Source of the DNA: Actinomycetota bacterium
Lineage (GTDB): Bacteria; Actinomycetota; CALGFH01; JBBAAN01
Assembly: GCA_041658225.1 (NCBI GenBank)
Contig: JBBAAN010000002.1
Coordinates: forward strand, 2,124-66,123
Direction of reading: 5' to 3'
Length of the DNA: 64,000 nucleotides
The notes beneath the pieces were generated by a model. That model was not told where the DNA came from, ran no database searches, and saw nothing but the letters and a program-made list of their open reading frames with translations. Shown here one piece after another: positions 1-64,000 of this stretch. A program made the translations under genes and the position numbers. The first letter of the stretch is position 1. Every line of letters starts with the position of its first letter.

Positions 1-513
1 TCGTCGTTGACGACGATCTCGTCGAAGTGCCCGGACTGGCGCATTTCACGGGCCGCCGCGGCCAGCCGGCGCTGCTTGCCTGCCTCGTCTTCCGTGCCGC
101 GCTTGCCCAGCCGGCGTGCCAGTTCCTCGGCTGAGGGGGGCATGACGAACACGAGCAGCGCCTCCGTGCAGGCCGCCTTCACCTGGCGCGCGCCCTGCAC
201 GTCGATTTCCAGCAGCACGTCCCGACCGCCCGCCAGCGCTTCCTCCACCGGGGCCCTGGGCGTTCCGTAATAGTGCCCGTAGACCTCGGCCCACTCAAGG
301 AGCCCGCCGCCCTCGCGCAGTTGCTCGAACTCCTCGCGGCGCACGAAGCGGTAGTGGCGTCCCTGCCCCTCCCCGCGGCGCGGCGGCCGGGTCGTGACGG
401 ACACCGACACCATCAGATCCGGACGAGCCGCAGCCACCGCCGCCACCACGCTCGACTTGCCCACGCCCGAAGGTCCGGACACCACCAGCAGCCGGCCGCG
501 GATTCCGGGCATA
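1..513 (-). CDS. gmk: Guanylate kinase, 3' end truncated by window edge. Manual translation from ATG at 513-511 gives MPGIRGRLLVVSGPSGVGKSS (P-loop).
   Basis: Manual reverse-strand translation; Walker A motif GPSGVGK; conserved position downstream of mihF in actinobacteria. Not in ORF track because no stop within window. Confidence 0.85.
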
Positions 514-549
514 CCTGAAGTTGGAGAGGTGGCCACCTGTGGAGTGATG

Positions 550-861
550 CTACTTGCCGAACTCGGCCAGCAGTTGCTCGCGCTGCTTGCTGCCCAGTCC
601 GCGCACCCGCCGGCTCGGTGAGATGTCCAACCGTTCCATGGTGCGCCGGCTGCGCACCTTGCCCATGCCCGGCAGAGACTCGATGACGGCGGAAACCTTC
701 ATCTTGCCGACCATGTCGTCATCTTCCTTGTCCAACAACGCCCGCAGCGGCAGTGCGCCGGTCTTCAGTTGCTCCTTCAAGTCGGCTCTAAGGCGCCGCA
801 ACTCTGCCGCCTTCGCCAGCGCCTGCTCTCGCTGCTGTTTGGTAAGGACGGGCAGCGCCAT
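550..861 (-). CDS. mihF: Actinobacterial integration host factor mIHF. The ORF extends to 882, but the likely start is the MALPVLTKQQREQ methionine.
   Basis: Protein MALPVLTKQQREQALAKAAELRRLRADLKEQLK resembles mycobacterial/streptomycete mIHF/sIHF N-terminus; conserved pyrF-mihF-gmk synteny. Confidence 0.8.
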   Translation of the reverse strand: MALPVLTKQQREQALAKAAELRRLRADLKEQLKTGALPLRALLDKEDDDMVGKMKVSAVIESLPGMGKVRSRRTMERLDISPSRRVRGLGSKQREQLLAEFGK

Positions 862-1048
862 CGACTCCCCCTCTCGGGCCATCCAGGCCAGGGCGCGCGC
901 ATTCTACTCCAGCCCCCCAACGGCCATCAACGGATGCGGCGTGCCCGAAGGCCAAGTGATGGGAACCCGACGCACCTCAACGCCACGCCCACAGCCATCC
1001 CCTCGGTCATCGGGGACGCGGGGACGTTCGAATGCGACCCCATGTGAT

Positions 1049-1651
1049 CTAGCCCGAGCCGGAAAGCCGCCGGCTACCCGGGGAGTGGACGGGTTCCCCC
1101 GACCGGCACAAGGCGCACTCGGAGGGGTCCCAACTCTTTGCCTGCACCACGGCCAAGCTCTGAAGCGAAAACGGAACCTCGGTCCCGGAAGTTCGATCGA
1201 CGAGGCTCGCCACCCCCACCACCTCGGCCCCCGCCGAGCGAACCAGATCCACCACCTCGGCCAACGAGCCTCCCGTGGTCACCACGTCCTCGACGACCAG
1301 GGCGCGCTCGGCCGGGTAGATCTCAAAGCCGCGGCGCAAGGTCATCCTGCCGCTCTCGCGCTCGCTGAAGACCATCCGGCAACCCATCTCAAGGGCCACC
1401 GCGAAGCCGAGCACGATCCCCCCGACCGCCGGTGAGACAACCACATCGATGGGAGATTCCTCGGCACCCTCCGAGCGGTAGCGGTTGGCGATCGCTTGAC
1501 CGAAAGACTCCGCCAGGTGCGGATACTGCAACACCCTGGCGCATTGCAGGTAGGTGTCCGAGTGGCGCCCCGAAGAGAGCTTGAAGTGGCCGTGCTGAAG
1601 GACCCCGTAGGTCCTGAGCACCTCCATCACCTCACCCTGATTCATCGTCAT
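1049..1651 (-). CDS. pyrE: Orotate phosphoribosyltransferase. Start taken at MTMNQGEVME rather than the upstream in-frame ORF extension.
   Basis: PRTase motif VVEDVVTTGGS; ORF-track protein 1049..1948. The upstream 100 aa is low-complexity, overlaps pyrF in another frame, and is likely spurious. Confidence 0.85.
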   Translation of the reverse strand: MTMNQGEVMEVLRTYGVLQHGHFKLSSGRHSDTYLQCARVLQYPHLAESFGQAIANRYRSEGAEESPIDVVVSPAVGGIVLGFAVALEMGCRMVFSERESGRMTLRRGFEIYPAERALVVEDVVTTGGSLAEVVDLVRSAGAEVVGVASLVDRTSGTEVPFSLQSLAVVQAKSWDPSECALCRSGEPVHSPGSRRLSGSG

Positions 1652-2388
1652 CCCCGTCCCTTCAAGCTCTCCTCGACGATTACCTCTGCGGCACGCACCG
1701 GGTCCTGAGCGCGGGTGATCGGCCGACCCACCACCAGCACGTCCGCCCCCGCGGCCAACGCCTCCGCGGGCCCGAGCGTCCGGCGTTGATCGCCCAGGTC
1801 CGTACCGGACGAACGGATTCCGGGCGTCACGATCAGCGCCTCCCCCCCGATCGCCGACCTCACTGCGGCCACCTCCAGAGGCGAGCACACGATCGCCCCG
1901 CATCCGGCCTCCACGGCCAGGCGCGCGCGAAGGAGCACCGTCTCCCACGCCCCGCCGGTCACACCCACCGACTCCAGATCCTCCTCGCCCAGACTCGTCA
2001 GCACCGTCACGCCTGCCAGGCGAGCCCGCGGCGCGACGTCCGACAGGGACTTTGCCCCGGCCTCGAGCATGGCCCTGCCCCCTCCGGCGTGCGCCGTGAC
2101 CAGCACGGGATCCAGACGCCCCAGCGCTCTCGCGGCTCCGGCCACCGTCGCCGGGATGTCGTGGAGCTTGACGTCCATGAAGACCTCATGGCCCTGCTCG
2201 CGCAGCCGGGTGACCACCCCGGTGCCTGCCGACCAAAGCAGCTCCAACCCCACCTTGACCAGCCCCACGCGCCCGGCCAGCATCGCGCCCCATGCCAGCG
2301 CCTGCTCGACATCGGAGGTGTCCAGCGCCACCGCCACGGGATTATCCGCCCGAGGCCGCCATTTCGCGCTGGGAATTGAACCGCTCAC
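1648..2388 (-). CDS. pyrF: Orotidine-5'-phosphate decarboxylase with a GTG start at 2388.
   Basis: Motifs VALD...DVKLHDIP...; GTG start overlaps pyrD stop (GTGA) with GGTGAG just upstream. Confidence 0.85.
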   Translation of the reverse strand: MSGSIPSAKWRPRADNPVAVALDTSDVEQALAWGAMLAGRVGLVKVGLELLWSAGTGVVTRLREQGHEVFMDVKLHDIPATVAGAARALGRLDPVLVTAHAGGGRAMLEAGAKSLSDVAPRARLAGVTVLTSLGEEDLESVGVTGGAWETVLLRARLAVEAGCGAIVCSPLEVAAVRSAIGGEALIVTPGIRSSGTDLGDQRRTLGPAEALAAGADVLVVGRPITRAQDPVRAAEVIVEESLKGRG

Positions 2389-3326
2389 ATTCTCACCTGT
2401 CCGCGCAGATCGCCGAGGCGTGCCACGCCCTGTTCCTCGCAGAGGCGCCCCAGTCCCTCGATCACCTCCGGCACGACCATCGGATTCATGAAGTTCGCCG
2501 TCCCGATCGCCACGGCCGTGGCGCCGGCGAGGATGAACTCCACCGCATCTTCCGCGCACGCGATGCCCCCGATCCCGATGATCGGCGCCTCGGGGAAGGC
2601 TTGGGCGACTTGATGCACACAGCGCACGGCAATCGGGCGGATGGCCGGCCCGGACAGCCCCCCCGTGCCGGCCGCCAGTCTCGCCCGGTGCGTTCGCACG
2701 TCGATCGCAAGACCCAGCAGAGTGTTGATGAGAGACAGTCCATCGGCGCCCGAGCGCAGAGCCGCCTCGGCCACCTCAACGATCGAGGTCACGTCGGCGG
2801 TGAGCTTGGCAAACACCGGCACCGTCACAACTCGCCGGACCGCCGCGACCACGGCCATCGTCGCCGAGGCGCTGCACGCAAACACCAACCCCCGGTTCTC
2901 GACGTTGGGACACGAGAGGTTCACCTCGATAGCCGAGACTGCCGGCTCACGGCGCAGCCTCTCAGCCACCGCAGCATACCCCGAGGGGTCCGAGCCCACG
3001 ATCGAGACGATCACCGGAACGCCCAGCCCCGCCAGCCACGGCAGGTCGCGCTCGCAAAAAACATCGACCCCGGGGTTCTCCAATCCGATCGCGTTCAGCA
3101 TCCCCGATGGGGTCTCGGCCACTCGTGGGGTCGGCCGGCCGGAACGCGCTTCCAGGCTGACCGACTTCACCACGACCGCGCCCATCGTGCTCAGGTCGTA
3201 GAACTGCGACATCTCCCGGCCGCAGCCGAAGCAGCCCGAAGCGGACATCACCGGGTTGGCCAGCCGGATGCCCGCCAGGTCCACGGAGAGATCCGCTCCG
3301 CTTGGAGCAGGCGCATCCCGCTTCAT
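2385..3326 (-). CDS. pyrD: Dihydroorotate dehydrogenase catalytic subunit, class 1B type.
   Basis: Protein [34 protein letters not shown]...; ATGA overlap with pyrK stop. Confidence 0.85.
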   Translation of the reverse strand: MKRDAPAPSGADLSVDLAGIRLANPVMSASGCFGCGREMSQFYDLSTMGAVVVKSVSLEARSGRPTPRVAETPSGMLNAIGLENPGVDVFCERDLPWLAGLGVPVIVSIVGSDPSGYAAVAERLRREPAVSAIEVNLSCPNVENRGLVFACSASATMAVVAAVRRVVTVPVFAKLTADVTSIVEVAEAALRSGADGLSLINTLLGLAIDVRTHRARLAAGTGGLSGPAIRPIAVRCVHQVAQAFPEAPIIGIGGIACAEDAVEFILAGATAVAIGTANFMNPMVVPEVIEGLGRLCEEQGVARLGDLRGQVRM

Positions 3327-4177
3327 CGCCCCGCCACCTCGTCCCAGCGGATCGTCTCCGCGGGGAAGACCGGGCCGTCCACACACGCGCGGGCGTGGCC
3401 ACGCCCGCCATCCTTGCCGGAATCCTTCACGGGTATCACGCAGCTTCCGCAGACCCCCACGCCGCAGGCCATCAGACTCTCCACCGCAACCTGGCAGCGC
3501 ACCCCGGCCCGGGCGCAGATGCGCGCCACCGCCGCCAGCATCCCCATCGGACCACACGCATAGACCACGTCGGTATGGCCACGACTCATCGCGTCTTCCA
3601 GGTACTCACACGCCAAACCTTTCTCTCCCTGCGAACCGTCCTCAGTGACGAAGGTGATGCTCGAGGCCATCCGTTTGGCGTCGATGCCCTTGAGGATGCG
3701 CCCGGCTCGAGCGGCTCCGACCAGAAAGTCCGTGCGGCAACCCCTCCCACGAAGCTCCTCAGCCAGGAACAGCAACGGAGCCACTCCGTATCCCCCGCCC
3801 ACCAGCAGACAGGAGACCGCCTCTTTGGGAAGAGGGAAACCGCGTCCGAGGGGTCCCACGATGTCGAGGGAATCGTGCGGGCGCACCTGGGCTAATGAGC
3901 GGGTGCCCTTGCCCACCACATCGAAGACGAACTCCAACGTCGCCGCCCAGCTACCGCGTTTGCCCACCTCGTGGATGGAGAACGGCCGGCGCAGGATGCA
4001 GTTCTTGTCGGCGCCGAGCGAAACGTGCAGGAACTGGCCGGGCCGAGCCCGATCGGCGATCTCCGGAGCGACCACCGTCAGGCTGTGGTACTCGCCCACC
4101 TTCTTGTAGGTGAGCACCTCACAAAGAGAGCGCACCGGTTTCGGCCTAGACCCGCTCGCAGACTGCGATGCGCTCAC
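3323..4177 (-). CDS. pyrK: Dihydroorotate dehydrogenase electron-transfer subunit with an FAD/NAD-binding domain and a C-terminal 2Fe-2S cysteine cluster.
   Basis: C-terminal CGVGVCGSC motif; ferredoxin-reductase-like N-terminus; adjacent to pyrD with 4-nt overlap. Confidence 0.8.
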
Positions 4178-7100
4178 CGCTCACCCCTATCCGATGCCTT
4201 CTCCGCAGCCAGGTACTCCTGCAAGGACCGAACCTTGATCTCCCCGCGCAGCAGGGCATCGATCCCCTGGATGGCCGCGGCCGCTCCCGCCAGCGTCGTT
4301 ATGCTCGGCGTCCCGGAAGTCACGGCCGCCGTGCGGATCTCATAGCCGTCAGATCGAGGACCCGAGCCCTGCGGTGTGTTGATGATGAGATCCACTTCCC
4401 CGGCACGCAACAGATCCACCACGCTGCCCGGACCTTCCGATACCTTCGGCAACGCGCGCGCCGGGATCCCGTTGCGTCTCAGGACCTCAGCCGTCCCGGC
4501 TGTTGCCAGCACCTCGAAGCCCATATCGTGCAACCGCCATGCGGGGAAGACGATGGCTCGCTTGTCCTGGTTTCGTACCGAGATGAACACTCTGCCCTTG
4601 GTGGGTAGTGCCCCGTAGGCCCCCTCTTGGGACTTGGCGTAGGCGATCCCGAAGCTCTCGTCCAGACCCATCACCTCGCCCGTCGAGCGCATCTCGGGCC
4701 CGAGAAGAGTGTCCACGCCCGGGAAGCGGGAGAAGGGCATGACGGCTTCCTTCACCGCCACATGCGTCTGCACCGGGCGCGCTGCCGCATCGTGTTCCGG
4801 CAGCATCCCGATTGCTCGCAGATCGGCCAGCTTCTCACCCACCATCACGCGAGCGGCCACCTTCGCCAGTGGAACCCCGGTGGCTTTGGAGACGAACGGC
4901 ACGGTGCGGGAGGCTCGGGGGTTGGCCTCCAGGACGAAGAGCTTGTCGTCCTTCAGTGCGAACTGGATGTTGATAAGACCGCGCACTTCGAGAGCTTCGG
5001 CCATCGCACCGACGGCGTGGCGAATACGCTCGATGTGATCCTGCCCCAACGTGATCGGCGGCAGGGCGCAGGCCGAGTCGCCGGAGTGGATCCCGGCCTC
5101 CTCGATGTGCTCCATGATCCCGCCGATGAACAGCTCCTCGCCGTCGTAGAGGGCGTCCACGTCGATCTCGATCGCGTCCTCCAGGAAACGGTCGATCAGG
5201 ATCGGCCTATTCGGGGACACCGCGGCGGCCGAGGCCAGGTAGCCGGTCAGACGGCTCTCGTCGTAGACGATCTCCATCGCCCGTCCGCCGAGCACGTAGG
5301 AGGGCCGAACCATGACCGGGTAGCCGATGCGTGAGGCAAGCGTGCGAGCCTTGTCCAGTGAGGATGCCGTGCCGTGCTGGGGTGCGTACAGCCCGAGCTC
5401 CCCGAGGATCTTGCCGAACCGGCCGCGGTCTTCGGCACGATCGATGGCGTCGGGACTGGTCCCGAGGATCCTCACACCGGCCTGCTCCAGTTGATGGGCG
5501 AGCTTGAGCGGCGTCTGTCCGCCGAGCTGCACGATCACGCCCACGGGGTTCTCGGCCTCGCAGACTGCCAGCACGTCCTCGAAAGTCAACGGCTCGAAGT
5601 ACAGCCGATCGGAGGTGTCGTAGTCGGTGGAGACGGTCTCGGGGTTGCAGTTGATCATCACCGTCTCGTATCCGGCTTCCCGCAAAGCGAAGGAAGCGTG
5701 CACACAGCAGTAGTCGAACTCGATGCCCTGACCGATCCGGTTCGGACCCGAGCCCAGGATCACCACTCGCGGCTTGTGTCCCACTCGGACCTCGGTCTCT
5801 TCCTCATAGGTCGAGTAGTAGTAAGGGGTGTATGCCTCGAACTCCGCCGCGCAGGTGTCGACCGTCTTGAACACCGGCGTCACGCCCGCCGCGCGCCTGG
5901 CCGCCAGGACACCCGCCTCATCGCTGTTCGTCAGGTGGGCGATCTGGTGATCCGAGAAGCCGTGCTGCTTGGCCCGCCTCAGTCCTTCGCCCGACAGCGC
6001 TTCCGGGCTCCCGGCGGCCTCGATCCTCGCCCGCTCCTCGCAGATCTCGCCGATCTGGTCGACGAACCAGGGGTCGATGCCGGTGATCTCCGCGATCTCA
6101 TCGTGCGCGATCCCCGCGCGCACGGCCAGCTCCAGGTCGAAGAGCCGGTTCTCCGATGGGCGGCCAATGCGTTCCTTGAGCTCCTCGATGGCAACCGGCG
6201 TCTCATCCCGATCGCCGTTCAGCCCGTAGCGGTCGGTCTCCAAGGAGCGCAGGCCCTTCTGCAGGGCCTCCTTGAAAGTGCGCCCGATGGCCATGACCTC
6301 GCCGACGCTCTTCATCGAAGTGCCCAGGACCGGGTTGGCCCCGGGGAACTTCTCGAACGCGAAGCGAGGGATCTTGACCACGATGTAGTCGATCGTGGGC
6401 TCGAAGCAGGCAAGCGTCTCACGGGTGATGTCGTTGGGGATCTCGTCGAGGGAGTAGCCGATCGCCAACTTGGCGGCGATCTTGGCGATCGGGAAGCCGG
6501 TGGCCTTGGAGGCCAGGGCCGAGGAGCGCGACACCCTCGGATTCATCTCGATCACAACCATGCGCCCCGTCTTCGGGTGCACGGCGAACTGGATGTTGGA
6601 CCCGCCGGTCTCCACCCCGATCGCGCGGATGACCTTGAGCGCCGCGTCGCGCATCACCTGGTACTCCCGGTCGGTCAAGGTGATTGCCGGAGCGACGGTG
6701 ATCGAGTCCCCGGTGTGAACCCCCATCGGGTCGACGTTCTCGATGGAGCAGACAACGACCGCATTGTCCTTGCGGTCACGCATGACCTCGAGCTCGTATT
6801 CCTTCCAGCCGGTCAGGCACTCCTCCAGCAGCACCTCGGAGATGGGTGACGCCTCGATCCCTCGCCGGCAGACCTTCACCAGATCCTCGGCACCCATTGC
6901 GATTCCCGACCCACCGCCGCCCAGGGTGAAGGAAGGGCGTACGACGATCGGAAAACCGATCTCCTCGCCGATCACCCGGGCTTCCTCGAGGGTGCGGGCG
7001 TATCCCGAGCGTGGAAGGTCCAGGCCCGCCGCCTGCATCGTCGCCTTGAACTCGCGCCGGTCCTCGCCGCGGCGGATCGCCTCGAGTGACGCCCCGATGA

Positions 7101-7443
7101 GCTCGCACCCGTAGCGATCCAGGATTCCGGTCTCCGCGAGCTTGACTGCCACGTTTAGGGCCGTCTGTCCGCCCAGGGTCGGCAGAAGCGCATCCGGGCG
7201 TTCCTTGGCCATGACCTTTTCGACGAACGCCGGTGTGATCGGCTCCAGGTAGGTGGCGTCGGCGAACTCCGGATCCGTCATGATCGTGGCGGGGTTGGAG
7301 TTCACCAGGATGACGCGGTAGCCCTCCTCACGCAGCACCCTGCATGCCTGGGTGCCCGAGTAGTCGAACTCACACGCCTGCCCGATGACGATCGGGCCCG
7401 ACCCGATGATCAGAACGCTCGAGATGTCTTCCCGACGGGGCAA
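4174..7443 (-). CDS. carB: Carbamoyl-phosphate synthase large subunit.
   Basis: 1089-aa protein with duplicated ATP-grasp halves. N-terminus [30 protein letters not shown] is diagnostic. Confidence 0.95.
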
Positions 7444-7515
7444 CCTACGCTCCTCCCGACTGTCTCCGCATCGCCCTACCCGCGCGTTTCCGGGTTGGCC
7501 GTGGCATAAATCGCT

Positions 7516-8664
7516 CTACGCTCCAGTGCTTACGCTCGTCTTGCCCGCAGTCATGAGGGCCGAGAACTCCTCAAAGAGATGACCGGCGTCGTGCGGCCCC
7601 GGGGCCGCCTCCGGGTGGTACTGGACTGAGAAGGCCGGGATGTCCAGGCAGCGCAGGCCCTCCACCGTGTCGTCGTTCAAGTTGACGTGGCTGACGACCA
7701 CCCGCCCGAACCGGGTCTTGAACACCCCCGGTTCCACCTCGGCTCCCAGCGATGCCGCCTCGACCGCGAAGCCGTGGTTGTGGCTCGTTACCTCAACCCG
7801 GTCGGCGGCAAGGTCCTTCACCGGCTGGTTCACCCCACGATGACCGAACTTGAGCTTGTAGGTCTTGGCGCCCAGCGCCAGACCGAGAAGTTGATGGCCG
7901 AGGCAGATCCCGAAGATCGGCACCCGTCCCAGGAGCTTGCCGACCGCCTCGATGGCATAGGTGACCGCCGCGGGATCGCCCGGGCCGTTGGATAGGAACA
8001 TCCCGTCGGGCGAGGTGGCCAGGATCTCTTCGGCCGGCGTGGCGGCCGGGTAGACGCTCGTGTCGCATCCGGCCACCGCCAGGAGTCTCGTGATGTTGGT
8101 CTTGATCCCGAAGTCGTACGCCGCGACCTTGAAGCGCGCCTTGCCTTCAGCGCTCACCCCGTAGGGCCTGGAGCACGTGACCTCCGAAGCGAGGTCCGCC
8201 CCCACCATCTCAGGGGACAGGCGCACCCGGGCCAGCAGCGAAGCGGGGCTGAGATCCTCGGAGGACACCACAGCACGCATCGCGCCTTCCATCCGCAACC
8301 TGCGCGTCAGTCGCCGCGTGTCGACTCCCTCGATACCGGGAACGCCGGCTTCGGCGAGGTAGTCGACCAGACTGCCGCTCGAGCGCCAGTTGCTGGGTCT
8401 TGACACCGCCTCCCGAACGACGAAGGCGGCCACCTGCACGCCGGTTGACTCCACGTCCTCGGCGTTCACGCCGTAGTTGCCGATGTGGGGCGCCGTCATG
8501 GCGACGACCTGGCGGCGGTAGGAGGGATCGGTGAGCACTTCCTGATAGCCGCACATGCCGGTGTTGAACACAGCCTCTCCGAAGGCCGTACCGCAGGCCC
8601 CGAACGAACGACCCTCGAAGACGCTGCCGTCCTCCAACACCAGCAATGCCGGGGTCGTCTTCAT
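7516..8664 (-). CDS. carA: Carbamoyl-phosphate synthase small (glutamine amidotransferase) subunit. Start at [18 protein letters not shown].
   Basis: GATase motifs GICLGHQ...HNHG; ORF extends upstream in frame, but conserved N-terminus begins at [13 protein letters not shown]. Confidence 0.9.
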
Positions 8665-9964
8665 CTCTGAGCCATCCCGTCGCGCACGGTGAACTGCCCG
8701 CGCAGCAGGGTGTGGCGGGTCTTGCCCACCAGACGCTCGCCCGCCCACGGGGTGTTGCGCGACCGGGAGGCCATGGCCACCGGATCCACCATCCATTCCC
8801 GCGCCGGGTCGAAGACGGTGAGATTGGCCGGCCGTCCCGCCTCGAGCGGGCCGCCGTGTCCGCTCAGGTGGCGCACCCGCGCCGGCCCCGCCGTAAGCCT
8901 CTCCACCAGTACCGCCAGCTCGACCACACCCGGCACGACCAACTCGGTGATCGCAACTCCAAGCGCCGTTTCGAGCCCGAGCATCCCGAAAGGCGCAGCC
9001 TCGAACTCCCGCTCCTTCTCCTCAGTGGAGTGAGGGGCGTGATCGGTGGCGATGGCATCGATCGTCCCATCGGCCAGTCCCGCCCGCAGGGCTTGAACGT
9101 CGGCCGCGGTGCGAAGTGGAGGGTTGACCTTGTATACGGGATCGTAGCCAACGACCAGGTCCTCGGTGAGCGAGAGGTGGTGCGGCGTTACCTCGGCCGT
9201 GATACGGGCGTTTCGCGCCTTGGCCCGTCTGACGATATCGACCGCGCCGGCGGTGGACAGGTGCAGGACGTGCAGCCGGGCGCCGGCCAACTCCGCCAGT
9301 AGCACGTCGCGCGCGATCATGGCTTCCTCGGCGACCGCCGGCCATCCGGCCAGCCCCAGCAGCGCGGACACCTCGCCCTCGTTCATCTGCCCCGTCCCCG
9401 CGAGCTGCGCGTCCTCGCAGTGTTCGGCGATGACCCCGTCGAAGATCCTCGAGTACTCCAGGGCCCGGCGCATCAGCAGCGCGTCCTGAACCCCATGGCC
9501 ATCGTCGGAGAAGAAGTTGACCGCCGCGACCGAGCGAGCCATCGTGCCCATCTCCGCCAGAGCCTCTCCCCTAAGCCCCACCGTGATGGCCCCCACCGGG
9601 TACACGTCGGCCAGTCCTACGTCCCGTCCCCGCTTGGCCAGGTACTCACACACCGCGGGGTCGTCCGCCACCGGATCGGTGTTGGGCATCGCGCAAACAG
9701 CGGTGTATCCACCCAGTGCCGCGGCTCGGCAGCCGGTCTCGATCGTCTCCTCATCCTCGCGCCCCGGCTCGCGCAGGTGAGCGTGGAGGTCGATGAAGCC
9801 GGGACAGACGACCAGCCCCGCGCAGTCGACCACCTGCGCCTTGGTCGCCTCCAGTCCCCGGCCCACCTCGAGGATCGCCTCGCCCTCGACCAGGACGTCG
9901 GCCACCCCGTCGCGGCCCGAGGCGGGGTCGATGACCCGCCCGCCGCGCAACAGCAGCCTGTTCT

Positions 9965-9968
<4 letters not shown>
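8661..9968 (-). CDS. pyrC: Dihydroorotase with a GTG start.
   Basis: Metal-binding motif [10 protein letters not shown] and later DHAPH; GTG start overlapping pyrB stop (GTGA). Confidence 0.85.
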
Positions 9969-14745
<4,777 letters not shown>

Positions 14746-14749
<4 letters not shown>

Positions 14750-15594
14750 CGCGCTCCTCCAGCGGTCCTGTCGTCTCCACGCCCTTCATGCCCCGGCGCA
14801 AGAGCGGATCTCGCGTGGCTGAGGAACACCGAGCGCAGGATGTCGGGGCGGTCGAGCAGGTCGGCCGTAGGACCGGAGAAGCGGACCCTGCCTCGCTCCA
14901 AGAAGTAGGCGCGGTCGCAGACCGACAGCGCCACGTTGACCGACTGCTCCACCAGAAGCAGGCTCACTCCCTGCTGCTGAAGCTCTCGCACGAACCCCGC
15001 CAGGCGCTCGACGACCACCGGCGCCAGACCCAGGGAAAGCTCGTCGACCATGAGTAGCACGGGCTTGGTCAATAACGCTCGCCCGATGGCCAGCATCTGC
15101 TGCTGCCCGCCCGACAGTGTCCCCGCCCGCTGGCTCTGCCGGTCCGCAAGCTCGGGGAAAGATGCGAAGACTCGATCGATCCCCTCCTCCACCTTCCTGC
15201 GGTTGTTGATGAAGTAGGCGCTCGTGCGCAAGTTCTCCAGCACCGACAGGGAGGGGAACACGCTGCGCCCGCCCGGAACGTGGGTGATCCCCAGGCGCAC
15301 CCGCCGCTCGGCCGGGATCTTCGTCACGTCGCGCCCTTGGAAGAAGACGGCGCCGTTGGAGGGAACGCTCAAGCCCGAGATGTTACGAAGCACCGTGGAC
15401 TTGCCGGCCCCGTTGGTGCCAAGCAGGGCGACCGCCTCGCCTTGGCGCACTTCCAGGTCCACCCCGAACAAGACCTGTACCGAGCCGTAGCTGAAGGTGA
15501 CGTTTCGGGCTTCCAGCACGGGCGTGCCTTGGTCCACCAACGCCCCTCCCGATTGCTCTGACTCCGGCAAAAGCACGCCCGATCCCCCCGCCAT
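14746..15594 (-). CDS. livF: Branched-chain amino acid ABC transporter ATP-binding protein, LivF-like.
   Basis: Walker A GTNGAGKST, signature LSGGQQQM, Walker B LLMVDE. Start inferred at MAGGSG.., while the ORF extends to 15633. Confidence 0.85.
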
Positions 15595-15690
15595 TCGACC
15601 ATGGCAACCACGCCTCTCACGGTCGTTCACCATGTCAGACGGCCTTGCCGAGCCGCAAGCACCCGCCTCTGGCGTGATTGGGACGGGACG

Positions 15691-15960
15691 CTACAGACCG
15701 GCGACCACACGCTCCAACTCGCTTCGGTCGATCACCCGGTAGACGAGGAACCCGTCTGGAGTGGGCCGGTAGATGATGCGGTGGGAACCAACCCTCAACC
15801 GGTGCCAGGGCTCCCGGCCATGGAGGGGGCGCAGGTCGAGATTGGATGCACCTGTGGCGAAACCCCGCAGCGCTTGGGCCATGGACTCCCGGCCGGCCGG
15901 CGGCATGGCCCGCAGGTCGCGCTGAGCGCGCTTCGACAGGTCGATGCGTCGGCGCATCAC
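15691..15960 (-). CDS. Type II toxin of the RelE/ParE superfamily.
   Basis: 89 aa; motif RVGSHRIIYRPTPDGFLVYRVIDRSE is typical of RelE/ParE toxins. Lies 9 nt downstream of a Phd-like antitoxin gene. Confidence 0.7.
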   Translation of the reverse strand: MMRRRIDLSKRAQRDLRAMPPAGRESMAQALRGFATGASNLDLRPLHGREPWHRLRVGSHRIIYRPTPDGFLVYRVIDRSELERVVAGL

Positions 15961-15969
15961 GCGCGCGAC

Positions 15970-16386
15970 TCAGTGAGCGCGGGCTCTCGTCGGGCCGGCC
16001 TTGGGCACTTTGCCTGGGGCGGCTTCCTTGCGCACGGAGATCTTCCCGGGTCGCGCAACCGCCGGCCGGCCCGTCTTGTCGGCAAGCCGCAAGGCCTTGT
16101 CCCCAGCGAGCCTCTTCGCGGCCGCAGGGCGATCCAGTCCGGCCAGGAAGTCCTCGAGGCCAGCCGTTTGCCCGCGCGCATACTCGGCCTCCGCGGCCTT
16201 CATTCCGCGGACAAACTCCGGAGCGTTGGCCAGCACCCAGTCCTCGAGGGCGTCGGGGTCGATGGCGACCACGGCGGCAACGGGTTTGCCGTAGCGGGCG
16301 ACGATAGCCGGGCGGCCGGTTCGCGCGACCCCCGCTACGACCGCGGACGCCCCCCTTGCCAGGTCCCGGATGCTTACTGTCGTCAT
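15970..16386 (-). CDS. Phd/YefM-family antitoxin with an unusually long basic K/R/A/P-rich C-terminal tail.
   Basis: N-terminus MTTVSIRDLARGASAVVAGVARTGRPAIVARYGKPVAAVVAIDP matches Phd/YefM fold signature. About 139 aa against the usual 80-90. Confidence 0.65.
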   Translation of the reverse strand: MTTVSIRDLARGASAVVAGVARTGRPAIVARYGKPVAAVVAIDPDALEDWVLANAPEFVRGMKAAEAEYARGQTAGLEDFLAGLDRPAAAKRLAGDKALRLADKTGRPAVARPGKISVRKEAAPGKVPKAGPTRARAH

Positions 16387-16607
16387 TGCGTCTCCTTTCG
16401 ATTGTGCCACACAAGTGTCACACAGATCGCGCGCGTGTCAAGCGTGCGCGTGGGTGTCGGTTCGGGGGACCGCGGGTGCCGCCTGAGCGCGGCTTATGCA
16501 CCCGCCGGGTCCGGACAGGACGTGCGGTGTTCGCGCGCGTTGCCCCGGTCCCGTCCGGAGTCTCCGCGTCCCTCCTACCAGCGCCCTCGTTCGCGGCCGC
16601 CCGGCTA

Positions 16608-16700
16608 CCGCCTTCGTCACCAGCGACCGGCGCGGAATGCCTCCACCTGGTGGTAGCACGTGCATTCCTTGCGCCACTCGACGACGGCGTAGCGATCGGC
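16608..16700. repeat. About 95-bp segment, roughly 95% identical to 18157-18250. It covers the 3' coding end plus stop of both substrate-binding protein paralogs.
   Basis: Direct comparison: cctccacctggtggtagcac(g/t)tgcattccttgcgccactcgacgacggcgtagcgatcggctccgtcatacttgcccttgcggta... present at both loci. Confidence 0.8.
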
Positions 16701-18110
16701 TCCGTCATACTTGCCCTTGCGGTAGGTGAGCGGATCCGAGATAGCAACCCGATCAGCGTAGGTGCCCAGCGAATCGATCTCCGCCAGAAAGCCTTTCCTC
16801 GTGAGGTTCGCACCTGCCTGTCTCGCGGCCTTGACCCAAAGGGCAAGGTGCTCGCAGGTGAACATGAGGTAGTCCCTGTCCGCGTTGTTCTGCAGCGGCT
16901 TGCCGCCGAACTTCGCATGCACATCCAGGCATTCCTTGCCGCTGGACCTCGTCGGCTTGCCCGCGGCCATCTCCCCAGTAAGGAGAACGGTGACGGCCTT
17001 GGTCCCGTCCCACTGGCTGGTCTCGTAGCCGGAACTCGTCGTATCGAGCGAGAGTTGGGCGAAGTCCGACGCGGTGTACTTCGGATGGAAGTCCTGCGCT
17101 TTCGCCTGGGTCAGGAAGAAGGTGTTGACGAAGTAGTTGCCCACCGGCCAAACGACGTCCACGTTCGCGCTCTTGAATCTCAGGACGGCGCTTGTGGACT
17201 CGACGGGGGCCCGAGTATTGTCCGAGGAGAACACGAACGTGCTGGCCACGTTGAGCCCTCGGGACTTCATGTAGGGAAGCAGCACGTCATTGACGACGGC
17301 CTGATCCTCCGGAACGTCCTGCCACCAAACACCGATCTTCTTCGAGCCGCTGGCCAGACCCGACGTCACGGCCCAGTCGACCCAGTTCTTGAGCATGCGA
17401 TCCTTGCTCATGACAGTGAGCCGGATCCAGCCCTTCTCCCGCCGGTAGAGGGTGTCGACCGAGGCCGGGTTCATCGTGACCGTCGGGATCTCCTTGCTTG
17501 CCAAGCAGACCTGGGCATCGCCGTAGTAGCCGAATGGCGTGACGGCCCCGAAGACCTTCAGGTCCTCCCCCAGCTTTACGCAAGCCGATTGCATGTCGTC
17601 CATGGACAGCGGGTTGTACGTGACAACCTGCGCCGACAGCTTCCGCCCGTTAATGCCGCCCGCAGCGTTGACCTCCTTGACGAACGGCTCGAGGAAGTCT
17701 CCCCCCGGGTAGGACGGGGTGGTCATGCCGAAGCTGGCCCCCTGCGCCATCGCCGACTCGTCGATGGCCAGCCAGCCGAGCAGCACGGACTCCTTCGTCA
17801 CCCCGCGGTCGGTCGCTCCAAGGCCGGCGGGAGCGCGAGGTCCCACCGTCCCTCCCTGCGAACTCTTGACTGGGGGACTCGCGCCCAGCGCAGCGATCGA
17901 GAAGCCGGCCGGCGTATCGCTCACGACAGTCTCATCCGCCGTCGCGCCGGCCGACACGGCGGACGAAGAGGGAGACACGCGGGCCGCCTTGCCGTCCCCG
18001 GAACCCCCACATCCGGTCGCCCCAAGCACAACGACGACACCGAGCCAGACAGCCGCGAGCGAGCGAAGTCTTGGTCCGGCTCCACGAGCCGCTTTCGGCA
18101 ACACCGCCCC
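16617..18110 (-). CDS. ABC transporter substrate-binding lipoprotein, Liv/amide-binding PBP type 1 family. Paralog 1; start approximate.
   Basis: Lipobox LGATGCGG after hydrophobic segment; S/A-rich linker then periplasmic binding fold. ORF track reports 16617..18257, but the upstream part overlaps the paralog's 3' end. Confidence 0.75.
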   Translation of the reverse strand, partial: GAVLPKAARGAGPRLRSLAAVWLGVVVVLGATGCGGSGDGKAARVSPSSSAVSAGATADETVVSDTPAGFSIAALGASPPVKSSQGGTVGPRAPAGLGATDRGVTKESVLLGWLAIDESAMAQGASFGMTTPSYPGGDFLEPFVKEVNAAGGINGRKLSAQVVTYNPLSMDDMQSACVKLGEDLKVFGAVTPFGYYGDAQVCLASKEIPTVTMNPASVDTLYRREKGWIRLTVMSKDRMLKNWVDWAVTSGLASGSKKIGVWWQDVPEDQAVVNDVLLPYMKSRGLNVASTFVFSSDNTRAPVESTSAVLRFKSANVDVVWPVGNYFVNTFFLTQAKAQDFHPKYTASDFAQLSLDTTSSGYETSQWDGTKAVTVLLTGEMAAGKPTRSSGKECLDVHAKFGGKPLQNNADRDYLMFTCEHLALWVKAARQAGANLTRKGFLAEIDSLGTYADRVAISDPLTYRKGKYDGADRYAVVEWRKECTCYHQVEAFRAGRW

Positions 18111-18156
18111 GGAACGCCTGCAGCGCCACGACCTCCCCACGCCGATCCCCCCTCCG

Positions 18157-18250
18157 GTCCGCCCTCTACCAGGTTCCCCGGCGAAACCCCTCCACCTGGT
18201 GGTAGCACTTGCATTCCTTGCGCCACTCGACGACGGCGTAGCGATCGGCT
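18157..18250. repeat. Second copy of the about 95-bp near-identical segment (see 16608-16700).
   Basis: Same as above. Confidence 0.8.
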
Positions 18251-19656
18251 CCGTCATACTTGCCCTTGCGGTAAGTGAGCAGATCCGTCAATGCGACGCG
18301 CTCGTCGTGGGTTCCTATGGAATCCAGCGCGGCGAGGAATCCCACCCTGGTCAGGTTCCGCCCCGCAAGCCTCGCCACCTTCGCCCACAGCCACACGTGC
18401 TCGCACACGAAGAGCGCGTAGTCCCGATCCGTGTTGTTCTGCAGGGTTTTTCCTCCATTGCGCTGGTAGGCATCCAGGCACTGCTTCTGCGCGGAGGCCA
18501 TCGGCTTGCCCGCGGCGATCTCCCCCGTGCGCAAGGAAGTCAAGGCTCTTGTTCGATCCCACTGGTTGGCGCTGTAGGCCCCGCTGGTGGCGTCGACCGC
18601 CACCTGCGCGAAGTCCGAGGCGGCGTACTTCGGCCGGAAGTTCTGGCTGTCTGCCTGGTTCAAGAAGAACGTGTTGTAGAAGTAGTTCGCCAGCGGGAGC
18701 ACCAGGTTCACGTTGGAACTCTTGAACCGAAGTACGGCCGAGTTGCTGTCCAGCGCTACTCGGGAGTAGTCGGAGGAGAAGATGAATGTTTGCGCCACGT
18801 TCAGCCCTCGCGACTTCAGGTACGGCAAGAAGACGTTCTTCGCCACACCCTGATCTTCGGGCAGGTCCGCCCAGAAGACCCCGATGCGGCTGGAAGGCGT
18901 GGCGATGCCGGATCCCAGCATCCAGTCGACCCAGTTCTTGACCGTCCGGTCCTTGTTCATAACGGTCTCGCGAATCCAACCCTTCTCGCGGCGAAACAAG
19001 AGATCCTCCGAAGAGGCATTGAAGCTCAGAGTGGGAACCTGCTTGTTCGCCAGGCACACCTCGGCGTCGCCATAGAAGCCGGCCAGGGCAACGGCTCCGA
19101 ACGCCTTGAGGTCCTCGGCCACCGCCACGCACGCGGCTTGCATGTTGTCCTCCTGCAGGGGCGTGTAGGTGACCACCTTCACATTCAGCTTGCGCCCGTT
19201 GATACCTCCGCCGGCGTTGATCTCCTTCACGTAGGGGGCAAGGTAGTCTTCCGTCGCGTAGGTGGGGACGGTCAGCCCCATCGCGGACCCTTCCGCCATC
19301 GTCGCCTGGTCCATGGCGAGCCATGCAAGCAGCACGGAGTCCTTGGTGACACCCCGGTCGCTTGCGGTGAGCGCCGACGTCGTCCTGGCTCCTGACGCGA
19401 CTGGGCTCGGCGCTCCCGACCGAGACGTGCCCGTCCCCGCTGTCGGAGTCGCAGCACCAGTCGTCGTTGTCTCCGCGCCGGTTGTGGCAGTCTCCTCCAG
19501 CGCAACAGTCTCCGAGTTCGGGCCCGCTCCCACGCCGGCCCGCGGCCGGTCGGGTCCCCCACAGCCGGCCATCACCAAAGCCAAGAGGGTCAGACCGGCC
19601 GTCACCCTGAAGCCGACCGCTATCCCGCCCGCCGGAACCACACGCCTCGGACGCAC
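18166..19656 (-). CDS. ABC transporter substrate-binding lipoprotein, paralog 2; start approximate.
   Basis: Lipobox LVMAGCGG, T/A-rich linker, and about 60% identity to paralog 1 across the binding domain. Confidence 0.75.
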   Translation of the reverse strand: MRPRRVVPAGGIAVGFRVTAGLTLLALVMAGCGGPDRPRAGVGAGPNSETVALEETATTGAETTTTGAATPTAGTGTSRSGAPSPVASGARTTSALTASDRGVTKDSVLLAWLAMDQATMAEGSAMGLTVPTYATEDYLAPYVKEINAGGGINGRKLNVKVVTYTPLQEDNMQAACVAVAEDLKAFGAVALAGFYGDAEVCLANKQVPTLSFNASSEDLLFRREKGWIRETVMNKDRTVKNWVDWMLGSGIATPSSRIGVFWADLPEDQGVAKNVFLPYLKSRGLNVAQTFIFSSDYSRVALDSNSAVLRFKSSNVNLVLPLANYFYNTFFLNQADSQNFRPKYAASDFAQVAVDATSGAYSANQWDRTRALTSLRTGEIAAGKPMASAQKQCLDAYQRNGGKTLQNNTDRDYALFVCEHVWLWAKVARLAGRNLTRVGFLAALDSIGTHDERVALTDLLTYRKGKYDGADRYAVVEWRKECKCYHQVEGFRRGTW

Positions 19657-19947
19657 TGGCGGTTCCCCCCTTCGATCGACATCCGGCGCTACACGTCCAC
19701 CGGGACCACAGACATCGGGCGCGTCGCAGGTCCCGTCGTCCGACCCGCCGCGGGTCCCAATCTGTTCCTTTCGCCGGGCCTGATTCGCGGATGCGAGCAA
19801 AAGTGCATCGCTGATCCAGGCCTTGCCCCCACCACAAGTGCTCTGGGCGCCATTCTGATGGCCTGTTCAGAGCCGGGTCAAGGCGCCGTCTCCCGGCGAC
19901 CCGGCCCGGCCCTCAACCCCTCCGTTCACGGCCAATAACGGCGGTCT

Positions 19948-21348
19948 CTACTCGCGCACCCTTGCGGCCTCGGCATAACGGCCGCGGATCGACTCACGAT
20001 CCACTCCGAGATCGGGCTCGACCGTCTCCCCCCCACCGAAGCCCCAGGCCTCCGCCACCTCCGCCGGCTGCTTGCCGTGAAGGACCGCCGCCGCCTGGAC
20101 GCAGGCCCCCGCCGCCACGTGCTCCCGCTCTTCCGGCACCGTCACGATCCGGCCCGCCAGATCCGCAACCACGCGCCGGTAGGCGATCGAGCGGGAGCCT
20201 CCTCCCACAAGGAACAGCCGGCCCCTGCTCGTCTCGACTCCGGCAGCGCCCATCGCGTCCAGTCCATCCAGCAGTCCGCAAACCACACCCTCGAAAGCGG
20301 CTCTTGCCACCTGAGCGGGCGTGACGTCCGAGCGAAAGCCCACCATGGCGCCCGTCGCGTCCGGACGGTTTGGCGTGCGCTCCCCATCCAGGTAGGGAAC
20401 CACCACGACTCCCCCGGCTCCGGGAGACGCGGAAATCGCAAGCTCCTCGAACCCCCTCTGCCCCACCGAAAGCACGCGGGCAAACGCGTCGGTGACCTTG
20501 GTGGCATTGAGCGTACACACCAGTGGCAGGTAGTTGCCCGTGGCGTCGGCGAAACCTGCCACGGCTCCCGTGGCGTCGCTGGTGGGCGAGGCGCACACCG
20601 AGAACACCGTGCCCGAGGTCCCCAGGGAAATCGCCACGTCGCCGGGACGCAGTCCCACGCTCAGTGCGGCCGCCATGTTGTCCCCGGTGCCCGACCCCAC
20701 GACCGCGCCACGCCACGCACCGGCGGACTCCAAGGGGCCCAACACTTTGGGCAGCACGCTCTCATCCAGCCCACACGCCATCTTCAGTAGATCGGGGCGC
20801 CAACGCTCTTCGCGAGGAGACCAGTATCCGGTGCCCGAAGCCTCGCCTCGGTCGGTGGTGAACTCACCCGTCAGGCGATAGGTGAGCCAATCGTGAGGAA
20901 GCAGCACCTTCGCCACACGCGCCAGCGCATCCGGTTCGTGTTGGGCCAACCAGGCCAGCTTGGTAATCGTCAAGGACGCGACCAGCACGCTGCCGCACGC
21001 CTCCGCCCACCATGCCGCGCCTCGCCGGGCAACCAGCTCCGCCGCCTCCGGCGCCGACTCAGTGTCGTTCCATAGTTTCGCGGGACGGATCACCCTGCCC
21101 GACGAGTCAAGGCAGACCATGCCGTGTTGCTGCCCGCCGACGGCAGCCGCCGCCACATTCGGACCGCCGGCCTGCGCCATCGCTTCTTCGAACGCCGACC
21201 ACCAGGCGGCAGGATCCTGCTCGCTGCGCGGCGGCCTGGTCGGCGGATGCGCCGCCTTGCCCGTGGCAACCAATTCGCCGGCGTCGGCGTCGCGAATCTC
21301 GACCTTGGTCGACTGCGTCGAGGAGTCGACCCCCATCACCAGTGGCAT
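19948..21348 (-). CDS. xylB: FGGY-family carbohydrate kinase, xylulokinase-like.
   Basis: Motifs MGVDSSTQSTK, LGTSGT, GGGSRS; start inferred at MPLVMGVDSS. Confidence 0.75.
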   Translation of the reverse strand: MPLVMGVDSSTQSTKVEIRDADAGELVATGKAAHPPTRPPRSEQDPAAWWSAFEEAMAQAGGPNVAAAAVGGQQHGMVCLDSSGRVIRPAKLWNDTESAPEAAELVARRGAAWWAEACGSVLVASLTITKLAWLAQHEPDALARVAKVLLPHDWLTYRLTGEFTTDRGEASGTGYWSPREERWRPDLLKMACGLDESVLPKVLGPLESAGAWRGAVVGSGTGDNMAAALSVGLRPGDVAISLGTSGTVFSVCASPTSDATGAVAGFADATGNYLPLVCTLNATKVTDAFARVLSVGQRGFEELAISASPGAGGVVVVPYLDGERTPNRPDATGAMVGFRSDVTPAQVARAAFEGVVCGLLDGLDAMGAAGVETSRGRLFLVGGGSRSIAYRRVVADLAGRIVTVPEEREHVAAGACVQAAAVLHGKQPAEVAEAWGFGGGETVEPDLGVDRESIRGRYAEAARVRE

Positions 21349-21526
21349 GGCCCACCCCACCCGGAGAGCGGTTCTACGAGGGAACAATACTCGGACCTCA
21401 GAGTGTGGACCCCCCTCACGGAAGCCTCCTCACATCTCCGGCCTCGACCACGAATGCTCGCCGACCGGAGCGGCTCCGGGGATCTGCTCGCGCACGATCT
21501 CCCCCCTCAGGGTCTCGGTCATACCG

Positions 21527-24500
21527 CTACCTTCCGGCAATGTCGACTGCCCGCACGCCCTCCCACGTCTGCCACGTCTGCCAGAGCTCGGCGTACTTCC
21601 CGCCGCGCGCCACCAACTCGTCGTGGGCTCCCAGTTCCACGATGCGCCCGTGTTCCACGACGGCGATGCGATCGGCCCGACGTGCGGTCGCCAGCCGGTG
21701 GGCAACCACCATCACCGTCCTGCCGTGCGAGAGAACGCCCATCCCTCGCTGCACCCGCGCCTCGGTGGCCGCATCGAGGCTGGAGGTCGCCTCATCCAGC
21801 ACCAGGATCCTCGGGTCGGCCAGCCACGCCCGCGCCAACGCAATGAGCTGGCGCTCCCCGGCGGAGAGCGAGCCCCCCCGCTCCGTGATCGGAGCAAGGT
21901 AGCCTTCCGGTCGCATAGCGACGAACTCGTGAGCGCCCACCGCGCGCGCCGCCTCCTCCACCTCCGCGTCGCTCGCCCCCGGGCGGGCGAAGGCGATGTT
22001 GTCGCGAATAGTTCCGGTGAACAGGAACGGCTCCTGCGGAACCACACCCAGGAAACGCCGATAGGAGCGCACAGAGACCTCACGCAGGTCCATCCCGTCC
22101 ACCAGCACCCTGCCCTCGGTCGGGTCGTAGAAGCGAGTGACCAGCTTGATAACGGTGGACTTGCCCGCCCCCGTCTCCCCTACCAGCGCCAGGGTCTCAC
22201 CGGGTGCCACCCGAACACTCACCCCGTCCAGGGCCCAAGCAGCGTCCTCGGAGTAGCGGAAGCGAACGTTCTCCAGAACCACCTCGCCCTTGACCTCCGC
22301 CAGCTCGAGCGTGCCGAGGCGCTCCGCCGTGGACGGCTGCGTCTCCATCAGCCCCGAGATCTTGACCACCGCCGCGCGCGCCTGCTGATAGGAGTCGAAG
22401 ATCTGGGATAGCTGCTGAATGGGCCCGAAGAACTGGTTCAAGTACAGCAGGAACGCGATCAGCACACCGGCCGTGAGCTGTCCTCGACTCACCAGGTGCG
22501 CACCGTAGGCCAGGATCGCCACCATGCTCAGCGACCCGACCAGTTCCACGGCCGGGAAGTAGATCGCCGCCAGGCGCTGACCCTCCAACCGGGCGTCCAG
22601 GTGCTCGCGCGCCACAAGGCGGAAGTCGCTCATGTTGCGACCCTCCCGAGTGAACGCCTGCGCCACGCGCACTCCCGAGACGCTTTCCTGGAAGCTGGCC
22701 ATCACCGCGGCGATCCGGTCGCGAACGCGAAGGTAAGCGCGGTCGCTCTCCCGGCGGAACCACCAGGTCAGTCCCGCAAGCGGCAACGGAACCACCACCA
22801 TCAGCACCGCCAGCTTGGGATTCATCGTGAACAACGCCGCGGTCACGCCGAGCAAAGTCAGCACGCTGACCGCCAGGCTTGGCAGGCTCTCCCCCAGGAA
22901 CTGTGACATCGCCTCGACGTCGCTCGTCATACGAGTCATCACTCGACCGGCCATCTCCCGGTCGTAGAAGTCCATCCCCAACCTCATCAGTTGGGCGAAC
23001 ACCTTGACGCGCAAGGAATAGAGCATCCGTTCGGACTGCCGGCCCATCCAGCGCTGCTGTCCGCGCGAGACGACGAAGGCCACCGCAATCACTCCAAGGA
23101 ATGCCAGGCTCGCCGAGCGCAGTGCTGAGTAGCTGTGACCCAAGACGCCGCGATCCACACCCGTGCGAACCAAAGCCGGGCCGGCAAGCTGCGTCAGAGT
23201 GTCGAGCCCGACCAGTACCGCCCCCACCACCAGCGCCCACCAGTAGGACCGCAGGAAGCGCCCCAGGCGGAACCCGGCCTCCGGCCGGGCCGCTTCCTCC
23301 AGATCCACATTGGGCTGCGCATTAGCCGCGGGGAGCTTGGCGAGCTGAGCCATCAGTTTCTCGTCGGGAACGATGTCGGCAAAGAACCCGCCGTGCCCGC
23401 CTTGTCCACCCGAGCGCATGGCGGCGCGCGGAGCCGGACGTACCGGTGTCCCGACCATCGCCCCAGCCTGCTCGGAAACGCTCGCCGAGCGACGCAACGC
23501 CGAGCCCCTCGCCCCCTCACCCTCGCCGTTTCCGGAAGGCCATCCGCTCGCCCCGGCTTCGGATCCAGCGGCGCCGACGACCTCACCGCCCTCTTCACCC
23601 TCGGCGGAGTCGGAAACCCCCGTGAGCAATCGCCGGTACAGCTCGCAGTTCGCCATCAGGTGTTCGTGGCTCCCATCGGCAGCCACCCCGCCCGCGTCCA
23701 CGACCACGATGCGGTCGGCCAGCGCCAGCGTCGATCGACGGTGCGCGATGATCAGCGCCGTGCGCCCCTTCATCAGCCGGCGCAACGTCGCGTGGATCCC
23801 CGCCTCTACGTGCGCGTCCACCGCCGAGGTGGCGTCGTCGAGCACCAGGATCTTCGGGTCCTGGATCAGCGCTCGAGCCAACGCGATTCGCTGGCGCTCC
23901 CCCCCGGAAAGAGTCAGTCCCCGCTCGCCCACATCCGTCTCGTAGCCGTCGGGAAGGACCTCGATGAACGCCTCGGCCTCAGCGGCGCGCGCCGCCGCAC
24001 GGACCTGTTCAAGCGAGGCGTCGGGACAGCCGTAGGCGATGTTGGCGCGGATCGACCCGGAAAACAGGAAGGCCTCCTCGAACACAACGCCGATGCCTCC
24101 GCGCAAGTCGGCAACCCGCACCTCGCGCACATCGTGGCCGTCCACGAGCACCCGGCCGCCCTGCGCGTCGTAGAAGCGAGGAAGCAGCAGCGCAACGGTG
24201 GACTTGCCCGATCCACTCCCACCGACCAGCGCCACGCTCTCTCCGGCTCTGACCTTCATGCTGAAGCCGTTCAGAACCGGCTGAGAGCGCAAGTACCCAA
24301 AAGTGACATCGTCGAAGTCGATGTCCCCCTTGATGTCCGGCAACGCCTTCGCCTCCGGGGCATCCACCACCTTGGGAGCGGAGTCCAGCAACTCCAGGAT
24401 CCGCTCTGCCCCGGCCCGAGCCATCTGGGCCCCCGCGATGACCATCACCATCATCCGCGCCGGGATGACGATCTGGAGCAGGTAGGTGTTGAAGGCCAGG

Positions 24501-25369
24501 AAGGTCCCGAGGCTCAAGCTCCCCGAGAGCACCATGCGCCCTCCGACCGCGAGCAGGCCGACCATGCCCAACATCGGAAGCACCTGAATAAATGGCACAT
24601 AGCGGGCCCTCAGGTTGACGTTGCGTACTCGAGAGCGGAACAGACCCGCCGCCGCATCCTCCAGCCAGTGAAGTTGGCCGTCCTCGGCCGCGAAAGCCTT
24701 CACCACGCGGATGCCCGAGACCGACTCCTCCACCACCCCCGCAACCTCGCCGGCCCTCTGCTGGGCGTCCCAGGTTGCCGGGAACACGCGCGTGCGAATG
24801 CGTAGCGTCGCGACCACAACCGCCGGGACCACGGCCAGGCAAACCGCTGCCAGCACGGGGCTGAGCACGAACATCAGAACCGCCGAGATGACCAGCATCA
24901 CCAGGTTGCCCGTCATGTACGGAGCGAACCCCAGGAACATCTGGATCAGCCGGACGTCACTGTTGGCGCGCGAGACGACCTGCCCGGTCTCGAGGCGGTC
25001 CTGGGTCCCAAAGTCCAGTCTCTGCAGGTGGTCGTAGATGGCGTTTCGCAGGTCGTACTCGATGTCGAAGCTGATCATGCCCGCATACCATCGCCGGGCC
25101 GCGCTGCCGATCACCTGGATCAAACCCAGGCCCAGCAAGGCCGCCAGCCAGGGCCCGATGGGACTGACATGCTTCAGCACCGACTTGTCCACGGTCGCCC
25201 GGAGGATGAGAGGCATCACCGAAGAGGCGCCGAGGCCGATCAGCGCTCCGGCCACCGTCGCCGCGAGTGGAAAGCGCCGCTTGGACACCAGCGGCCAGAG
25301 CCGGCGAATCCAGCCCCCCGCCTCGGGAGGAGCTATGCCGGCAGAACGGCGCACGTGCCCACCCTTCAA
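21527..25369 (-). CDS. Fused four-domain ABC exporter (TMD-NBD-TMD-NBD) of 1280 aa. Two half-transporters in one polypeptide.
   Basis: Two Walker A sites (GGSGSGKST, GETGAGKST), two LSGGERQR/LSAGERQ signatures, and six-helix TMD before each NBD. Confidence 0.85.
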   Translation of the reverse strand: MKGGHVRRSAGIAPPEAGGWIRRLWPLVSKRRFPLAATVAGALIGLGASSVMPLILRATVDKSVLKHVSPIGPWLAALLGLGLIQVIGSAARRWYAGMISFDIEYDLRNAIYDHLQRLDFGTQDRLETGQVVSRANSDVRLIQMFLGFAPYMTGNLVMLVISAVLMFVLSPVLAAVCLAVVPAVVVATLRIRTRVFPATWDAQQRAGEVAGVVEESVSGIRVVKAFAAEDGQLHWLEDAAAGLFRSRVRNVNLRARYVPFIQVLPMLGMVGLLAVGGRMVLSGSLSLGTFLAFNTYLLQIVIPARMMVMVIAGAQMARAGAERILELLDSAPKVVDAPEAKALPDIKGDIDFDDVTFGYLRSQPVLNGFSMKVRAGESVALVGGSGSGKSTVALLLPRFYDAQGGRVLVDGHDVREVRVADLRGGIGVVFEEAFLFSGSIRANIAYGCPDASLEQVRAAARAAEAEAFIEVLPDGYETDVGERGLTLSGGERQRIALARALIQDPKILVLDDATSAVDAHVEAGIHATLRRLMKGRTALIIAHRRSTLALADRIVVVDAGGVAADGSHEHLMANCELYRRLLTGVSDSAEGEEGGEVVGAAGSEAGASGWPSGNGEGEGARGSALRRSASVSEQAGAMVGTPVRPAPRAAMRSGGQGGHGGFFADIVPDEKLMAQLAKLPAANAQPNVDLEEAARPEAGFRLGRFLRSYWWALVVGAVLVGLDTLTQLAGPALVRTGVDRGVLGHSYSALRSASLAFLGVIAVAFVVSRGQQRWMGRQSERMLYSLRVKVFAQLMRLGMDFYDREMAGRVMTRMTSDVEAMSQFLGESLPSLAVSVLTLLGVTAALFTMNPKLAVLMVVVPLPLAGLTWWFRRESDRAYLRVRDRIAAVMASFQESVSGVRVAQAFTREGRNMSDFRLVAREHLDARLEGQRLAAIYFPAVELVGSLSMVAILAYGAHLVSRGQLTAGVLIAFLLYLNQFFGPIQQLSQIFDSYQQARAAVVKISGLMETQPSTAERLGTLELAEVKGEVVLENVRFRYSEDAAWALDGVSVRVAPGETLALVGETGAGKSTVIKLVTRFYDPTEGRVLVDGMDLREVSVRSYRRFLGVVPQEPFLFTGTIRDNIAFARPGASDAEVEEAARAVGAHEFVAMRPEGYLAPITERGGSLSAGERQLIALARAWLADPRILVLDEATSSLDAATEARVQRGMGVLSHGRTVMVVAHRLATARRADRIAVVEHGRIVELGAHDELVARGGKYAELWQTWQTWEGVRAVDIAGR

Positions 25370-25887
25370 AGCTCCGGGCTCTCCGCTCTCCCGGGCATCT
25401 GTTCCCCGGCACCGCCCGGCGTCTGTTCCCCGGCACCGCCCGGTGTGGGATCACCGCCGCCTCGCACCTCTTCGGCCAGACGCCCGAGCAGCCCGTTCAC
25501 GAATCGTCCGGAGTCCTCAGTGGAGAGCAACTTGGCCAACTCCACAGCCTCGTTGATGACCACGGCCACCGGCACCGAGGGGCGGTGGAACAGCTCGAAC
25601 GCGCCGATGCGCAAGAGGTTGCGGTCGATGATCGGCATGCGCTCGATGGTCCAGTTGTGAGCAAGCCGCCTGATCGCCGCGTCCAGGGCATCGCGCTCGC
25701 GAGCCACCCCCAGCACCAGGTCTTCGGTGAACTCATCGGCCGGTGACCACGCGGTCACGGCGCCCCCACCCGCGAGCACGTCCTCGGGCTTGCGGCCCAG
25801 GACGTCGGCCTCATAGAGGATCTCGAGGGCGAGCCGCCGGGCTTGCGAGCGGCGAGGAGGTGCGCTGCCGGACTCGCCTCTTGTCAT
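25366..25887 (-). CDS. nusB: Transcription antitermination factor NusB with a short C-terminal G/P-rich repeat tail.
   Basis: Motif ARRLALEILYEADV...; conserved efp-nusB synteny; tail contains TPGGAGEQ x2. Confidence 0.85.
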   Translation of the reverse strand: MTRGESGSAPPRRSQARRLALEILYEADVLGRKPEDVLAGGGAVTAWSPADEFTEDLVLGVARERDALDAAIRRLAHNWTIERMPIIDRNLLRIGAFELFHRPSVPVAVVINEAVELAKLLSTEDSGRFVNGLLGRLAEEVRGGGDPTPGGAGEQTPGGAGEQMPGRAESPEL

Positions 25888-26447
25888 CACTGGACTCGGG
25901 TGAGGTACTCCCCGGAGCGGGTGTCGACCTTGATCCGATCGCCCGTCTCGACGAACAGGGGCACCTGAACCACGGCTCCGGTCTCCAGCGTCGCCGCCTT
26001 GGTGGCCCCGGAAACTCGGTCGCCCTTCACGCCCGGCTCGGTCTGCGTGATCTCGAGTTCCACGGCCGCCGGCAGTTCCGCCGTTATCGGGGTGCCCTCG
26101 TGCGAGACGACGATGGCCATAGTGCCCGACTTGAGCCACTTCGAGGCGCCGCCCATCACCGAACCCGGCACCGTCACCTGGTCGTAGGTCTGGGTGTCCA
26201 TGAAGACGAAGTCGCCGTGCTCCCCGTAGAGGTACTGCATCTCGCGCTTCTCCATCATGGCCACCTTGACGGGCTCATCGCCACGGAAGGTCCGATCCAG
26301 GACGGCGCCGGTGCGCACGTTCTTCAGTTTGGTGCGCACGAACGCCCCACCCTTGCCGGGCTTGACGTGCTGGAACTCGACGACGTTGAACAGAGTCCCG
26401 TCGATGTCCAGCGTCATTCCGTTCTTGAGGTCGTTGGTCGTAGCCAC
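25887..26447 (-). CDS. efp: Elongation factor P.
   Basis: KPGKGGAFVRTKLKN motif; 186 aa. Confidence 0.9.
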   Translation of the reverse strand: MATTNDLKNGMTLDIDGTLFNVVEFQHVKPGKGGAFVRTKLKNVRTGAVLDRTFRGDEPVKVAMMEKREMQYLYGEHGDFVFMDTQTYDQVTVPGSVMGGASKWLKSGTMAIVVSHEGTPITAELPAAVELEITQTEPGVKGDRVSGATKAATLETGAVVQVPLFVETGDRIKVDTRSGEYLTRVQ

Positions 26448-26479
26448 TGGAACTCTCCTTGTCCCGGCGCGGGGCGGCG

Positions 26480-27529
26480 CTACAGGATGATCAACTCCTT
26501 GGGAGCGACGGTCAGCACCTCGGGTCCCTTCGCGCCGACCACCACCAGATCCTCGATCCGCACTCCGCCGAAGTCCTTGATGTAGGCCCCCGGCTCGACG
26601 GTGACGACCATGCGAGAAGTGAGTTTATCATCCGAGCCGGCCTTGAGCCTCGGCGCCTCATGGATCTCCATGCCCACCCCATGACCCGTCGAGTGCTCGA
26701 AGGCCGCGCCCAAGCCGGCAGCCTCCATCACCGAGCGAGCCGCCCGATCGACATCTCCGCAACTCGCCCCGTGCTTGACGGCCGCCAGACCCGCCGCCTG
26801 TGAGGCCTTGACGGCGTCGTAGACCTCCCGGTGGCGGCCGGAGACCCTCCCGATCACCACCGTGCGGGTCTCATCCGAGCAGTAGCCGTCCGCGACGCAG
26901 CCGAAATCGATGACGATGAACTCCCCTATCTTCAGCTCTGCGTTGCCGGGCTGGTGATGCGCCAGCGCCGCGTTCTTCCCGGACGCCACGATCGTGGGAA
27001 AAGACGCGGAGTCGGCGCCGGCCTGGAGCATGGCCGCATCGAGGATCGTGGCCACCTCGCGCTCACGCATTCCGGGCTTCATCCGGCTGAGCACGTACAG
27101 GAACGCACCCTCCGCCAGAGCCGCCGCGCGCCGGACGGCCGCGAGCTCCGACTCCTCCTTGACCTGGCGGATCTCCTCGACGAGCCGGCCGGATGGAACC
27201 AACTCCACACCGGTCCACGTCCGGCGCATCTCCTCGGACTCTTCCCAGGTCAGCGCATGCGCCTCGACCGCGAGCCGGCCCCGCGCCATCTCGCGAACCA
27301 GCCCCGCCAGAGCTTCCACCGGCGGGTCGGGAGTGACTACGAGCTCAACGTCCGGCGCCTGCTCCACGGCCTGGAAGCGGTAGCGGCCGTCGGTGACCAG
27401 GACCGCTCGATCCGCCGTCACCAGCAGCCGCCCGGCCGACCCGGTGAACCCTGTGAGATAGCGCACGTTGGGCAGGTAGCTGATCAGGGCCGCGCCTGCT
27501 TCCGGCACCGCCTTTGTCAGTCGCAACAT
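26480..27529 (-). CDS. M24-family Xaa-Pro aminopeptidase, PepP/PepQ-like.
   Basis: Pita-bread fold motifs HGVGMEIHE and CSDETRT; start inferred at MLRLTKAV. Confidence 0.8.
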   Translation of the reverse strand: MLRLTKAVPEAGAALISYLPNVRYLTGFTGSAGRLLVTADRAVLVTDGRYRFQAVEQAPDVELVVTPDPPVEALAGLVREMARGRLAVEAHALTWEESEEMRRTWTGVELVPSGRLVEEIRQVKEESELAAVRRAAALAEGAFLYVLSRMKPGMREREVATILDAAMLQAGADSASFPTIVASGKNAALAHHQPGNAELKIGEFIVIDFGCVADGYCSDETRTVVIGRVSGRHREVYDAVKASQAAGLAAVKHGASCGDVDRAARSVMEAAGLGAAFEHSTGHGVGMEIHEAPRLKAGSDDKLTSRMVVTVEPGAYIKDFGGVRIEDLVVVGAKGPEVLTVAPKELIIL

Positions 27530-27648
27530 GAACCGCTCGCGGCGCGCGGCCGGCCCCTCGCTCGTCTTCGATGCACGACGCCTCGGAGCCGCCTTGGCCC
27601 GCACAACGCCCGTGCTGCGGGCCGGCCGCGGGGCCGCCACACTCCCAC

Positions 27649-28086
27649 TCATCGCTTCTCCGTGGCGATCAGGGCGAGCGCGGCCCTCAGCCCCAATTCG
27701 TAGGAGACCGCGCCGAACCCGGCGATCGCGCCTCGAGCCGCCGGTGAGATCACCGAGTGGCGGCGAAACTCCTCGCGGGCGTGGATGTTGGACAGATGGA
27801 CCTCGACCACCGGCAACCCGATGGCCTCAACCGCGTCGCGCAGGGCGTAGCTGTAGTGGGTGTAGGCGCCCGGGTTCAAAACAACGGCGTCGGCCTCACC
27901 CCGGCAGGCGTGCAGACGGTCGATGATCTCCCCCTCGCCGTTGGCCTGGAAGAAATTCACCTCCGCGCCCAATTCGTCGGCCAGCCGCTCGATGCCCCGC
28001 TCGATTTCGGCCAGCGTAGTGGTGCCGTATTGGACCGGGTCGCGGCTGCCCAGAAGGTTCAGGTTAGGGCCGTTCACGACCAGCAC
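27649..28086 (-). CDS. aroQ: Type II 3-dehydroquinate dehydratase; start approximate.
   Basis: Motifs VLVVNGPNLNLLG and LNPGAYTHYSYALRDA. Confidence 0.85.
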   Translation of the reverse strand: MLVVNGPNLNLLGSRDPVQYGTTTLAEIERGIERLADELGAEVNFFQANGEGEIIDRLHACRGEADAVVLNPGAYTHYSYALRDAVEAIGLPVVEVHLSNIHAREEFRRHSVISPAARGAIAGFGAVSYELGLRAALALIATEKR

Positions 28087-28194
28087 TCGAGGCCTCAAAG
28101 CGCACCTCCCCTTTCGTTCCCACCCATGCCAGAATTCGGCCGGTGCCGCGAGCGCCGCGAGCACGTAGCCCCAAGTGGCCGAGGACGCATGTCC

Positions 28195-29325
28195 CTACTC
28201 GGCCAGTGCCGCCAGCGCCGCACGCACGGTGGGCCCATCCTCGACCAAGCACACCACCGGGGAGCCGACGTCTTCGAGCAACACCAGGCGCACTCCCGCG
28301 CGGTACTTCTTGTCCACCTGCCAGGCCGCGAGCACGGCGTCGGCGTCCAGTCTCAGCCCGCCGGTCGGAAGCCCGAGCGCCTCCAGCACCTGCTTGTGCC
28401 GTTCGCAAAGCCCCGGCCGCGCCAGACCCAGTTCCTCGGAGAGCCGGGCCGCGAAGACCATTCCCAGGCTCACGGCCTCCCCGTGGCGCAGATCTCGGAA
28501 GCCGGACATCCGCTCCAGCGCGTGGGCCAGGGTGTGCCCGTAGTTGAGCAGCATGCGGACTCCGGCCTCGCGCTCATCGGCCTCGACGATTCGCGCCTTC
28601 ACCGCTACCGACCGCTCGATCAGCTCACCCATGCAACCCCGCAATGCCGCCGCCGGGTCGGCCCTCCCGCCGCCGGCCGCCAGCAGGTCCAGGATGCGTC
28701 CATCCCGGATGAAGCCGTGCTTGGCCACCTCGGCCAGGCCCGAGACGAACTCCCCCCGCGGCAGGCTCTCCAGGGTGTCCAGATCGGCCAGCACTCCCAC
28801 GGGTTGGTGGAAGGCGCCCACCAGGTTCTTGCCCTCGGGCAGATTCACGCCCGTCTTGCCACCCACGGCCGCATCGGTCATGGCCAGCAACGTCGTGGGC
28901 GCCTGGAGAAAGTCCACCCCGCGCAGGTAGGTCGCGGCGACAAACCCCGTGAGGTCGCCCACCACCCCACCTCCGAAGGCCACCAGCAGATCCGCGCGAT
29001 GAAGTGGCAGCCGGGCAAGCAAGGAGTAGAGCTCGCCGGCCTTCGCCGGCGACTTGGATCCCTCCCCCGGCTCGACGGTCAGCACCTCGACCTTGAGTCC
29101 CAATCCCCCCAACGATTCCAGCAGCGGCTCAGCCTGCGCGCGCAGGCAATCGTGAGTCACCACCACGGCGATCTCGCGACCTTCCACCCCCGCCACCAGT
29201 TCGGGGGCCCGGCGAAGGGCCCCCGACCCGATCAACACCCGATAGCTCGAGTGCGGAAGGCGAACCTCGACGCTGCGAATATCACTCAACGGCGGCGAAT
29301 CTCCTGGACTCTCGCGGTGAACCAC
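28195..29325 (-). CDS. aroB: 3-dehydroquinate synthase.
   Basis: Motifs GGGVVGDLTGFVAATYLRGV and NYGHTLAHALE. Confidence 0.9.
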   Translation of the reverse strand: MVHRESPGDSPPLSDIRSVEVRLPHSSYRVLIGSGALRRAPELVAGVEGREIAVVVTHDCLRAQAEPLLESLGGLGLKVEVLTVEPGEGSKSPAKAGELYSLLARLPLHRADLLVAFGGGVVGDLTGFVAATYLRGVDFLQAPTTLLAMTDAAVGGKTGVNLPEGKNLVGAFHQPVGVLADLDTLESLPRGEFVSGLAEVAKHGFIRDGRILDLLAAGGGRADPAAALRGCMGELIERSVAVKARIVEADEREAGVRMLLNYGHTLAHALERMSGFRDLRHGEAVSLGMVFAARLSEELGLARPGLCERHKQVLEALGLPTGGLRLDADAVLAAWQVDKKYRAGVRLVLLEDVGSPVVCLVEDGPTVRAALAALAE

Positions 29326-29831
29326 CGAACGATCTCCTCGGCAACGCGCCGCACGTCCGTGGAATCGGTGTCGATCACGAAGTCGGCAACCGCCTCATAG
29401 ATGGGCGTGCGCACGGCCACGAGATCCCTCAGGCGAGCGGCACGGTCCCCGTGCGCCAGCAACGGCCGATCCTCACCGGTCTCCACCCGCCGCATCAGCG
29501 TTTCCGGGGTGGCGCGCAGGTATACCAACAGACCCGACATCTTGAGCAAGGTGCGGTTCTCCACGGCCAGCACCGCGCCGCCGCCCAGAGCGATCACCTG
29601 CCCCTGCCGCTCGGCGACTTCCTCCACGGCCTCGGCCTCACGAGCCCGAAAGCCGGGCTCACCCTCCTTGGCGAAGATCTCCGAAACCCCCATCCCCGCC
29701 CCTGCCACGATGAGTTCGTCGGTGTCCACGAACGGGCGCGAGAGCAGGCCGGCCGTCGCCCTGCCCACTTCGGTCTTGCCCGATCCCATGAACCCGGTGA
29801 GAACCAAGTTCGACCCCAGAGTGCGCTTCAT
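29286..29831 (-). CDS. aroK: Shikimate kinase.
   Basis: P-loop GFMGSGKTEVG; start at MKRTLGSNLVLTG. Confidence 0.85.
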   Translation of the reverse strand: MKRTLGSNLVLTGFMGSGKTEVGRATAGLLSRPFVDTDELIVAGAGMGVSEIFAKEGEPGFRAREAEAVEEVAERQGQVIALGGGAVLAVENRTLLKMSGLLVYLRATPETLMRRVETGEDRPLLAHGDRAARLRDLVAVRTPIYEAVADFVIDTDSTDVRRVAEEIVRWFTARVQEIRRR

Positions 29832-29832
29832 C

Positions 29833-31005
29833 TCATCGCTCCCCGATGGAGGCGAGGTAGGCCTCCAGGTTCCTGCGGACCTCCTCGAGGCTGTCACCGC
29901 CTGTCTTTTCCAGCACGGCATCGGCAACCACCAGCGCCACCACAGCTTCCCCGACCACCCCCGCCGCCGGCACCGCACACACGTCCGACCGCTGGTGGTG
30001 AGCCTCGGCCGCCAGGCCGGTGCGCATGTCCACCGTTGTCAGCGGACGGCCGAGCGTCGGAATCGGCTTCATCGCCGCCCGAAGCCTCAGGGTCTGACCG
30101 TTGCTCATGCCGCCCTCGATTCCCCCGGCGCGCGCGCTCTTGCGCTCGTAGCCGCCGCCACGACGCACGATCTCATCGTGGGCGCGCGAGCCGGGAAGGG
30201 CCGCGATGCGAAAGCCCTCGCCGATCTCGACGCCCTTGATCGCCGGGATGCCCATCAACGCGCCGGCCAGCCGCGCGTCCAAGCGCCGGTCCCACTGCGC
30301 GTAGGAGCCCAGGCCGACCGGGGCCGAGAACACCAAGATCTCAAACACCCCTCCGAGTGTGTCGCCCTTGGCCCGCGCCTGGTCGATGGCGGCCATCATG
30401 CGCCGCGAAGCCGCCGCGTCGGCGCACCGCACGGGCGAAGCGTCCACCTCTCCGATTCCGCCGGGTCCCGGATGCGCGGCGGAGCTTCGCACCGAGCCGA
30501 TCGAGATCACGTGGCTTGCGACCTCGATGCCCAGGACCCCCAGGAACTGCTTGGCCACCGAGCCGACGCCGACTCGCGCCGCGGTCTCTCGGGCGCTGGC
30601 CCGTTCCAGGACGTTGCGCGCGTCCTCGAAGCCGTACTTCAGCATTCCGACGAGATCGGCATGGCCGGGCCGCGGTCGCGTCAGGGGCTTCGCGCGCTCC
30701 AGCCGGGCCAGGCTTCGCGAACTCACTTCCTCGGCCGCCATGGCAACCGACCATTTGGCCCACTCGGAGTTGGCCACCTTCAAGGCGATCGGGCTTCCGA
30801 GGCTGCGCCCATGACGCACGCCCGAAAGGATCTCGATGCGGTCGGCCTCGATCGACATCCTCTCGCCGCGTCCGTGCCCGCCTCTACGGCGCGCCAGCTC
30901 GGAAGCGATGGCCTTGCCGGATACCGGGACACCCGCCGGCAGGCCCTCGAGAATGGCTACCAGGGCCGGACCGTGCGATTCTCCCGCGGTGAGGTATCGG
31001 AGCAC
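29833..31005 (-). CDS. aroC: Chorismate synthase; GTG start inferred at [12 protein letters not shown].
   Basis: N-terminal [21 protein letters not shown] signature. Confidence 0.9.
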
Positions 31006-31110
31006 TCGCGCCTCGCGGATGTCGGTGGAATGGTGGCCGGAGGACACGCCCTGCGCGCTGCCGAAGGCATCGCCGGGGCGCATCACCGGCCCGGAGGCCT
31101 ATTCTTCTCC

Positions 31111-31138
31111 ACGAAAAAGGCCCGTGCAACCGGGCCTT
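31111..31138 (-). terminator. Putative intrinsic terminator between the pilMNO-associated operon and aroC.
   Basis: Minus-strand RNA AAGGCCCG-GUUGCA-CGGGCCUU followed by UUUCGU (8-bp stem, U5 run); 140 nt after the stop of the 31279-32091 gene. Confidence 0.45.
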
Positions 31139-31278
31139 CGTCGTCCGGCCACTCCGCCCCACTCGCCGCCCGGCCGGCAAGGCAACCCCTGGAAGACTTT
31201 GCGGCGCTTGGGTTCGCGCCCTCGCTTCCCCTTGCCGGCCCAAGCGAGATCGGCCTCGAAACGGCCGGATCAGCGCCG

Positions 31279-32091
31279 CTACTTGATGACTTCCTCGCCC
31301 TCGCACAACCGGAACCGGCTGTCGCCGTAGAGGAATGTGCCACATCGGTCGGACAACGACACGACCTTGAAGCTTTCCGCGAAGGTGTCGCCCGCCTTCA
31401 CTTTGTAGACGGTGCTTCCCACCTTCACCGACGCGTAGGTCGTCCCGCCCTGCGTGAACACATCCATCAGAGTCACCCGCTGTCCTACCTGGGAGCTCGC
31501 TTCGCTCGTTCGCCCCGGGGCGGGAGTTGAGGAAGTCGTGGTGGAAGTGGTCGCTCCCGGAGCGGGAGAGGACGCCGCGACCAGCAGCGGCCGGAAGGGG
31601 TCCCGACCCTCGAAGACCTCGAAGGTCTCCGGCACGCCGGTCTGTACGGCGCTGGGGCTGGCACTCGGCTTCGGCGACGCCACGACCCGGGCCCGGGTCG
31701 TGGCGGTCACGGCCGGCGCCGGCTTGGCCTCCTCGACCGGCTTGCTCCGCAAGACGAAGGACCACAACCCGGCCGCAGCAACCACAGCGCCCGCGAGGAC
31801 CAACGCGAGCAACAACGCTGTTCGGCCACGCGTCTCCTTGCCGCCACCCTCTCCCTCGAACGGACCACCCAGCGGAGGTTCCCCTGGCCCCCCGGGTTGT
31901 CCCGGAGTCGCGGGCATGACCGAAGGCTGCCCGGGAAAGCCCGAAGGCCCGTGCGGCGCGCCGGGAGCAGGTGGGGACCCGTAGCCGTACGGAGGAGCCG
32001 GGTACGTCGGCTGGCCGGGAGCACCGGGCGCGGCGCCCCCTGGGGAGCCTTGCTGCCCGTATGGCGGCACGAACGGCGGCTGCACCATCAC
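31279..32091 (-). CDS. Hypothetical bitopic membrane protein, last gene of the pilMNO cluster and a candidate PilP-like component. It has a Pro-rich N-terminus, one TM helix, an S/T/P linker and a small C-terminal beta domain.
   Basis: Position after pilO, where pilP normally sits. Sequence shows PPYG-type Pro-rich repeats, TM ALLLALVLAGAVVAAAGLW and C-terminal domain VTLMDVFTQGGTTYASVKVGSTVYKVKAGDTF. No confident family match from sequence alone. Confidence 0.45.
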   Translation of the reverse strand: MMVQPPFVPPYGQQGSPGGAAPGAPGQPTYPAPPYGYGSPPAPGAPHGPSGFPGQPSVMPATPGQPGGPGEPPLGGPFEGEGGGKETRGRTALLLALVLAGAVVAAAGLWSFVLRSKPVEEAKPAPAVTATTRARVVASPKPSASPSAVQTGVPETFEVFEGRDPFRPLLVAASSPAPGATTSTTTSSTPAPGRTSEASSQVGQRVTLMDVFTQGGTTYASVKVGSTVYKVKAGDTFAESFKVVSLSDRCGTFLYGDSRFRLCEGEEVIK

Positions 32092-32094
32092 TGC

Positions 32095-32751
32095 CTACCT
32101 TGCGCTCGGAGTTGGGGTCGGACTTGCGGTCGCGGTGGGAAGGACAACCCCGCCCGCCGGCGCGGGCTGGAAGCCCGGACCGTACCCGGTGGTGTAGATC
32201 TTCATGGACAGAGCGCTGGTCATCCGTGACATCCCGCCCGCCCCGGGAGCGCCCGGCGTGAGGCTGACCGAGATCACCTGGGTCGCGCGCTGCAGGCTCT
32301 CCAGACGGCTCAGGAAGTCCGACATCTGGAAGTAGCCTCCCTCGACGGCCAGAGCCACCTGGATCACATTCACTCCCCCAACACCCACTGCCTTCCCGCC
32401 GGCACTCTGCGCGGTCAGCGGAGAGGGCGCCCCTGGAGAGATCGAGTTCACGTCGACCCCGGACCTGGCGGAGATCTCGACGATCCGCCGGATAAAGCCA
32501 GGCAAATCTGGGGTGTCGGGAATCTTCTCGGAGAACTGCGCGATCTCGGCCTGGATTTCGGGTGCCCGGCGCTTGAGTTCCTCCAAACGCGCGATCTGAG
32601 CGCGCAGCCGGCTCTCCTCGCTCTGAGCTTCCTGCCTGGCCTGGTTCGCCTGGTCGATCTTGCCCGAGGTTGGCTTCCAGGAGGCCAGGTAGAACACGGC
32701 CACCAGCACCACGGCAAGCACGGCCGCCCCCGCCACGTAGGCGCGCTTCAT
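32095..32751 (-). CDS. pilO: Type IV pilus assembly protein PilO-like: bitopic, with a coiled coil.
   Basis: Single N-terminal TM, coiled-coil ARQEAQSEESRLRAQIARLEELKRR; position after pilN. Confidence 0.6.
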   Translation of the reverse strand: MKRAYVAGAAVLAVVLVAVFYLASWKPTSGKIDQANQARQEAQSEESRLRAQIARLEELKRRAPEIQAEIAQFSEKIPDTPDLPGFIRRIVEISARSGVDVNSISPGAPSPLTAQSAGGKAVGVGGVNVIQVALAVEGGYFQMSDFLSRLESLQRATQVISVSLTPGAPGAGGMSRMTSALSMKIYTTGYGPGFQPAPAGGVVLPTATASPTPTPSAR

Positions 32752-33398
32752 TTGGCGCCTCCTGAGGCAGTCGGCACCGCGTAGCGGCGGGTGAAGGCGG
32801 CCGGAGTCAGGTCAATGGTAGAGGAGAAGTTGGCCACCTTGCGTCCGGCCAGGTCGGCCTTGGTGGTGTTGGACAGGTAGGGGTTGGCGAACTGCTTTCC
32901 CTCCCCCATACGCACCAGCCACCCGGCCACCCCAAGATAGTCGAAGCTCACCCCGGAAAAGCTGAGAGTACCGATCGAGACGGCCTGTCCGGCCGGCAGT
33001 ACGGCAGTGGCCGAAACGGCGCCTGAGAAGCTGGTCAACCAGGTGTCCCCGGGGATGAGCATGCTGACATCTCGCAGGATAGTCGACCAGCGAACCTCGG
33101 CCTGGAGCGCTTGGGCCAGCATCGTCTTCTTCTGAGTCAACAACTGGTCGAGGCGCCCATACTCCTGGAGGCTGACTACCTTCGTCTGAAGCTCGCGGTT
33201 CGTGGCCTGCTGCTGCGCCAGGGCATCCTCGGCCGAGGAAAGCTGACCACGGTGGAACAGCGCCAGCGCCACCAGCACGACGATGAACCCCGCCAATCCC
33301 ACCACCAGGCCCGCCAGCATCCGCCGGGTGCGGCGCTTCTCCGCAATCTCGGGAGGCAGCAGGTTCACGCGGACCATGCCCCCGCCCAACTCGGTCAT
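32748..33398 (-). CDS. pilN: Type IV pilus assembly protein PilN.
   Basis: N-terminal VRVNLLPPEI (PilN INLLP motif) followed by TM and coiled coil; translationally coupled to pilM and pilO. Confidence 0.7.
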   Translation of the reverse strand: MTELGGGMVRVNLLPPEIAEKRRTRRMLAGLVVGLAGFIVVLVALALFHRGQLSSAEDALAQQQATNRELQTKVVSLQEYGRLDQLLTQKKTMLAQALQAEVRWSTILRDVSMLIPGDTWLTSFSGAVSATAVLPAGQAVSIGTLSFSGVSFDYLGVAGWLVRMGEGKQFANPYLSNTTKADLAGRKVANFSSTIDLTPAAFTRRYAVPTASGGAK

Positions 33399-34438
33399 CT
33401 CGACGCTCCCAAGGCCAGGCCGATCGGAACCGTCATCACCGGCTCAGCCCAGGGCAACTGCTCGGCCGGCATGTTGAGCTTCCCGACCTTGAGCGCCGCA
33501 AGCGGGTGCGCCGGCTCGACCGACAAACGCAACGCCGCCGAGAGTCGCTCGCGCAGCCCCGCGAGGTTCGCCCCTCCGCCGGAGACCACCGCGCGGCTCA
33601 GGGGAAGCGAGTCGACCTGGGCGCGGTAGTAGTCCAGGGATCCCCGGATCTCATCCACGAACGCCCCGACGGCACGGTCCACCACCGCCGCCGGACTGCC
33701 CGGCTCGACAGGCCCCAGGCCCATGCGCGCCTTGAGTCCCTCGGCGTCCTCCCAGCCCAGGTTCGTCTCCCGAACCAGCGCCTCAGTGATGTCGTCGCCG
33801 CCCATGATCAGGATGCGCACGAAGCGCGGAACTCCGGCCGCGTGAACGAGGATGTTGGTGACGCTCCCCCCAATGTCGATCAGGGCCTCGGCGCCGCCCA
33901 ATCCCAGCCCGCTTCCCCCGGTCACCGAGCGCAGCACCGCGAACGGGGTCAGGTCGACCATGATCGGCTTCAGCCCCGCTCCCGAGATCGTGTCTACCAA
34001 GCCACCTACCATGTCCTTTGACGCGGCCACGAGCAGGATGCGCAGCATGGCCTGGCCGGACTCCGAGGTGAAGCGGTCGATCGCCTGGTAGTCGAGAATC
34101 GCCTGCTCGACCGGGATCGGGATGTACTCCTGGACCTGCAGGGCCAGCGAGGCGCGGAACTCCTTGTCCTCCAGTTCCGGCAGGTCCACCTGGCGAACCA
34201 TCACGCGCTGGCTGGCCACGCCCAAGACAACCTGCTTGCCTCGAAAGCCGGACCGCTTCCAAAGCCTCCCCAGCGCCGCGCGCACGGCCCCGGCGTCCTG
34301 GATCTCTCCGTCCTTGACCGCCCCGCGCGCAAGGGGAACCTGCCCGAACGCCTCGAGGGTCGCGCCGCCGCGAACAAACGAGACCTGAGCGCCGCGCACG
34401 GCGCTGGTCCCCACGTCGAGCCCAATGATCCGGCTCAT
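33395..34438 (-). CDS. pilM: Type IV pilus assembly protein PilM, an actin-like ATPase fold.
   Basis: N-terminus MSRIIGLDVGTSAVRGAQV and overall FtsA/PilM-like architecture. Confidence 0.85.
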   Translation of the reverse strand: MSRIIGLDVGTSAVRGAQVSFVRGGATLEAFGQVPLARGAVKDGEIQDAGAVRAALGRLWKRSGFRGKQVVLGVASQRVMVRQVDLPELEDKEFRASLALQVQEYIPIPVEQAILDYQAIDRFTSESGQAMLRILLVAASKDMVGGLVDTISGAGLKPIMVDLTPFAVLRSVTGGSGLGLGGAEALIDIGGSVTNILVHAAGVPRFVRILIMGGDDITEALVRETNLGWEDAEGLKARMGLGPVEPGSPAAVVDRAVGAFVDEIRGSLDYYRAQVDSLPLSRAVVSGGGANLAGLRERLSAALRLSVEPAHPLAALKVGKLNMPAEQLPWAEPVMTVPIGLALGASR

Positions 34439-34439
34439 G

Positions 34440-34685
34440 CTAGCCCCGCCCTTGTCCCTGGACGCGCACGAAACGGTCCGACAGATAGCGATCCACGTCC
34501 GCGGAACGAATGCGGTAGTTCTTACCGACCCGGATTGCTCCGAGGTGACCCGCCTTGATAAGCCGGTAGACCGTCATGTTGGAAACCCGCATGACGCCGG
34601 CCACCTCGTCGACCGTGAGAAGCCGGTCGTCCAGGTAGGTCGCTCTCTTGGTGCCCAAAGACGGCCCCCTTGTGTGGCAGCCCAA
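34440..34685 (-). CDS. Small excisionase/MerR-like helix-turn-helix DNA-binding protein; start codon uncertain (TTG).
   Basis: Motif LLTVDEVAGVMRVSNMTVYRLIKAGHLGAIRVGKNYRIRSADVDRYL typical of the excisionase-family HTH domain. Sits between pilD and pilM behind a consensus-like promoter. Confidence 0.55.
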   Translation of the reverse strand: MGCHTRGPSLGTKRATYLDDRLLTVDEVAGVMRVSNMTVYRLIKAGHLGAIRVGKNYRIRSADVDRYLSDRFVRVQGQGRG

Positions 34686-34693
34686 GCCATCCG

Positions 34694-34722
34694 ACGCTAC
34701 CAGCGGTAGGCTACTCTGTCAA
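34694..34722 (-). promoter_or_regulatory. Sigma-A-type promoter for the HTH-pilM-pilN-pilO transcription unit: TTGACA, 17-bp spacer, TAGCGT.
   Basis: Minus-strand -35 TTGACA (34722-34717) and -10 TAGCGT (34699-34694) sit in the only AT-richer stretch (34690-34800) of an otherwise 70% GC region. Predicted TSS is within a few nt of the HTH ORF start. Confidence 0.45.
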
Positions 34723-34886
34723 CAGCAATAACAACGTCACTCATCGGCAACAGAGATTGACGGCTTGAGAACTACACGCCTGTAATTATCCGCAGCAACA
34801 TGCGTCCAGGAACCGGACGCACAGCAGCCGTCTGTCCCCCGCTTCTCCACGCGAACGAGCCGTCGGGAGCCTCACCCCTCCCGAGA

Positions 34887-35726
34887 CTACCGCCCGAGCA
34901 AGTGGGAGTAGGCCTCCGCCAAAGGACTTCCGGCGAAGAGCCCCACCAGTCCCCCGAGCGCTAGGAACGGACCGAACGGGATCATGTCCTTGCGGCTGCG
35001 CTTGCCCGACCCGATCAGCACCAGGCCGCTCACCCCTCCGAGAAGGAAGCCGGCAAAGAGTCCCACCACCAGGCTGCGCCAACCGAGGAAACCGAGGTAG
35101 AGCCCCAAGACGGCGGCGAGTTTGACGTCACCCATGCCCATCCCGCCCGGCCGGATGACCGCCAGCAACAGGAAGCCTCCCCCGGCGACCAGACCCGCAA
35201 GCACCGCTCCACCGTAGGCGCCCCAACCCGCCTCTCCAGCCAGCACGGGAATGACAAGCAGCACCAACCCCGCAATCGCCGTCGGGTAGGTCAACCGATT
35301 CGGGAGGATTCGGTGTCCGGCGTCGATCAAGGCCAGGGCCAGCAGCGCCCATGCGAACCAGAGATAGGCCGGTAGCGCCCAGGAAGCGCCGACCTTGGCT
35401 GCCACACCGGCGAACAGAACCCCGGTAGCCAACTCGATCAGCGGGTAGCGGATCGAGATCGGCGCGCGGCAGTCGCGGCAGCGCCCGCGAAGCAGCAGGT
35501 AGCTCAGGACGGGGATGTTGTCCCGCGCGCGGATCGGCGCGCCGCAGCAAGGGCAATGGGATCCGGGCCTGGTCAGGGATTCCTTGCGTGGCAAGCGATA
35601 CACGGCCACGTTCATGAAAGAGCCGAAGATCAGACCGTAGAGCCCCGATACGACTACGAGGAAGACCTCCAAGAAGACCCCCGAGCACACCAGCCGCCGA
35701 AGGGAGACGGCCCGCTCAAGCCGCAC
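34887..35726 (-). CDS. pilD: Prepilin peptidase (A24 family).
   Basis: Zinc-binding CPCCGAP...CRDCRAP cysteines, catalytic D-containing polytopic membrane domain. Confidence 0.85.
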   Translation of the reverse strand: MRLERAVSLRRLVCSGVFLEVFLVVVSGLYGLIFGSFMNVAVYRLPRKESLTRPGSHCPCCGAPIRARDNIPVLSYLLLRGRCRDCRAPISIRYPLIELATGVLFAGVAAKVGASWALPAYLWFAWALLALALIDAGHRILPNRLTYPTAIAGLVLLVIPVLAGEAGWGAYGGAVLAGLVAGGGFLLLAVIRPGGMGMGDVKLAAVLGLYLGFLGWRSLVVGLFAGFLLGGVSGLVLIGSGKRSRKDMIPFGPFLALGGLVGLFAGSPLAEAYSHLLGR

Positions 35727-35779
35727 GGCTCACCAGGGCGGCGCGCGTTCTCTAACCGAGCTACCCGAGCCGGACTATA

Positions 35780-37000
35780 TCAGCCGGTCTTCTTGACGTT
35801 GTCGATCTCGGCCTCCGCGGTGTTGCCGGCCAGGTCATAGGCCACGACCTTGTAGTCGTAGTAGACGTTCTTCACGGCCGTCAGGTCCACGAAGGTTGTC
35901 GCCGTCGCGGGCATGGGCGATCCGATCGACAGCCCCCAAGAGCTCGTCCCATGGGCCCGGCGGAATACCGTGTAGCCGCCGAGGTAGGCGTCGGTCGAGG
36001 CGCTCCAGGTCAGGGTGCCCGTCGAGTGAGACCACCCCAGGTTGCCGGGCACGGTGGGGGCCTGGCGGTCCAGGATGATCGTCGCGAAAGCCACACCGCT
36101 GACGTTACCCGCGCCGTCGCGGGCTCGAACCCAAATACTGTTCGGCCCGTCGGGACCCAGGAGAGAGACCATCTGGGCCTCGGTGTACGTCTGCCACGGA
36201 CCCCAGTTGATCCCGTCGTGGGAGAACTGGATCTCCGCGAAGGCGCACAGGTCCACCACGAGCACATGAGCGGTGAGGTCAACAGTGGTCGTGTAGCCAA
36301 CGGAGATCGCGAAGTGGATCGACACCAGCGGAGGGGTGACGTCTCCCATACACTGCGACACGCTCGGTGTGGGGGTTGGCGTCGGTGTGGGGGTTGGCGT
36401 CGGTGACGTGGGCGAGGACGTCGGGGTGGGCGAGCCGTGGACGTTCACCACGCCCGGGGTGAAGACCGAGCTGAGCTTGGACATCCGTTCGGTGCCCTCG
36501 ATACCAGGCCGCACGACTACCGCAACCACCGTCACCCGCTTGGCCGCCATCGCATCCGCGTCGCCCCCGGGCGTCCCGGGCGACGAGCTGGCCCAGGTCA
36601 CGTACTGGTAGATGTCGATGGTCGAGTTGGCCGACACGACCGTGACCTTGTGTTCGATCTGCCCGTCCACAATCAGCGGTTCGGCTCCGCCTCCGGCGTC
36701 GTAGGAGGGAACCGGCGCGTCCGAGACGTCGTAGTCGGGGGACTTCGGGTCGGTACTGTGTGTGGGCAGCGACGTCAGGCCGATGGCCGAGTAGGGCAGG
36801 TTGCGGGTGAACTCGAGATGGCTCTGAGCCGTGGCCGAAGCGGCCGTGCGTTGCCGGGACATGCCGAGCAGCCGCAGCCCCAGCCCCAGGGAGCCCGCGA
36901 CCGCAAGCACGCCGACCGCCAGGATGAACCCGGCGATCGTCACCTCGAGGATCGTCAGGCCCTCATCCCCGCGCGCCAAGCGCTTGAAGCGAATCAGCAT
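35780..37000 (-). CDS. Prepilin-type protein with a class III signal peptide, a PT-repeat linker and a C-terminal fibronectin type III-like domain. Copy 1.
   Basis: Leader MLIRFKRLARGDEG|LTILEV (Glu at +5); TPTPTPTPTPTP linker; FN3-like WSASTDAYLGGYTVFRR...YDYKVVAYDLAGN. Confidence 0.65.
   Translation of the reverse strand: MLIRFKRLARGDEGLTILEVTIAGFILAVGVLAVAGSLGLGLRLLGMSRQRTAASATAQSHLEFTRNLPYSAIGLTSLPTHSTDPKSPDYDVSDAPVPSYDAGGGAEPLIVDGQIEHKVTVVSANSTIDIYQYVTWASSSPGTPGGDADAMAAKRVTVVAVVVRPGIEGTERMSKLSSVFTPGVVNVHGSPTPTSSPTSPTPTPTPTPTPTPSVSQCMGDVTPPLVSIHFAISVGYTTTVDLTAHVLVVDLCAFAEIQFSHDGINWGPWQTYTEAQMVSLLGPDGPNSIWVRARDGAGNVSGVAFATIILDRQAPTVPGNLGWSHSTGTLTWSASTDAYLGGYTVFRRAHGTSSWGLSIGSPMPATATTFVDLTAVKNVYYDYKVVAYDLAGNTAEAEIDNVKKTG
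36365..36430. repeat. Short tandem repeat (18-bp unit cggtgtgggggttggcgt x2 plus degenerate copies) encoding the PT-repeat linker of the FN3 pilin-like protein.
   Basis: Direct reading of sequence; translates on minus strand to TPTPTPTPTPTP. Confidence 0.7.
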
Positions 37001-37050
37001 CTCGCGTCACCCCCGTTCATCACCATTCAGTCTCGACAGGTGCTCTCCCC

Positions 37051-38529
37051 TTAGGGCTTGAGCTCCTCCCACGAGTACCTCACCAGGCTCGTATCCCCGA
37101 AGCCGACGATTCTCTCCACCCGGGAGTCGTAGATGACCTGGAAGCCGTTCTTGACGTCCATGTTGCCCGCGTACAGGGCCCCATTCCCATGGTTGTCGCT
37201 GTTCTTGAATGCCATCTTGCCGGTCGTGTAGAAGATGGTCGCCACGTCCGAAGTGACCTGGACCTTGTTCTTCCCCCAGATCGAGCAGTCGCCACCCTGG
37301 TCGCTGCAACTCATCTCCTGCCCGGGCGGCGCGTACAGGCTCACAATCACCAGAAGCGGCCTGATGACGCCGGGCTGTGTAGAGGCCACAGTGAGGTTGT
37401 CGCCGTCAAAAGCGATGGGCGCGTTGGTCACGACCATCGTGTCCCCGGCGATCGTCCAGTTGCCCGGAAGCGTCAGAACGGTGCTCTGCGAAGCGTTTGA
37501 CTGCCAGACGGCGTAGTTGCCCGAGAACGCTGTGGCCGGGGCCTTGGGCAACCCGTAGTCGTCGGCCTGGCCGGCATTGAAGCGAGCCACCGCGTCGGCG
37601 CTGCCACCGGTGTACGGCGGCGCGGGCGGGGACCCGTAGGTGTGCACCCCCATGCCCGGCTGGTACAGCACGCTCGGGTCAAATTCCGGCAATGTCAGAC
37701 GCTCAGGCTGGGTCGGGCACGGGTCGTGCTTGTTCTTGATCAGTAGCCCGCCCACGAGGGAGCTGATGTTGCCCGCGGCCGAGGCGTTCCCGGTGATCGA
37801 ACCCCCAATGATGTCCGAGAACCCCGACGCAGGCGGACAGACCGCGTTGCCCGCCGTCGCGTTCCCTCCTACGACCGCGCCGTTGGAGAGAAGGATGTTG
37901 CCCCCGCCGGAGGCGTCCCCGCCGGCCCACGCGTCGCGCGAGATCCCGACGTTGTTGCCCGCGGAGAGGTTCCCCTTGTAGACCACAACGGACCCGACCA
38001 TCGAGCAGTTGTTCGCCAGCGTCATGTCATTGACCGAGTAGACATCCCCGGTCACCCCGCAGTTCGTGCTGCCGCCTATGTCGAGGGTGGTGCTGGAGAA
38101 CATCGCATACTTGAAGGATGAGGGCGGAGCCAGGATCTCCTTGATCTCCCGGCTCACCAAGCCGTAGGCGGTCTTGCTCCTGCCGCTTGCCACGATCGTC
38201 TTCCACCCGAGGTGGGGAGAGTCGTGAGTGATGGCCACGTCGTAGGTACCGCCCGGAACCGCGATCCCTGTGGCCCCGTCCCAGGACGGGTTCTGGTTGA
38301 GCTGGTAGACCGCCTCGTTGAGCCCGGCCTCCGACACCGCCAGGGCCTGGTTCCAGTGCACCTGCCTGACTGTGGAGGTGTGCGAGTGGGTGCCGGTCGC
38401 CAGGATCGTGGCCACGAGCATGGTCAGCACGAACAGAACGAGCATGGCCGTGATCACGGCCATTCCCCGCTCATCCTCATGTGCCCGCCGTGCCGGCGCG
38501 AGAAGCCTGAATCTGGCCATATGCCTCAC
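37051..38529 (-). CDS. PilX_N-domain pilus-associated protein with a beta-helix-like G/N-rich repeat region. Copy 1.
   Basis: N-terminus ERGMAVITAMLVLFVLTMLVATILA matches PilX N-terminal domain architecture. The central region has GGNATAGNAV-type repeats. Confidence 0.55.
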   Translation of the reverse strand: MRHMARFRLLAPARRAHEDERGMAVITAMLVLFVLTMLVATILATGTHSHTSTVRQVHWNQALAVSEAGLNEAVYQLNQNPSWDGATGIAVPGGTYDVAITHDSPHLGWKTIVASGRSKTAYGLVSREIKEILAPPSSFKYAMFSSTTLDIGGSTNCGVTGDVYSVNDMTLANNCSMVGSVVVYKGNLSAGNNVGISRDAWAGGDASGGGNILLSNGAVVGGNATAGNAVCPPASGFSDIIGGSITGNASAAGNISSLVGGLLIKNKHDPCPTQPERLTLPEFDPSVLYQPGMGVHTYGSPPAPPYTGGSADAVARFNAGQADDYGLPKAPATAFSGNYAVWQSNASQSTVLTLPGNWTIAGDTMVVTNAPIAFDGDNLTVASTQPGVIRPLLVIVSLYAPPGQEMSCSDQGGDCSIWGKNKVQVTSDVATIFYTTGKMAFKNSDNHGNGALYAGNMDVKNGFQVIYDSRVERIVGFGDTSLVRYSWEELKP

Positions 38530-39086
38530 CCCGAGTTCCTAAGCTGAATGGCCGAAGACAGCACGATGTCGGTCGCCGGATTGGTGAGTCCCAGCGGAAA
38601 CGTGATCGCGATCTGAGTGAGCGGCGACGTGCCCGGGGCCGTGGCCTGCGGCGTCTGGGCACCCGCGTAGTAGTAGCTGAAGATGTCGGGGCTCTTGAGC
38701 TTCGACACGATCTGGCGGCTCCCGCCGCCCGCGGTCCGGTAGAGCAGAGAGCCCGACACCGAGTAGACGACGCGCGTCACCTGGCCGTTCCTATACGTGT
38801 CGATGTCCAAGGACGATGCGGTCGACGGATGCACCTTGGCCGTCTGGCGGATCTCCTTGGTCATGGAGTCCATCGCCAGCCGCACCTGGTCGATGGCCTC
38901 GCCTCGCTGCTGCGAGAACGAGGAGGAGCGCATCACGCTCTCGAGCACGCCCAAAGTGGCGCCAATAATCACGGCCATAAGCGCGACCGTGATCATCAAC
39001 TCCACGACCGTGAAGCCACCCTCCGCTTCGCGCCGTCCAGCCAAGCTTCTGATTGCGGATCGTCTCCCGGGAGCAACTATCGACAT
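38526..39086 (-). CDS. Minor pilin / pseudopilin with a prepilin-type N-terminal cleavage-methylation domain. Copy 1.
   Basis: Leader ...RREAEGG|FTVVELMITVALMAVIIG; PilW/PilV-like size (186 aa); 4-nt overlap with downstream PilX-like gene. Confidence 0.7.
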   Translation of the reverse strand: MSIVAPGRRSAIRSLAGRREAEGGFTVVELMITVALMAVIIGATLGVLESVMRSSSFSQQRGEAIDQVRLAMDSMTKEIRQTAKVHPSTASSLDIDTYRNGQVTRVVYSVSGSLLYRTAGGGSRQIVSKLKSPDIFSYYYAGAQTPQATAPGTSPLTQIAITFPLGLTNPATDIVLSSAIQLRNSG

Positions 39087-39308
39087 CGAACACCACCCCC
39101 ATCTCTCAGGCCAAGTGTCGACAAGCCGAATCCCCGGGTGAATAGACCACCCGGGGGGTTCTGCTGCCCAGTGAATGGCCCGAATGGGGGTGGTTATCGG
39201 GCTGACGGCCCGGCGAGCAGGCGCTGCTCGCCCCCATCCTCGAACGCAAGAAACACTGCGGCTAACGGAGGGTGGCTGACCGATTCCTCGAGCGAGCCGA
39301 GTCGACGG

Positions 39309-40850
39309 TCAGGGCTTCAGTTCCTCCCAGGAGTACCTGACCAGGCTCACGTCTCCGAACCCGACCACGCGCTCGACGCGCGAGTCGTAGGTAACTTCGA
39401 AACCGTTCTTGACGTCCATGTTGCCGCCGTAGAGGGCGCCGTTGCCGCGGTTGGCGCTGTTCTTGAACGCCATCATCCCGGTCGTGTAGAAGAGGGTGGC
39501 CACGTCCGAGCTGATCTGGACCTTGTTCTTTCCCCAGATCGAGCAGTCGCCACCTTGGTCGCTGCAACTCATCTCCTGCCCGGGCGGCGCGTACAGGCTC
39601 ACGATCACCAGGAGTGGTTTGATCACTCCCGGTTGGGTCGACGTAATTGTGATGTTGTTGCCGTCGAAGTTGTTGCCGTCGAAGACGATCGGCGCGTTGG
39701 TCACGATCATGGTGTTCCCGGCCAGTGTCAGTTCCCCCGGCAACACCACCGGGGTGGATTGCGAGGTGTTGGACTGCCAGATCGCGTAGTTGCCGGAGAA
39801 CCCCGTCACATCGGCCTTGGTCAAGCCGTTGTCGCTGACGCTCTTGTCGACGTTGAAGCGGGCGGCCGCGTCGGGGGTGCCCCCCGTGTAGGGAGCGGGA
39901 GGCAGGGATCCGTAGGTGTGAGTATTCATGCCCGACTGGTACATCACACTGGGGCTGAAAACCGGCAGGCTCACCTTCGGCGGCTGCGAGGCGCAGGGGT
40001 CGTGCTTGTTCTGGACGTTCTTGGCCCCTTCGACCTTCACCGTGATCGAGCCTGAGGCGCGGGCGTCACCCTTCACCGTAGCCCCGCTGTTGCCGATGTC
40101 CGACCAGCCCCCGGCGGAGGTGCAGTCCGCCTCCCCGGCGGTTGCGTTACCCCCCACGACCACGTTGCCGGCCAGTACCTGGTCCCCGCCGCCCGAGGCG
40201 TCCCCGCCCGTCCAACTGTCTCGGGAGATCGTGACATTGTTACCTGCCGTGAGGTTGCCCCGGTAGACCATCACCGAGCCCTCGACCTTACAGCTGTTGG
40301 CAAGTGTCATGTTGTCCACCGAGTAGATGTCTCCGGTGACCACGCAGTTCGTGCTGCCGCCAACATCCAGAGTCGTATTGGAGAAGATCGCGTACTTGAA
40401 AGACGGAGGCGGCGCCAGCACCTCCCGGATCTTCCGGCCGACCATCCCGTAGGCCGTCTTGCTTCTGCCGCTGGCGACTAGGGTCTTCCAGCCAAGGTGT
40501 GGAGTGTCGTGGGTGACCGCCACACAGTAGGAACCGCCCGGCACAGCGATCCACTTGTTGGGATCTGAGTCACAAGGCTTGTTCGCCGGGGTCGTTCCGG
40601 GCCACGTCGGGTCCTGGTTGAGTTGGAACACGGCCTCGTTGAGGCCGGCTTCCGCGACCGCTAGAGCCTGGTTCCAGTGCACCTGCCGCACCGTGCTGGT
40701 GTGTAGGTGAGTGCCCGTGGCCAGGATCGTTGCCACCAGCAGGCTCAGGACGAACAGCACGATCACGGCCGTTATCACGGCTATGCCCCGCTCGTCCTCG
40801 TGCGCCCGCCGCACTCGCGCAGACAACCTGGTTGGAGCCATGGGACTCAC
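39309..40850 (-). CDS. PilX_N-domain pilus-associated protein, copy 2.
   Basis: N-terminus ERGIAVITAVIVLFVLSLLVATILA; about 65% identity with copy 1 at termini and a divergent central region. Confidence 0.55.
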   Translation of the reverse strand: MSPMAPTRLSARVRRAHEDERGIAVITAVIVLFVLSLLVATILATGTHLHTSTVRQVHWNQALAVAEAGLNEAVFQLNQDPTWPGTTPANKPCDSDPNKWIAVPGGSYCVAVTHDTPHLGWKTLVASGRSKTAYGMVGRKIREVLAPPPSFKYAIFSNTTLDVGGSTNCVVTGDIYSVDNMTLANSCKVEGSVMVYRGNLTAGNNVTISRDSWTGGDASGGGDQVLAGNVVVGGNATAGEADCTSAGGWSDIGNSGATVKGDARASGSITVKVEGAKNVQNKHDPCASQPPKVSLPVFSPSVMYQSGMNTHTYGSLPPAPYTGGTPDAAARFNVDKSVSDNGLTKADVTGFSGNYAIWQSNTSQSTPVVLPGELTLAGNTMIVTNAPIVFDGNNFDGNNITITSTQPGVIKPLLVIVSLYAPPGQEMSCSDQGGDCSIWGKNKVQISSDVATLFYTTGMMAFKNSANRGNGALYGGNMDVKNGFEVTYDSRVERVVGFGDVSLVRYSWEELKP

Positions 40851-41329
40851 CCCTGATTCCGAAGCTGGATGGCCGATGAGAGCACGATGTCGGTGGCCGG
40901 GTGCGTAAGCCCGAGAGGGAAGGTGATCATGATCTGCGTCAGCGGCGCGGTGCCGGGGGCCGTCGTCGCCGGGGTCTGAGAGCCGGCGTAGTAGTAGTTG
41001 AAGACATTGGGTGTCTTCAGGCGAGCGACCACCTGGCTGCTTCCGCTCCCCTGCGTCCGGTAGAGGATGTAGGGGGGAATGCTGCCTGACACCGAGTAGA
41101 CGACTTTCGTTGGCACACCGCCCACGTACGTATCGATGTCCAGGTTCGAAGCGGTGGACGGACGCACCATGGTGGTCTGGCGGATCTCCTTGGTCATGGA
41201 ATCCAGGGCAAGCCGCACCTGGTCCATGGCCTCCCCGCGCTGCTGAGAGAACGACGCGGAACTCATCACGTTCTCGAGCACGCTCAGGGTCGCGCCCACG
41301 ATAATCGCGAACAACGCGACGGTGATCAT
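40847..41329 (-). CDS. Minor pilin paralog, copy 2. The annotated ATG lies after the predicted cleavage site, so the class III leader has no canonical start codon upstream.
   Basis: In-frame upstream sequence encodes ...TRLREAEGG|FTVLELMIT, but an in-frame TGA lies 23 codons upstream of the ATG. No ATG/GTG/TTG occurs between them, and the FN3-2 stop (TAG) lies inside this stretch in another frame. Confidence 0.5.
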   Translation of the reverse strand: MITVALFAIIVGATLSVLENVMSSASFSQQRGEAMDQVRLALDSMTKEIRQTTMVRPSTASNLDIDTYVGGVPTKVVYSVSGSIPPYILYRTQGSGSSQVVARLKTPNVFNYYYAGSQTPATTAPGTAPLTQIMITFPLGLTHPATDIVLSSAIQLRNQG

Positions 41330-41369
41330 GAGCTCGAGAACGGTGAAACCGCCCTCGGCCTCGCGGAGT

Positions 41370-42599
41370 CTAGTCTTGGCCCTTTTGATTGAGTATCACC
41401 GCCGTCGTGGTATTCCCGGCCTTGTCGTAGGCCTCGACCATGAAGTCGTAGTAGCCACTCCCCGCCCCAGCGTCGTAGTAGCTGGTAGCCGTCGAAGGGT
41501 TCGAGCCGATCGGGCTGCCCCAATCAGTGATTCCGGACGCCCGGCGGTAAACCCGATACCCGCTCAGGTAGGTGTCCGACGAGGCGCTCCACGCGAGGGT
41601 CTTGCTCTGCTTGTTCCAGTTCAGACTACCCGGCGCGGTTGGCGCCTGCCGGTCCAGCACAATGCTGGCCTGGACGATCCCGCTCTCCCGCCAAGCCCCG
41701 TCTCGGTAGCGCGCATACACGGTCTTTTGTCCGTCCGAGCCCGAGAGTGTGTAGATCACCGACGGCGAGTAGGCCTGCCATGCCTTCCAGTCCGTCCCGT
41801 TGTCGGAGAACTGGACCTCGATGACCGGACAGGCATCGGTAGCACCGAGATGGAGAGTGACATCCGCGGACTTGGCAAAGCCGGTGGTGATGGCGAACGC
41901 AATCGAGGTGTTGGTGGGTGCGGCCGGCGGGTTCTCATCCAAACATACCGTCGGACTCCCCGAAGGAGTGGGCGAAGGACTAGCTGTGGCCGTCGGAGTC
42001 AAAGTCGGGACCTGTGTGGGAGCGAAGCTGGCGGGCGGGAACGACACCACCCCGGGAGTAAAGATCGAACTGAGCTTCGCATAGTCGGAGGTACCGCCCA
42101 CCTGCGGGCGTGCCCACCTTGCCACCACTGTCACGCGCTTGGCCGCCTCCGCCGTTCCGCTACCCCCCGGAGTCCCCTTCGAGGAACTCACCCACGTCAC
42201 GTACTGGTAGATCTCCATGGTGGAGTTAGCCTGCGCAACTGTCGTGGTGTGGTCGATCTGGCCTCCCACAATAAGCGGTTCGGCCCCGCCTCCCGCGTTG
42301 TAGGAGGCGACCGGCGTATCGGATACGTAGTAGTCGGGGGACTTCGGATCGGTGCTGTGGGTCGGCATGGACGTCAGGCCAATGGCCGAATAGGGCAAGT
42401 TCCGCGCGTACTCCAGGTACTTCTGGGCCATTCCACTTGCGCCGGTGCGCTGGCGTGCGTCGCCGAGCAGGCGGAGGCCAAGTCCGAGCGATCCGGCCAC
42501 GGCCAAGATGCCGACCGCCAGGATGAAGCCGGCAATGGCCACCTCGAGGATCGTCAGACCCTCGTCGCGCCGCAATGCACGGCCAAGCCGGCTCAGCAT
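41370..42599 (-). CDS. Prepilin-type FN3-domain protein, copy 2; start at MLSRLGRALRRDEG|LTILEV.
   Basis: Same architecture as 35780-37000: leader, S/T/P-rich linker and C-terminal FN3-like domain. Confidence 0.65.
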   Translation of the reverse strand: MLSRLGRALRRDEGLTILEVAIAGFILAVGILAVAGSLGLGLRLLGDARQRTGASGMAQKYLEYARNLPYSAIGLTSMPTHSTDPKSPDYYVSDTPVASYNAGGGAEPLIVGGQIDHTTTVAQANSTMEIYQYVTWVSSSKGTPGGSGTAEAAKRVTVVARWARPQVGGTSDYAKLSSIFTPGVVSFPPASFAPTQVPTLTPTATASPSPTPSGSPTVCLDENPPAAPTNTSIAFAITTGFAKSADVTLHLGATDACPVIEVQFSDNGTDWKAWQAYSPSVIYTLSGSDGQKTVYARYRDGAWRESGIVQASIVLDRQAPTAPGSLNWNKQSKTLAWSASSDTYLSGYRVYRRASGITDWGSPIGSNPSTATSYYDAGAGSGYYDFMVEAYDKAGNTTTAVILNQKGQD

Positions 42600-42652
42600 G
42601 CCGCAACCACCCCTAGTCGTCCCTAATCCCCCCAGACGTGCCCAGAGTATCG

Positions 42653-43708
42653 TCAAGAAGACCCTATCAGTTTAGGCCCCACCGGCCGGGCCGCACGGGT
42701 CCCCAGCAGCAGCCAGCGAAGTAGACGGAGGGCGGGTGCCCGGCGACGCACCAACCGGCGCTTGCGCCAAAGGCGAGGGAACAGCTTCATAGCGTCCGGG
42801 ATTGCCCTGAGCGTGGCGCGCTCGCGCAACGCGCAATAGGCAACGAGGGCCAACTCGCGAGCCAGGATGGCCGGGAGACTCGGCAGGAATGTCGCGAGGG
42901 TCTCGTTCTTGACGCCCACCAGGTAGCGGTTCCTGACGCCGATGCGCCGCACCCACTCTTGCGAGTGCTCCCTCGACTCCGGTCGGAACCTGCGGTTGTG
43001 GCGGCCGACCGCACCGGCGACGTACATTGCCCGCCACCCCGCGGACTTGGCCCGCCACGCCAGATCCACGTCTTCCCGGTAGCAGAACAGGTCCTCGTCC
43101 AAGACCTCGCCCGAACAAGCCACGTCCTCGAGCATCCTCCGTCGGTACAACCCGGCGGCGGCCGAGACCCCGAAAACCCACTCGTCGCGCGCGTACTGCC
43201 CGCGGTCCTCCTGCCCCGCGCCCCGGTCCAGCGCACGCCGATCGGCTCGCACGAAGAGTCCCGTGGAGTCAAAGATCGGCGTGGCCTCCAAAGCGCCCGC
43301 CCGAAGCAGCTTTCCCGTCAGCGAGCCCACCCGCCGCGCGGCGAGGCCCGCCCGCAGCAGTCTCTCCACGTAGTCCGGCTCGAGAACCACGTCGGGATTG
43401 ACCAGGAGAACCCACGGCGCCGTGCCCAGTGCCAGGCCCTGGTTCACCGCCGCCGCGAACCCCAGGTTGCCGGCATTGCGCAGCAGAGTTGCCTGCGGCC
43501 AGAGTCGCGAGATTATCTCCGCCGAGCCATCAACCGATCCGTTGTCGACACAAACAAGCGACACGGGAACGGTCTGAGCTCGAAGGCAGGCAAGGCACTC
43601 CGCAAGACTGGCCGCGCTGTTGAAGCTCACCACCAACGCATCCACGCTCGGCCATCCGCCAGTTCGGCTCTCACCTCCCGCCTGCCCGACCGACGGTGCT
43701 CGCATCAT
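42653..43708 (-). CDS. Family 2 glycosyltransferase.
   Basis: GT2 signature VVSFNSAASLAECLACL...VDNGSVDGS...LVNPD (DxD-type) in first 120 aa. Confidence 0.8.
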   Translation of the reverse strand: MMRAPSVGQAGGESRTGGWPSVDALVVSFNSAASLAECLACLRAQTVPVSLVCVDNGSVDGSAEIISRLWPQATLLRNAGNLGFAAAVNQGLALGTAPWVLLVNPDVVLEPDYVERLLRAGLAARRVGSLTGKLLRAGALEATPIFDSTGLFVRADRRALDRGAGQEDRGQYARDEWVFGVSAAAGLYRRRMLEDVACSGEVLDEDLFCYREDVDLAWRAKSAGWRAMYVAGAVGRHNRRFRPESREHSQEWVRRIGVRNRYLVGVKNETLATFLPSLPAILARELALVAYCALRERATLRAIPDAMKLFPRLWRKRRLVRRRAPALRLLRWLLLGTRAARPVGPKLIGSS

Positions 43709-46449
43709 TCCTCCGACGCCGCATAGGCCCGATCGGCAGCCCGAGAGGCCCCGGATGATTGCCCGTACCTGCCACCCTCCTGAGCCCCCGCCCCCTCTGA
43801 TATCCCCCAGCTATACAGCAACGCGTCCGCCTTTCTCAAGCGCCCGGCCGCCCACAAAGCCAGAGGGAAGAAGACCCCGAACAACCCGCCTCCGACCAGC
43901 GCCGCCAGTCCCGCTCCGATGCGGCCGGCCGGCGCCACAACGCCCGCCGCAAATCCCGCGGCCGCCCCTGCCAGCCCCCCCGCAAGCCCAGACGCCCAGA
44001 TCCTGGACATCTCAATACCCCTCGGGTACCCGAACGCCCGTCGGAACAACCCCAGGAACAGCGCTGCCCCAGCCACCAAGGCGACCGTCGGTCCCCAAGC
44101 CGCGCCGGCAATCCCGAACCGGCCAACCAGGAACACCGACAGTGGGACATTCACCGCGGCGATCAGCACCCCCACACGCGCCAGGAGACCGGGCTGGTTG
44201 AGACCCTGCGAAAACACCGCGAAAGTCCCGGTGGCTGCGTTGAGCGCAGCCCCCAAAGCCAGAATGCGAACGAGCGAGGCGGCCTGCGCCCCGTGCGCAC
44301 CAAGGGCCCCGCCCACCCATGCTCTGATTGCCTCGGGTGCCAGGATCGCGAGCAGGGCGAACGCCCCAGCGGCGACCCCAACCAAGAGCCGGGTCGCCCG
44401 GTCGAATAGACGACGCAGCGCCTCTTCCTCCCCCCTGCCGCGAAGGTCTGCCGCCGCGGGCATGACCCCCGCGATCAACAGCAACGTCAGATCCCTTAGC
44501 GCCTTCACGACTCGGGCTGCCACCTCATACCCAGCCAGAACGCCCAACCCCAGGAAGCGCGCGACGATGATGCGGTCGGCATAGGTCATCGCGAGCTCCG
44601 CCAGCACGCTCAGTTGCAGCTTGCCCCCGAAGCCGACCAGAGCCCCCAACTCCCCCGAAGACACTGAGCGCGCGCGGATCCTGACATCGGGGAACACACG
44701 CCGCAGCGCCAACCCGTTCAGACACGGGTTGATCAGGGCCCCCAGTACCGCGATAGCCGCAAGGGCGTAGAGGCCACCGCCGAGATGCAAAGCCATCAGG
44801 GTAGCCACAGTCTGAGGCACCATCAGCCGGATGCTGATCCGAGAGGTAACGTCCAGACGCTGCCGACCCACGAGTCCGGCCGCGTATACCCCTCCCACAC
44901 CGTTCAAGAAGAAGCTCGCCACGCCGGAGAGCAGCGCTGCCGCGGCCTCACCCTGCAGGTGGGCCGGCACCCGGAAAACGGACATGAACGCGGCGCGCCC
45001 CGCCCAACAAGCGGGGACAACCAACAGCAACAGCAGCACATAGATCGCCAGGCCCGTACTCAGGGTCCGGCTCATGGCGTGCCGATCCCCACGCGCATGG
45101 CCATCTGCCACCCTCTTCGCGAACGCGTTGGAAGCCCCGAGATCCAGCAACCCCAGATGCTGGGCCAGGATCCCCGTGAGCGACCAGACCGCGAACCGTG
45201 AAGTTCCCAGCCGGGAAAGGGCGTAGGGAACCACGATCAGCGCGGCGACCATTCCCGCCACTCGGGCTAGAGCATTCTCAAGAGTGTTGCGCGGGAGCCG
45301 CGCCAGCGAATCCAGCGAGCCGGGCCTGGCCGTCGCGTGGCACATTTCTTCGAACTGCGCCGTTGCCGCCTGCCAACCGTAGTGCTCCGAGACCCGCCCG
45401 GCGGCCAGGTTACCCAGCCGCTCTCGCCGCTGCGGATCCGCGAGCAATCCAGAGAGGGTGCCGGCCAATCCTGAAGCCCCATCCGCCAGCCGGAAAATGA
45501 CCGCCGTCCCTCCAACGACCTCCAAGTTCGGGACGTGATCACTGGCCAGCACGGCCCGGTGAGCGGCCATCGCCTCCAAGAGCACTGGATGGGTTCCCCC
45601 GACTTCGGTGGGGACCACAAACACCGCGGCGTGGCTGGCCAGTTCCCGGAATCCCTTGCCGAACAGATAGCCCGCGAAGACCACCTCCGGGCCGGCGAGC
45701 TCACGCAAACGAGACTGGTACTCCCGGGCATAGGGGGCGTCACCAACTATGACCAGCCGCATCCCGGCGTCCCGCTCCACCTGCCGCCAGGCCTCGAGTA
45801 GCAGGTGCGCGTTGTTCTCCGGTACCAGCCGCCCTACGAATAGCACGTACTTGCCGGCTTCCAGGCCCAATCTGGCGAGCGTCTCCGTGCCCGGTTCAGC
45901 GATCGGGTCCACCCCGTAGCGCACGACCGCGGGACGCTTGCCGAAGCGGCGGCTCATCTCCTCGGCCACCGCGACGGAATCGGTGACGCACAGGTTGGGG
46001 GCAAACACCGAGATTCGCTCCGCGAAGCGCAGATACCGCCGCGCTAGCCGCCCCCACTTCTCCCGCCTGGAATCCGCCCCATCCACATTGAGGATCGTCC
46101 GCAATCCCAGAAGCCTCGCCAACAGGACGATCGGCGCATTGCCGGCGGTGGCGTACACGGCCACATCGGGCCGGGGCCTCAGGCGGAAAGCTGCATGCAG
46201 GGTGGAGAGCAGGGTGTGCAGGAATGTCTCGAGATGCTTGCTGTGCAATACCGGCAACCGGACCAGACGGACTCCTCGGTACTGTGAAGGCCCTTTCCCT
46301 CCCCGACAGTAGACCGTGACCTCGTGGCCCTCCGCCGCCAGGCGGGTCGCGAACCCCTCGACGGCCGTCTCGACGCCCGAGTAGGAGGCAGGGATACCGC
46401 GGCTTCCCAGGAACGCGACCCGCAGCCGCAGGTCGGTTTGCCCATCCAT
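43705..46449 (-). CDS. Fusion protein: an N-terminal GT4-family glycosyltransferase joined to a C-terminal Wzx-like (MOP superfamily) polytopic flippase domain.
   Basis: N-terminal half has GT4 features (VAFLGSRGIPASYSGVETAVEGFA, C-terminal EX7E-like region VFVVPTEVGGTHPVLLEAMA). C-terminal half has about 12 hydrophobic helices with Wzx-like N-region LSRLGTSRFAVWSLTGILAQHLGLLDLG. Confidence 0.7.
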   Translation of the reverse strand: MDGQTDLRLRVAFLGSRGIPASYSGVETAVEGFATRLAAEGHEVTVYCRGGKGPSQYRGVRLVRLPVLHSKHLETFLHTLLSTLHAAFRLRPRPDVAVYATAGNAPIVLLARLLGLRTILNVDGADSRREKWGRLARRYLRFAERISVFAPNLCVTDSVAVAEEMSRRFGKRPAVVRYGVDPIAEPGTETLARLGLEAGKYVLFVGRLVPENNAHLLLEAWRQVERDAGMRLVIVGDAPYAREYQSRLRELAGPEVVFAGYLFGKGFRELASHAAVFVVPTEVGGTHPVLLEAMAAHRAVLASDHVPNLEVVGGTAVIFRLADGASGLAGTLSGLLADPQRRERLGNLAAGRVSEHYGWQAATAQFEEMCHATARPGSLDSLARLPRNTLENALARVAGMVAALIVVPYALSRLGTSRFAVWSLTGILAQHLGLLDLGASNAFAKRVADGHARGDRHAMSRTLSTGLAIYVLLLLLVVPACWAGRAAFMSVFRVPAHLQGEAAAALLSGVASFFLNGVGGVYAAGLVGRQRLDVTSRISIRLMVPQTVATLMALHLGGGLYALAAIAVLGALINPCLNGLALRRVFPDVRIRARSVSSGELGALVGFGGKLQLSVLAELAMTYADRIIVARFLGLGVLAGYEVAARVVKALRDLTLLLIAGVMPAAADLRGRGEEEALRRLFDRATRLLVGVAAGAFALLAILAPEAIRAWVGGALGAHGAQAASLVRILALGAALNAATGTFAVFSQGLNQPGLLARVGVLIAAVNVPLSVFLVGRFGIAGAAWGPTVALVAGAALFLGLFRRAFGYPRGIEMSRIWASGLAGGLAGAAAGFAAGVVAPAGRIGAGLAALVGGGLFGVFFPLALWAAGRLRKADALLYSWGISEGAGAQEGGRYGQSSGASRAADRAYAASEE

Positions 46450-46451
46450 CG

Positions 46452-47924
46452 CTACACCGCGCCGCGCCGGCTGAGAACGGCGGGAAGTGTGCGGGCCAAG
46501 ATCGCGAGATCGAGCAGCGGTGACCAGTTCTCGACGTAGAGCACGTCCAGGCGCATCGACTCTCCGAAGGACAGGTCGCTGCGCCCGCTCACTTGCCATA
46601 GCCCGGTCATCCCGGGCACCGCTCGCAGACGACGCAGCTCCAACTCGTCATAGTGAGCCACTTCGGACAGTGGCATGGGCCGAGGGCCTACCAGGCTCAT
46701 GTCTCCCTTCAGAACATTGAGCAGTTGGGGTAGTTCATCGAGGCTGGACCGCCGCAGAAACTCGCCGACCCTGGTGACCCGAGGGTCCGAAGCCACTTTG
46801 AACCTCGGCCCATCCGCCCCGTTCAGCTCCGCAAGACCCGCCTCCATCTCCTCGGCGCCGAGCACCATCGTCCGGAATTTCCAAACGCGGAAGCCTTTCC
46901 CGAACCGGCCGACTCGCCAGTGGCGAAAGAGCACCGGGCGGCCCCCATCGGCGAGCACGGCCACCGCAATCGCCAGGAACACCGGCGCTAGCACCACTAA
47001 CCCTACAGTGGCCAGAATCAGGTCGAGTGCCCGCTTCGCGAGAGCCTTGGGCCCCGACAACCGCACCTCCCCCACGTCCAGCAAGGGCATGTCGCCGATC
47101 GACGCCACGACGAGCCTCGAGGTCAGGACATCGGCCAGGGCGGGCGCAACCAACACGCGAACACCGGTGCCCTCCAGCGTTCGAAGCACGCCCGCCACGG
47201 TCTCGCTGGAAGCCGCGCCGGAGGACACGACAACGGCGTCGGGCCGCAACCGCTCCGCCTTTACAGCCAGATCCCCCACCGGCCCCAGCACTGCTCCCTG
47301 CCCCCAGATCACGCACCCGACGGGGGTTTGGTCGTCCATGAACCCGACAACCTGGTACCCCCCGGCCTCCCGCCGCTCCAGGCGTTCCGCAAGGACCCGA
47401 GCACCCGAGTCCGCTCCGACGATCAGGACCCGGCCGGACACAATCCCTTCGACCCTCAACCGGGCCAGCCAGCGCCCGACCACCACGCGCCATCCAGTCA
47501 GCAGGAGAAAGGTCGCGATCCCGCCCAACACGGGCCAGGTTCGTGCCGGCTGCATCTTGAGGAAGAACGCCAATCCGGTGGTACCCACCATCGCGACCAG
47601 CACCGCGTGGAACACATCTCGCACTGCCAGCAAGCGAAGGAGCAGGCGCCTGGGCTCGTAGAGCCGGTAGGCGGCCAGCGCGAGCAGGCTCAATCCCACC
47701 CCCGCCCCCAGCAGCACAACGTAGTTGGCGTCCTCCGGCCGGTAGCCGACCAAGTTGGGCAGCGGCAGCAGCCCGGTGCGGAATCTGAGCAAGTAGGCGA
47801 AGCCCAGGCCGGTCAGAACGCACAGAGCATCTCCCGCGAGCACGAAGATCCAGACGCAGCGCATCAGCCCGCGTTCAGGTATCGGCTCTCCGCCGCGACG
47901 AAGCCTTCGCAGCAATGCGGTCAC
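46452..47924 (-). CDS. Undecaprenyl-phosphate sugar phosphotransferase, the WbaP/CpsE-like initiating enzyme of glycan assembly.
   Basis: N-terminal TM bundle and C-terminal bacterial sugar transferase domain with DELPQLLNVLKGDMSLVGPRP motif. Confidence 0.85.
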   Translation of the reverse strand: MTALLRRLRRGGEPIPERGLMRCVWIFVLAGDALCVLTGLGFAYLLRFRTGLLPLPNLVGYRPEDANYVVLLGAGVGLSLLALAAYRLYEPRRLLLRLLAVRDVFHAVLVAMVGTTGLAFFLKMQPARTWPVLGGIATFLLLTGWRVVVGRWLARLRVEGIVSGRVLIVGADSGARVLAERLERREAGGYQVVGFMDDQTPVGCVIWGQGAVLGPVGDLAVKAERLRPDAVVVSSGAASSETVAGVLRTLEGTGVRVLVAPALADVLTSRLVVASIGDMPLLDVGEVRLSGPKALAKRALDLILATVGLVVLAPVFLAIAVAVLADGGRPVLFRHWRVGRFGKGFRVWKFRTMVLGAEEMEAGLAELNGADGPRFKVASDPRVTRVGEFLRRSSLDELPQLLNVLKGDMSLVGPRPMPLSEVAHYDELELRRLRAVPGMTGLWQVSGRSDLSFGESMRLDVLYVENWSPLLDLAILARTLPAVLSRRGAV

Positions 47925-47935
47925 TGTAGTCCCCT

Positions 47936-47953
47936 GGGGTTGGAGTCAACCCC
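47936..47953. promoter_or_regulatory. Perfect 7-bp inverted repeat GGGGTTG-gagt-CAACCCC in the divergent intergenic region, 12 bp upstream of the sugar-transferase start codon.
   Basis: Seen directly; could be an operator or a 5'-UTR hairpin; function unknown. Confidence 0.3.
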
Positions 47954-48116
47954 GTATCGGCACGAACTGAGAGCCAATTGAGCACCCGGGTTCCAGCCCG
48001 CCCTGCCCAGCACCACGTTCGTGCTATGTTTCGCTCGGGCCGGCTGCACCGCCAGACGCGCGTGGTCCAGCTGGCAACGGCCCGAATCCAAGATACCCTT
48101 GCCGCCGAGGCGCTGA

Positions 48117-49979
48117 GTGTCGATTCCGCTGAGAATCCGCCGCATCCGCCTTCTCATCGAGGCCAGCAGCCGGGTCTGGACCGACGAGGGACCCGGCAGC
48201 TTCGCCGCGAAAACGGCCAGGCGCATGGCGCGCTCCCTCCTGGCGGGTGAGCCCCTGGCCAGGCCCCCCGAGCTTGTCGTGGCCGCTTCCGAGTACCGGA
48301 ACTGGCTGGAGACGGCAGTCCGCGCCAGAAACTCGAGGCAGGCTGGGAACCCGCCGCAGCAGCCTGCATACCAACCGCTGGTAAGCGTCCTCACCCCTGT
48401 CTACGACGTGGACGAAGCATGGCTGCGAAGAGCCATCGAGTCCGTCATCATGCAGAGCTACCCGAACTGGGAACTCTGCTTGGTCGACGACGCCTCCAGG
48501 AAACCCCACGTGCGCCGCGTGCTCTCCGAGTACGCCGCTGCCAACGAGCGGATCAAGGTCCGATTCCTGAGATCCAACTCGGGCATCTCTGAAGCCTCCA
48601 ACCGAGCCCTCGAGCTTGCCGAAGGGGAGTTCGTGGCCTTGCTCGACCACGACGACGAGCTCACTCCCGACGCGCTGCTCGAAGTGACGCGGCGTCTGGA
48701 GCGGGATCCCAGCCTTGATCTTGTTTACACGGACGAGGACAAGTACGCGAGGGGCGGTGCTCTCCCCGTCGAGCCATTCTTCAAGCCGGACTGGTCTCCC
48801 GACCTACTCCGGTCGATGAACTACATCACTCACCTGAGCGTCTTCCGCCGGAGCCTGGTCGAGGACATGGGCGGCTTCAGGGCTGGACTGGAGGGGAGCC
48901 AGGACTACGATCTACTCTTGCGCTTCACCGAACGGACGAACCGCATAGCGCATGTGCCCAAGGTCTGCTACCACTGGCGCAAGATAGCCGGATCGGCAGC
49001 CGTGTCCTCCGACAGCAAGCCCTACGCCTACCGGGCAGCGGAGCGGGCGCTCAGCGACGCACTTCGCCGCCAGGGCCGCGAGGGCAAGACCCGCATGATC
49101 GCCCCCGGCCGCTACCGGGTGCAGTATGCCATCGCGGGGACTCCTCCGGTGTCCTTCGTGGTCGCGGCCCGTGGCGGCAACCGTGCAATGGCCAAGTCTC
49201 TCGCAGCAATGGCCTCCAAGACCGCATATCGCAACATCGAGCTGATCGTTGTGGGGGCCCCGGACTGGCAAGAAATCGCGAGGAGGCTTCCCGAGTCGGG
49301 CCTGGCCATTCGACACGCTCCCGGACGTCCGGGGGCGGGATGGGCGACCACCTGCAACTTGGCGGCGTCGAGCGCACGCGGCCAGTACCTGCTCTTCCTG
49401 GATGGCCTCACGCGACCTCTGAACCCCCAGTGGTTGGAGGCCCTACTCGAGCATGCCCAGCGTGAGGAGGTCGGCGCTGTGGGTTCCACTCTCGTGCGCC
49501 GTAATGGCTACATCTCTCAGGCTGGCGTCGTGCTGTGTGCCGGTGGCGCCGCCCGCTACGCCTATCGCGATCTCGACGCCGGCTCACCCGGCTATGTCGG
49601 TCTCGCGCACGCCGTGCGCGACTGCAGTGCCGTGACGGGAGCGAGCATGATGATCCGGGCCGACCTCTTTCTGGACGTCGGAGGATTCGACGAGCACCTT
49701 GTGCCGCCATGGGCGGAGGTCGACCTGTGTTTGCGCCTCAGACACCACGGCTACCAAGTCGTCTGCACACCCTTCTCGCGGCTCCTGCAGCATCGGGGTG
49801 CCACTCGGCGAGCCCTACCATCCAATCGCTCCGCCGCGCTTGTCGTCAAACGGTGGGGCGAAGTAATCGCCGACGGCGATCCTTACTTCAGTCCCAATCT
49901 GGTGCCCGAGTTCGATATCGTTCGCCTTCGGGTTCCATCGAGCGACATGGCCGGACGAAAGGGGAGCGACTTTGCCTGA
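48117..49979 (+). CDS. Dual-domain glycosyltransferase with two tandem GT2 modules; divergent from the minus-strand glycan genes.
   Basis: Two regions with GT2 signatures, VSVLTPVYDV...LVDDAS...LDHDD and VSFVVAARGGN...LFLDGL. Confidence 0.75.
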   Translation: MSIPLRIRRIRLLIEASSRVWTDEGPGSFAAKTARRMARSLLAGEPLARPPELVVAASEYRNWLETAVRARNSRQAGNPPQQPAYQPLVSVLTPVYDVDEAWLRRAIESVIMQSYPNWELCLVDDASRKPHVRRVLSEYAAANERIKVRFLRSNSGISEASNRALELAEGEFVALLDHDDELTPDALLEVTRRLERDPSLDLVYTDEDKYARGGALPVEPFFKPDWSPDLLRSMNYITHLSVFRRSLVEDMGGFRAGLEGSQDYDLLLRFTERTNRIAHVPKVCYHWRKIAGSAAVSSDSKPYAYRAAERALSDALRRQGREGKTRMIAPGRYRVQYAIAGTPPVSFVVAARGGNRAMAKSLAAMASKTAYRNIELIVVGAPDWQEIARRLPESGLAIRHAPGRPGAGWATTCNLAASSARGQYLLFLDGLTRPLNPQWLEALLEHAQREEVGAVGSTLVRRNGYISQAGVVLCAGGAARYAYRDLDAGSPGYVGLAHAVRDCSAVTGASMMIRADLFLDVGGFDEHLVPPWAEVDLCLRLRHHGYQVVCTPFSRLLQHRGATRRALPSNRSAALVVKRWGEVIADGDPYFSPNLVPEFDIVRLRVPSSDMAGRKGSDFA

Positions 49980-50712
49980 GGTCTATGATGCCTTCTACTA
50001 CGCTACGTCCTGCGGCCGCCCCTACCGGCGAGACGAGGAGTGGCTAGCGTTCTTCGGCCGTATGGCGGATCGAATCATTCAGGACTTGAACCCCCGCACC
50101 GTGATGGATGCCGGCTGTGCTCACGGTTTCCTGGTCGAGGCCCTGCGGGACCGGGGGGTGGAGGCTTACGGCGTCGATGCGTCCGCTTACGCGATAGGGC
50201 AGGTCCGGCCGGACGTATCCCAGTACTGCACGATCGGTTCGCTTCTGGGACCTTTCCCGCAGACCTACGACTTGATCGTGTGCATCGAGGTAGTCGAGCA
50301 CCTTGCCGCAGCTCAGGCACACGACGCGATCGGCAATCTGTGCCGGCATGCCGACGACATTCTCTTCTCCTCCACCCCGGACGACTACACCGAGCCCACC
50401 CATCTCAACGTTCGTCCCGTCGAGCACTGGGCGGAGCACTTCGCACGCAACGGGTTCTTTCGGGACCTCGACTTCGACACGGAGTTCATAGCTCCGCAAG
50501 CAATGCGCTTCCGGAGATCGTCCGACCCGGCCCATCGCATGGTTGCGAACTACGAGAGGAAGCTTTGGTCGCAGACCAGGGAGACCGCCGCGCTACGCAG
50601 GCAGGTCATCGAGATGAAGAACCAGCTGTCTGCCGCCTGGCACCCTCAGCCCGACATGCCGTTGGGATGGATGCGCCGTGTGCGAACGCGCCACAAGGGT
50701 GGGACCACCTAG
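49972..50712 (+). CDS. Class I SAM-dependent methyltransferase; TTG start at 49972 or a downstream start.
   Basis: Rossmann-like motif VMDAGCAHGFLVEALRDRGVEAYGVDAS...LIVCIEVVEHL. Confidence 0.6.
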   Translation: MPEVYDAFYYATSCGRPYRRDEEWLAFFGRMADRIIQDLNPRTVMDAGCAHGFLVEALRDRGVEAYGVDASAYAIGQVRPDVSQYCTIGSLLGPFPQTYDLIVCIEVVEHLAAAQAHDAIGNLCRHADDILFSSTPDDYTEPTHLNVRPVEHWAEHFARNGFFRDLDFDTEFIAPQAMRFRRSSDPAHRMVANYERKLWSQTRETAALRRQVIEMKNQLSAAWHPQPDMPLGWMRRVRTRHKGGTT

Positions 50713-50853
50713 GAACCCCCCAACCTCCTGGCGTCCGGCGACCGCCCCACGGGGCCGAACCACACCCGGTTTCCCTACACACCCGACAAGACGCCCGACA
50801 ATCGCGTAGAGGGGAACCGTCCATGGGAAACCAGGAGCTTGGCAGCGGCACTA

Positions 50854-51369
50854 CTAGGATCGAGACCAGGAGTCGCCCCAAGCCGGGTCGGACGGATCCG
50901 GCACGGCGCACGAAGCGCCCGCGGGCACGGTGCGGTCATAGTAGGTGCCAGTCAAGCTGCCCGCCATGGTGTCCTTAATGTAGAAGCAGCGCCCCATCGA
51001 GGTTCTGCCCACCAGCACCACAGTCTGAGCCGTGCTTGGGATGTTGAACACCTTCAGGTAGATGGCCCGCGCTGATGAGCTGCCATCCAGAGCAGTTGTC
51101 GTCCAGGCCAGAGACGGCTCCACCTTCGACATCTCCGCCGAGTCCTCAGTGTATGCGGACCACTCGCCGTAGTAGATCCGACTCGCCGTGAACGCATTGC
51201 GCACGTTGGCTTGGGTAGCACGGTCGGCTGCCTGCCGGCGAGCCCCCAGGTAGGTCGGGATGGCGATCGCGATAAGGATGGCGATGATGAGTACGACCAC
51301 CATCAGTTCGATGAGGGTGAAGCCCTCGTGCCGCTTGGTGTGAGAGCCGAGGTTTCGCATGAACCCCAT
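50854..51369 (-). CDS. pilA: Type IVa major pilin, copy 1.
   Basis: Class III signal peptide ...TKRHEG|FTLIELMVVVLIIAILIAIAIPTYLGARRQ. Confidence 0.8.
   Translation of the reverse strand: MGFMRNLGSHTKRHEGFTLIELMVVVLIIAILIAIAIPTYLGARRQAADRATQANVRNAFTASRIYYGEWSAYTEDSAEMSKVEPSLAWTTTALDGSSSARAIYLKVFNIPSTAQTVVLVGRTSMGRCFYIKDTMAGSLTGTYYDRTVPAGASCAVPDPSDPAWGDSWSRS
51242..51321. repeat. 80-bp segment (1 mismatch) shared by pilA copy 1 and pilA copy 2 (52062-52141), covering the conserved alpha-1 N-terminal helix.
   Basis: Sequence ggtcgggatggcgatcgcgataaggatggcgatgatgagtacgaccaccatcagttcgatgagggtgaa is identical at both loci. Flanking 3' coding parts are unrelated at nucleotide level. Confidence 0.85.
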
Positions 51370-51664
51370 TATCGGACCATTAGCCGATCTACGTTAGGCC
51401 CGCGCCCAGACACCCTGCCGGCGCTCACAAGCAGCGGTCGAACAGCAGGCGCCCTGCGCCCTCACCGCCACCGCCCCTTTGGGGGGTTGGCACCCCCCGG
51501 TCCCCAGCCTCTCTTGCCGGCGCCTCACTTGCCCACACCCATCGAGCACAGGGCGGGGTTGACCCGCCCTATCTCACCCCACCGGACATGCGGGCCCGCA
51601 TCCGGATATCTCGGCGCCCAGACGACTCTCACCTCCTCGCGACTGTTCATGCCAGGCGCACCAC

Positions 51665-51696
51665 CAAGAAAACGGCGGGCCCTTACGGGCCCGCCG
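51665..51696 (-). terminator. Intrinsic terminator downstream of pilA copy 2.
   Basis: Minus-strand RNA CGGCGGGCCC-GUAA-GGGCCCGCCG (10-bp GC stem) followed by UUUUCUU; 20 nt after pilA2 stop. Confidence 0.7.
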
Positions 51697-51714
51697 TTCA
51701 GAGCGAAACCGGTA

Positions 51715-52182
51715 CTACCACTTGTCGGCGCCAGTGCCGGCACAGCTGGGAACCTTGAAGTACAGGGTACCCGCGCCAGTGCCGATAGACGTGTCCTTGA
51801 TCGAGAAGTTCGTGCCCGACATGCTGTGCGCGGTGAGACACACAACAGCGCTGTCGCCGAGGACCACGTCCGACACCTCCATCAAAACCTCACGCCGAGC
51901 GTCTGGAGTCCCGCTGTTCAGCCACGTCAGGGAAGGCTCAATGCCCTGCATCGACGCGGTGTCCTCCGTGAACACCTCGTTGTCCGTGTAGTACACCTTC
52001 TCCGCCGTCAGGCCGTTGCGGAGATCGGACTGAGCTGCACGGTCCTGCGCGCGCTTTCGGGCCCCCAGGAAGGTCGGGATGGCGATCGCGATAAGGATGG
52101 CGATGATGAGTACGACCACCATCAGTTCGATGAGGGTGAATCCCTCTTCCTTCTTGGTCATGCTTTCACGAAGTTTGATCAT
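51715..52182 (-). CDS. pilA: Type IVa major pilin, copy 2, with a strong RBS.
   Basis: Leader ...MTKKEEG|FTLIELMVVVLIIAILIAIAIPTFLGARKR; AAGGAGG 12 nt upstream of ATG; intrinsic terminator 20 nt after stop. Confidence 0.8.
   Translation of the reverse strand: MIKLRESMTKKEEGFTLIELMVVVLIIAILIAIAIPTFLGARKRAQDRAAQSDLRNGLTAEKVYYTDNEVFTEDTASMQGIEPSLTWLNSGTPDARREVLMEVSDVVLGDSAVVCLTAHSMSGTNFSIKDTSIGTGAGTLYFKVPSCAGTGADKW
52062..52141. repeat. Second copy of the 80-bp pilA N-terminal identical segment.
   Basis: See 51242-51321. Confidence 0.85.
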
Positions 52183-52387
52183 AATGTTTGTTCACCTCCT
52201 TTCCCGATCAGAGTCAACACGTACACCTGCGACACGTTTCTTGCGGGAGCCGGACCGAGTGGCCCGACAACCCGCCAGACGCGCCATCGCCCAGTTTCCT
52301 CCTTCGGGCAGCGCAGGTACATGACTTCCTGAATCCGACTATCGGTCCCAGAGCGCAATACCTTTAGCCCAATTTCACCCGAAGTGA

Positions 52388-53629
52388 CTAGGCATCTCGG
52401 GCCGTTTCCCACGCCGGGTCTGTCGGTCTGGCGCTCGCCCACAGTGCCCCCGCCGGCGATCCCAGCAGCACCGCCAGCAGCGCGGGCAGTGCCGGGTAGT
52501 GCCAGTCGAAGTCGAAGCCGGCGTGCGCGAGCAGCACTCCGGCGCCCACCACAAGCCCCGACTCCATTCCCGGGAACCCCTTCCGTACCAGGCGCCACGC
52601 AACGAGCGCGCCGGCAGCCAGCACTCCCACAGCAGCCAAAGCCAGAGGGGTCCCCCCTTCGGCCGCGGCCTGCAGATACTCGTTGTGGGCATACCGGCTC
52701 TTGATCGGCCCGTGCTGGTAGGGCGCGGCTGCCTTGCCGTAGAGGCCCAGTCCGACTCCCAAGACGGGGTGATCGGCGAACACCTCTCCTGCCGCGCGCC
52801 ACCAGTCCAACCGGCCGAAAGCACTGGAGCCGGCGTCGTTGCCGCGCACCGCCAGACCCTGCGGACGGTCGGAGGGCGTCGACTTCTTGGCCAGTGCGAG
52901 CGCCCCCAGTCCGAGCAGGCCCACCAGCGCGACGACCAGCAGTTTGCGCGCCCACCCGCGCCCGATGGCCACCGCGGCAGCCACTCCGCCAACCACCGCC
53001 AGAGCCAGGCTGGCCCTCGACCCGGACAGGTAGGTCGCCGCGAGTAGTGCGCCCGCGGTCACACCGGCAAGCACCCGGCCGCGACCCGGCTGGGAAACCG
53101 CCCATGCTGTCCAGAGCACCACGCCCACCGCAACGAAGATCCCAAACTGGTTGCGCCAGTAGAAGTGACCGGTCATGAACCCGCCTCCGCCGCCACCTCC
53201 CCCACCCCACCAGGTGTACCAGGCCCAAGCGGCCTCCCAGACGATCGCGAGGCCCGCGACCGCGGCTAACAGCCGCGCCCTGCCTCGCCCAGCCTCCACG
53301 AGCGCGGCGACCCCCAGACCGGGAAGCGCCGCGAACACCCTCCACGAAAGCAGGGCCTCCTCTCCCCTTCCCGGGATGAGCGCAAGGCTGGCAGCCAGCG
53401 CTGCCGCCCCCCAGAGCAGCACCGCGAACCGGCCTGCCCGCGAGCGCCACGCTGGGATCAGCGACACGAGGCCAGCCAGAGCAGCCAGGATTGCCGCACA
53501 GGTCAGTGTCCAGCCGCCGCGCCCACCCCAATCGGAAGGCAGCACGAAGAGCGCGTAGGCGAAAGCCACCCACCGAAGACCCGTAGCCACGGGCTGGGCC
53601 GCCGAGAGCCCGGAAGCGCTTGGGGTCAC
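52388..53629 (-). CDS. Wzy_C / O-antigen ligase family polytopic membrane protein. Candidate pilin O-oligosaccharyltransferase (TfpO/PglL-like).
   Basis: About 12 TM helices; periplasmic-loop motif RYAHNEYLQAAAEGG matches the HNxYLxxxxExG signature of the O-antigen ligase family. The gene is translationally coupled (ATGA) to pilC and precedes pilA. Confidence 0.65.
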   Translation of the reverse strand: MTPSASGLSAAQPVATGLRWVAFAYALFVLPSDWGGRGGWTLTCAAILAALAGLVSLIPAWRSRAGRFAVLLWGAAALAASLALIPGRGEEALLSWRVFAALPGLGVAALVEAGRGRARLLAAVAGLAIVWEAAWAWYTWWGGGGGGGGGFMTGHFYWRNQFGIFVAVGVVLWTAWAVSQPGRGRVLAGVTAGALLAATYLSGSRASLALAVVGGVAAAVAIGRGWARKLLVVALVGLLGLGALALAKKSTPSDRPQGLAVRGNDAGSSAFGRLDWWRAAGEVFADHPVLGVGLGLYGKAAAPYQHGPIKSRYAHNEYLQAAAEGGTPLALAAVGVLAAGALVAWRLVRKGFPGMESGLVVGAGVLLAHAGFDFDWHYPALPALLAVLLGSPAGALWASARPTDPAWETARDA

Positions 53630-54843
53630 TGAATCAGCTTGATGATGTTGAACATCGGCAGGTACAGGGAAACGACCATCCCTCCCACCGCGCCGCCCAT
53701 GACCGCGATGAGCAACGGCTCGATCAACGACGTGAGGCTATCAACGGCCGCCGAGACCTCAGCGTCGTAGAAGTCGGCGATCTTGGACAGCATCGTGTCC
53801 AGGGCCCCCGTCTCCTCTCCCACCGCCATCATCTGCACGACCATCGGCGGGAACACCGGGTGCGCCTCGAGCGGCTTGGACAGACTCTCGCCGTGGCGCA
53901 CCGCCTCCTGGACGTCCTTGACCGCCTTGGCCACCACACCGTTGCCCACCGTATCGGCCACGATGTCCAGGCCCTGCAGGATCGGGACGCCGGACTTCAG
54001 CAGCGTGGAGAGGGTGCGCGAGAACCGCGACAGCGCGGTCTTCTGGAACAGCGAGCCGAAGACCGGCATCTTGAGCTTCATGACGTCCAGGGCGTACCGG
54101 CCTTTGGGTGTAGCCTTCCACCGGCGAAGCGCGAAACCGGTCCCGATGGCACCGCCGAGGACCAGCCACCAGAACTTCTTGAAGATGTCGCTCATCCCGA
54201 CGAGCACCCGCGTGGGCAGCGGCAACGTGCCGCCCAGGGTCGAGTAGAGGCTCTGGAACATCGGCACGACGAAGAGCAGCATCGCCGACAGGATCATGAT
54301 CACCATGCCGAACACGGCGACCGGGTAGGTCATCGCCGACTTGATCTTGCCCCGAAGTTCCACTTCCTTCTCGATGGTGTCGGCCAGACGCACCAAGACC
54401 TGGTCGAGGAAACCGCCGATTTCCCCCGCCTTGACCATCGCCACGTAGAGGTTGCTGAAGGCCTTGGGGTGCTTGCGCATCGCCTCCGAGAGGCTGGTTC
54501 CCTTCTCCACGTCGGTGCGCACCAGGCGCACGATCTCCGCCAGTTTGGGGTTCTCGGTCTGGTCCCCCAGGATCGAAAGGGCCCTCAGCAACGACAGGCC
54601 CGAGTTGATCATCGTGGCGAACTGACGCGAGAAGACCGCCACGTCCTTGAGCTTAATCCGGTTGCGGCCCGGAAGGTGCAGTTCCCTCTTGGCCGCGCCG
54701 GCCTTGACCGCCTCGATCGTCAGCGGCGCATATCCCAGCTCGCGAAGACGCAGGGCAACCGCGGACTGGGAGTCCGCCTCTACCGTGCCCGAGACCAGCT
54801 TGCCCTGCCGGTCACGCACCTTGTAGGCGAATGTCTCCGCCAT
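53626..54843 (-). CDS. pilC: Type IV pilus platform protein PilC (GspF family).
   Basis: Duplicated GspF domains; 405 aa; synteny pilB-pilT-pilC. Confidence 0.9.
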   Translation of the reverse strand: MAETFAYKVRDRQGKLVSGTVEADSQSAVALRLRELGYAPLTIEAVKAGAAKRELHLPGRNRIKLKDVAVFSRQFATMINSGLSLLRALSILGDQTENPKLAEIVRLVRTDVEKGTSLSEAMRKHPKAFSNLYVAMVKAGEIGGFLDQVLVRLADTIEKEVELRGKIKSAMTYPVAVFGMVIMILSAMLLFVVPMFQSLYSTLGGTLPLPTRVLVGMSDIFKKFWWLVLGGAIGTGFALRRWKATPKGRYALDVMKLKMPVFGSLFQKTALSRFSRTLSTLLKSGVPILQGLDIVADTVGNGVVAKAVKDVQEAVRHGESLSKPLEAHPVFPPMVVQMMAVGEETGALDTMLSKIADFYDAEVSAAVDSLTSLIEPLLIAVMGGAVGGMVVSLYLPMFNIIKLIQ

Positions 54844-54846
54844 GAC

Positions 54847-56481
54847 CTAGCCTCCCCTTCGCCCTGGGGCGGTCGCCCCACCGAGGAGCCGGCTCAGATC
54901 CTCCATGTGGTGACAGCGCTCGAAAGCTATCTCTCGGGTGACCTTGCCCGCGCGAACCAGCGTCGCCAGGTGCTGGTCCATGGTCTGCATCCCGTACTGG
55001 GCCCCCGCCTGGATGGAGGAGTAGATCTGGTGGGTCTTGCCCTCGCGGATCAGGTTGCGCACTGCCGGGGTGGCCACCAGCACCTCGACCGCCACCACGC
55101 GTGAGAGGACGTCGGTGGCCGGCAGCAACTGCTGGGAAACGATGCCCTGCAGCGAGGCCGCCAACTGCACCCGCACCTGCTGCTGTTGATGCGGCGGGAA
55201 GACGTCGATGACTCGGTCGATAGACTGCGGGGCGTCCTGGGTGTGCAGGGTCGCGAACACCAGGTGGCCGGTCTCGGCGGCGGTCAGGGCCACGGAGATC
55301 GTCTCCAGGTCGCGCATTTCCCCGACCAGGATCACGTCGGGGTCCTGGCGCAGCACGTGCTTCAGGGCGTTGGCAAAGGTCTTGGTATCGGCCCCGAGTT
55401 CCCGCTGGTTCACCATCGCCCTGTCGTGCGCGTGCATGAACTCGATGGGGTCCTCGATCGTCATGATGTGCACCGCACGCTCGTGGTTGACCACGTCGAT
55501 CACCGAGGCAAGCGTGGTGGACTTGCCCGAGCCGGTCGGCCCGGTGACGAGCACGAAGCCGCGCTGCATGTGCGCGAAGCTTCGAAGGATCGGCGGCAAC
55601 CCGAGCGCCTCGGGAGACTTGATCTCCATGGGGATCGCCCGGAACGCCGCCCCGATGGAATCGCGCTGGAAGTAGACGTTGACTCGGAAGCGCGACACGC
55701 CCGGCAGGCTGTAGGCGCAGTCAAGCTCCAACTCGTTCTCAAGGACCTCTCGCTGCTTCTGGGAGAGGATCGAGTAGACCACCTTGCGCAGCTCTCCCGG
55801 GTCCAGCGGTGGATGGGGATCCAGCCGGATGAGGTCTCCGTGCACTCGCACCACCGGGGGCGATCCGGCGGTGAAGTGCAGGTCCGACGCGCCCATCTCG
55901 ACCATCTCCTCGAGCAACTCGGCAAGATAGGTCGCCCGTGCGGTCTCATGGTCACTGCGCTTCATCCAGGCCGAGCGAGTCTGGCCGGGAACGGCCTCGG
56001 GCCGAGCCGGGGGACTCGGGGGAGAGGCCATCTCCACCGCGGCGGCGGACTCCACGGGGCCAAACGGCACGTCGATACGCGCGGGCATCACTATCTCCTC
56101 CACTACCTCCGGCGCCGCATCGGATACCACGAACACCTCGGACACTCCTGAGTCCGGCTCGTCCAGCGAGATCATGCTCACGGGATCCGGTTCACCGGAC
56201 ACCTCACCGGGCTCCGCGTCCTCAGCCTGCGCTTGCACCCCAACCTCGACTTCGGGCAACAGCACGCTCTCCTCCCCTTCCGCGACCTCAGCCGCCGGCT
56301 CCTCGCCCGCTTCGGGCTCAGCCGGAGCCTGCGGTTCAGGGAGCGCTTCAGGCTCGGCCGGAGCTTCAGGCTCAACCGGAGCCTGCGGTTCGTCGGCAAC
56401 AGGCTCAGGCGGCGCAGCCTCGGGCGCCGGGCCCTCCGGCCGGAACACCTCGCCCACGATCCACGGTTCCCGCTTCTTCAC
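54847..56481 (-). CDS. pilT: Twitching-motility retraction ATPase PilT with an N-terminal acidic Pro/Glu/Ala-rich extension of about 170 aa. Start assigned to GTG at 56481 after a GGAGG site; an alternative internal start is ATG 55965.
   Basis: C-terminal 372 aa are a canonical PilT: Walker A GPTGSGKST, Asp box, AIRNLIRE motif. The upstream in-frame region has no stop and the best SD (GGGAGGtggacGTG) precedes codon V52. Confidence 0.75.
   Translation of the reverse strand: MKKREPWIVGEVFRPEGPAPEAAPPEPVADEPQAPVEPEAPAEPEALPEPQAPAEPEAGEEPAAEVAEGEESVLLPEVEVGVQAQAEDAEPGEVSGEPDPVSMISLDEPDSGVSEVFVVSDAAPEVVEEIVMPARIDVPFGPVESAAAVEMASPPSPPARPEAVPGQTRSAWMKRSDHETARATYLAELLEEMVEMGASDLHFTAGSPPVVRVHGDLIRLDPHPPLDPGELRKVVYSILSQKQREVLENELELDCAYSLPGVSRFRVNVYFQRDSIGAAFRAIPMEIKSPEALGLPPILRSFAHMQRGFVLVTGPTGSGKSTTLASVIDVVNHERAVHIMTIEDPIEFMHAHDRAMVNQRELGADTKTFANALKHVLRQDPDVILVGEMRDLETISVALTAAETGHLVFATLHTQDAPQSIDRVIDVFPPHQQQQVRVQLAASLQGIVSQQLLPATDVLSRVVAVEVLVATPAVRNLIREGKTHQIYSSIQAGAQYGMQTMDQHLATLVRAGKVTREIAFERCHHMEDLSRLLGGATAPGRRGG
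56311..56400. repeat. Degenerate direct repeats (23-bp core ggctca[g/a]ccggagcctgcggttc at 56315 and 56369, partial copy at 56351) within the PilT N-terminal extension coding region.
   Basis: Seen directly; encodes EPQAPAEPEA-type repeats. Confidence 0.6.
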
Positions 56482-56569
56482 GTCCACCTCCCCACGCACC
56501 CGACAATACTCCGCCGAGGACGTCAAAGTGCCTATTCGGACCCCGGCCTCAAGGCCTTGAGCCTTCTCA

Positions 56570-58255
56570 CTAGATGACGACGCGCAAGATCTCCTCCAGG
56601 GAGGTCGACCCCCGGGCCACCTTGCCGAGCCCATCCTCCCTCAGCGTCGTCATTCCCTGCTCACGAGCCATCCTGGCAATCTCATCCGCTGAGCGTCGTT
56701 CCACGGTCAGTCGCTCGATGCCCTCACTCATGCGCATGATCTCGTGCAGACCCATCCGCCCGCGGTAGCCCGTGCGTCCACAGTATGCGCAGCCACCTGC
56801 CCGGTACAGCGTCGGCACCGGCTCGTCCTGCTTCCAGGGAAACCGCGCCTCGATGAGGCTGTCGGGGGTCGGCTCGTACACCTCCTTGCACTTCTCACAC
56901 AGGCGCCGGGCCAGCCGTTGGGCCAGCACACAGTCCAGCGCGGAGGTGACCAGGAACGGCTCGATGCCCATCTCGATGAGGCGCGTAATCGCCGAGGGAG
57001 CGTCGTTGGTGTGCAACGTCGACAGCACCAGGTGCCCGGTCAGGGATGCCTCGATGGCGATCATCGCCGTTTCCTGGTCTCGGATCTCGCCGATCAGCAC
57101 CACGTCCGGGTCCGATCGCAGGATCGAGCGCAGGGCCGAGGCAAACGTCAGGCCCGCCTTCGTGTTGGTCTGCACCTGGTTGATCCCCGGCAGCCGGTAC
57201 TCGATGGGATCCTCCACCGAGATGATGTTGCGGTCCGGGGAGTTGAGGATGTTCAGGGTCGCATACAGCGTGGTCGACTTGCCCGAGCCGGTGGGCCCGG
57301 TGACCAGGATCATTCCGTAGGGCTTCTTGAAGGAAACCTCGTAGCGGGCGAAGGCCTCCATCGAGAAACCGAGATCCTGGAGTTTGAGCAGCACCGAGGA
57401 CTTGTCCAGGATTCGCAGCACGACCTTCTCGCCGAACGCCGTGGGCAGGGTGGCCACGCGGAGGTCGATGCCCTTGCCGCCCACCACCAGGCTGATGCGC
57501 CCGTCTTGCGGGATGCGCCGCTCGGCGATGTTGATATCGGCCATGATCTTCAGCCGAGAGATCATGCCGGCCTGGATGCGCTTGGAGGGGCGCATCACCT
57601 CATGGAGAACGCCGTCGATGCGGTAGCGCACGCGCAGGTCGTGCTCTTGAGGCTCGATGTGGATGTCCGAGGCGCGCTCGGTCACGGCCTGGGAGATCAG
57701 CAGGTTGACCAGCCTGACGATCGGGGCTTCCTCGACGACCTCCCGCAACTTGACGATGCTATCGAGATCCTCGGATTCGTCGGTCGCCTTGGCGGCCGCG
57801 ATGTCCCCCGCCGAGGTGTCCATCCGCTTGAAGCGCTCGATGGCCTCGAGCACGTCCGATCGGGTGGCAACCACGACTTTGAGGTCCATCCCCGTGACCG
57901 TGCGGATGTCGTCCAGCGCAACCACGTTGGTCGGGTCACTCATCGCCACGACCAACCGCCCGTCGTCGGTGGCGATGGGAAGAGCCAGGTAGCGGCGAGC
58001 CAGCGCTTCACTGACGAGGGAGGCGGCGTTGGCGTCGATCTGGAACTCGCCAAGTTCGACGAACGACAGGCCCGTCTGTTTGGCCAGGGCGGCCACCAGG
58101 TCGGACTCGCTGACGTAGTTCAGATCGATCAGGACGCGACCCAGCGACTTGCCCAGCCGCTCCTGCTCCGCAAACGCATGCTCGAGCTTGTCCTCGCTGA
58201 GACAGCCCTCCTCGAGGAGGACGTCCGCCAGGCGCTGAGTCTTCCTGCTCGTCAT
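56570..58255 (-). CDS. pilB: Type IV pilus assembly ATPase PilB (GspE family).
   Basis: N1/N2 domains, Walker A GPTGSGKST, tetracysteine CEKCK...CAYCGRTG motif; 561 aa. Confidence 0.9.
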   Translation of the reverse strand: MTSRKTQRLADVLLEEGCLSEDKLEHAFAEQERLGKSLGRVLIDLNYVSESDLVAALAKQTGLSFVELGEFQIDANAASLVSEALARRYLALPIATDDGRLVVAMSDPTNVVALDDIRTVTGMDLKVVVATRSDVLEAIERFKRMDTSAGDIAAAKATDESEDLDSIVKLREVVEEAPIVRLVNLLISQAVTERASDIHIEPQEHDLRVRYRIDGVLHEVMRPSKRIQAGMISRLKIMADINIAERRIPQDGRISLVVGGKGIDLRVATLPTAFGEKVVLRILDKSSVLLKLQDLGFSMEAFARYEVSFKKPYGMILVTGPTGSGKSTTLYATLNILNSPDRNIISVEDPIEYRLPGINQVQTNTKAGLTFASALRSILRSDPDVVLIGEIRDQETAMIAIEASLTGHLVLSTLHTNDAPSAITRLIEMGIEPFLVTSALDCVLAQRLARRLCEKCKEVYEPTPDSLIEARFPWKQDEPVPTLYRAGGCAYCGRTGYRGRMGLHEIMRMSEGIERLTVERRSADEIARMAREQGMTTLREDGLGKVARGSTSLEEILRVVI

Positions 58256-58392
58256 GCCTTCCTCATGTTCCCAGATCCGTCGGGCTGGTGCCGCCTATCT
58301 CACTCACCGGCCGCTCCGAAGCCCGTCTGCACCCCCAAATGCCGCGCGTACGCCAACCCCCGACCGCCGGCGATCGGCGGCCGCTTCGTCGT

Positions 58393-59283
58393 CTATGGGA
58401 TTCGGCCCTCACGCTCATGAGCTTGAGCCGCGAGCGCTCGCAGGGCGGCTGCGCTCATCACCTCGAGAGACGGGGTCGAGCCGGTCCACAGCTCCAACGA
58501 CAGGCCAGCCTGTGCCAGCAGCAACCCCAAGCCGTTGTGGGTGACGGCCCCATGTGAGCGCGCCTCAGCAAGAAACGGCGTCTGGGCGGGTGAGTAGATG
58601 AGGTCGACGGCCATCTGCCCGGAGCCCAGCCGGCAGGCGTCCTCCGGCAACCGCTCGCCGCGCATCCCCAAGGGGGTCGCGTTCACGACGAGATCCGATC
58701 CCGAGACCTCCGACAGGTCGGCGTTCCAGCGAAGGAAGCCGGCCTCTGTAGCGCCGCATTCCCGGGCCAGGCCCACAACCGGCTCGGCCCTATCCGGCGA
58801 CCGGGCAACCACCAGCACCCGGCCCGCGCCCATGCGGCCCAGAGCCAGGGCGCATGCGCGGGCAGCGCCGCCCGAGCCCAGGATCGCCACCGTGCGCCCG
58901 GCCGCGTCGAACCCCGCCCCTTCCAGGAACCGCCTGAAGCCCGGAGCGTCGGTGTTGTGGCCCACGAAGCGGCCCCGGCCATCGGGCACGAGGGTGTTGA
59001 CCGCGCCGAGCATCTCGGCTTCCGGCGCCAGGGCGCCGCAGTGCGCCGGCGCCAGTTCCTTCAATGGCATGGTCAGGTTGGCCCCACCCGAGCCCAGCGC
59101 CTCGAGTCCGCGCATCGCCTGGCCCAGGTCTGCCGGCCGGACCGGGAACGCCACGTACACCCAGTCAAGCCCGAGCGCTTCCAGCGCCGCGTTGTGGATC
59201 GCCGGAGAAAGACTGTGCTCCACGGGCCAACCCAGCACCGCAACCACGCGCGTGCGCGCCGAGAGCCGCTCCGTGCCACTCAT
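58393..59283 (-). CDS. aroE: Shikimate dehydrogenase.
   Basis: Motifs VLGWPVEHSLSPAIHNAA and ILGSGGAARA; start at MSGTERLSARTRVVAVLG. Confidence 0.85.
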   Translation of the reverse strand: MSGTERLSARTRVVAVLGWPVEHSLSPAIHNAALEALGLDWVYVAFPVRPADLGQAMRGLEALGSGGANLTMPLKELAPAHCGALAPEAEMLGAVNTLVPDGRGRFVGHNTDAPGFRRFLEGAGFDAAGRTVAILGSGGAARACALALGRMGAGRVLVVARSPDRAEPVVGLARECGATEAGFLRWNADLSEVSGSDLVVNATPLGMRGERLPEDACRLGSGQMAVDLIYSPAQTPFLAEARSHGAVTHNGLGLLLAQAGLSLELWTGSTPSLEVMSAAALRALAAQAHEREGRIP

Positions 59284-59427
59284 CTTCGACTCCGTTCCCA
59301 GTACTCCCTCACCCGGCGACTCACGCCCCGAGTTCTTCGCCCGCCAAAGGCTCACCGGGGACTCTACCTGCTGTGGCCCGCCCCCGGGCGGCAATGCGAG
59401 CCCCCGAGGTCCCCCAGAGCGAGACGC

Positions 59428-60441
59428 TCACCACGAACTGCGCTCATAGCGTGCCTTCAACCGCAGGAACTCCTGATAGGAGTTGGTGAACGCGTGGCGC
59501 CCGGTTGAATCGGAGACCACATAGTAGAGCCAGTCCCCGGCCTCGGGAGCGAGCGAAGCGGAGAGGGAAGCCAGACCCGGCGATGCGATCGGGGTGGGAG
59601 GAAGCCCGGTGTGCAGGTAGGTGTTGTAGGGAGAAGCTATCTCCAAGTCCGAGTTCAGGAGCCGAGGCTTGGGGCTGGGCAGCAGGTACTGGATCGTGGC
59701 GTCGATCTGAAGGGGCATGCCCTTGCTCAGCCGGTTGTAGATCACCCGGGCGATCTTCCCCCGGTCCTCGGGGACCCTCGCCTCCCGCTCCACCAGGCTG
59801 GCCACCACAACGGCCTGGTAGCGGCTCACCTCCAACTGCTCGGCCGCCGCCCAGTCCAGGCCCTGGGTCTCGGCCTCGAACTGCCGGCTCATCGCCAGGA
59901 CCAGATCATGGGCGCTCTCATCGACCAGAACCCGGTAGGTCTTCGGAAAGAGCAACCCCTCCAGCGTCTTGACCCCGGCCGGCACAATGGCCGGCGCCTC
60001 GGCGGACAGCACCTCGGCAGTCGCCCGGCGGAAATCCGCCTCGGAGATGTGGGTACGTTTGCCCACGCGAGCCGCGATCTGGGCCAGGGTGAAGCCCTCC
60101 GGGATCGTGACCTCCTCGAAGAGCAGGACCGGTCCATTCCGAACGGTCTTCAGCGCCGCCAACACTCCCATGCCGGTGCGCATCTCGTACTCCCCCGCCT
60201 GGAGCGAACCGGCCAGACTGTGCAGCCGGGCGTACATCTGGAAAGCCAGGCTGCTGCGCACCACCCCCTGCCGGGCCAGCAGGTCGGCCACATCCCGGGC
60301 CGTTGCGCCTCTGGGGACCACGACGGTCACCGCATGTGAGGGGCCCTCGCCGCTGAGGGCCCAGGCCGCGCATCCGCCCGCGCCGCCAAGGCCCAGCGCC
60401 GCCACCAGACCCAGCGCCGCGAGCCTGCGCCGTAGGCTCAT
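59428..60441 (-). CDS. mltG: Endolytic murein transglycosylase MltG (YceG-like).
   Basis: N-terminal TM then YceG domain with GLPPTPIASPG motif. Confidence 0.85.
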   Translation of the reverse strand: MSLRRRLAALGLVAALGLGGAGGCAAWALSGEGPSHAVTVVVPRGATARDVADLLARQGVVRSSLAFQMYARLHSLAGSLQAGEYEMRTGMGVLAALKTVRNGPVLLFEEVTIPEGFTLAQIAARVGKRTHISEADFRRATAEVLSAEAPAIVPAGVKTLEGLLFPKTYRVLVDESAHDLVLAMSRQFEAETQGLDWAAAEQLEVSRYQAVVVASLVEREARVPEDRGKIARVIYNRLSKGMPLQIDATIQYLLPSPKPRLLNSDLEIASPYNTYLHTGLPPTPIASPGLASLSASLAPEAGDWLYYVVSDSTGRHAFTNSYQEFLRLKARYERSSW

Positions 60442-60854
60442 CTTCGCCTCGCGTCCAGATAGGACTGAAGTATCAGCGCCGCGGCCATCTGGTCCACCAC
60501 GCGCTTGCGCCGGGCGCGCCGCACACCGCCCGAAACCAGCACCCGCTGGGCCGCGGCCGTGGTCAGCCGCTCATCCCAGGTGTGGATGGGAATAGCCAGC
60601 TCACCCTCGATGGCCCCGAGCCATTCCCTGACCGCGCGCGCCGCCGGGCCCTCGGCCCCGGCAAGAGTGAAGGGAAGTCCCACCACGACCTCCTCCACCT
60701 CCTGCTCGGCGACGATGAGGCGCAATGCGGCCCCCTCGGTAGACACGTCGCTTCGCTCGATCATCCCGAACGGCTGACCGATGATTCCCAGCGGGTCGGA
60801 CAGCGCCACGCCGATCCGGCGGGAACCCAAGTCCAGAGCCATTATCCGGCCCAT
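60438..60854 (-). CDS. ruvX: Putative pre-16S rRNA nuclease / Holliday junction resolvase-like RuvX (YqgF).
   Basis: N-terminus MALDLGSRRIGVALSD; 138 aa; conserved alaS-ruvX-mltG-aroE synteny. Confidence 0.85.
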   Translation of the reverse strand: MGRIMALDLGSRRIGVALSDPLGIIGQPFGMIERSDVSTEGAALRLIVAEQEVEEVVVGLPFTLAGAEGPAARAVREWLGAIEGELAIPIHTWDERLTTAAAQRVLVSGGVRRARRKRVVDQMAAALILQSYLDARRR

Positions 60855-60919
60855 CGAGCGTCCTATGTCGCGAGCACCCGTTCCGGTGCGCCGAGCATGG
60901 CTTGCGGGGCCGCGATCAC

Positions 60920-63583
60920 CTACCGACCGCCCTGCGTCGCGGCGGCCAGTTCCGATCGCGCCTGGATCGAGGCCAGCCCAAGCGCATCGGCCAGTCCCTC
61001 AGCCCGCGATCCACCGGCCATGGCCAATTCGTCCTTGCCACCGGCGCCCCCGCCGACGACCTTGGCGGCCTCGGTGAGAATCCGTCGAGCCGAAGCGCCG
61101 CGCTCCCGCTGCGCCCGGCCCACCACCGCAACGAGGTTGGCGCGCGAGCCGTCGGCCGAACCGAGCACCACCACGCCCCCGCCCAGCCCATCCAGCGTCG
61201 CGCGAACCTCCAGAGCAAGCTTGCGAAGCTCGTCCATGCCCAGCCCCGTCGCCTCGGCAACCACCACGCGCCCTCCGGCCTCCTCGGAGCCCGAGGCGGC
61301 AAGCTCCTTGGCGCGAACGGCAAGCTGGGCGGTGCGGAGCCTACCCAGTTCCTGCTCGGCGGCCTTCAGCGCCGCCAGGCTGCGCGAGAGCCGCTCGACT
61401 GCCTGGTCGGGGGGGGCCTTGAGCAGCGCCGTCATCTCGTGGAGGACGGCCTGCTCATGGTTGAGGTAGGACAAGGCATCCAGCCCGGTCAGGGCCTCGA
61501 TGCGCCGAAGGTTCGAGCCGATCGAGGACTCGCCCAGAACCTTCACCACCCCGATCTGCGCGATATGGGAGACGTGCGTTCCGCCGCAGAGCTCCACCGA
61601 GAAGTCCCCGACCTCCACCACCCGCACGATCTCTCCGTACTTCTCACCGAACAGCGCCATGGCCCCGATGGAGGCGGCGTAGGAGCGGGAAGTCTCATAG
61701 GCGTGCACGGACGGGTCCTCGGAAACCCGCTCGTTCACCGCCGCCTCGATCTGGGCCAGTTGATCCTTGGAGACCGCTCCGATGTGGGAGAAGTCAAAGC
61801 GCAGCCTGCCCGGCTCGACCAGGGACCCGGCCTGGACGGCGTGCTCACCCAGGTGGTGGCGAAGCGACCAGTGCAGCACGTGAGTGGCGGTGTGGCTTCG
61901 CGCGATCGCCGCCCGGCGCCGCGCGTTTACGACGCAGGTGACATCCTCCCCAAAGCGCACCTCCCCGCCGAGGATCCGCGCCCGGTGGACGCTCAGACCC
62001 TCGATGCCGTGCTGAACATCTACTACATCGAGGCGCGCGCCGGAAGCGGTCTCGATGATCCCGGTGTCTCCCACCTGACCGCCCGACTCGGCGTAGAAGG
62101 GCGTGCGGTCCAGCGCGATCTCGACCTCAGCGCCTTCCCCGGCGGCCGAGACCGGCTCCCCCGCAACGACCAGGGCCAGGATGCGACCCTCGGCCTCGGT
62201 GACCTGGTAGCCGAGGAAGTCCGTGGGACCGTGGGTCGCAACCACCTCGCGGAAGGCCTCGACGGCTCCCGCCGTCTCCCTGGTCTCGCGACCGGCCTCC
62301 TTGGCGCGGGTGCGCTGCTCCTGCATCAGCACCGCGAACGCGTCGCGATCCACCTCGAAGCCCTGCTCCGCGGCGGCCTCGACCGTGAGATCCAGTGGGA
62401 AACCGTAGGTGTCGTGCAGGCGGAAGGCGTCCTCGCCGGAGAGCACCCGGCTTCCGGCCTGCTTCGTGCGCTCGATGGCGCCCTCCAGCAACACCGTGCC
62501 CTGGCGCAGAGTGTGAGAGAACTGCTCCTCCTCGTTGCCGGCCACGGCCTCGATCAGCTTGCGTCCCTTGACCAGCTCGGGCCAGGCCTCACCCAGGGTG
62601 TCCACCACGGTGCCCACCACCTGGGGCAGCACGGCATGCTCCACGCCGAGCAGACGCAGGTGGCGAACGGCGCGCCGCAACAGGCGCCGCAGCACGTAAC
62701 CCCGTTCTTCGTTTGAGGGGAAGACCCCATCGGCGATGAGGAAGCTCGCCGAGCGCGCGTGGTCGGTGACGATGCGAAGCGAGACGTCGGTCCTGGGGTC
62801 CTCGCCGTATCCGCGGCCGGTCACCTGGGATACGCATGACACGATCGGCGCCATGACGTCGGTCTCGTAGACGGTGGGCACGTCCTGGAGCACGACCGCC
62901 ATTCGCTCCATACCCATCCCGGTGTCGATGTTCTTGCGCGGAAGCTCGCCCAGGATGTTGCCGGCATCGTCGCGAAGGCTCTGCATGAACACGAGGTTCC
63001 AGACCTCGAGGTAGCGGTCCTCGCTTCCCACGGCCGGGCCCCCGCCCGCCCCATAGGCCTCGCCCCGGTCGAAGTAGAGTTCAGAGCAGGGCCCGCACGG
63101 ACCGGCCACGCCCATGGACCAGAAGTTGTCCTCAGCGCCGCGGCGTTGCACGCGATCGGGCGCAACGCCCACCTGCCGCGTCCAGATCTCGAAAGCCTCG
63201 TCGTCGTCGTCGAAGACGGTCACCCAGAGCTTGTCCACGGGCAGGCCATAGTGCTTGGTCAGAAGCTCCCACGCCCACGGGCAGACCTCGGGCTTGAAGT
63301 AGTCACCGAAGCTGAAGTTGCCCAGCATCTCGAAGAAGGTCAGGTGCCGGGCGGTGAAGCCGACCTTCTCGATGTCGGTGGTGCGCGCGCATTTCTGCAC
63401 GGTGGTCGCGCGCGGGATCTCGGCAACGGCCTCGCCGAGGAAGTAGGGCTTGAACTGAACCATGCCGGCGGTGGTCAGCAGCAGGGTCGGATCGTTGGGG
63501 ATGAGACTGGACGAAGGCCAGCGCTTGTGCCCGCGGGCCTCGAAGAAGTCGGTGAACGTGGAGCGGATTTCCGCGCTTTGCAT
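60920..63583 (-). CDS. alaS: Alanine--tRNA ligase; start at MQSAEIRSTFTDFF.
   Basis: Class II aaRS motifs, editing-domain HxxxH, C-terminal DHHA1-like region; about 887 aa. Confidence 0.95.
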   Translation of the reverse strand: MQSAEIRSTFTDFFEARGHKRWPSSSLIPNDPTLLLTTAGMVQFKPYFLGEAVAEIPRATTVQKCARTTDIEKVGFTARHLTFFEMLGNFSFGDYFKPEVCPWAWELLTKHYGLPVDKLWVTVFDDDDEAFEIWTRQVGVAPDRVQRRGAEDNFWSMGVAGPCGPCSELYFDRGEAYGAGGGPAVGSEDRYLEVWNLVFMQSLRDDAGNILGELPRKNIDTGMGMERMAVVLQDVPTVYETDVMAPIVSCVSQVTGRGYGEDPRTDVSLRIVTDHARSASFLIADGVFPSNEERGYVLRRLLRRAVRHLRLLGVEHAVLPQVVGTVVDTLGEAWPELVKGRKLIEAVAGNEEEQFSHTLRQGTVLLEGAIERTKQAGSRVLSGEDAFRLHDTYGFPLDLTVEAAAEQGFEVDRDAFAVLMQEQRTRAKEAGRETRETAGAVEAFREVVATHGPTDFLGYQVTEAEGRILALVVAGEPVSAAGEGAEVEIALDRTPFYAESGGQVGDTGIIETASGARLDVVDVQHGIEGLSVHRARILGGEVRFGEDVTCVVNARRRAAIARSHTATHVLHWSLRHHLGEHAVQAGSLVEPGRLRFDFSHIGAVSKDQLAQIEAAVNERVSEDPSVHAYETSRSYAASIGAMALFGEKYGEIVRVVEVGDFSVELCGGTHVSHIAQIGVVKVLGESSIGSNLRRIEALTGLDALSYLNHEQAVLHEMTALLKAPPDQAVERLSRSLAALKAAEQELGRLRTAQLAVRAKELAASGSEEAGGRVVVAEATGLGMDELRKLALEVRATLDGLGGGVVVLGSADGSRANLVAVVGRAQRERGASARRILTEAAKVVGGGAGGKDELAMAGGSRAEGLADALGLASIQARSELAAATQGGR

Positions 63584-63597
63584 GATCCCTGGGTTCC

Positions 63598-63858
63598 CTA
63601 GTGTCGGGGAATCTCGTCGGCGTCGGGCAGGAACTGCGCGTTCAGCTCTTCCTCGCGCTCGCGCATCGCCTCCCGGTACTCGGTCAGACCCTCTTTGACC
63701 CGATCGCCCAAAGCGGCGGCCGCTCCGGAGAGCCGCCCGGCCACGGACGTGGGCGCCAGCTTCTCCTTCGTGCGCCCCGCCCAGCGAACCAGTGCGACCC
63801 CGGCCGCGAGACCGCATCCCAAACCCAGGAAGGTATAGAAGAGTCGCTTCACCGCCAC
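63598..63858 (-). CDS. Small hypothetical protein with an N-terminal membrane anchor, upstream of alaS.
   Basis: 86-aa ORF, GTG start, hydrophobic N-terminus LFYTFLGLGCGLAAGVALV; no family assignable from sequence. Confidence 0.35.
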   Translation of the reverse strand: MAVKRLFYTFLGLGCGLAAGVALVRWAGRTKEKLAPTSVAGRLSGAAAALGDRVKEGLTEYREAMREREEELNAQFLPDADEIPRH

Positions 63859-63889
63859 CCCTGCCCGATCGACGGCCGGCCGGCCGTCC

Positions 63890-64000
63890 TCACTTGCCCT
63901 GCTTGCCCTTGCGACCGGCCCTGCCGGCCACTTTCTTCGCCCCGCGCCTCAACCCGTAGCCGAAGGCCGCCATCTTGACCAGCGGGCCGGCCACGGTCGC
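63890..64000 (-). CDS. 3' end of an unidentified gene, 5' part outside window, with a Lys/Ala/Gly-rich C-terminal tail.
   Basis: Reverse translation ...ATVAGPLVKMAAFGYGLRRGAKKVAGRAGRKGKQGK then TGA at 63890-63892. Confidence 0.25.
   Translation of the reverse strand, partial: ATVAGPLVKMAAFGYGLRRGAKKVAGRAGRKGKQGK

Follow-up and report, generated by a model that had tools for sequence, protein, structure and literature searches.

Gene content of the aroC-aroE interval

The window analysed here is a 64-kb stretch of DNA from an uncultured, monoderm member of the Actinomycetota that is known from metagenome assemblies only. Within it, a 27-kb interval is flanked on the pilM/N/O side by nusB, efp, pepP, aroQ, aroB, aroK and aroC (29833-31086) and on the pilB side by aroE (58393-59394), mltG/YceG, ruvX and alaS; features lie on the minus strand unless marked (+). 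The interval holds pilB, pilT, pilC, two pilA genes, pilD, a helix-turn-helix (HTH) gene, pilM/N/O and a PilP-like gene, as well as two minor-pilin triplets, diverged from each other, and a set of genes for glycan assembly, and every gene class listed by an earlier note on this DNA was found where that note had placed it. An assembly chimera, against which the note had cautioned, is unlikely, because identical proteins occur on two contig records (75,663 and 109,827 bp) and many genomes show the same gene order.

The extension ATPase gene pilB (56570..58255) matches Pfam T2SSE (E=8e-143) and MshEN (E=2.5e-25); its top NCBIfam family is the type IV-A PilB family TIGR02538 (653 bits, cut-off 676), and its N-terminus bears an MshEN c-di-GMP-binding motif (MshE-related NF053729, 56.9 versus a cut-off of 38). 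The product of pilT (54847..56481), the retraction ATPase, scores 488 bits against the PilT/PilU family TIGR01420 (cut-off 319) over residues 186-526, preceded by a disordered, Glu/Pro/Ala-rich extension of about 180 residues. Base composition stays coding-like through this extension, PilT genes of 467-526 residues are called at three other loci (L087, L089 and L090), and the inferred start is GTG 56481, with GGAGG 5 nt upstream. The platform protein gene pilC (53626..54843) encodes two T2SSF domains (E=1.3e-72; top NCBIfam family PilC, 454 bits), and the prepilin peptidase gene pilD (34887..35672; P0001, NCBI MFA5785526.1) matches A24_N_bact (E=2.6e-35) and Peptidase_A24 (E=4e-15). A small excisionase/MerR-type HTH gene (34440..34658; HTH_17 E=3.8e-14; TIGR01764 66.7 versus a cut-off of 28.8) is kept at the same position in L014, L062 and L063. 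It is followed by the alignment subcomplex genes pilM, pilN and pilO (32095..34438; PilM_2 E=2.4e-45, PilN E=1.5e-6, PilO E=1.9e-10), each over its own Pfam cut-off, with TIGR01175 at 195 against a cut-off of 133. The PilP-like gene (31279..31917) is supported at the level of fold: its product has one transmembrane helix, the motif FEVF..RDPFRPL, a linker of Ser/Thr/Pro and, at the C-terminus, an HR beta-domain, and a fold search returned PilP/GspC HR domains as top matches, in agreement with the earlier call.

These core genes are intact and full-length, overlap in the manner of an operon, and are put in Pil families by family searches, contrary to the possibility that the ORFs are not Pil proteins. 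A PilT-family ATPase over its curated cut-off together with PilM/N/O bears out the assignment to type IVa rather than to Tad or Com pili, and no secretin was detected, as had been noted, when the whole 64-kb window was searched with E. coli HofQ (best E=0.24). By gene content, the interval is confirmed as a complete, retractile type IVa pilus locus.

Pilins and predicted promoters

A canonical prepilin signal, G|F/L-T-x-x-E, is present in six ORFs. PilA1 (51715..52182; N_methyl E=1.4e-8; G|FTLIE) is probably the major pilin; its gene has its own promoter upstream and, downstream, a GC-rich hairpin and T-run read off the sequence as an intrinsic terminator (51668..51695; ggcgggcccgtaagggcccgcc then ttttctt). 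The second pilin, PilA2 (50854..51369; N_methyl E=1.2e-8), is 50% identical to PilA1 in pairwise comparison and ends in ...SWSRS, the last residue of PilA1 being Trp. The minor-pilin triplets occupy 35780-42656. Set 1 (39309..42656) consists of A1, a PilV-like modular pilin with Ig/FN3-like modules at its C-terminus, the GspJ/PilW-like B1 and the GspK/PilX-like C1, with weak N-terminal NCBIfam matches (PilV E=3e-6, GspK E=9e-5); A1 and B1 carry prepilin signals, and no ATG, GTG or TTG lies upstream of the B1 leader. Set 2 (35780..39086) has the order B2, C2, A2, with N_methyl and GspJ (E=4e-8) matches in B2. Its proteins are 76% (B), 70% (C) and 59% (A) identical to those of set 1, and the pairs are 75-77% identical as DNA.

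A scan allowing up to 2 mismatches to the sigma-28/WhiG-type consensus TAAA-N16-GCCGATAA gave 8 matches versus 1.8 expected, five of which are intergenic, on the coding strand and at the heads of units, including the glycan operon. The five predicted promoters are those of pilA1 (52339..52366; TAAA-N16-ACCGATAG, the only exact TAAA-N14-17-CCGATA in the window versus 0.01 expected) and, each with 2 mismatches, pilA2 (51369..51396; TAAC-N16-TCCGATAA), the phosphoglycosyl transferase operon (47954..47981; TCAA-N16-GCCGATAC), minor-pilin set 1 (42647..42674; TAAA-N16-GACGATAC) and HTH-pilMNOP (34741..34768; TCAA-N16-GCCGATGA). The pilA2 promoter abuts the pilA2 start, and its transcript may be leaderless; 30 nt separate the end of the -10 of the phosphoglycosyl transferase promoter from the GTG start downstream. 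Six Solirubrobacterales loci have TAAAG-N16-GCCGATA at the corresponding position between pilD and pilM, and the motif also lies upstream of pilA in loci of this order. The type IV pili of Rubrobacter are under WhiG control (PMC8325347). While the 64-kb window holds no whiG gene and the promoters are predicted as consensus matches only, we infer that WhiG is the sigma factor for these units.

The glycan module and its Wzy_C protein

In the 11-kb glycan module, genes for a phosphoglycosyl transferase and a GT4-Wzx fusion are joined by three GT2 domains, a methyltransferase gene and one for a Wzy_C ligase. The initiating polyprenyl-phosphate hexose-1-phosphate transferase (46452..47924) is of the WbaP/WcaJ type (Bac_transf E=2.2e-63, with CoA_binding_3; TIGR03025 392 bits, cut-off 296). 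Only 2 nt past its stop is the ATG inferred as the start of the fusion gene (43705..46449), which joins a Cps2T/DUF1972-like GT4 part (Cps2T E=2.6e-25; Glyco_trans_1_4, Glyco_transf_4 and DUF1972 at residues 61-420) to a Wzx/MOP flippase part (Polysacc_synt, Polysacc_synt_3 and MatE at residues 437-850). Next to it is a GT2 glycosyltransferase gene (42653..43708; Glycos_transf_2 E=2.8e-19); a GT2-GT2 tandem glycosyltransferase (48117..49979 (+); Glycos_transf_2 E=1.8e-35, two stretches) and a SAM-dependent methyltransferase (49972..50712 (+); Methyltransf_23 E=8e-12) are encoded on the opposite strand.

The Wzy_C/WaaL-fold gene (52388..53629; Pfam Wzy_C E=2e-18), a candidate pilin O-oligosaccharyltransferase, lies between pilC and pilA1, 205 bp from the latter, and its start overlaps the pilC stop, to which it is translationally coupled. 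Its family profile matches WaaL (7TPG, E=5e-18) in an alignment that pairs the Arg, Arg and His-Asn motifs, and matches the oligosaccharyltransferase 9RMK more weakly (E=9e-5); the sole significant fold match of its structure model (pLDDT 85.7) is also WaaL. R205, R273 and H315 are invariant and correspond to the catalytic Arg/Arg/His, and O-oligosaccharyltransferases need the His equivalent to H315 (PMC9829042). The protein is without a close relative: when 1.84 billion representatives were searched exhaustively, the best 20 by score were all at most 41% identical.

All six of the best homologues with readable context (L082, L086, L087/88, L089, L090 and L091) adjoin pilB or a pilin. Glycosyltransferase sets are directly upstream in two of the six, and at L082, L086, L087 and L090 no polysaccharide genes are nearby; a more distant homologue (L084) is without pilus linkage. 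The Wzy_C protein is pilus-dedicated, and the earlier proposal of a glycan system coupled to the pilus holds. The pilins adjoining these homologues have no common C-terminal Ser/Thr. By its invariant His-Asn and WaaL-like Arg pair the protein fits a ligase better than a polymerase, and it probably glycosylates pilus subunits; the family includes polymerases too, and fold and motifs leave some room for one.

Ancestry of the pilus locus

The order aroE-pilB-pilT-pilC-pilA-minor pilins-pilD-pilMNO-aroC-aroK-aroB is also found in Solirubrobacterales, Acidimicrobiales, Kineococcus, Sanguibacter, Actinotalea and other Actinomycetota. In 22 of 80 PilD-anchored loci, pilD (with pilM-N-O, where present) is directly followed by aroC/aroK/aroB; aroE is directly upstream of pilB in L006, L019, L023, L036 and L065, and just upstream of pilT in L003 and L030, where a separate pilB match is absent. 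The aro-embedded loci span three classes (Thermoleophilia, Acidimicrobiia and Actinomycetes), and part of the order is present in Firmicute L067 and, as hofMNOPQ-aroK-aroB, in E. coli. Scored with a codon index derived from the flanks (flank range 0.64-0.78), the core pil genes reach 0.70-0.76, whereas all six glycan genes lie at 0.58-0.63, under every flank gene. Because the order recurs across classes and in part in E. coli, and the core genes are flank-like in codon usage, we conclude, by parsimony over the sampled loci, that the pilus locus is the ancestral occupant of the site and predates the split of the actinobacterial classes. The earlier note had read the pilus genes as an island inserted into the aro cluster, a view that this comparison does not support; synteny across related loci instead backs the ancestral alternative that it had raised as a check, and the lone pilD between aroE and aroC in L064 fits the idea of a relic.

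The glycan module including the Wzy_C gene, the second pilA and the second minor-pilin set are lineage-specific. The module is an addition to the ancestral locus, because none of the 80 loci carries a Wzy_C, transferase or flippase homologue inside its pilus cluster, the 13-kb pilus cluster of the relative L063 is without it, and its codon index is low, although low expression, instead of acquisition, could account for such low codon adaptation.

Proposed function and alternatives

We favour, with a probability of roughly 0.6, a native ancestral type IVa pilus locus under WhiG control, with an added module that O-glycosylates pilins en bloc. The identities of the genes, their synteny and codon usage, the promoter motifs, the folds and the link of the Wzy_C clade to the pilus were established directly here; the pilin as acceptor and transfer en bloc are what we infer. 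By homology, PilD would cleave the six prepilins, PilB, with its c-di-GMP motif, would polymerise pilins on PilC, PilT would depolymerise them to retract the fibre, and PilM/N/O with the membrane-anchored PilP-like protein would form the alignment complex; a secretin would not be required. Transcription would be organised by the promoters heading the five units, and the second pilA, the diverged second minor-pilin triplet and the glycan module are, by comparison with relatives, the lineage's additions. The WbaP/WcaJ-type transferase would initiate an undecaprenyl-diphosphate-linked sugar, the Cps2T-like GT4 and three GT2 domains would extend it, the methyltransferase would modify it and the GT4-fused Wzx domain would flip it outward. 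On the outer side of the membrane, the WaaL-fold Wzy_C protein would then move the glycan en bloc onto pilin Ser/Thr ahead of pilin entry into the fibre.

The module might instead make a surface polysaccharide, or a wall glycopolymer, by a Wzx/Wzy-dependent route, Wzy_C being a polymerase or non-pilin ligase and the polymer working together with the pilus in the manner of exopolysaccharide in Myxococcus gliding or of hormogonium polysaccharide in cyanobacteria. We regard this as a rather unlikely reading. The parts are classic ones (an EPS-type transferase, flippase, several glycosyltransferases and Wzy_C, a Pfam family that takes in polymerases and ligases), there are weak matches to hormogonium polysaccharide pseudopilins and glycosyltransferases, and the neighbouring pilins lack a common C-terminal Ser/Thr sequon; however, a chain-length regulator/tyrosine kinase and a LytR-CpsA-Psr ligase are absent from the interval, the Wzy_C motifs suit a ligase better, and the coupling to pilC, proximity to pilA1 and the four homologues free of polysaccharide genes speak for the pilus.

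That the 27 kb as a whole arrived by horizontal transfer, as a pilus-plus-glycosylation island inserted into a once contiguous aroC...aroE block, seems very improbable, and for the core locus is already contradicted by the shared order and codon usage described above. It would accord with loci such as L064 and with a GC content of 0.63-0.66 at 37-43 kb and 48-52 kb, slightly below the flanks (0.68-0.70), but only the pilin and glycan genes show the dip. In the former it is mostly first-codon-position composition, their GC3 remaining at 0.84-0.88 in five of six minor-pilin genes (A1 0.78) and 0.81 in both pilA; a Pfam survey of the interval showed no integrase, tRNA or flanking repeat. We find it equally hard to credit a decaying or mis-assembled remnant making no pili: B1 has no canonical start codon and the data come from metagenome assembly only, but the core genes are intact with operon-style overlaps, family matches score highly, two contig records of differing length share proteins, and promoters and terminator are sensibly placed.

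The earlier note stands in its gene inventory, pilus class and glycan coupling, but its inserted island is not supported: the position of the pilus is old and widely shared, and the unusual feature is the added sugar-assembly module. Among known systems, the Wzy_C protein resembles WaaL in profile, fold and Arg/Arg/His motifs, and the characterised O-oligosaccharyltransferase 9RMK only weakly in profile. A monoderm precedent is found in Firmicutes, where the predicted transferases for S-layer protein glycosylation are WsaB and WsfB, both Wzy_C proteins (PMC2943079).

Gene content and type of pilus

Pfam and NCBIfam scans of each sizeable ORF from 25 to 64 kb bore out the gene map of the earlier note. 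The window has a GC content of 0.63-0.72 and carries nearly all of its genes on the minus strand. The interval is bounded on one side by nusB, efp, pepP, aroQ, aroB, aroK and aroC (29833-31086) and on the other by aroE (58393-59394), mltG, ruvX and alaS. In the direction of transcription it encodes pilB, pilT, pilC, a Wzy_C ("O-antigen ligase") gene and two pilin genes, pilA1 and pilA2, followed by a divergent pair made up of a GT2-GT2 gene and a methyltransferase gene, then by a WbaP/WcaJ-type initiating transferase, a GT4-Wzx flippase fusion and a GT2 gene, and lastly by six minor-pilin genes, pilD, a 72-aa excisionase-type HTH gene, pilM, pilN, pilO and a 212-aa PilP-like membrane protein. 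A 157-aa ORF of no family (47921-48394) overlaps the divergent promoter region and was regarded as spurious. Two minus-strand ORFs of the flank are unusually long fusions, one a 1280-aa transporter with two ABC_membrane and two ABC_tran regions (21527-25369) and the other a 1053-aa protein with two branched-chain permease domains and an ABC ATPase (11624-14785).

PilD is identical to MFA5785526.1 and the Wzy_C protein to MFA5785540.1, both from a metagenome-assembled genome at NCBI, and a pair of contig records, 75,663 and 109,827 bp long, carry the two proteins as well. As the nearest PilD homologues share only 55-60% identity, and the housekeeping proteins at most 59-65% with those of species representatives, the lineage is poorly sampled.

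Both motor ATPases of a type IVa pilus (T4aP) are encoded: the extension ATPase PilB (Pfam T2SSE, E=8e-143, plus MshEN; its best NCBIfam model, TIGR02538, scores 653 bits, slightly below the equivalog cut-off of 676) and the retraction ATPase PilT (TIGR01420, 488 bits against a cut-off of 319). PilC is a single platform protein with two T2SSF stretches (E=1.3e-72) and not a split TadB/TadC, PilD domains were found with Pfam, six ORFs bear the canonical class III prepilin signal (G/F-T-L-I-E, the slash marking cleavage), the pilins measure 155-171 aa and are not Flp-sized, and PilM, PilN and PilO all exceed their Pfam cut-offs (TIGR01175, 195 against a cut-off of 133). PilT-type ATPases separate T4aP from Tad and Com systems, and the earlier assignment to T4aP rather than to either of these holds, given the PilT-family ATPase above its cut-off, the single PilC and PilM/N/O. 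The reported lack of a secretin was likewise confirmed, as no interval ORF has a Secretin domain in the Pfam scans, and a tblastn search of the window with HofQ for a PilQ secretin gave a best E of 0.24; because the host is monoderm, this absence is expected and was not counted against T4aP membership. By its gene content, the locus is almost certainly a type IVa pilus system.

The PilP-like protein (31279-31917, minus strand) belongs to a family of 44 homologues, all unannotated in public databases, with one transmembrane helix, a conserved FEVF..RDPFRPL motif, then a linker rich in Ser, Thr and Pro, and at the C-terminus a domain of about 65 aa. A PilP sequence model matches it at E=1.3e-3, below threshold. 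The C-terminal domain was modelled with a pLDDT of about 97, its top 12 Foldseek matches are PilP, GspC-HR or GspB, and the gene sits in the pilP slot of the pilMNOPQ-aro order; at the level of fold, the PilP component of the T4aP system thus counts as present. The protein retains a PilP/GspC-type HR domain without a secretin and is anchored by its transmembrane helix, not by lipid. In diderms the HR domain of PilP binds the secretin, and a PilP-like protein without one raises the question of what partners this domain in a cell that has no outer membrane.

The first 180 or so residues of PilT (55965-56481, minus strand) form a Glu-, Pro-, Ala- and Val-rich extension that is probably disordered. 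PilT proteins of 467-526 aa, likewise extended by Ala/Pro-rich sequence, are encoded in three loci of Wzy_C homologues (L087, L089 and L090). In many Micrococcales loci, though not in Solirubrobacterales or in the close relative L063, 500-880 bp separate pilB from the PilT core.

A probable ancestral chromosomal position

All proteins of the window were mapped by tblastn onto 80 loci drawn from one-genome-per-species collections, each anchored on PilD and reaching 10 kb to either side. Wholly or to the end of the flank, the order aroE-pilB-pilT-pilC-pilA-(minor pilins)-pilD-pilM-N-O-aroC-aroK-aroB-aroQ-pepP-efp is shared by about ten Solirubrobacterales and Thermoleophilaceae, one Acidimicrobiales MAG, Kineococcus, Sanguibacter, Actinotalea and several further Actinomycetota, and aroC/aroK/aroB lie just downstream of pilD in 22 of the 80. 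The Firmicute Thermosyntropha has pilB-T-C-A-D-M and then aroQ-pepP-efp. The same pilus cluster has no aro neighbours within 10 kb in Micromonosporaceae and Microbacteriaceae. A second type of cluster, in four loci from Amycolatopsis, Luedemannella and a Mycobacteriales MAG (L018, L028, L038 and L057), places an inverted pilC-pilB-pilT-pilA after pilD; its PilB shares only 43-44% identity, pilM is missing from beside pilD, and aro neighbours are absent.

By a codon index derived from the flanking genes, which themselves range from 0.64 to 0.78, pilB, pilT, pilC and pilM fall within the flank range (0.70-0.76; GC3 0.85-0.91), while the glycan genes lie below it. The aro-embedded order in many loci, together with this flank-like codon usage, leads us to regard the pilus locus as native and old, and it very probably occupies its ancestral chromosomal position. 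The proposal that a pilus island was inserted into the aro cluster therefore fails for the core, and the synteny comparison suggested in the earlier note places the aro-embedded pilus order as ancestral. Viewed purely as a pilus locus, it is one more ordinary example, at an ancestral site.

One locus, L064, reads alaS-ruvX-mltG-aroE-pilD-aroC-aroK-aroB...aroQ-pepP-efp, with pilD as the lone pilus gene. It is labelled 'uncultured Burkholderiales' at a GC of 0.40, a taxonomic label that looks doubtful, and it presents outside the high-GC Actinomycetota the lone-peptidase state that the earlier note had ascribed to mycobacteria. An ancient, shikimate-bounded site would account for an orphan prepilin peptidase at this position in reduced genomes, and the shikimate bounds offer a simple landmark for spotting such pili in new genomes. 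Searches of the full-text literature on aro/pilus synteny in Gram-positives and on the mycobacterial gene Rv2551c found nothing relevant.

The arrangement resembles that of Proteobacteria, where alignment-complex genes are followed by shikimate genes in the same orientation, as in Pseudomonas aeruginosa (pilMNOPQ-aroK-aroB) and in the annotated record of E. coli K-12 (hofM-N-O-P-Q-aroK-aroB), and the PilP-like gene fills the pilP slot here. Unlike in Proteobacteria, the secretin slot is empty, aroC stands between pilP and aroK, and pilB, T, C, A and D share the block, with aroE as its boundary.

Lineage-specific additions

In the close relative L063, aroE and aroC are about 13 kb apart, with one pilA and no glycan genes. 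Homologues of the Wzy_C protein, initiating transferase, GT4-Wzx, GT2-GT2 and methyltransferase were found by tblastn in the pilus cluster of none of the 80 PilD-anchored loci, and a clade profile likewise detected no Wzy_C protein in them. The six glycan genes have a codon index of 0.58-0.63, under every flank gene, and a GC3 of 0.77-0.81. This codon bias fits a later acquisition of these genes, with low expression as an alternative explanation for it. An initiating transferase, glycosyltransferases and a flippase, the supply of a lipid-linked glycan, are all encoded within 10 kb. A Cps2T/DUF1972-type GT4 and a Wzx/MOP flippase share a single ORF (43705-46449, minus strand); in L089 and L091 the gene immediately upstream of Wzy_C encodes a DUF1972 GT4 on its own.

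The six minor pilins form two triplets with 59-76% protein and 75-77% DNA identity, ordered A-B-C and B-C-A. A recent head-to-tail tandem duplication is contradicted both by these orders and by the level of DNA identity. The prepilin leader of B1 (40847-41395, minus strand; REAEGG/FTVLELM) is intact and is encoded in a region that runs into the end of A1. ATG, GTG and TTG are all absent between the upstream stop and the cleavage site, so that B1 either uses a rare start codon (ATT/ATC/CTG) or is decaying. The A-type minor pilins (35780-37000 and 41370-42656, minus strand; 406 and 428 aa) are modular: a PilV-like head is joined by a Pro/Thr/Ser linker to Ig-like and FN3-like modules at the C-terminus, an architecture reminiscent of the adhesive modular pilins of Streptococcus sanguinis. 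O-glycosylation could plausibly target the linkers of these two pilins, of PilO and of the PilP-like protein.

A Wzy_C clade linked to pilus loci

The start of the Wzy_C gene overlaps the pilC stop, and its end lies 205 bp upstream of pilA1. The 413-aa product (Pfam Wzy_C, E=2e-18) has about ten hydrophobic segments and a large loop, residues 252-324, bearing R273 and H315. An exhaustive HMMER search of 1.84 billion representatives gave 247 proteins at E<1e-10, the 20 best-scoring at 33-41% identity, so that by sequence the protein is nearly an orphan; a word-indexed search had returned only 15 weak matches, and the pilus-linked clade needed the exhaustive one.

All six of the best homologues with readable context adjoin pilus genes. 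The neighbour is a pilin gene in L082 (pilin-Wzy_C, with pilT nearby) and L086 (pilB-pilC-minor pilins-pilin-Wzy_C), and pilB in L087-L091: L087/L088 and L090 read aroE-...-Wzy_C-pilB-pilT-pilC, L089 has sugar-nucleotide genes and five glycosyltransferases before Wzy_C-pilB-pilT-pilC-pilA-pilA, and L091 has a methyltransferase and four GT4 genes before Wzy_C-pilB. A more distant homologue (L084, E=4e-10) has no pilus linkage. Between aroE and Wzy_C-pilB, the metagenome loci L087 (4787-7236) and L090 (2985-5787) encode Roadblock/LC7 and PatA_N proteins and a small Ras-like GTPase. Heading a pilus operon, this set is reminiscent of a polarity module of MglA/MglB type or of part of an actinobacterial conservon.

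Searched as a single sequence, the Wzy_C protein matched none of the PDB sequences, and a family profile was required. The best match of the clade profile is WaaL of Cupriavidus metallidurans (7TPG, E=5e-18), whose Ser-Arg, Arg-Leu and Ala-His-Asn motifs align with it, H315 being the histidine of the last; the match to the oligosaccharyltransferase 9RMK is weaker (E=9e-5). WaaL is also the sole significant PDB match (TM 0.6) of the AlphaFold model (pLDDT 85.7, pTM 0.88), and R205, R273, H315, H369, D373 and D375 are invariant among 25 homologues.

Predicted promoters and regulation

The flagellar/WhiG consensus (-35 TAAA, -10 GCCGATAA) controls Rubrobacter pilus genes, and we took from that study the criterion that a site should deviate from TAAA-N15/16-GCCGATAA at no more than two bases and lie no further than 200 bp from a start codon (PMC8325347). 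At up to two mismatches the window holds eight matches, all with a 16-nt spacer, against 1.8 expected and a maximum of six in first-order Markov simulations. Five are intergenic, on the coding strand and at the heads of units, as predicted promoters of pilA1, pilA2, the initiating-transferase operon, minor-pilin set 1 and HTH-pilMNOP; the other three lie inside coding sequence or antisense and were treated as chance. That of pilA1 is the sole exact TAAA-N14-17-CCGATA match in the window (0.01 expected). Of the 11 exact matches found on both strands of the fetched loci (about 1.5 Mb), 8 fall in Solirubrobacterales pilus clusters, six at the junction of pilD and pilM and two just upstream of pilA. 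A third CCGATAA, at 39194-39200 upstream of the minor-pilin gene B2, was left out of the promoters for want of an acceptable -35. The gene for the WhiG sigma factor is not present in the window, and a generic scan for sigma-70 promoters and terminators did not rise above background.

A strong hairpin with a T-run lies directly 3' of pilA1, which, having also its own predicted promoter, is thereby marked as a separately transcribed and probably the major pilin. The predicted promoter before the glycan operon argues for co-expression of the glycan with the pilins. At pilA2 (51360-51396, minus strand) the -10, TCCGATAA, shares bases with the ORF's first ATG, which would put the transcription start near the second one (51360) and yield a leaderless mRNA. 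Residues 8-60 of PilB (58090-58234, minus strand) match the model of the MshE-type c-di-GMP-binding motif at 56.9 bits against a cut-off of 38, which suggests direct control of pilus extension by c-di-GMP, beyond any WhiG/RsiG control.

Pilin glycosylation as the preferred reading

We suggest, at about even odds (a probability of roughly 0.5), that the Wzy_C protein and its pilus-linked homologues are undescribed, pilus-dedicated O-oligosaccharyltransferases (O-OTases) of monoderm Actinomycetota, and that here genes lying within the pilus locus, under WhiG-type control together with the pilins, would supply a lipid-linked glycan for en bloc transfer to the pilins. That the pilins are glycosylated by this system we rate a shade better than even. 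The Wzy_C protein may instead be a polymerase, or a ligase to some other acceptor. Against a Wzx/Wzy pathway, the ORFs from 31 to 58 kb include no chain-length regulator (PCP/Wzz, CpsCD) and no LCP ligase. As to the acceptor, WaaL ligates to lipid A-core, which monoderm actinobacteria lack, so that the acceptor here must differ, and with the pilus linkage this makes a pilin the most economical reading. The C-terminal residues weaken this reading: that of PilA2 is Ser but that of PilA1 is Trp, and the pilins beside the Wzy_C homologues end in N, K, T or P; as these show no consistent C-terminus, the terminal Ser of PilA2 is only a candidate site.

The new element is a clade of putative WaaL-fold ligases tied to pilus loci in monoderms, here with its own glycan genes and shared predicted promoters. 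Some uncultured lineages have recruited such a protein into a pilus operon, at times with its own glycan genes. If the pilins are glycosylated, this would be the first pilin-type O-oligosaccharyltransferase system in a monoderm, extending to Gram-positive cells a TfpO/PglL-kind pilin O-glycosylation so far seen only in Gram-negatives. Known O-OTase classes differ in the glycans they accept, so such an enzyme is a possible new glycoengineering tool; and as the pilin glycans of Pseudomonas block pilus-specific phages, pilin glycosylation, if true, would offer a handle on phage evasion.

Comparison with known systems

To our knowledge, work on actinobacterial type IVa pili covers no more than a couple of genera; Kimura and colleagues reportedly described, in 2019, the zoospore T4aP cluster of Actinoplanes missouriensis (cited in PMC12871210). 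These pili have already been surveyed (PMC6668835), and the T4aP of Rubrobacter radiotolerans is controlled by WhiG, RsiG and c-di-GMP (PMC8325347). The present locus is like these systems in being a monoderm T4aP with pilB, pilT, pilC, pilA, pilD and pilMNO but no secretin, and in having sigma-28/WhiG-type promoters, here predicted ones, inside the cluster. The link to c-di-GMP runs through WhiG-RsiG there and, here, through the MshEN motif on PilB. The accessible portions of the Rubrobacter and Actinoplanes cluster descriptions mention no Wzy_C ligase or glycan module, and four Actinoplanes loci (L004, L009, L012 and L039) lack both Wzy_C and, within 10 kb, any aro gene.

The pilin O-oligosaccharyltransferases reported so far, all from Gram-negative bacteria, are Wzy_C proteins of 420-470 aa encoded beside a pilin (PMC9829042, PMC12645811), with a conserved, required His (PMC9829042) and without PglL_A or Wzy_C_2 domains. 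TfpO/PilO of Pseudomonas aeruginosa 1244 and Acinetobacter and TfpM of Moraxellaceae share with the present protein a Wzy_C domain, a membrane location, a size of about 410-470 aa, a gene beside that of a pilin, the conserved catalytic His, the lack of PglL_A and Wzy_C_2, and a glycan assembled on undecaprenyl phosphate and then flipped, as the genes here would imply. They belong to Gram-negative Proteobacteria and borrow O-antigen or capsule units, whereas the present cell is monoderm with a dedicated glycan set in the pilus locus. Unlike theirs, the Wzy_C gene here is upstream of pilA, no clear sequence similarity was detected beyond the shared domain, and the C-terminal Ser/Thr rule does not clearly hold.

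Wzy_C transferases for S-layer proteins are known from Gram-positive Firmicutes, namely WsaB of Geobacillus stearothermophilus and WsfB of Paenibacillus alvei (PMC2943079). Like the present protein, they are predicted Wzy_C O-OTases acting at the outer membrane face of a Gram-positive cell and are encoded with an initiating transferase, glycosyltransferases and a methyltransferase; unlike it, they come from Firmicutes, have an S-layer protein as acceptor and show no linkage to type IV pilus genes.

Follow-up and report, generated by a model that had tools for sequence, protein, structure and literature searches.

Gene content and duplication at the locus

A pilus locus from an uncultured Actinomycetota MAG, representing a monoderm host, carries six consecutive minor pilin genes that fall into three paralogous pairs. 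The question that this raises is what these proteins build and why they are present twice. The initial annotation had described a duplicated cassette of minor pilin and PilX-like genes, bracketed by two FN3-domain proteins. We examined this in the window, meaning the whole stretch of DNA analysed (64 kb). The six genes and the spacer between them are as follows, with a slash marking the predicted cleavage site of each leader.

41370-42599, minus strand: I2 (FN3-pilin 2), modular PilV/GspI-like minor pilin, leader RRDEG/LTILEV
40847-41389 (or to 41329), minus strand: J2, small minor pilin, leader ...REAEGG/FTVLEL
39309-40850, minus strand: K2 (513 aa), large GspK/PilX/ComZ-type minor pilin, leader ...HEDERG/IAVIT
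39087-39308, minus strand: unique 222-nt spacer between K2 and J1, predicted highly structured RNA
38526-39086, minus strand: J1 (186 aa), small minor pilin, leader MSIVAPGRRSAIRSLAGRREAEGG/FTVVEL
37051-38529, minus strand: K1 (492 aa), large GspK/PilX/ComZ-type minor pilin, leader ...HEDERG/MAVIT
35780-37000, minus strand: I1 (406 aa; FN3-pilin 1), modular PilV/GspI-like minor pilin, leader RGDEG/LTILEV

Read along the minus strand, the order is I2, J2, K2, J1, K1, I1 and then pilD. The members of each pair are 57-76% identical (BLASTP: I1/I2 57%, E 2e-145; K1/K2 70%, E 0.0; J1/J2 76%, E 2e-96) and direct DNA repeats are 71-86% identical across 300-nt blocks. This duplication is far above chance expectation, and the six minus-strand ORFs and the repeats confirm both the duplicated cassette and the gene order described earlier. 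We also compared 108 related loci (28 from genomes, 80 from metagenomes). All of them contain a single I-J-K set in the order pilA-I-J-K-pilD. Because every relative has one set, two I-J-K sets fit the six genes better than a cassette bracketed by FN3 proteins. For the same reason, the modular pilin architecture, with one I-J-K set, is ancestral to the clade and the duplication alone is specific to this genome. The only unusual element of the locus is the second copy; the component types were already known.

The surrounding genes are those of a pilus machine.

56570-58255, minus strand: pilB, in the pilus motor/platform block (53626-58255)
54847-56634, minus strand: pilT (ORF; alignment with relatives begins at residue 239)
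53626-54843, minus strand: pilC, in the motor/platform block
51715-52182, minus strand: pilA1, candidate major pilin
50854-51369, minus strand: pilA2, candidate major pilin
34887-35726, minus strand: pilD, prepilin peptidase (A24_N_bact 2.6e-35, Peptidase_A24 4.1e-15)
34440-34685, minus strand: small HTH_17 gene, in the conserved, syntenic downstream block (31279-34685)
33395-34438, minus strand: pilM (Pfam PilM_2; synteny)
32748-33398, minus strand: pilN (Pfam PilN; synteny)
32095-32751, minus strand: pilO (Pfam PilO; synteny)
31279-32091, minus strand: PilP-like proline-rich protein, in the same block, conserved by synteny

The pilB, pilT and pilC products share 61-72% identity with their syntenic counterparts at every related locus. 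The two pilA products have PilA/GspG-type N-termini with N_methyl matches of 1.2e-8 and 1.4e-8. No secretin was found among the ORFs that were read and scanned in the window, the interval from pilA to pilD holds no GspH/FimU-type fourth minor pilin, either in the window or in the 108 relatives, and PilY1 was not found. The best explanation has three parts: that the locus encodes a secretin-less, retractile type IVa pilus; that the six genes are two full, paralogous sets of three core minor pilins, I2-J2-K2 and J1-K1-I1; and that these act by the stepwise mechanism proposed below. Taken jointly, we consider this explanation probable. Within it, I1 may partner either J1-K1 or J2-K2.

The I proteins are modular pilins

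The N-termini of all three families are those of type IV pilins, with N_methyl (PF07963; IPR012902)/TIGR02532 matches across the pilin families. Matches to the PilV, GspI, GspJ, GspK and PilX_N models are all below curated thresholds and mostly cover the N-terminal helix. As read from the translations, I1 and I2 have class III leaders with Glu at +5. The longest ORF of I2 spans 41370-42656, but its likely start is M20 at 42599, which gives a 409-aa protein identical to the database protein P0009 (409 aa). Sub-threshold matches to PilV (TIGR02523) were obtained with I2 (3.1e-6) and I1 (4e-5). In the I family (16 members), sub-threshold matches were to PilV in 13, GspI in five and HpsB in four, and N_methyl was matched at E<=0.1 by eight.

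In I1, the pilin module extends to approximately residue 181 and is followed by a disordered PT linker (182-215), a first beta-sandwich (~225-310) that weakly resembles OmpL47/Big_13 (OmpL47 1.9e-5, sub-threshold) and a second beta-sandwich (~322-404) of the FN3 type. I2 is built similarly: its linker is PT/S-rich and leads to two beta-sandwich modules at the C-terminus, of which the final one is FN3-like. Pfam fn3 (PF00041) was matched by none of the 16 family members at E<=0.1. By contrast, the family profile matched FN3 structures in the PDB over profile positions 317-407 (chitinase A1 FN3 1k85, E 3.8e-9; FN3con, 2.4e-4), the AF2 model predicts two beta-sandwiches at pLDDT 80-90, and Foldseek matched this model to tandem FN3 pairs with a probability of 1.00. 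From the family profile and the fold search, though not from Pfam, the predicted C-terminal domain of I is FN3-fold. The class III leaders, PT linkers and FN3 fold proposed in the initial annotation are thus borne out, whereas a Pfam fn3 domain is not. We take IPR003961 to be fibronectin type III. In a ranking of modular-pilin architectures by frequency, this entry falls within the top 15 (PMC8179133). By definition (Raynaud et al. 2021; PMC8179133), a modular pilin joins a pilin module at its N-terminus, through a linker, to at least one domain that is not pilus-specific; the I proteins have a pilin module, a linker and two beta-sandwich domains.

The K proteins resemble beta-solenoid tip pilins

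Both K proteins have G(-1) and a hydrophobic helix with Thr at +5 and no Glu5, as expected for a GspK-type subunit. The database counterpart of K2, P0002, is 510 aa. In K1, an N-terminal helix precedes a pilin sheet of four strands, after which comes a beta-solenoid of ~320 residues; K2 also carries a beta-solenoid. The secondary-structure order in K is four strands, the solenoid and then a conserved C-terminal RVERxxGFG...W.EL, with the C-terminus modelled at pLDDT <50; this order is compatible with a solenoid inserted into the pilin fold. AF2 gave models of moderate confidence (pLDDT ~70, with one of five K models above 62). In these models K is predicted to combine a pilin fold with a large triangular beta-solenoid, as in ComZ/PilX-type tip pilins, and ComZ is the top structural match at a sequence identity of 12-14%.

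Profile matches at the N-terminus were below threshold. PilX_N (PF14341) scored 13.6 bits with K1 and 17.2 bits with K2 against a gathering threshold of 25.5, and at most sub-threshold matches were seen, in three of eight K-family members. GspK matches were also sub-threshold (K2 8.7e-5; best 5e-7). The tapirin family model NF051896 gave no significant match, and K1 itself was not significant. So the earlier description of these proteins as PilX-like holds for a GspK/PilX-like N-terminus joined to a beta-solenoid, but not at the Pfam PilX_N threshold. Detection of fn3 or PilX_N, on which the initial annotation was to stand or fall, formally failed at Pfam thresholds, and it was the finer profile and structure tests that recovered the FN3 and GspK/ComZ-type assignments.

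The J proteins, the J2 start and the spacer

J1 (EAEGG/FTVVEL) and J2 (EAEGG/FTVLEL) have class III leaders with Glu at +5. N_methyl was matched at E<=0.1 by all 14 J-family members (family alignment A3), with J1 at 19.1 bits against a cut-off of 21.2. Sub-threshold GspJ (TIGR01711) matches were 4e-9 for J2 and 4.2e-8 for J1, and the family also matched HpsC and Verru_Chthon cassette protein C. From these profiles J appears to be a small, plain pilin that is weakly GspJ-like.

The start of J2 is unusual. No ATG, GTG or TTG occurs in the stretch that runs from the in-frame TGA upstream of the gene to the cleavage site. An in-frame ATC occurs at 41389, where orthologues carry GTG or ATG, with a Shine-Dalgarno-like motif (GGCGGTGA) 5' of it. 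The first canonical ATG is at 41329 and a start there would cost the signal peptide. An ENA assembly is 100% identical, and its gene caller's product for J2 is a leaderless, truncated protein of 155 aa. The missing canonical start of J2 raises the possibility that set 2 is impaired.

Homology between J1 and J2 begins only at the REAEGG codons, and the 222-nt spacer lies 5' of J1. Its predicted fold has a z-score of -5.9, with none of 200 shuffles as stable, and a predicted long-range helix pairs GGGGGUGG, a Shine-Dalgarno-like stretch 5' of J1. No copies of the spacer were found elsewhere in the window or in related loci, and it had no match in Rfam. On the basis of the predicted fold, the spacer, placed between the two sets, may work as an attenuator or control translation, and it may permit their separate regulation.

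Selection on the two copies

Paralog dS is about 0.9-1.2 (0.87-1.19), showing that the paralogs are old. Pairwise dN/dS values for the three pairs are 0.30, 0.22 and 0.21, and the maximum in any 40-codon window is 0.70. These values, at dS near 1, indicate that both copies, including those of J, have long been under purifying selection. The central regions are the most divergent part of the paralogs, as noted previously, but dN/dS there is <1 and the diversifying selection that had been suggested is not supported.

Proposed mechanism and alternatives

We propose that PilD cleaves the class III leaders of the major pilins as well as those of I, J and K. I, J and K would then form a staggered membrane complex that primes polymerisation of the major pilins, with the pilA1 and pilA2 products as the likely fibre subunits, and this complex would be carried outward as the pilus tip. 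Because it has no Glu5, K would be the topmost subunit. Its beta-solenoid would cap the fibre, likely as a ligand-binding head, and given its resemblance to ComZ, tapirin and the ice-binding-protein fold the ligand could be DNA or polysaccharide. The two Ig/FN3-fold modules of I, on a flexible PT-rich linker and possibly glycosylated, would extend alongside the cap, serving as a spacer or a second adhesive module. The pilus-displayed binding module put forward in the initial annotation is a reasonable reading, with binding as a putative function; that the proteins are prepilin-type and belong to a type IV pilus locus is supported. Within the clade, only this genome retains a second set, which is old, diverged and subject to purifying selection. 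This set most likely lets one machine make pili whose tips come in two forms of different specificity or function.

It is also conceivable that one set, most likely set 2, is a redundant duplicate heading to pseudogenisation and that a single tip complex is made. The J2 start, its leaderless gene call and the retention of two sets in none of the 108 relatives favour this. We nevertheless think it quite unlikely given that all six ORFs are intact and that dN/dS points to lasting constraint on both copies. In addition, ATC is a permitted rare start in table 11, preceded here by the Shine-Dalgarno-like motif, and the I2 stop codon lies inside the J2 leader, where J2 translation could be coupled to that of I2. 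A different objection concerns the place of I. Its ~30-residue disordered PT-rich linker resembles wall-spanning linkers and its bulky C-terminal extension cannot fit the fibre body, so the I proteins might be membrane-anchored, pilin-like proteins whose PT linker crosses the cell wall and presents the Ig/FN3 modules at the cell surface, independently of the pilus. This is very improbable because I directly precedes J-K in the 108 related loci and has a canonical Glu5 leader with a PilV/GspI-like N-terminus, and because the S. sanguinis tip accommodates modular pilins (PMC9934059).

The remaining alternatives concern the ligand. The K proteins could be ComZ-like DNA receptors, in which case the pilus, or one tip variant, would be a competence pilus that serves natural transformation. 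Structurally K matches ComZ best, ComZ binds DNA and has a proposed tip location with an adjacent minor pilin (PMC6561018), and one of two cyanobacterial core minor-pilin sets is dedicated to competence (bioRxiv 10.64898/2026.02.12.705559). However, K-ComZ identity is too low to place the two DNA-binding lysines of ComZ, the fold match is equally good to cellulose-binding tapirins and ice-binding proteins, and comEA/comEC were not seen in the parts of the window that were read; we therefore hold this to be unlikely. The K solenoid could also be a tapirin-like polysaccharide adhesin assisted by the I modules, with the two sets recognising different polymers or substrates. This idea seems doubtful to us since the tapirin sequence matches of K1 are not significant, the beta-solenoid is a generic fold and carbohydrate-active enzymes are absent next to the locus.

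Beyond the two-set explanation, a wider reading can be offered only tentatively, namely that this actinobacterial clade uses a three-subunit tip whose nucleating pilin has itself become a modular adhesin and that this genome makes two switchable, possibly glycosylated pili. If so, the nucleating PilV/GspI-type pilin would be a long modular adhesin (PT-linker, Ig-like, FN3) beside a ComZ-like solenoid cap, the second, diverged set and a glycosylation island specific to the lineage would give one motor two antigenically and functionally different pili, and the structured leader between the sets would be the switch.

Comparison with known systems

That characterised minor pilins do not show this architecture, as had been claimed, is in substance incorrect, since ComZ, cyanobacterial PilX and S. 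sanguinis PilB/PilC precede it. Prior descriptions exist for beta-solenoid tip pilins, for modular pilins, FN3-bearing ones among them, and for more than one core minor-pilin set. The structure of Thermus ComZ, a beta-solenoid tip pilin, has been solved (PMC6561018). Compared with T. thermophilus ComZ (PDB 6QVI, partner PilA2), K shows no sequence-level match and its likeness comes from a moderate-confidence model. ComZ is not a predicted PilD substrate, whereas K has a conserved G(-1) leader, and the host here is monoderm and the locus secretin-less. Caldicellulosiruptor tapirins (PDB 4WA0, 6N2B, 6N2C) have marginal sequence similarity to K, and the sources consulted present them solely as cellulose binders whose genes adjoin the pilus locus.

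The GspI-GspJ-GspK and FimU-PilVWX systems correspond to this locus in the predicted pilin types and in the proposed arrangement of a Glu5-less K on top with a domain putatively inserted in its pilin fold; the best NCBIfam matches of the N-terminal helices are PilV/GspI, GspJ and GspK, all below curated cut-offs. The insertion in GspK is an alpha-domain whereas the putative one in K is a beta-solenoid, and I has extra modules. The core sets H-I-J-K and FimU-PilV-PilW-PilX have four pilin types; here there are three, without H/FimU or PilY1. In Myxococcus xanthus, a precedent for multiple sets that prime distinct pili, one pilus machine uses several alternative priming/tip sets (PMC7541494, PMC8833165), but that host is diderm and its sets comprise PilY1 and four minor pilins at separate loci.

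S. sanguinis PilA-PilB-PilC resembles our system as a monoderm type IVa pilus with three minor pilins and grafted modules (PMC8179133, PMC9934059), forming a three-pilin tip complex with bulky modules (PMC9934059). Sequence homology between these proteins and those described here was not detected. The S. sanguinis modules are vWA and lectin, as opposed to Ig-like plus FN3 and a beta-solenoid here, and Glu5 is missing there from the small GspI-like PilA, here from the large K.

The cyanobacterial systems have a PilX-type pilin with a bulky beta-solenoid, proposed as a tip plug where PilY1 is absent, and co-encoded with PilV- and PilW-type partners, as is predicted here. The weak HpsB and HpsC matches of the I and J families provide a further link. 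Differences are that cyanobacterial sets are four-membered (PilX, PilV, PilW, FimT) and are ancient conserved subfamilies, whereas ours have three types and arose by a lineage-specific duplication, and that the PilV-type subunit here bears Ig/FN3 modules. Nonetheless, cyanobacterial PilX proteins share the beta-solenoid tip-pilin design (bioRxiv 10.64898/2026.02.12.705559) and, as in Synechocystis, two sets in one genome prime distinct pili, which is a precedent for the arrangement proposed here.

Gene content of the locus

Six intact minus-strand ORFs were found in the order proposed by the initial annotation. Each of two sets codes for a modular PilV/GspI-like minor pilin with a PT-rich linker (I1, I2), a small, weakly GspJ-like minor pilin (J1, J2), and a GspK/PilX/ComZ-type pilin (K1, K2); we refer to J1-K1-I1 as set 1 and to I2-J2-K2 as set 2.

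Features of the pilus locus
52388-53629: Wzy_C (O-antigen-ligase-like) gene, between pilC and pilA1
42653-50712: island of approximately 8 kb between pilA2 and I2, with GT2, a GT4-flippase fusion, an initiating sugar transferase, a double GT2, and a methyltransferase
41370-42656, minus strand: I2, ORF; likely start M20 at 42599, giving 409 aa
40847-41329/41389, minus strand: J2, ORF
39309-40850, minus strand: K2, ORF, 513 aa
39087-39308, minus strand: K2-J1 spacer, 222 nt, unique and predicted to be strongly structured
38526-39086, minus strand: J1, ORF, 186 aa
37051-38529, minus strand: K1, ORF, 492 aa
35780-37000, minus strand: I1, ORF, 406 aa
34887-35726: pilD, directly after I1 in gene order (A24_N_bact, 2.6e-35)
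34440-34685: small HTH_17 (excisionase-type) DNA-binding gene, between pilD and pilM

The six genes are embedded in a complete type IVa pilus locus that is itself inserted between aroE and aroC. On the minus strand, from high to low coordinates, this locus contains pilB, pilT, pilC, the Wzy_C-type gene, pilA1, pilA2, and then the glycosyltransferase/flippase/methyltransferase island; in the same direction after the island are the six minor-pilin genes, pilD, the HTH_17 gene, pilM, pilN, pilO, and a gene for a proline-rich PilP-like protein. Among the window ORFs that were read and scanned, none was seen to encode a secretin, consistent with a monoderm host. The remainder of the window is housekeeping (alaS, mltG, aroK, aroB, pyr/car genes, and ABC transporters). 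The GC content of the window is high (~63-70%), and 21.5 kb of it is 100% identical to an ENA metagenome assembly contig. Scans for sigma-70 promoters and intrinsic terminators were uninformative in this high-GC genome.

The position of the type IVa locus (29833-59394 in the window) between aroE and aroC is seen across the clade, within a shikimate gene neighbourhood that is itself conserved and in which aroK and aroB come after aroC. The HTH_17 gene separates pilD from pilM in virtually all related loci; it may be a dedicated regulator of the pilus genes. In pilT, the longest ORF (54847-56634, minus strand; 595 aa) begins with ~238 residues of acidic, proline-rich sequence, overlapping the end of pilB. 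Relatives align from residue 239 onward only, and this N-terminal region probably reflects an ORF drawn too long, not a true extension. The 345-nt spacer between pilA1 and pilA2 (51370-51714, minus strand) is strongly structured (z about -5.4, simple shuffle test) and could be a terminator or attenuator behind the major pilin gene.

Leaders and domains of the minor pilins

The class III leaders assigned earlier to the FN3 proteins were read in the translations of both I1 and I2 (...DEG-LTILEV, the hyphen marking the cleavage site). Translations of J1 and J2 have ...EAEGG-FTV(V/L)EL, and all four proteins have Glu at +5 of the mature pilin. In K1 and K2 the leader is ...HEDERG-(M/I)AVIT, with Thr at +5, and the cleavage-site Gly is invariant throughout the K family.

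Single-protein scans of Pfam and NCBIfam gave pilin-type matches only, all of them sub-threshold. Against curated profiles, also below threshold, the I family matched PilV (13 of 16 members), GspI (5/16), and cyanobacterial HpsB (4/16); J matched GspJ (best E 4e-9), HpsC, GspH, and Verru_Chthon cassette protein C; and K matched the GspK N-terminus (5e-7), with tapirin matched weakly by two K homologues. The likely pilin-module families of I, J, and K are thus all assigned from sub-threshold matches, yet these are mutually consistent. Neither single-sequence searches nor the K-family profile found anything significant among PDB sequences, and matches of the J-family profile there were confined to pilin N-terminal helices (best E 0.0011).

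The predicted structure of I1 (pLDDT 70, 16 sequences; moderate confidence) has a pilin module, a disordered PT-rich linker at residues 182-215, and two beta-sandwich domains at pLDDT 80-90. The fibronectin type III (FN3; IPR003961) domain was missed by Pfam fn3 in all members of the I family (0/16), but the initial call is right by profile and fold because the I-family profile matched chitinase A1 FN3 (1k85, E 3.8e-9) and consensus FN3 (E 2.4e-4), and a Foldseek search with the I1 model matched tandem FN3 pairs. The first beta-sandwich weakly resembles OmpL47-type and Big_13 domains. In the alignment of the I family, two cysteines of most orthologues do not occur in I1 or I2: one opens the FN3 module (..SC..SG..) and the other is part of a C-terminal KNQCS/KNSC motif. 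A probable disulfide staple was therefore lost in the I1/I2 lineage. Two further cysteines of the family, C252 and one that follows the linker, are kept in all or nearly all members.

The predicted structure of K1 (pLDDT 69, pTM 0.66, 8-sequence alignment) is also of moderate confidence and runs from a long N-terminal helix through four strands into a long beta-solenoid. Its sole significant and top Foldseek match in the PDB was the competence pilin ComZ of Thermus thermophilus (E 1.2e-5). ComZ itself has a GspK-like pilin domain and a solenoid whose nearest relative is an ice-binding protein (PMC6561018), and the K1 model agrees with this pilin-domain-plus-solenoid design. The description of K1 and K2 as PilX-like thus holds if it is taken to mean a GspK/PilX/ComZ-type tip pilin, supported by the GspK profile and the ComZ fold, but not for Pfam PilX_N, where K1 (13.6 bits) and K2 (17.2 bits) did not reach the threshold of 25.5. 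Fold neighbours suggest that the ligand of K could be DNA, as for ComZ, or polysaccharide, as for tapirins.

Conservation in related loci

A word-indexed search of 5.8 billion proteins returned only 8 relatives of K and 15 full-length relatives of I at 30-37% identity, all from uncultured material. An exhaustive profile search gave at least 3,758 K-related cluster representatives at E<=1e-3 and 86 at E<=1e-30; among ten sampled, one reaches the Pfam DUF7305 threshold, three are below it, and six are without a Pfam match. Scans with the K profile located 28 loci in species-representative genomes, each an Actinomycetota MAG, and another 80 in metagenomes. The order on contigs that are long enough is aroE...pilB-pilT-pilC-pilA-I-J-K-pilD-HTH-pilM-N-O-(PilP-like)-aroC. 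A single K is present in all 108 relatives, and a single I-J-K set wherever the contig carries those genes; the minor-pilin duplication was absent from the 28 genome and 80 metagenome loci. Because of this single-set synteny, and because I orthologues align across the pilin part and the C-terminal modules alike, the PilV-like-plus-Ig-plus-FN3 pilin and the ComZ-like pilin are, on comparative grounds, ancestral and conserved components of the pilus of this clade. Together, the locus and its 108 syntenic relatives define a conserved retractile type IVa system in uncultured Actinomycetota.

As judged from the same comparison, four features belong to this genome only: a second minor-pilin set, a second pilA, the Wzy_C gene, and the glycosyltransferase island. 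Tblastn with GT2, the GT4-flippase fusion, and Wzy_C gave zero matches in the 108 related loci, which suggests that the island and Wzy_C provide lineage-specific glycosylation of pilin or surface. One relative (L002, 11337-13459) has a TadE-like gene and a 454-aa vWA-containing TadG-like gene inserted between K and pilD, and two others (L003 and L024) have a similar-sized gap at this position.

Origin and divergence of the two sets

The duplication of the minor-pilin set is real. Direct DNA repeats between the sets are 71-86% identical, and the closest relative of each protein is its partner, at 57-76% identity (K 70%, I 57%, J 76%) versus at most ~40% to anything else. The duplication is old, as judged from its high synonymous divergence (dS 0.87-1.19). 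The I2-J2-K2/J1-K1-I1 arrangement is, from its layout, not a simple whole-set tandem repeat, because the K2-J1 spacer is unique and was searched for a remnant I gene, which would back such a duplication, with none found, and because homology between J1 and J2 begins no earlier than the REAEGG codons.

The initial annotation took divergence in the central regions of the paralogs as consistent with diversifying selection on surface-exposed parts. The divergence is present and is greatest at I residues ~200-300 (linker and first sandwich) and K residues ~221-300 (solenoid), but selection of this kind was rejected as unsupported since no 40-codon window exceeded a dN/dS of 0.70, a value reached in the C-terminal FN3 of I. 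Pairwise dN/dS was 0.30 (I), 0.22 (J), and 0.21 (K). These values come from pairwise Nei-Gojobori comparisons, which are a weak test; site models need closer relatives, of which there are none in databases. The divergent stretches of I and K look like relaxed constraint or functional divergence, with positive selection not demonstrated. At the other extreme, the 3' ends of the K genes (37053-37352 versus 39311-39610) are 86% identical in nucleotides versus 71-78% elsewhere in these genes, and dS is 0.30 at codons ~401-440 versus ~0.9 for other parts, which hints at local gene conversion or strong constraint.

Expression signals of the two sets

ATG, GTG, and TTG are absent between the upstream in-frame TGA of J2 and its G-FTVLEL site (41327-41400, minus strand). 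Where orthologous J genes begin with GTG or ATG, J2 has ATC, with the Shine-Dalgarno-like GGCGGTGA ahead of it; the I2 stop codon falls within the J2 leader, and the automatic gene caller gives a leaderless 155-aa product. The region is identical in the ENA assembly, which may come from the same reads. Partial impairment of set 2 is therefore possible, although its long-term dN/dS argues against an old pseudogene.

The K2-J1 spacer is predicted to fold far more stably than shuffled sequences (z = -5.9 with dinucleotides preserved, -4.3 with a simple shuffle). The predicted fold has GC-rich hairpins and a long-range helix over the putative J1 ribosome-binding site, pairing the Shine-Dalgarno-like GGGGGUGG upstream of J1, so it is possible, speculatively, that each set is under its own control. 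The spacer is neither a repeat nor a mobile element, no copy of it occurs elsewhere in the window or the related loci, and a check for riboswitches and other known RNAs gave no Rfam match.

Proposed tip complex and comparison with known systems

We infer a tip mechanism modelled on the GspI-J-K/HIJK paradigm and on the S. sanguinis PilABC tip complex (PMC9934059). I, J, and K would be processed by PilD, assemble into a staggered complex, prime PilA polymerisation, and finish at the pilus tip. K is without Glu5 and so would take the topmost position, its solenoid acting as plug and adhesin, while the Ig-FN3 arm of I would project next to it via the PT linker. Purifying selection on both sets suggests two alternative tips.

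These results describe a minimal three-member minor-pilin set that is poorly covered by Pfam, show that an I-type subunit is able to bear grafted modules, and add a monoderm case to the developing view that a PilX/ComZ-type pilin with a beta-solenoid takes the place of PilY1 as tip plug/adhesin. The natural duplication makes two tip variants comparable in one background. The practical value is mostly in annotation and in picking targets for structural and binding studies, and no current concept is overturned.

The suggestion that this architecture is not known for characterised minor pilins does not hold, because solenoid tip pilins, modular pilins, and multiple core minor-pilin sets are all already published. 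ComZ and cyanobacterial PilX/HpsA are counterparts of K as beta-solenoid tip pilins, and S. sanguinis PilB and PilC are modular counterparts of I; modular pilins have been catalogued in 264 architectures, with IPR003961 among the 15 commonest (PMC8179133). What is new is the lineage, the type IV pili studied in Actinobacteria having all been of the Tad/Flp (type IVc) kind according to a 2019 review (PMC6916266), together with a minimal three-gene set whose I-type subunit bears grafted modules and a genome-specific second minor-pilin set.

Follow-up and report, generated by a model that had tools for sequence, protein, structure and literature searches.

Why does a type IV pilus locus contain a set of genes for glycan assembly, and why is one of these genes a glycosyltransferase joined to a flippase in a single reading frame? 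The question is raised by the window (the whole stretch of DNA analysed, 64,000 nucleotides) from a MAG of an Acidimicrobiia-like Actinomycetota bacterium, in which a glycan island sits inside the type IV pilus locus. It bears on the way in which Wzx flippases are supplied with complete cognate Und-PP-glycans, and on whether cytoplasmic glycosyltransferases dock on the flippase.

Gene content of the island

The three genes of the island that lie on the minus strand are closely packed. The upstream gene (46452–47924) codes for a large polyprenyl-phosphate glycosyl-1-phosphate transferase (PGT) of the WbaP/WcaJ-like type, a priming enzyme of 490 aa, which has N-terminal TM segments, matches PF02397 (213 bits, E 2e-63) and PF13727 (CoA_binding_3, 52 bits), and passes the NCBIfam model TIGR03025 (392 bits, cut-off 296); the cut-offs of the NCBIfam equivalog models WbaP and WcaJ were not reached. 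The GT4::Wzx fusion ORF starts 2 nt past the PGT stop codon, and its own stop codon is overlapped by 4 nt by the start of the third gene (42653–43708), which encodes a GT2 glycosyltransferase of 351 aa (PF00535, E 2.8e-19; PF13641). Divergently from the PGT gene, the plus strand encodes a two-domain GT2 protein of 620 aa (48117–49979), with PF00535/PF13641 stretches at residues 90–251 and 343–555, and a class I SAM methyltransferase of 246 aa (49972–50712; PF13489, PF08242, PF08241), whose gene shares its first 8 nt with the end of the dual GT2 gene.

The surrounding genes all lie on the minus strand. Six minor-pilin-like ORFs (35780–42599) have pilin-like N-termini and no Pfam matches; with pairwise identities of 57–74% they go back to a set of three genes that was duplicated and rearranged. 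On the other side the order of genes is pilC, Wzy_C, pil155 and pil171. PilC, the platform protein (53626–54843), has T2SSF Pfam matches. It is followed by a polytopic membrane protein with a Wzy_C domain (393 aa; 52388–53569) and by two type IV pilins, pil155 (155 aa; 51715–52182) and pil171 (171 aa; 50854–51369), which are 51% identical; pil171 has PF07963 and PilA-type NCBIfam matches. An 87-aa ORF at 52179–52442 was judged to be spurious. A promoter and terminator scan of 42–54 kb revealed nothing beyond the expectation from shuffled sequence.

All five genes that the preliminary description had placed at 42653–50712 carry the domains named there (Pfam). Its proposal of a Wzx-type toolkit also agrees with the gene content, as a PGT, four GT domains, a methyltransferase, a flippase and the Wzy_C protein are present in one self-contained set. 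The segment 42653–50712 together with the Wzy_C gene is best explained as a self-contained island predicted to assemble an Und-P-linked oligosaccharide, its catalytic activities and its sugars being predicted ones.

The fusion is encoded in one intact reading frame

The fusion ORF (43705–46449, minus strand) consists of 914 codons and a stop codon, which accounts for the 915 aa originally given. A longer, 964-aa ORF beginning with the ATG at 46599 was rejected, since its first 148 nt lie within the PGT gene and all gene calls use the 914-aa start. The domain analysis proposed for this ORF found a GT4 half (residues 1 to ~376; 45322–46449) and a Wzx/PST flippase half (residues 378–914; 43705–45318), both intact, in the same frame and only ~10 residues apart; all Pfam calls were above the gathering scores. 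Inspection of the reading frame found no stop codon or frameshift at the junction (...QFEEM369-CHATARPG-SLDSLARLP-RNT..., minus strand). The junction had been expected at 44.9–45.3 kb, which was close; it lies at ~45283–45345, slightly above.

At this point the natural C-terminus of the GT4 enzyme runs straight into the natural N-terminus of the Wzx protein, without an added linker. Judged by alignment ends, the junction coincides exactly with the C-termini of stand-alone GT4 relatives and with the N-termini of stand-alone Wzx relatives. In the AF2 models the junction appears as a helix, four residues and a helix. The full-length protein was modelled with Wzx relatives only, and the GT4 half separately; MAFFT alignments mixing GT4-only and Wzx-only relatives misplaced Wzx sequences onto the GT4 half. 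The modelling gave no confident inter-domain geometry.

The DNA of the fusion is 100% identical in the NCBI MAG (protein MFA5785534.1), the ENA MEGAHIT contig and the Logan contig, which excludes an assembler-specific artefact. The three assemblies were probably built from one read set, and do not represent independent sampling. In summary, the sequence confirms the fusion as well as the integrity of its two halves.

The GT4 half resembles second-step glycosyltransferases

The GT4 half matches PF13439/PF13579 at residues 24–182 and PF00534/PF13692 at residues 198–348. Its AF2 model (mean pLDDT 91) shows a complete domain of GT-B fold, with TM scores of ~0.8 to BshA, MshA and PglA. All of the 44 columns that are invariant in 40 relatives are conserved, including GxRGIPxxYxGxET and GGTHPxLLE; the half carries GSRGIPASYSGVET and VGGTHPVLLEAM. 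PF09314 (DUF1972) was detected with 36 bits (GA 25), the match covering only profile positions 119–184, and GGTHPVLLE corresponds to the GGTNPxLLE motif of GacB/WchF. The best NCBIfam match is Cps2T (NF046071), but with 89 bits it falls far short of the cut-off of 500, and for this reason we did not file the GT4 half as a Cps2T orthologue. By sequence, the GT4 half is a member of the DUF1972 GacB/WchF-like group.

GacB and WchF act on GlcNAc- or Glc-PP-Und, which is the first committed step; characterised members of the DUF1972 group add the second sugar to an Und-PP-sugar, and the DUF1972 domain of GacB/WchF was proposed to bind the lipid-PP-sugar (PMC6802508). At the level of the family, a role in the second step is predicted for the GT4 half, and since it is an enzyme of the GacB/WchF type the second sugar may be rhamnose. 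An enzyme of this type is unlikely to couple translocation to the addition of the last sugar, as had been suggested for the fusion, and we do not favour this idea because its characterised kin perform the committed, second addition.

Relatives of the GT4 half occur fused to RmlD (P0184), to a Bac_transf PGT (P0080, P0120), to WecG/TagA (P0040) and to Wzy_C (P0018, P0263). The fusion of relatives to a priming PGT, and the location of the gene directly after the PGT gene, also speak against last-step coupling.

The Wzx half is a complete MOP-family protein

The Wzx half scored above the gathering thresholds with PF01943 (residues 387–664; 44 bits, GA 28), PF13440 (511–713; 45 bits, GA 23) and MatE (613–772; 32 bits, GA 25). 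The AF2 model has pLDDT values of 80–95 over residues 380–880 and displays the complete two-lobed MOP fold. In Foldseek superpositions comprising 430–510 aligned columns the target-normalised TM scores were 0.85 with MurJ (6nc6), 0.78 with a MATE transporter (6fhz) and 0.76 with WzxE (9g9n). The assignment of the C-terminal half to the MOP family is thus supported both by the PST family models and by the fold. The ~12 TM segments estimated earlier are too few: the model contains ~14 helices, as does MurJ. We infer that the Wzx half flips an Und-PP-linked oligosaccharide.

Fusions of this architecture are rare

The fusion protein (P0001) is a singleton among 5.8 billion clusters, and its nearest Wzx relative is only ~34% identical. 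A word-indexed protein search with the fusion returned the identical protein only, a metagenome scan with the junction and the Wzx half found no relative, and a PDB sequence search yielded only generic GT4 matches. The same fusion was not found in related genomes, where the preliminary description had suggested looking for it: no close relative shares it, and that selection maintains the fusion in this lineage is therefore conjectural.

The literature searched contained no characterised GT::Wzx fusion, in agreement with the earlier failure to recognise one among characterised systems. The architecture is rare, not unique: two other fusion families exist, each with several distinct variants. 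One is a GT4::Wzx family with five members of 830–930 aa from metagenomes (cluster of P0197, including P0300). P0300 is the sole flippase in the 22.5 kb examined around it and belongs to a Wzx/Wzy cluster (L085) of the classic EPS type, which also has a Wzy_C gene and a gene for a Wzz-GNVR-kinase protein. The other is a GT2::Wzx family with eight full-length variants, represented by P0129 (857 aa; Gaiellaceae), whose contig also carries glycosyltransferase, sugar-epimerase and Wzz-like genes.

With PilC as query we retrieved 80 related pilus loci (pilB-pilC-pilA-pilD). All 80 lack the island: the genes for the Wzy_C protein, GT4, Wzx, the dual GT2 protein and the methyltransferase were each missing. 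In the related genomes other polytopic membrane proteins, including a GT87, occupy the slot between pilC and pilA, and this interval has received many unrelated insertions such as kinase and transport genes.

The Wzy_C protein as a candidate pilin oligosaccharyltransferase

Wzy_C domains are common to oligosaccharyltransferases (OTases), Wzy polymerases and ligases. The Wzy_C protein matches PF04932 with 67 bits (GA 31.7) and has an AHNEY motif inside the match, whose His is a candidate for the catalytic His conserved in Wzy_C domains (His286 in TfpM). It had no match among the NCBIfam equivalog models and no PglL_A domain match in Pfam, and a PDB sequence search returned nothing relevant. If translation starts at the GTG at 53629, overlapping the pilC stop codon, the protein has 413 aa.

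The Wzy_C proteins TfpO and TfpM, whose genes neighbour those of pilins, glycosylate a C-terminal Ser/Thr (PMC9829042). The tail of pil171 extends 17 residues beyond the Cys-Cys loop and has a C-terminal Ser (...SCAVPDPSDPAWGDSWSRS, ending ...DSWSRS), whereas pil155 ends in ...GADKW and has no C-terminal Ser/Thr. By analogy, pil171 is a candidate glycan acceptor. Among the loci encoding distant relatives of the Wzy_C protein, pilin genes were present within 6 kb in 9 of 80, and in 9 of ~29 when loci of at least 7 kb were counted. The role in glycan transfer that had been assigned to the Wzy_C gene next to pilA is plausible because pil171 ends in Ser, the island has no PCP/Wzz or LCP gene, and distant relatives of the Wzy_C protein recur beside pilins. 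We regard the protein as a candidate O-oligosaccharyltransferase of pilins, with a Wzy polymerase as the alternative. Two features of the locus point away from an OTase acting on pilins, namely the upstream position of the Wzy_C gene relative to the pilin genes and the C-terminal Ser being present in one pilin of the two. The protein is also smaller, with 393–413 aa, than TfpO and TfpM (420–470 aa).

We estimate a probability of about 0.5 that the island is a dedicated, TfpO-like pilin O-glycosylation system. The main rival reading, which we consider less likely, is that it makes instead a Wzx/Wzy surface polysaccharide (EPS or cell-wall glycopolymer), with the Wzy_C protein as the repeat-unit polymerase; its place in the pilus locus would then reflect insertion into a variable hot spot, for which the many insertions between pilC and pilA in relatives speak, or a functional coupling of pili and EPS. 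The Wzy_C domain is that of many Wzy polymerases, two-domain GT2 enzymes often build polymers, and in L085 a Wzy_C gene accompanies the P0300 fusion in an EPS cluster. Myxococcus has a Wzx/Wzy EPS pathway with a functional link to its type IV pili (PMC7484181). However, the Pfam-annotated gene calls of ~23.4–64 kb of the window include no Wzz/PCP, LCP, NDP-sugar, tyrosine kinase or export genes, whereas L085 has a PCP-kinase. A polymerising Wzx/Wzy pathway would be expected to have a PCP/Wzz gene and, in monoderms, an LCP ligase gene in its cluster; these are absent from the gene calls of that interval, and may lie elsewhere in the genome. Moreover, the two pilin genes separate the Wzy_C gene from the other glycan genes, the Wzy_C gene may be translationally coupled to pilC, and the Ser tail of pil171 is typical of TfpO/TfpM substrates.

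Much less probable is a general, PglL-like O-glycosylation of many envelope proteins, for which the pilin would be just one substrate. The Wzy_C domain is common to general OTases, the protein matches no TfpO-specific model, and a C-terminal Ser in one of two pilins would fit such a system, but the lack of a PglL_A match, the size of 393–413 aa, far below that of PglL/PglS (520–600 aa), and the tight embedding of the gene between pilC and the pilins argue against it.

The fused state of the protein

There is a small chance that the fusion has no functional meaning. A stop codon between adjacent GT4 and wzx genes may have been lost recently or in a minor part of the population, or the consensus may be wrong at this place. 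The protein is a singleton cluster, its identical assemblies probably come from one data set, and the junction lacks a linker. Against this, three different assemblers agree, no frameshift is needed or seen, and GT::Wzx fusions persist as multiple variants in two other lineages, from which we conclude that GT::Wzx proteins are viable. The same small chance covers the case that the ORF gives two products, with translation restarting at the in-frame ATG of the junction (M369) to produce a stand-alone Wzx with an N-terminal tail of normal length. M369 is 18 residues ahead of the RNT motif, and in the stand-alone relatives P0121 and P0122 the start codons are 17–19 residues ahead of it, but no Shine-Dalgarno-like sequence precedes M369, and its presence is accounted for by a conserved position (YExL) in the C-terminal helix of the GT4 family. 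For the latter reason M369 was also rejected as the vestigial start codon of wzx.

Under the reading as a pilin O-glycosylation system, the WbaP-like PGT would prime Und-P with a sugar-1-phosphate, and the GT4 domain would add the second sugar to the Und-PP-sugar in the committed step. GT2 and the two-domain GT2 protein may then lengthen the chain to about five sugars, and the methyltransferase may cap or otherwise modify it; a short glycan is expected because chain-length machinery is lacking. The Wzx domain would flip the finished lipid-linked glycan, and the Wzy_C protein would move it en bloc onto the pilin, the likeliest site being the C-terminal Ser of pil171.

The fusion probably arose when two adjacent genes were joined end to start. 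Its topology is compatible with a cytoplasmic GT4 enzyme, because the N-terminus of Wzx is cytoplasmic. The C-terminal helix of the GT4 half packs on the acceptor-binding DUF1972 domain, and therefore the fusion would hold this domain at the membrane by helix 1 of the flippase. We propose that the fusion acts as a tether or scaffold placing the early committed transfer, and probably the whole assembly complex, at the flippase, and not as a gate for the last step.

Our literature search yielded no precedent for O-glycosylated pilins in Actinomycetota, which weighs against this reading. We tentatively propose that the Actinomycetota (monoderm) have here their first island dedicated to the O-glycosylation of type IV pilins, with the fusion tethering the committed-step GT to Wzx, although the odds are against this full form. 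If true, the eight-gene island, which unites the glycan genes with the OTase candidate and the acceptor pilin, would bring this phylum into the range of pilin O-glycosylation and could serve as a portable glyco-engineering cassette, while the fusion would be direct evidence for glycan-assembly enzymes complexed with the flippase and a ready-made construct for structural work. If the island makes an ordinary surface polysaccharide, the fusion alone stays notable. A nearly linkerless GT4::Wzx polypeptide suggests that a GT and a flippase can operate only ångströms apart, with which the two other fusion lineages concur, and would lend itself readily to cryo-EM or to a comparison of its fused form with a split one.

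Comparison with known systems

The Wzx half resembles WzxE (9g9n) and MurJ (5t77, 6nc6) in the PF01943/PF13440 domains, the fold and the neighbouring PGT and GT genes. Unlike the fusion, these flippases have no N-terminal GT4 enzyme, and WzxE has 12 helices, compared with ~14 in the Wzx half and in MurJ.

M. tuberculosis MviN/MurJ, a MOP flippase with extra fused cytoplasmic domains, is a conceptual analogue of the fusion. So is MprF, in which a lipid-modifying enzyme, lysyl-phosphatidylglycerol synthase, is covalently linked to a flippase domain for the lipid that it makes. The two differ from the fusion in folds, substrates and domain orders, and have no homology to the GT4 half.

With GacB/WchF (Cps2T) the GT4 half shares the GT-B fold, DUF1972, the GGT(N/H)PxLLE motif and the location of the gene directly after that of the priming transferase (PMC6802508). 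WchF, too, supplies a Wzx/Wzy pathway. In contrast to these rhamnosyltransferases, the GT4 half has no rml genes within the window, and is joined covalently to a flippase.

The P0197/P0300 and P0129 proteins have the same domain order as the fusion, a cytoplasmic GT N-terminal to a MOP flippase. P0197 is 26% identical overall to the fusion and has a non-DUF1972 GT4 domain and a linker of ~35 aa, whereas the fusion is essentially linkerless; P0129 has a GT2 in place of the GT4. Sequence comparison thus sets the fusion apart from both families by its GT4 subtype and near-zero linker. P0300 is encoded in a polysaccharide cluster, the fusion described here in a pilus locus.

The likeness to TfpO/TfpM, judged by features of the proteins and their loci, consists in a Wzy_C gene beside type IV pilins and a pilin Ser tail reaching beyond the disulfide loop. 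TfpO and TfpM are proteins of 420–470 aa from Proteobacteria, with the gene downstream of the pilin; the Wzy_C protein has 393–413 aa, is from Actinomycetota, and its gene is upstream. TfpO and TfpM borrow O-antigen or capsule units, whereas here a whole glycan pathway would be dedicated to the pilin, with its genes located in the pilus locus itself.

Organization of the pilus locus

The fusion ORF lies in a type IV pilus cluster, which sits entirely within an aroE...aroCKBQ-efp-nusB housekeeping region. The window (GC content ~67%) has its match, via protein MFA5785534.1, in an NCBI MAG with the label Actinomycetota bacterium, and the PilC relatives put it among Acidimicrobiia-like MAGs. Counted from the pilB end, the gene order is pilB and a second T2SSE ATPase gene (tandem T2SSE-family genes upstream of pilC, 54847-56634 and 56570-58255, an MshEN domain being present in the first only), pilC (53626-54843), a Wzy_C gene (52388-53569), pilin-155 (51715-52182), pilin-171 (50854-51369), a methyltransferase gene (49972-50712) with a dual GT2 gene (48117-49979), the phosphoglycosyltransferase (PGT) gene (46452-47924), GT4::Wzx (43705-46449), a GT2 gene (42653-43708), six minor-pilin-like ORFs (35780-42599), pilD, a small HTH_17 gene (34440-34658) and pilMNO. 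The cluster is on the minus strand, save the dual GT2 and methyltransferase genes, which are on the plus strand. Gene callers place an ORF of 87 aa (52179-52442, minus strand) between pilin-155 and the Wzy_C gene. It is probably no gene: it runs over the 3′ end of Wzy_C, matches no family and is of implausible composition.

The glycan island comprises a priming enzyme, four GT domains, a methyltransferase, a flippase and a Wzy_C protein. The usual order in 80 related pilus loci is pilB-pilC-pilA(1-3 copies)-pilD, and Wzy_C, GT4, Wzx, dual GT2 and methyltransferase genes were found in none of the 80; the island is therefore lineage-specific cargo of the pilus locus. GC3 is 0.77-0.80 in the glycan genes (42653-50712), 0.88-0.91 in the core pil genes (53626-58255) and 0.82-0.90 in the housekeeping neighbours, which is consistent with acquired or faster-evolving cargo. 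The Pfam-annotated gene calls over roughly 23.4-64 kb included no PCP/Wzz, kinase, LCP or NDP-sugar gene.

The minor-pilin-like ORFs, none of which has a Pfam match, represent a three-gene set that was duplicated and rearranged (minus strand). The pairs are mp409 and mp406 (57% aa identity), mp155 and mp186 (74%), and mp510 and mp489 (70%); in the DNA, 37053-38267 matches 39311-40552 with 74.6% nucleotide identity. The duplication and the presence of two major pilins suggest a pair of alternative pilus or tip sets. In the major pilin genes an 89-nt 5′ segment (51239-51327, 52058-52146) is 96.6% identical, whereas overall protein identity is 51%, a pattern that gene conversion or a strong constraint acting on the N-terminal helix could explain.

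Predicted acceptor of the glycan

The Wzy_C gene is placed between pilC and the pilin genes. Its translation may be coupled to that of pilC, whose stop codon is overlapped by a GTG at 53629. The Wzy_C proteins TfpO and TfpM (420-470 aa), whose genes neighbour pilin genes, attach glycan to a C-terminal Ser or Thr (PMC9829042). In pilin-171 a Cys-Cys loop is followed by a 17-residue tail with terminal Ser; of the two major pilins only this one ends in Ser. In a set of 80 loci that carry distant Wzy_C relatives, nine contained pilin genes, which corresponds to nine of the ~29 loci with a length of 7 kb or more.

In pilus loci of related Acidimicrobiia, other polytopic membrane proteins are encoded in the interval from pilC to pilA (L024 11241-12467, L012 11252-12274, L021 11229-12461, L022 17490-18731). 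The L024 protein belongs to GT87 (GT-C). The other three loci encode a conserved ~410-aa protein (~67% identical to each other) with an HYEDV motif and no Pfam match. These may be alternative pilin-modifying enzymes, in a slot reminiscent of the Pseudomonas tfpO/tfpW slot.

By itself the Wzy_C domain fits pilin O-glycosylation and a Wzx/Wzy surface polysaccharide alike. We favour a dedicated pilin O-glycosylation system, predicted from the genes (probability about 0.5), because of the position of the Wzy_C gene, the Ser tail of pilin-171, the likeness to TfpO and TfpM, the pilins near Wzy_C relatives and the slot proteins. A surface polysaccharide as the product is less likely but is the main alternative.

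Integrity of the fusion ORF

The fusion ORF encodes 914 aa; its start lies 2 nt past the PGT stop codon, and its stop shares 4 nt with the beginning of the GT2 gene. The GT4 matches (residues 24-348) and the PST/MOP models (residues 387-772) are in one frame (Pfam), and the junction (...QFEEMCHATARPGSLDSLARLPRNT...) contains neither stop nor frameshift. The YExL motif of GT4 proteins is FEEM in the fusion ORF. In alignments, stand-alone GT4 relatives usually end 7-10 residues past this motif, and stand-alone Wzx relatives usually start 8-20 residues ahead of the RNT motif. The natural GT4 and Wzx termini are therefore joined with essentially no linker, which is what a lost boundary between two neighbouring genes would produce.

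A MEGAHIT contig from ENA (75.7 kb) and a contig from Logan (11.7 kb) carry the fusion DNA at 100% identity, which rules out an assembler-specific artefact; the ENA, Logan and NCBI assemblies probably share one read set and are thus no independent confirmation. A separate Wzx product could, in principle, be translated from an in-frame ATG (M369), but this codon falls at a position conserved among GT4s and lacks an evident ribosome-binding site. No gene caller uses a longer reading of 964 aa, which would run 148 nt into the PGT gene.

The GT4 half, modelled with 39 relatives, gave a complete predicted GT-B fold (mean pLDDT 91; TM ~0.8 to BshA, MshA and PglA) and retains every one of the 44 columns that are invariant in the family alignment. 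The Wzx half was taken from a model of the whole protein built with Wzx relatives (pLDDT 80-95 across residues 380-880). Its target-normalised TM was 0.85 to MurJ (6nc6), 0.76 to WzxE (9g9n) and 0.78 to MATE (6fhz), with 430-510 aligned columns. The model indicates a complete MOP fold of ~14 helices, and this fold comparison bears out the proposed MOP transporter. From MOP topology (even helix number) the Wzx N-terminus should be cytoplasmic, compatible with a cytoplasmic GT4 domain.

Predicted role of the GT4 half

The best NCBIfam match of the GT4 half was Cps2T (WchF), aligned over the full length (89 bits, cut-off 500). Pfam found DUF1972, and close relatives are named DUF1972 proteins. 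The characterised DUF1972 enzymes GacB and WchF carry out the first committed step, in which GlcNAc- or Glc-PP-Und receives beta-1,4-L-rhamnose; the lipid-PP-sugar was proposed to bind to their DUF1972 domain, and the two enzymes have a common GGTNPxLLE motif (PMC6802508). The corresponding motif in the window is GGTHPVLLE. Fusions with RmlD, a priming PGT, WecG/TagA or Wzy_C occur among relatives that are 38-48% identical to the GT4 half, and the RmlD fusion offers Rosetta-stone support for dTDP-rhamnose use in the family. No rml genes were found within the window, and we assign no sugar to the putative GT4. The fusion gene directly follows the PGT gene. Taken together, family matches, motif, fusion partners and gene position favour an early role, addition of the second sugar. 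DUF1972-type GT4s are often fusion partners (P0184, P0080, P0120, P0040, P0018, P0263, P0155), also of NTP_transf_5 and a second GT4; the PGT partner is of the Bac_transf type.

In GT-B enzymes the C-terminal helix packs back on the N-terminal, acceptor-binding domain. In the model this helix is followed by 4 residues and then the first Wzx helix, which would set the acceptor-binding DUF1972 domain next to the N-lobe of the flippase, on the surface of the membrane. Such a placement favours a scaffold or tether role: the fusion would co-localise the committed step with the exporter, and the remaining GTs would probably be brought there as well. The inter-domain geometry has no confident model because the halves showed no co-evolution signal and mixed-relative MAFFT alignments were unusable.

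In summary, the protein appears to be a MOP flippase with an N-terminal GT in a putative pilin-associated glycosylation island. The fusion, its intact halves and the Wzx toolkit were recovered, Pfam and NCBIfam confirming every domain named in the preliminary description, while all functions given to these proteins are predicted; the suggested coupling of the last sugar addition to flipping is less favoured than the early step.

Comparison with other GT::Wzx proteins

The fusion protein, from an uncultured organism and without close relatives, is a singleton in a 5.8-billion-cluster collection. The best relative of its Wzx half is at most 34% identical, and metagenome contigs yielded no relative of this half. 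A full-text literature search found no characterised GT::Wzx fusion. When 1.84 billion representatives were searched exhaustively with HMMER, P0197 (930 aa), GT4::Wzx by Pfam, aligned across both halves (26% identity). A search with the Wzx half returned P0129, GT2::Wzx by Pfam. The P0197 cluster comprises five proteins of 830 or 930 aa, which come from different sources, and the P0129 cluster eight full-length variants (857 aa, Gaiellaceae). Because each holds several distinct variants, the architecture is rare but recurrent. One of these proteins, the GT4::Wzx fusion P0300, sits in a classic Wzx/Wzy cluster (Wzz-GNVR-kinase protein, Wzy_C, GT4s, methyltransferases) and is the sole flippase in the 22.5 kb examined around it. 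In this cluster (L085, JGI 3300035660, 12514-17660) three B12-binding or SPASM radical SAM enzymes and two methyltransferases are encoded among the GT4 genes, which is unusual for a glycan cluster. Compared with the fusion in the window, P0197 has another GT4 subtype and another linker length, and P0129 has a GT2 in place of the GT4; the differences in GT subtype and linker suggest that these GT::Wzx fusions arose separately.

Follow-up and report, generated by a model that had tools for sequence, protein, structure and literature searches.

How do two neighbouring pilin genes, whose products are only about half identical, come to share a stretch of coding sequence without a single difference? 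The question is raised by a type IV pilus cluster of an uncultured Acidimicrobiia-like actinobacterium, in which the tandem genes pilA1 and pilA2 lie on the minus strand of the window, the whole stretch of 64,000 nucleotides analysed here. The preferred answer, to which a probability of roughly 0.8 is given, is that the shared block results from a recent, short, non-reciprocal gene conversion from pilA2 to pilA1, the event being read from a single consensus sequence. The genes and the two copies of the block are as follows.

51715-52182, minus strand: pilA2 (copy 2 of the initial annotation), prepilin ORF of 155 aa, leader MIKLRESMTKKEEG followed by FTLIEL..., C-terminus ...ADKW, canonical family type.
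50854-51369, minus strand: pilA1 (copy 1 of the initial annotation), prepilin ORF of 171 aa, C-terminus ...DPAWGDSW-SRS, Pfam N_methyl E 1.2e-8.
52071-52140, minus strand: identity block, pilA2 copy (putative donor), 70 nt exact, covering mature F1-T23 and the first base of codon 24.
51252-51321, minus strand: identity block, pilA1 copy (putative recipient), 70 nt exact, with flanking mismatches at 51322 and 51251.

Each gene encodes a complete prepilin with its own start codon and leader, as had been proposed from the sequence. In both, the leader ends in ...EG and is followed by FTLIELMVVVLIIAILIAIAIPT, with G-1, F+1 and E+5 present, and both products match Pfam N_methyl (E about 1e-8) and TIGR02532. 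The real start of pilA1 is likely the ATG at 51360, which gives a product of 168 aa with the leader MRNLGSHTKRHEG, the form also adopted in the JGI gene call. At its other end pilA1 carries a three-residue tail beyond the terminal Trp that is usual in the family. The initial annotation had considered the 3′ halves unrelated and completely different, a view that does not hold: the proteins align end to end over 149 residues with 51% identity (BLASTP, E 4e-33), and the heads taken alone are 39-41% identical (41% in the head comparison set against that claim; E about 5e-20). AlphaFold models give both pilins the same topology of helix alpha1, a short helix and a beta-sheet, in keeping with type IV major pilins, where a long N-terminal helix packs against an antiparallel beta-sheet head; the AF2 model of pilA1 has a pLDDT of 85, with low confidence in the C-terminal tail. 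The two genes are best explained as paralogs of the major type IV pilin that diverged long ago, each intact and, as predicted from promoter matches, separately transcribed.

Against this background of divergence the block stands out sharply. The 69 nt coding for the 23 residues F1-T23 do not differ between the genes; extension to the GAG codon of E-1 gives 75 nt with one mismatch (GGA/GGC), and comparison of 52061-52146 with 51242-51327 gives 86 nt with two; the segment noted initially was of about 80 bp with one mismatch. Nucleotide identity falls from 98% in the block to 55% and then, further along, to 46%. Divergence is found on both sides, in the leaders upstream and in alpha1-C downstream, where pilA1 has Y24 and an alpha1-C of its own type. 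Across the window there are two copies of the block and no more (0 expected by chance), as direct repeats spaced by 819 nt. A high-GC background, put earlier at 70%, was measured at 67% for the window. A search of Rfam at a permissive threshold returned only sub-threshold chance matches (Xoo2 at the pilA2 terminator, archaeal snoRNA sR32 at the block).

Similarity in this segment is to be expected, as its 23 residues are nearly invariant in the pilin family and nucleotide identity starts from a baseline of about 86%. The observed similarity is nevertheless far higher than would be predicted from codon bias, from conservation of the protein or from paralog pairs of comparable divergence. All 23 codons are identical, including rare ones (by window usage, GTA accounts for 4% of Val, CTT for 9% of Leu and GAA for 16% of Glu codons), and the chance of sharing them under window codon usage is 10^-6.5 to 10^-8. 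At conserved residues, 24/25 codons are identical within the first 27 codons compared with 21/40 (8/15 plus 13/25) in the remainder, where synonymous sites are near saturation (Fisher p 1.2e-4); a run of at least 23 identical codons has p 1.5e-5. Pilin pairs drawn from different genomes and having these 23 residues in common (n=658) share on average 59.2 of 69 bases; all 69 are shared in 8 of them, and at least 67 in only 4 of the 209 pairs whose heads are less than 45% identical. Five comparably diverged tandem pairs (L016, L049, L053, L061, L075) show 77-85% identity in the block with longest exact runs of 11-18 nt, as against 70 nt here; their identical codons number 62/106 (11/22 to 15/24 per pair) versus 24/25 in the present pair (p 1.2e-4). 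Elsewhere in the clade, homogenisation within genomes mostly concerns young whole-gene duplicates rather than patches.

The genealogies of block and heads are in conflict. The closer relatives of each head lie in other genomes and not in the neighbouring gene: pilins from a dozen other genomes show 48-56% identity to the pilA2 head, and L049_9269, P0123 and P0124 show 52-60% identity to the pilA1 head. The tract thus clusters by genome and its flanks by ortholog group, as gene conversion implies. The direction and timing of transfer can be read by comparison with L083, the only close relative in the database, whose pilA2 allele is orthologous and about 88% identical over promoter, 5′UTR and leader. 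The resident pilA2 is collinear with this allele from the promoter to about codon 60, block included, and the two blocks agree at 68/69 bases, GTA and CTT among them; the E5 codon is the window-specific GAA in pilA1 and resident pilA2 and GAG in L083. Orthologs of pilA1 type have different codons at the block, without GTA or CTT, and in 4/6 of those examined the residues differ too. On this codon comparison, the block codons originate in the pilA2 lineage. The direction rests on codons and not on amino acids because some pilA1-type homologs (P0125, P0126) already possess the canonical alpha1-N residues; a reading from amino acids alone was given up in favour of comparing codons with L083. What pilA1 looked like before conversion is deduced from orthologs that are only 45-60% identical.

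The proposal of recent gene conversion made in the initial annotation is thus supported by the excess identity, by the diverged sequence on both sides and by the genealogical conflict with the heads, and a direction, from pilA2 to pilA1, can be added to it. In the mechanism envisaged, the pilA2 stretch for residues F1-T23, the N-terminal half of helix alpha1, would have overwritten the matching stretch of pilA1, probably recently and through a RecA-type process. Homologous pairing would be restricted to this segment, the sole part of both genes similar enough to pair owing to protein conservation and codon bias, and the tract would be short for that reason. Extension of the heteroduplex would end where divergence begins, at the leader on one side and at alpha1-C and the head on the other. 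Gene conversion in bacteria is known to be processive and to be blocked by regions of sequence difference; its average processivity in the model developed for tufA/tufB is about 500 nt, compared with which a 70-nt tract is short (PMC5485169). The outcome is two pilins with an identical cleavage site and core-packing segment for the shared PilD, PilC and PilB, and with different heads, which may bring a functional benefit.

Around the pair, several predicted signals bear on how the two pilins may be expressed.

52193-52201, minus strand: Shine-Dalgarno sequence of pilA2, AAGGAGGTG, 10 nt before the ATG; same arrangement in L083.
51665-51699, minus strand: intrinsic terminator of pilA2, a 13-bp GC-rich stem with GUAA loop and UUCUU tail, 15 nt past the stop; dG -39.6 kcal/mol, z -3.8; conserved in L083.
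52339-52366, minus strand: sigma28/WhiG-type promoter match of pilA2, TAAA-N16-ACCGATAG, with 2 mismatches to TAAA/GCCGATAA; predicted 5′UTR of about 150 nt.
51369-51396, minus strand: sigma28/WhiG-type promoter match of pilA1, TAAC-N16-TCCGATAA, its -10 element ending 8 nt before the ATG at 51360.

The strong ribosome-binding site and the terminator attributed earlier to pilA2 are both there, and pilA1 lacks a Shine-Dalgarno sequence as well as a convincing terminator downstream, also as described. The asymmetry is real, and the differential expression that the initial annotation considered probable is possible; both genes, however, have a promoter match of the same sigma28/WhiG-like type. 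The absent ribosome-binding site of pilA1 would be better explained by a leaderless mRNA, predicted from the -10 element ending so close to the ATG, than by weak expression. Transcripts would be expected to begin near 52331 for pilA2 and near 51360 for pilA1. To count as a match, a site had to lie no more than 200 bp from a start codon and to depart from TAAA-N15/16-GCCGATAA at 2 positions at most, following the sigma28/WhiG consensus linked to type IV pilus clusters (PMC8325347). The pilA2 match is kept in L083 as TAAA-N16-GCCGATAG, and CCGATAWT occurs just once in the window, as the -10 element of pilA1. Matches also precede three more units of the cluster, the pilM site lying about 215 nt from its start, just beyond the 200-bp limit. 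Among the related pilins, 33/80 have an upstream match, where the background rate is 0.019 per 300 nt; the clade -35 element is mostly TCAA, and the leaderless arrangement of pilA1 was seen at no other locus examined. By itself CCGATA shows no enrichment in the window (17 observed versus 13 expected); the information lies solely in the complete bipartite motif and in where it sits from locus to locus. A generic scan for sigma70 promoters and terminators yielded no promoter and missed the pilA2 terminator, which was then confirmed by folding. Judged from these matches, promoters of sigma28/WhiG type appear to drive the pilus clusters of Acidimicrobiia.

The machinery with which the two pilins would work is encoded in the same window, together with genes that suggest glycosylation.

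56570-58255, 54847-56634 and 53626-54843, minus strand: pilB, pilT and pilC, motor and platform genes (Pfam T2SSE, MshEN, T2SSF).
32095-42671, minus strand: remaining pilus cluster identified by Pfam, with minor-pilin-like genes in two paralogous sets (35780-42671), pilD (34887-35729) and pilM/N/O (32095-34573).
52388-53629, minus strand: Wzy_C (O-antigen-ligase-like) membrane protein of 413 aa, Pfam Wzy_C E 2e-18, between pilC and pilA2, its start overlapping the pilC stop.
42653-50712, directly downstream of pilA1: glycan-biosynthesis island (8 kb) with a methyltransferase, a GT2, a polyprenyl glycosylphosphotransferase, a GT4-flippase fusion and a second GT2.

Thus pilB, pilT, pilC, pilD, pilM, pilN and pilO accompany the pilins, and the minor-pilin-like sets show internal duplication with 71-86% nt identity. 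The Wzy_C protein is a candidate pilin O-oligosaccharyltransferase by its domain and position. Its match to the NCBIfam putative O-glycosylation ligase is weak (24.5 bits versus a cutoff of 188), and a search for its relatives found none in the PDB and no homolog in the 80 related loci at tblastn E<=1e-5. A homolog search gave 4 distant matches, the nearest of which also adjoins a pilin gene, that pilin ending in N. For the glycan island, too, the 80 loci contain no homologs (tblastn E<=1e-8) save one distant phosphotransferase match. In L083, pilC is followed directly by pilA2, the terminator and an unrelated gene, with neither Wzy_C nor pilA1. The initial annotation had proposed checking both pilins for a Ser or Thr near the C-terminus as a glycosylation target; pilA1 does end in Ser (...WSRS, with WRS or WSS in related head-1 pilins), and pilA2 ends in W, like most of the family. 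It is conceivable, if unlikely, that all these features belong to one history, in which pilA1 would be an accessory pilin, perhaps with an O-glycan on its C-terminal Ser, and acquired with Wzy_C and the island, in which alpha1-N conversion would have been selected for compatibility with PilD/PilC and the filament core, and in which the 70-nt repeat would be a by-product permitting a deletion that fuses pilA2 signals to the pilA1 head.

Explanations other than conversion have to account for the same block. That no special event took place, the identity reflecting a strongly conserved protein combined with the codon bias of high GC, or else selection acting directly on the mRNA sequence, draws on the near-invariant residues and the high baseline described above; given the rarity of full identity between genomes, the lower identity of diverged paralog pairs and the shared rare codons (P about 1e-7), it is refuted at these probabilities, and synonymous variation between genomes shows that nucleotides here are under no universal constraint. 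A collapsed or chimeric metagenome assembly, which might have created the block or the tandem arrangement, was a concern of the initial annotation and deserves attention with a short-read MEGAHIT metagenome contig as the source and strain-level variants of the pilA2 head in existence (L083). The repeat of 70 nt is however shorter than k=141, the final k-mer of the assembler (contig name k141_221035), the flanks of both copies are unique, the genes are intact and each resembles full-length orthologs, and an independent assembly of different length (109,827-nt contig, NCBI/JGI) encodes both proteins identically and adjacently (MFA5785538/39), so an artefact is hardly credible. Little more can be said for a recent tandem duplication of the whole gene followed by very fast diversification outside the constrained alpha1-N. 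Young tandem duplicates are indeed frequent in the clade (99-100% identical in L082, 85-100% in L007, L015 and L027), but no neutral clock fits both near-saturated synonymous sites outside the block and 0/69 changes inside it; moreover, each head is closer to pilins of other genomes than to its neighbour, and the leaders and promoters differ. This reading is effectively refuted.

Two further readings involve recombination of another kind. In one, pilA1 would have a chimeric origin by horizontal transfer, having arrived with the Wzy_C gene and the glycan island, with one of the integration junctions in the conserved alpha1-N block and the identity dating from integration. The lack of Wzy_C and pilA1 in the closest relative, L083, and of BLAST-level homologs of Wzy_C or the glycan genes in the 80 related loci speaks for such an arrival, as do recombination breakpoints within pilin genes, which are common in the clade. 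Yet pilA1-specific sequence lies on both sides of the block (its own leader and promoter on one side, Y24 and the pilA1-type alpha1-C on the other), which counts against a single junction because this would leave the identity running one way; pilA2 is not chimeric at the block, as its collinearity with L083 indicates, and the GC content of the island is unremarkable. A chimeric origin is accordingly judged quite unlikely. The other reading takes the block as a maintained recombination substrate: a RecA crossover between the 70-nt repeats would delete 819 nt and fuse the promoter, Shine-Dalgarno sequence and leader of pilA2 to the pilA1 head, a one-way head switch, and unequal exchange could amplify the array. 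Because the repeats are in frame as well as direct and exact, a crossover would leave an intact pilin gene, and pilin heads are clearly exchanged among relatives, so that the head swapping foreseen in the initial annotation is possible in principle. No recombinant was found, however, among six head-1 proteins from a head-only search (pilA1 and five homologs, an underpowered sample, with the pilA2 leader on 0/6), and two scans of a metagenome contig collection that excludes the JGI contig of L083, one with the exact 33-nt core of the block and one with a degenerate pilA2 leader, gave no match of any kind; both genes are complete with promoter matches. A tblastn search of the window with both heads recovered the two complete genes only, leaving no silent cassettes; no canonical G4 motif is present on either strand in 50400-52800, no recombinase domain (invertase) occurs among the scanned cluster proteins, and the arrangement is not inverted. 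A 70-nt repeat is also a poor substrate, and the head swaps observed among close relatives are flanked by two conserved stretches, one reaching from the promoter to about codon 60 and the other at the terminator, and are not limited to the 70-nt block. Other genomes with both pilin types in tandem (L049, L084) are without the block, which is for this reason not a conserved device, and its maintenance for switching is very unlikely.

Short-patch conversion is an ordinary, known process, and current understanding is not overturned by this case. Comparison with other systems helps to place both the block and its surroundings, the latter perhaps of more practical interest. The WhiG/RsiG/c-di-GMP control of type IV pilus genes in Rubrobacter (PMC8325347) resembles the present cluster in having the motif before several pilus units, both pilins included; here, in contrast, the matches are predicted only, the clade -35 element deviates, and the pilA1 match would give a leaderless transcript. 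The invertible tfpQ/tfpI-Piv switch of Moraxella differs in that the present copies are direct rather than inverted and the scanned cluster proteins are devoid of recombinase domains. In Neisseria, where gene conversion likewise takes place between pilin copies of one genome, the variable 3′ part of pilE is converted from promoterless silent pilS cassettes that lack the conserved 5′ end, with initiation at a G4 motif. The pattern described here is the opposite, a conserved 5′ block homogenised between two complete, promoter-bearing genes with neither silent copies nor G4. Two major pilins also occur in one bacterium in Pseudomonas stutzeri (pilAI/pilAII), and to our knowledge no exact nucleotide identity block in otherwise diverged genes has been reported for two-major-pilin systems; a literature search likewise found no report of this exact pattern in tandem pilins. 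In Thermus thermophilus, PilA4 and PilA5 are two major pilins assembled into type IV pili (PMC7203116).

The group I pilA-tfpO system of Pseudomonas aeruginosa and Acinetobacter, in which pilin allele groups have linked accessory genes (PMC9829042, bioRxiv 10.1101/150227) and the acceptor of TfpO/TfpM is the C-terminal Ser/Thr of the pilin (PMC9829042), shares with the present locus a conserved 5′ end, hypervariable exchanged heads, a Wzy_C gene beside the pilin and one pilin ending in Ser. It differs in that here the cluster is monoderm and actinobacterial, Wzy_C lies upstream between pilC and pilA2, and the pilins are two in tandem; the Wzy_C enzyme shows no detectable close similarity to characterised O-oligosaccharyltransferases. 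Among actinobacterial type IV pili, a candidate pilin-glycosylation island of this type would be unusual.

The closest parallel to the block itself is offered by tufA/tufB of Salmonella, with non-reciprocal transfer between paralogs, an identity tract bounded by divergence and an extension limited by sequence differences (PMC5485169). The tuf genes are near-identical over their full length and their tracts span hundreds of nt, whereas the pilA tract is confined to one 70-nt island because the paralogs are only about 50% identical overall. The pair thus probably provides a clean example of short-patch conversion between diverged paralogs, in which the constant N-terminal helix of pilins can stay identical within a genome while heads diversify and swap between strains, and it warns that nucleotide identity at the 5′ end of pilins is not evidence of recent duplication.

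The tandem type IV pilin genes pilA2 (upstream, copy 2 of the initial annotation) and pilA1 (downstream, copy 1) are complete ORFs within a complete, monoderm-type type IV pilus cluster, itself surrounded by shikimate-pathway genes. In both, a short charged leader precedes G/FTLIELMVVVLIIAILIAIAIPT, and the prepilin N-methylation motif is matched. In minus-strand order the cluster comprises:

56570-58255, minus strand, pilB
54847-56634, minus strand, pilT
53626-54843, minus strand, pilC
52388-53629, minus strand, Wzy_C gene
51715-52182, minus strand, pilA2, 155 aa
50854-51369, minus strand, pilA1, 171 aa
42653-50712, glycan-biosynthesis genes, ~8 kb
35780-42671, minus strand, two sets of minor-pilin-like genes
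34887-35729, minus strand, pilD
32095-34573, minus strand, pilM/N/O

The window comes from a metagenome contig assembled with MEGAHIT (ENA ERZ27247322, k141_221035, 75.7 kb). Among species-representative genomes, no match to its PilC exceeds 69% identity, and the nearest are Acidimicrobiia/Actinomycetota MAGs. The N terminus of PilT is extended by ~200 residues (56100-56634, minus strand), an unusual feature in a retraction ATPase; Pro, Glu and Ala abound in the extension, which also contains short imperfect repeats (e.g. 56309-56391). Elsewhere, at the 3′ end of a 1053-aa ORF (11624-14785), an 87-nt tandem unit is present in two full copies of 98% identity, and a third copy is represented by its initial 36 nt (11635-11844).

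Codon-by-codon comparison of the two pilins reveals that mature codons F1 to T23, encoding the N-terminal half of helix α1 (α1-N), are identical over 69 nt. With the next base the exact run reaches 70 nt (52071-52140 = 51252-51321), and it grows to 86 nt with two differences once the GGA/GGC and TTC/TAC mismatches are allowed; the window holds exactly two copies. The near-identical 5′ coding segment first noticed in the sequence is thus borne out, while the accompanying description of the 3′ halves as unrelated is wrong. A comparison of the C-terminal globular parts, or heads, alone gives 41% identity (E about 5e-20), the alignment of the two proteins spans 149 residues with 51% identity (E 4e-33), and AlphaFold models of both (pLDDT 85 and 91) display the same helix-plus-sheet pilin topology. 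pilA2 and pilA1 are paralogs that have diverged, and the picture of unrelated heads joined to a shared stem does not apply. Sub-threshold Rfam matches to the archaeal C/D snoRNA sR32 on the antisense strand of both blocks (51280-51336 and 52099-52146, plus strand) are judged to be due to chance (23 and 16 bits versus a gathering score of 40).

The block is real and statistically solid, and four controls indicate that it exceeds what protein conservation and codon bias would produce. Under window codon usage, derived from 13 long genes, the chance of 23 codons coinciding is 10^-6.5, and that of matching the block's particular codon set, which includes the rare GTA (4% of Val), CTT (9% of Leu) and GAA (16% of Glu), is 10^-8. 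Codons for residues conserved between the two genes are identical at 24 of 25 positions within the first 27 codons but at only 21 of 40 beyond them (Fisher p 1.2e-4), and a run of at least 23 identical codons has p 1.5e-5 at the outside-block rate. Pilins were also extracted from 80 related pilus loci fetched with a PilC query. In the 658 between-genome pairs whose 23 residues match exactly, on average 59.2 of the 69 nucleotides are identical and all 69 in only 8 pairs; for the 209 pairs whose heads are less than 45% identical, at least 67 are shared in only 4. Comparably diverged tandem pairs in five of these loci (L016, L049, L053, L061 and L075) are 77-85% identical in the block and share 62 of 106 codons, versus 24 of 25 in pilA2/pilA1 (p 1.2e-4). 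The possibility, raised initially, that the block is no longer than in other paralog pairs does not hold: the longest exact runs in the five pairs are 11-18 nt, versus 70 nt (98% identity) here.

The leader codons directly upstream of the block differ between the two genes, and directly downstream the nucleotide identity drops to 55%, then 46%, with synonymous sites essentially randomised. The block is a patch, and these borders exclude a young duplication. The two heads have separate histories: pilins of a dozen other genomes share 48-56% identity with the pilA2 head, and three others (L049_9269, P0123 and P0124) share 52-60% with the pilA1 head, versus only about 40% between the two heads. 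Both head types also occur in tandem in loci L049 and L084, in the opposite order and without the identity block.

The decisive evidence on the origin of the patch comes from L083, a 1.3-kb contig (JGI 3300038466) carrying the pilin P0002. Starting at the stop codon of pilC and continuing across the promoter region, 5′UTR, SD and leader of pilA2, it is collinear with the window at about 88% nucleotide identity; the first ~56 residues of its pilin are common with pilA2, the head differs, and homology resumes at the terminator. The α1-N block of L083 matches that of the window at 68 of 69 positions, GTA and CTT included, whereas the pilA1-type orthologs L049_9269, L040_3612, L084a and L085 use other codons in the block, and in 4/4 residues differ as well. 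It is well supported by these codons that the block is sequence of the pilA2 lineage, copied into pilA1. As the E5 codon is GAA in pilA1 and resident pilA2 and GAG in L083, the transfer appears to be later than the split from the L083 lineage. The recent gene conversion proposed initially is therefore well supported by the L083 codons, the excess identity and the diverged flanks, with pilA2 now added as probable donor and pilA1 as probable recipient. The tract would be 70 nt at most, α1-N being the sole stretch of the two genes similar enough to pair.

Other origins of the patch fare less well. Arrival of pilA1 by Campbell-type or single-junction integration, with the block as the site, is disfavoured, since identity extends from the block in neither direction and comparison with L083 indicates that pilA2 is not chimeric there. 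An assembly artefact is unlikely, the repeat being shorter than the k of 141, its flanks unique, and both proteins being encoded identically, under consecutive accessions, in a separate 109.8-kb assembly. That the conversion accompanied acquisition of the glycan island keeps a slim chance. The suggestion that the block serves as a substrate for head switching finds no support as a dedicated device: searches of both heads against the window yielded no silent cassettes, the pilA2/pilA1 region contains no G4 motif, the block copies lack inverted geometry, and no recombinase occurs among the neighbour proteins scanned. Recombinants were found neither as proteins in a search with the pilA1-type head (six proteins: pilA1 and five homologs) nor in exact-pattern scans of metagenome contigs.

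Loci L055 and L056 are about 90% identical in both flanks and 98-100% in the pilin 5′ end, versus only 33-63% in the head, which is the classic hypervariable pilin-head cassette pattern, here in Acidimicrobiia. The pattern is seen between closely related genomes in L055 versus L056 (about 9540-9830), L014 versus L015, and L058 versus L061. L083 and the window differ in the same way at the pilA2 locus, where L083 283-786 and window 51715-52182 correspond to an allelic head replacement at the locus itself, with conserved terminator. The clade thus does swap pilin heads, although the conserved stretches bordering the exchanged heads exceed the 70-nt block in length. Young tandem duplicates (L024 10611/11291, L027 10652/11334 and L030 9773/10437) display the reverse mosaic, with 85-94% nucleotide identity in the α1-N block (15-21 of 26 codons identical) versus 96-99% over the next 100 nt, implying separate recombination histories inside single genes. 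Mosaic recombination is thus common in such pilin arrays, and the window patch is one instance. The minor-pilin region (35780-42671, minus strand) is likewise duplicated internally, at 71-86% nucleotide identity (paralog pairs 428 aa ~ 406 aa, 160/182 aa ~ 186 aa and 513 aa ~ 492 aa), and the cluster therefore has two minor-pilin sets beside its two major pilins. One 300-nt stretch (37053-37352 versus 39311-39610) reaches 86%, clearly above the remainder, and may be another conversion mosaic.

The asymmetry of expression signals described initially is real: AAGGAGGTG precedes the ATG of pilA2 by 10 nt and a strong hairpin terminator follows the stop codon of this gene at a distance of 15 nt, and for pilA1 neither an SD upstream nor a terminator downstream is found. 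The flagellar/WhiG sigma28 consensus TAAA-N16-GCCGATAA is matched, with at most 2 mismatches and a spacer of always 16, upstream of five transcription units of the cluster:

52339-52366, minus strand, predicted match for pilA2, 2 mismatches
51369-51396, minus strand, predicted match for pilA1, 2 mismatches
47954-47981, 42647-42674 and 34741-34768, minus strand, predicted matches for three other units

Such a match lies within 300 nt upstream of 33 of 80 related pilins (background 0.019 per 300 nt), in the clade-wide form TCAA-N16-GCCGATA(T/A). In Rubrobacter, the same consensus marks WhiG promoters within the type IV pilus cluster, and the anti-sigma RsiG, partner of WhiG, is reported in 3 of 4 Acidimicrobiales species (PMC8325347); start-site mapping confirmed the Rubrobacter promoters, whereas those of the window are predicted. 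At 51358-51376 (minus strand), the first ATG of pilA1 is overlapped by the -10-like element, whose end lies 8 nt ahead of a second ATG (51360), where the JGI gene call places the start; this points to a leaderless mRNA and a protein of 168 aa. The arrangement is absent from the 32 other related pilins that have such a promoter, whose promoter distances imply 5′UTRs of roughly 40-200 nt. With a promoter match each, an SD in pilA2 and a putatively leaderless pilA1, the two genes appear to belong to one regulon as separate transcription units that differ in their mode of translation initiation.

The Wzy_C (O-antigen-ligase-like) gene, whose start overlaps the pilC stop, lies between pilC and the pilA2 promoter; L083 has no gene at this position, and no homolog is detected in the 80 related loci. 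The nearest homolog (31% identity) also adjoins a pilin gene, the product of which ends in Asn. [quoted passage not shown] The glycan island between pilA1 and the minor pilins encodes a methyltransferase, two GT2s, a polyprenyl glycosylphosphotransferase and a 964-aa GT4-flippase fusion, without homologs detected in the 80 related loci save one distant phosphotransferase match; in many of these loci, the 8 kb that follow pilC include pilD and pilM. The initial annotation had suggested looking for Ser/Thr near the C-terminus of both pilins; pilA1 ends in Ser and pilA2 in Trp. Most of the family, pilA2 included, stop at Trp, whereas pilA1 ends in DSW-SRS (50854-50865, minus strand), SRS being a 3-residue tail modelled with low confidence by AF2; 2 of 5 homologs of its head end in WRS or WSS. 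C-terminal Ser is of the acceptor type of TfpO/TfpM enzymes. Together with the Wzy_C gene and the glycan island, this offers a lead for pilin glycosylation but stops short of demonstrating it.

In the pilA2/pilA1 patch, an evolutionary process that is already known is well exemplified in a lineage that has received little study. Gene conversion in bacteria proceeds processively, and stretches where the sequences differ block it (PMC5485169), a behaviour that fits the 70-nt maximal tract proposed here.
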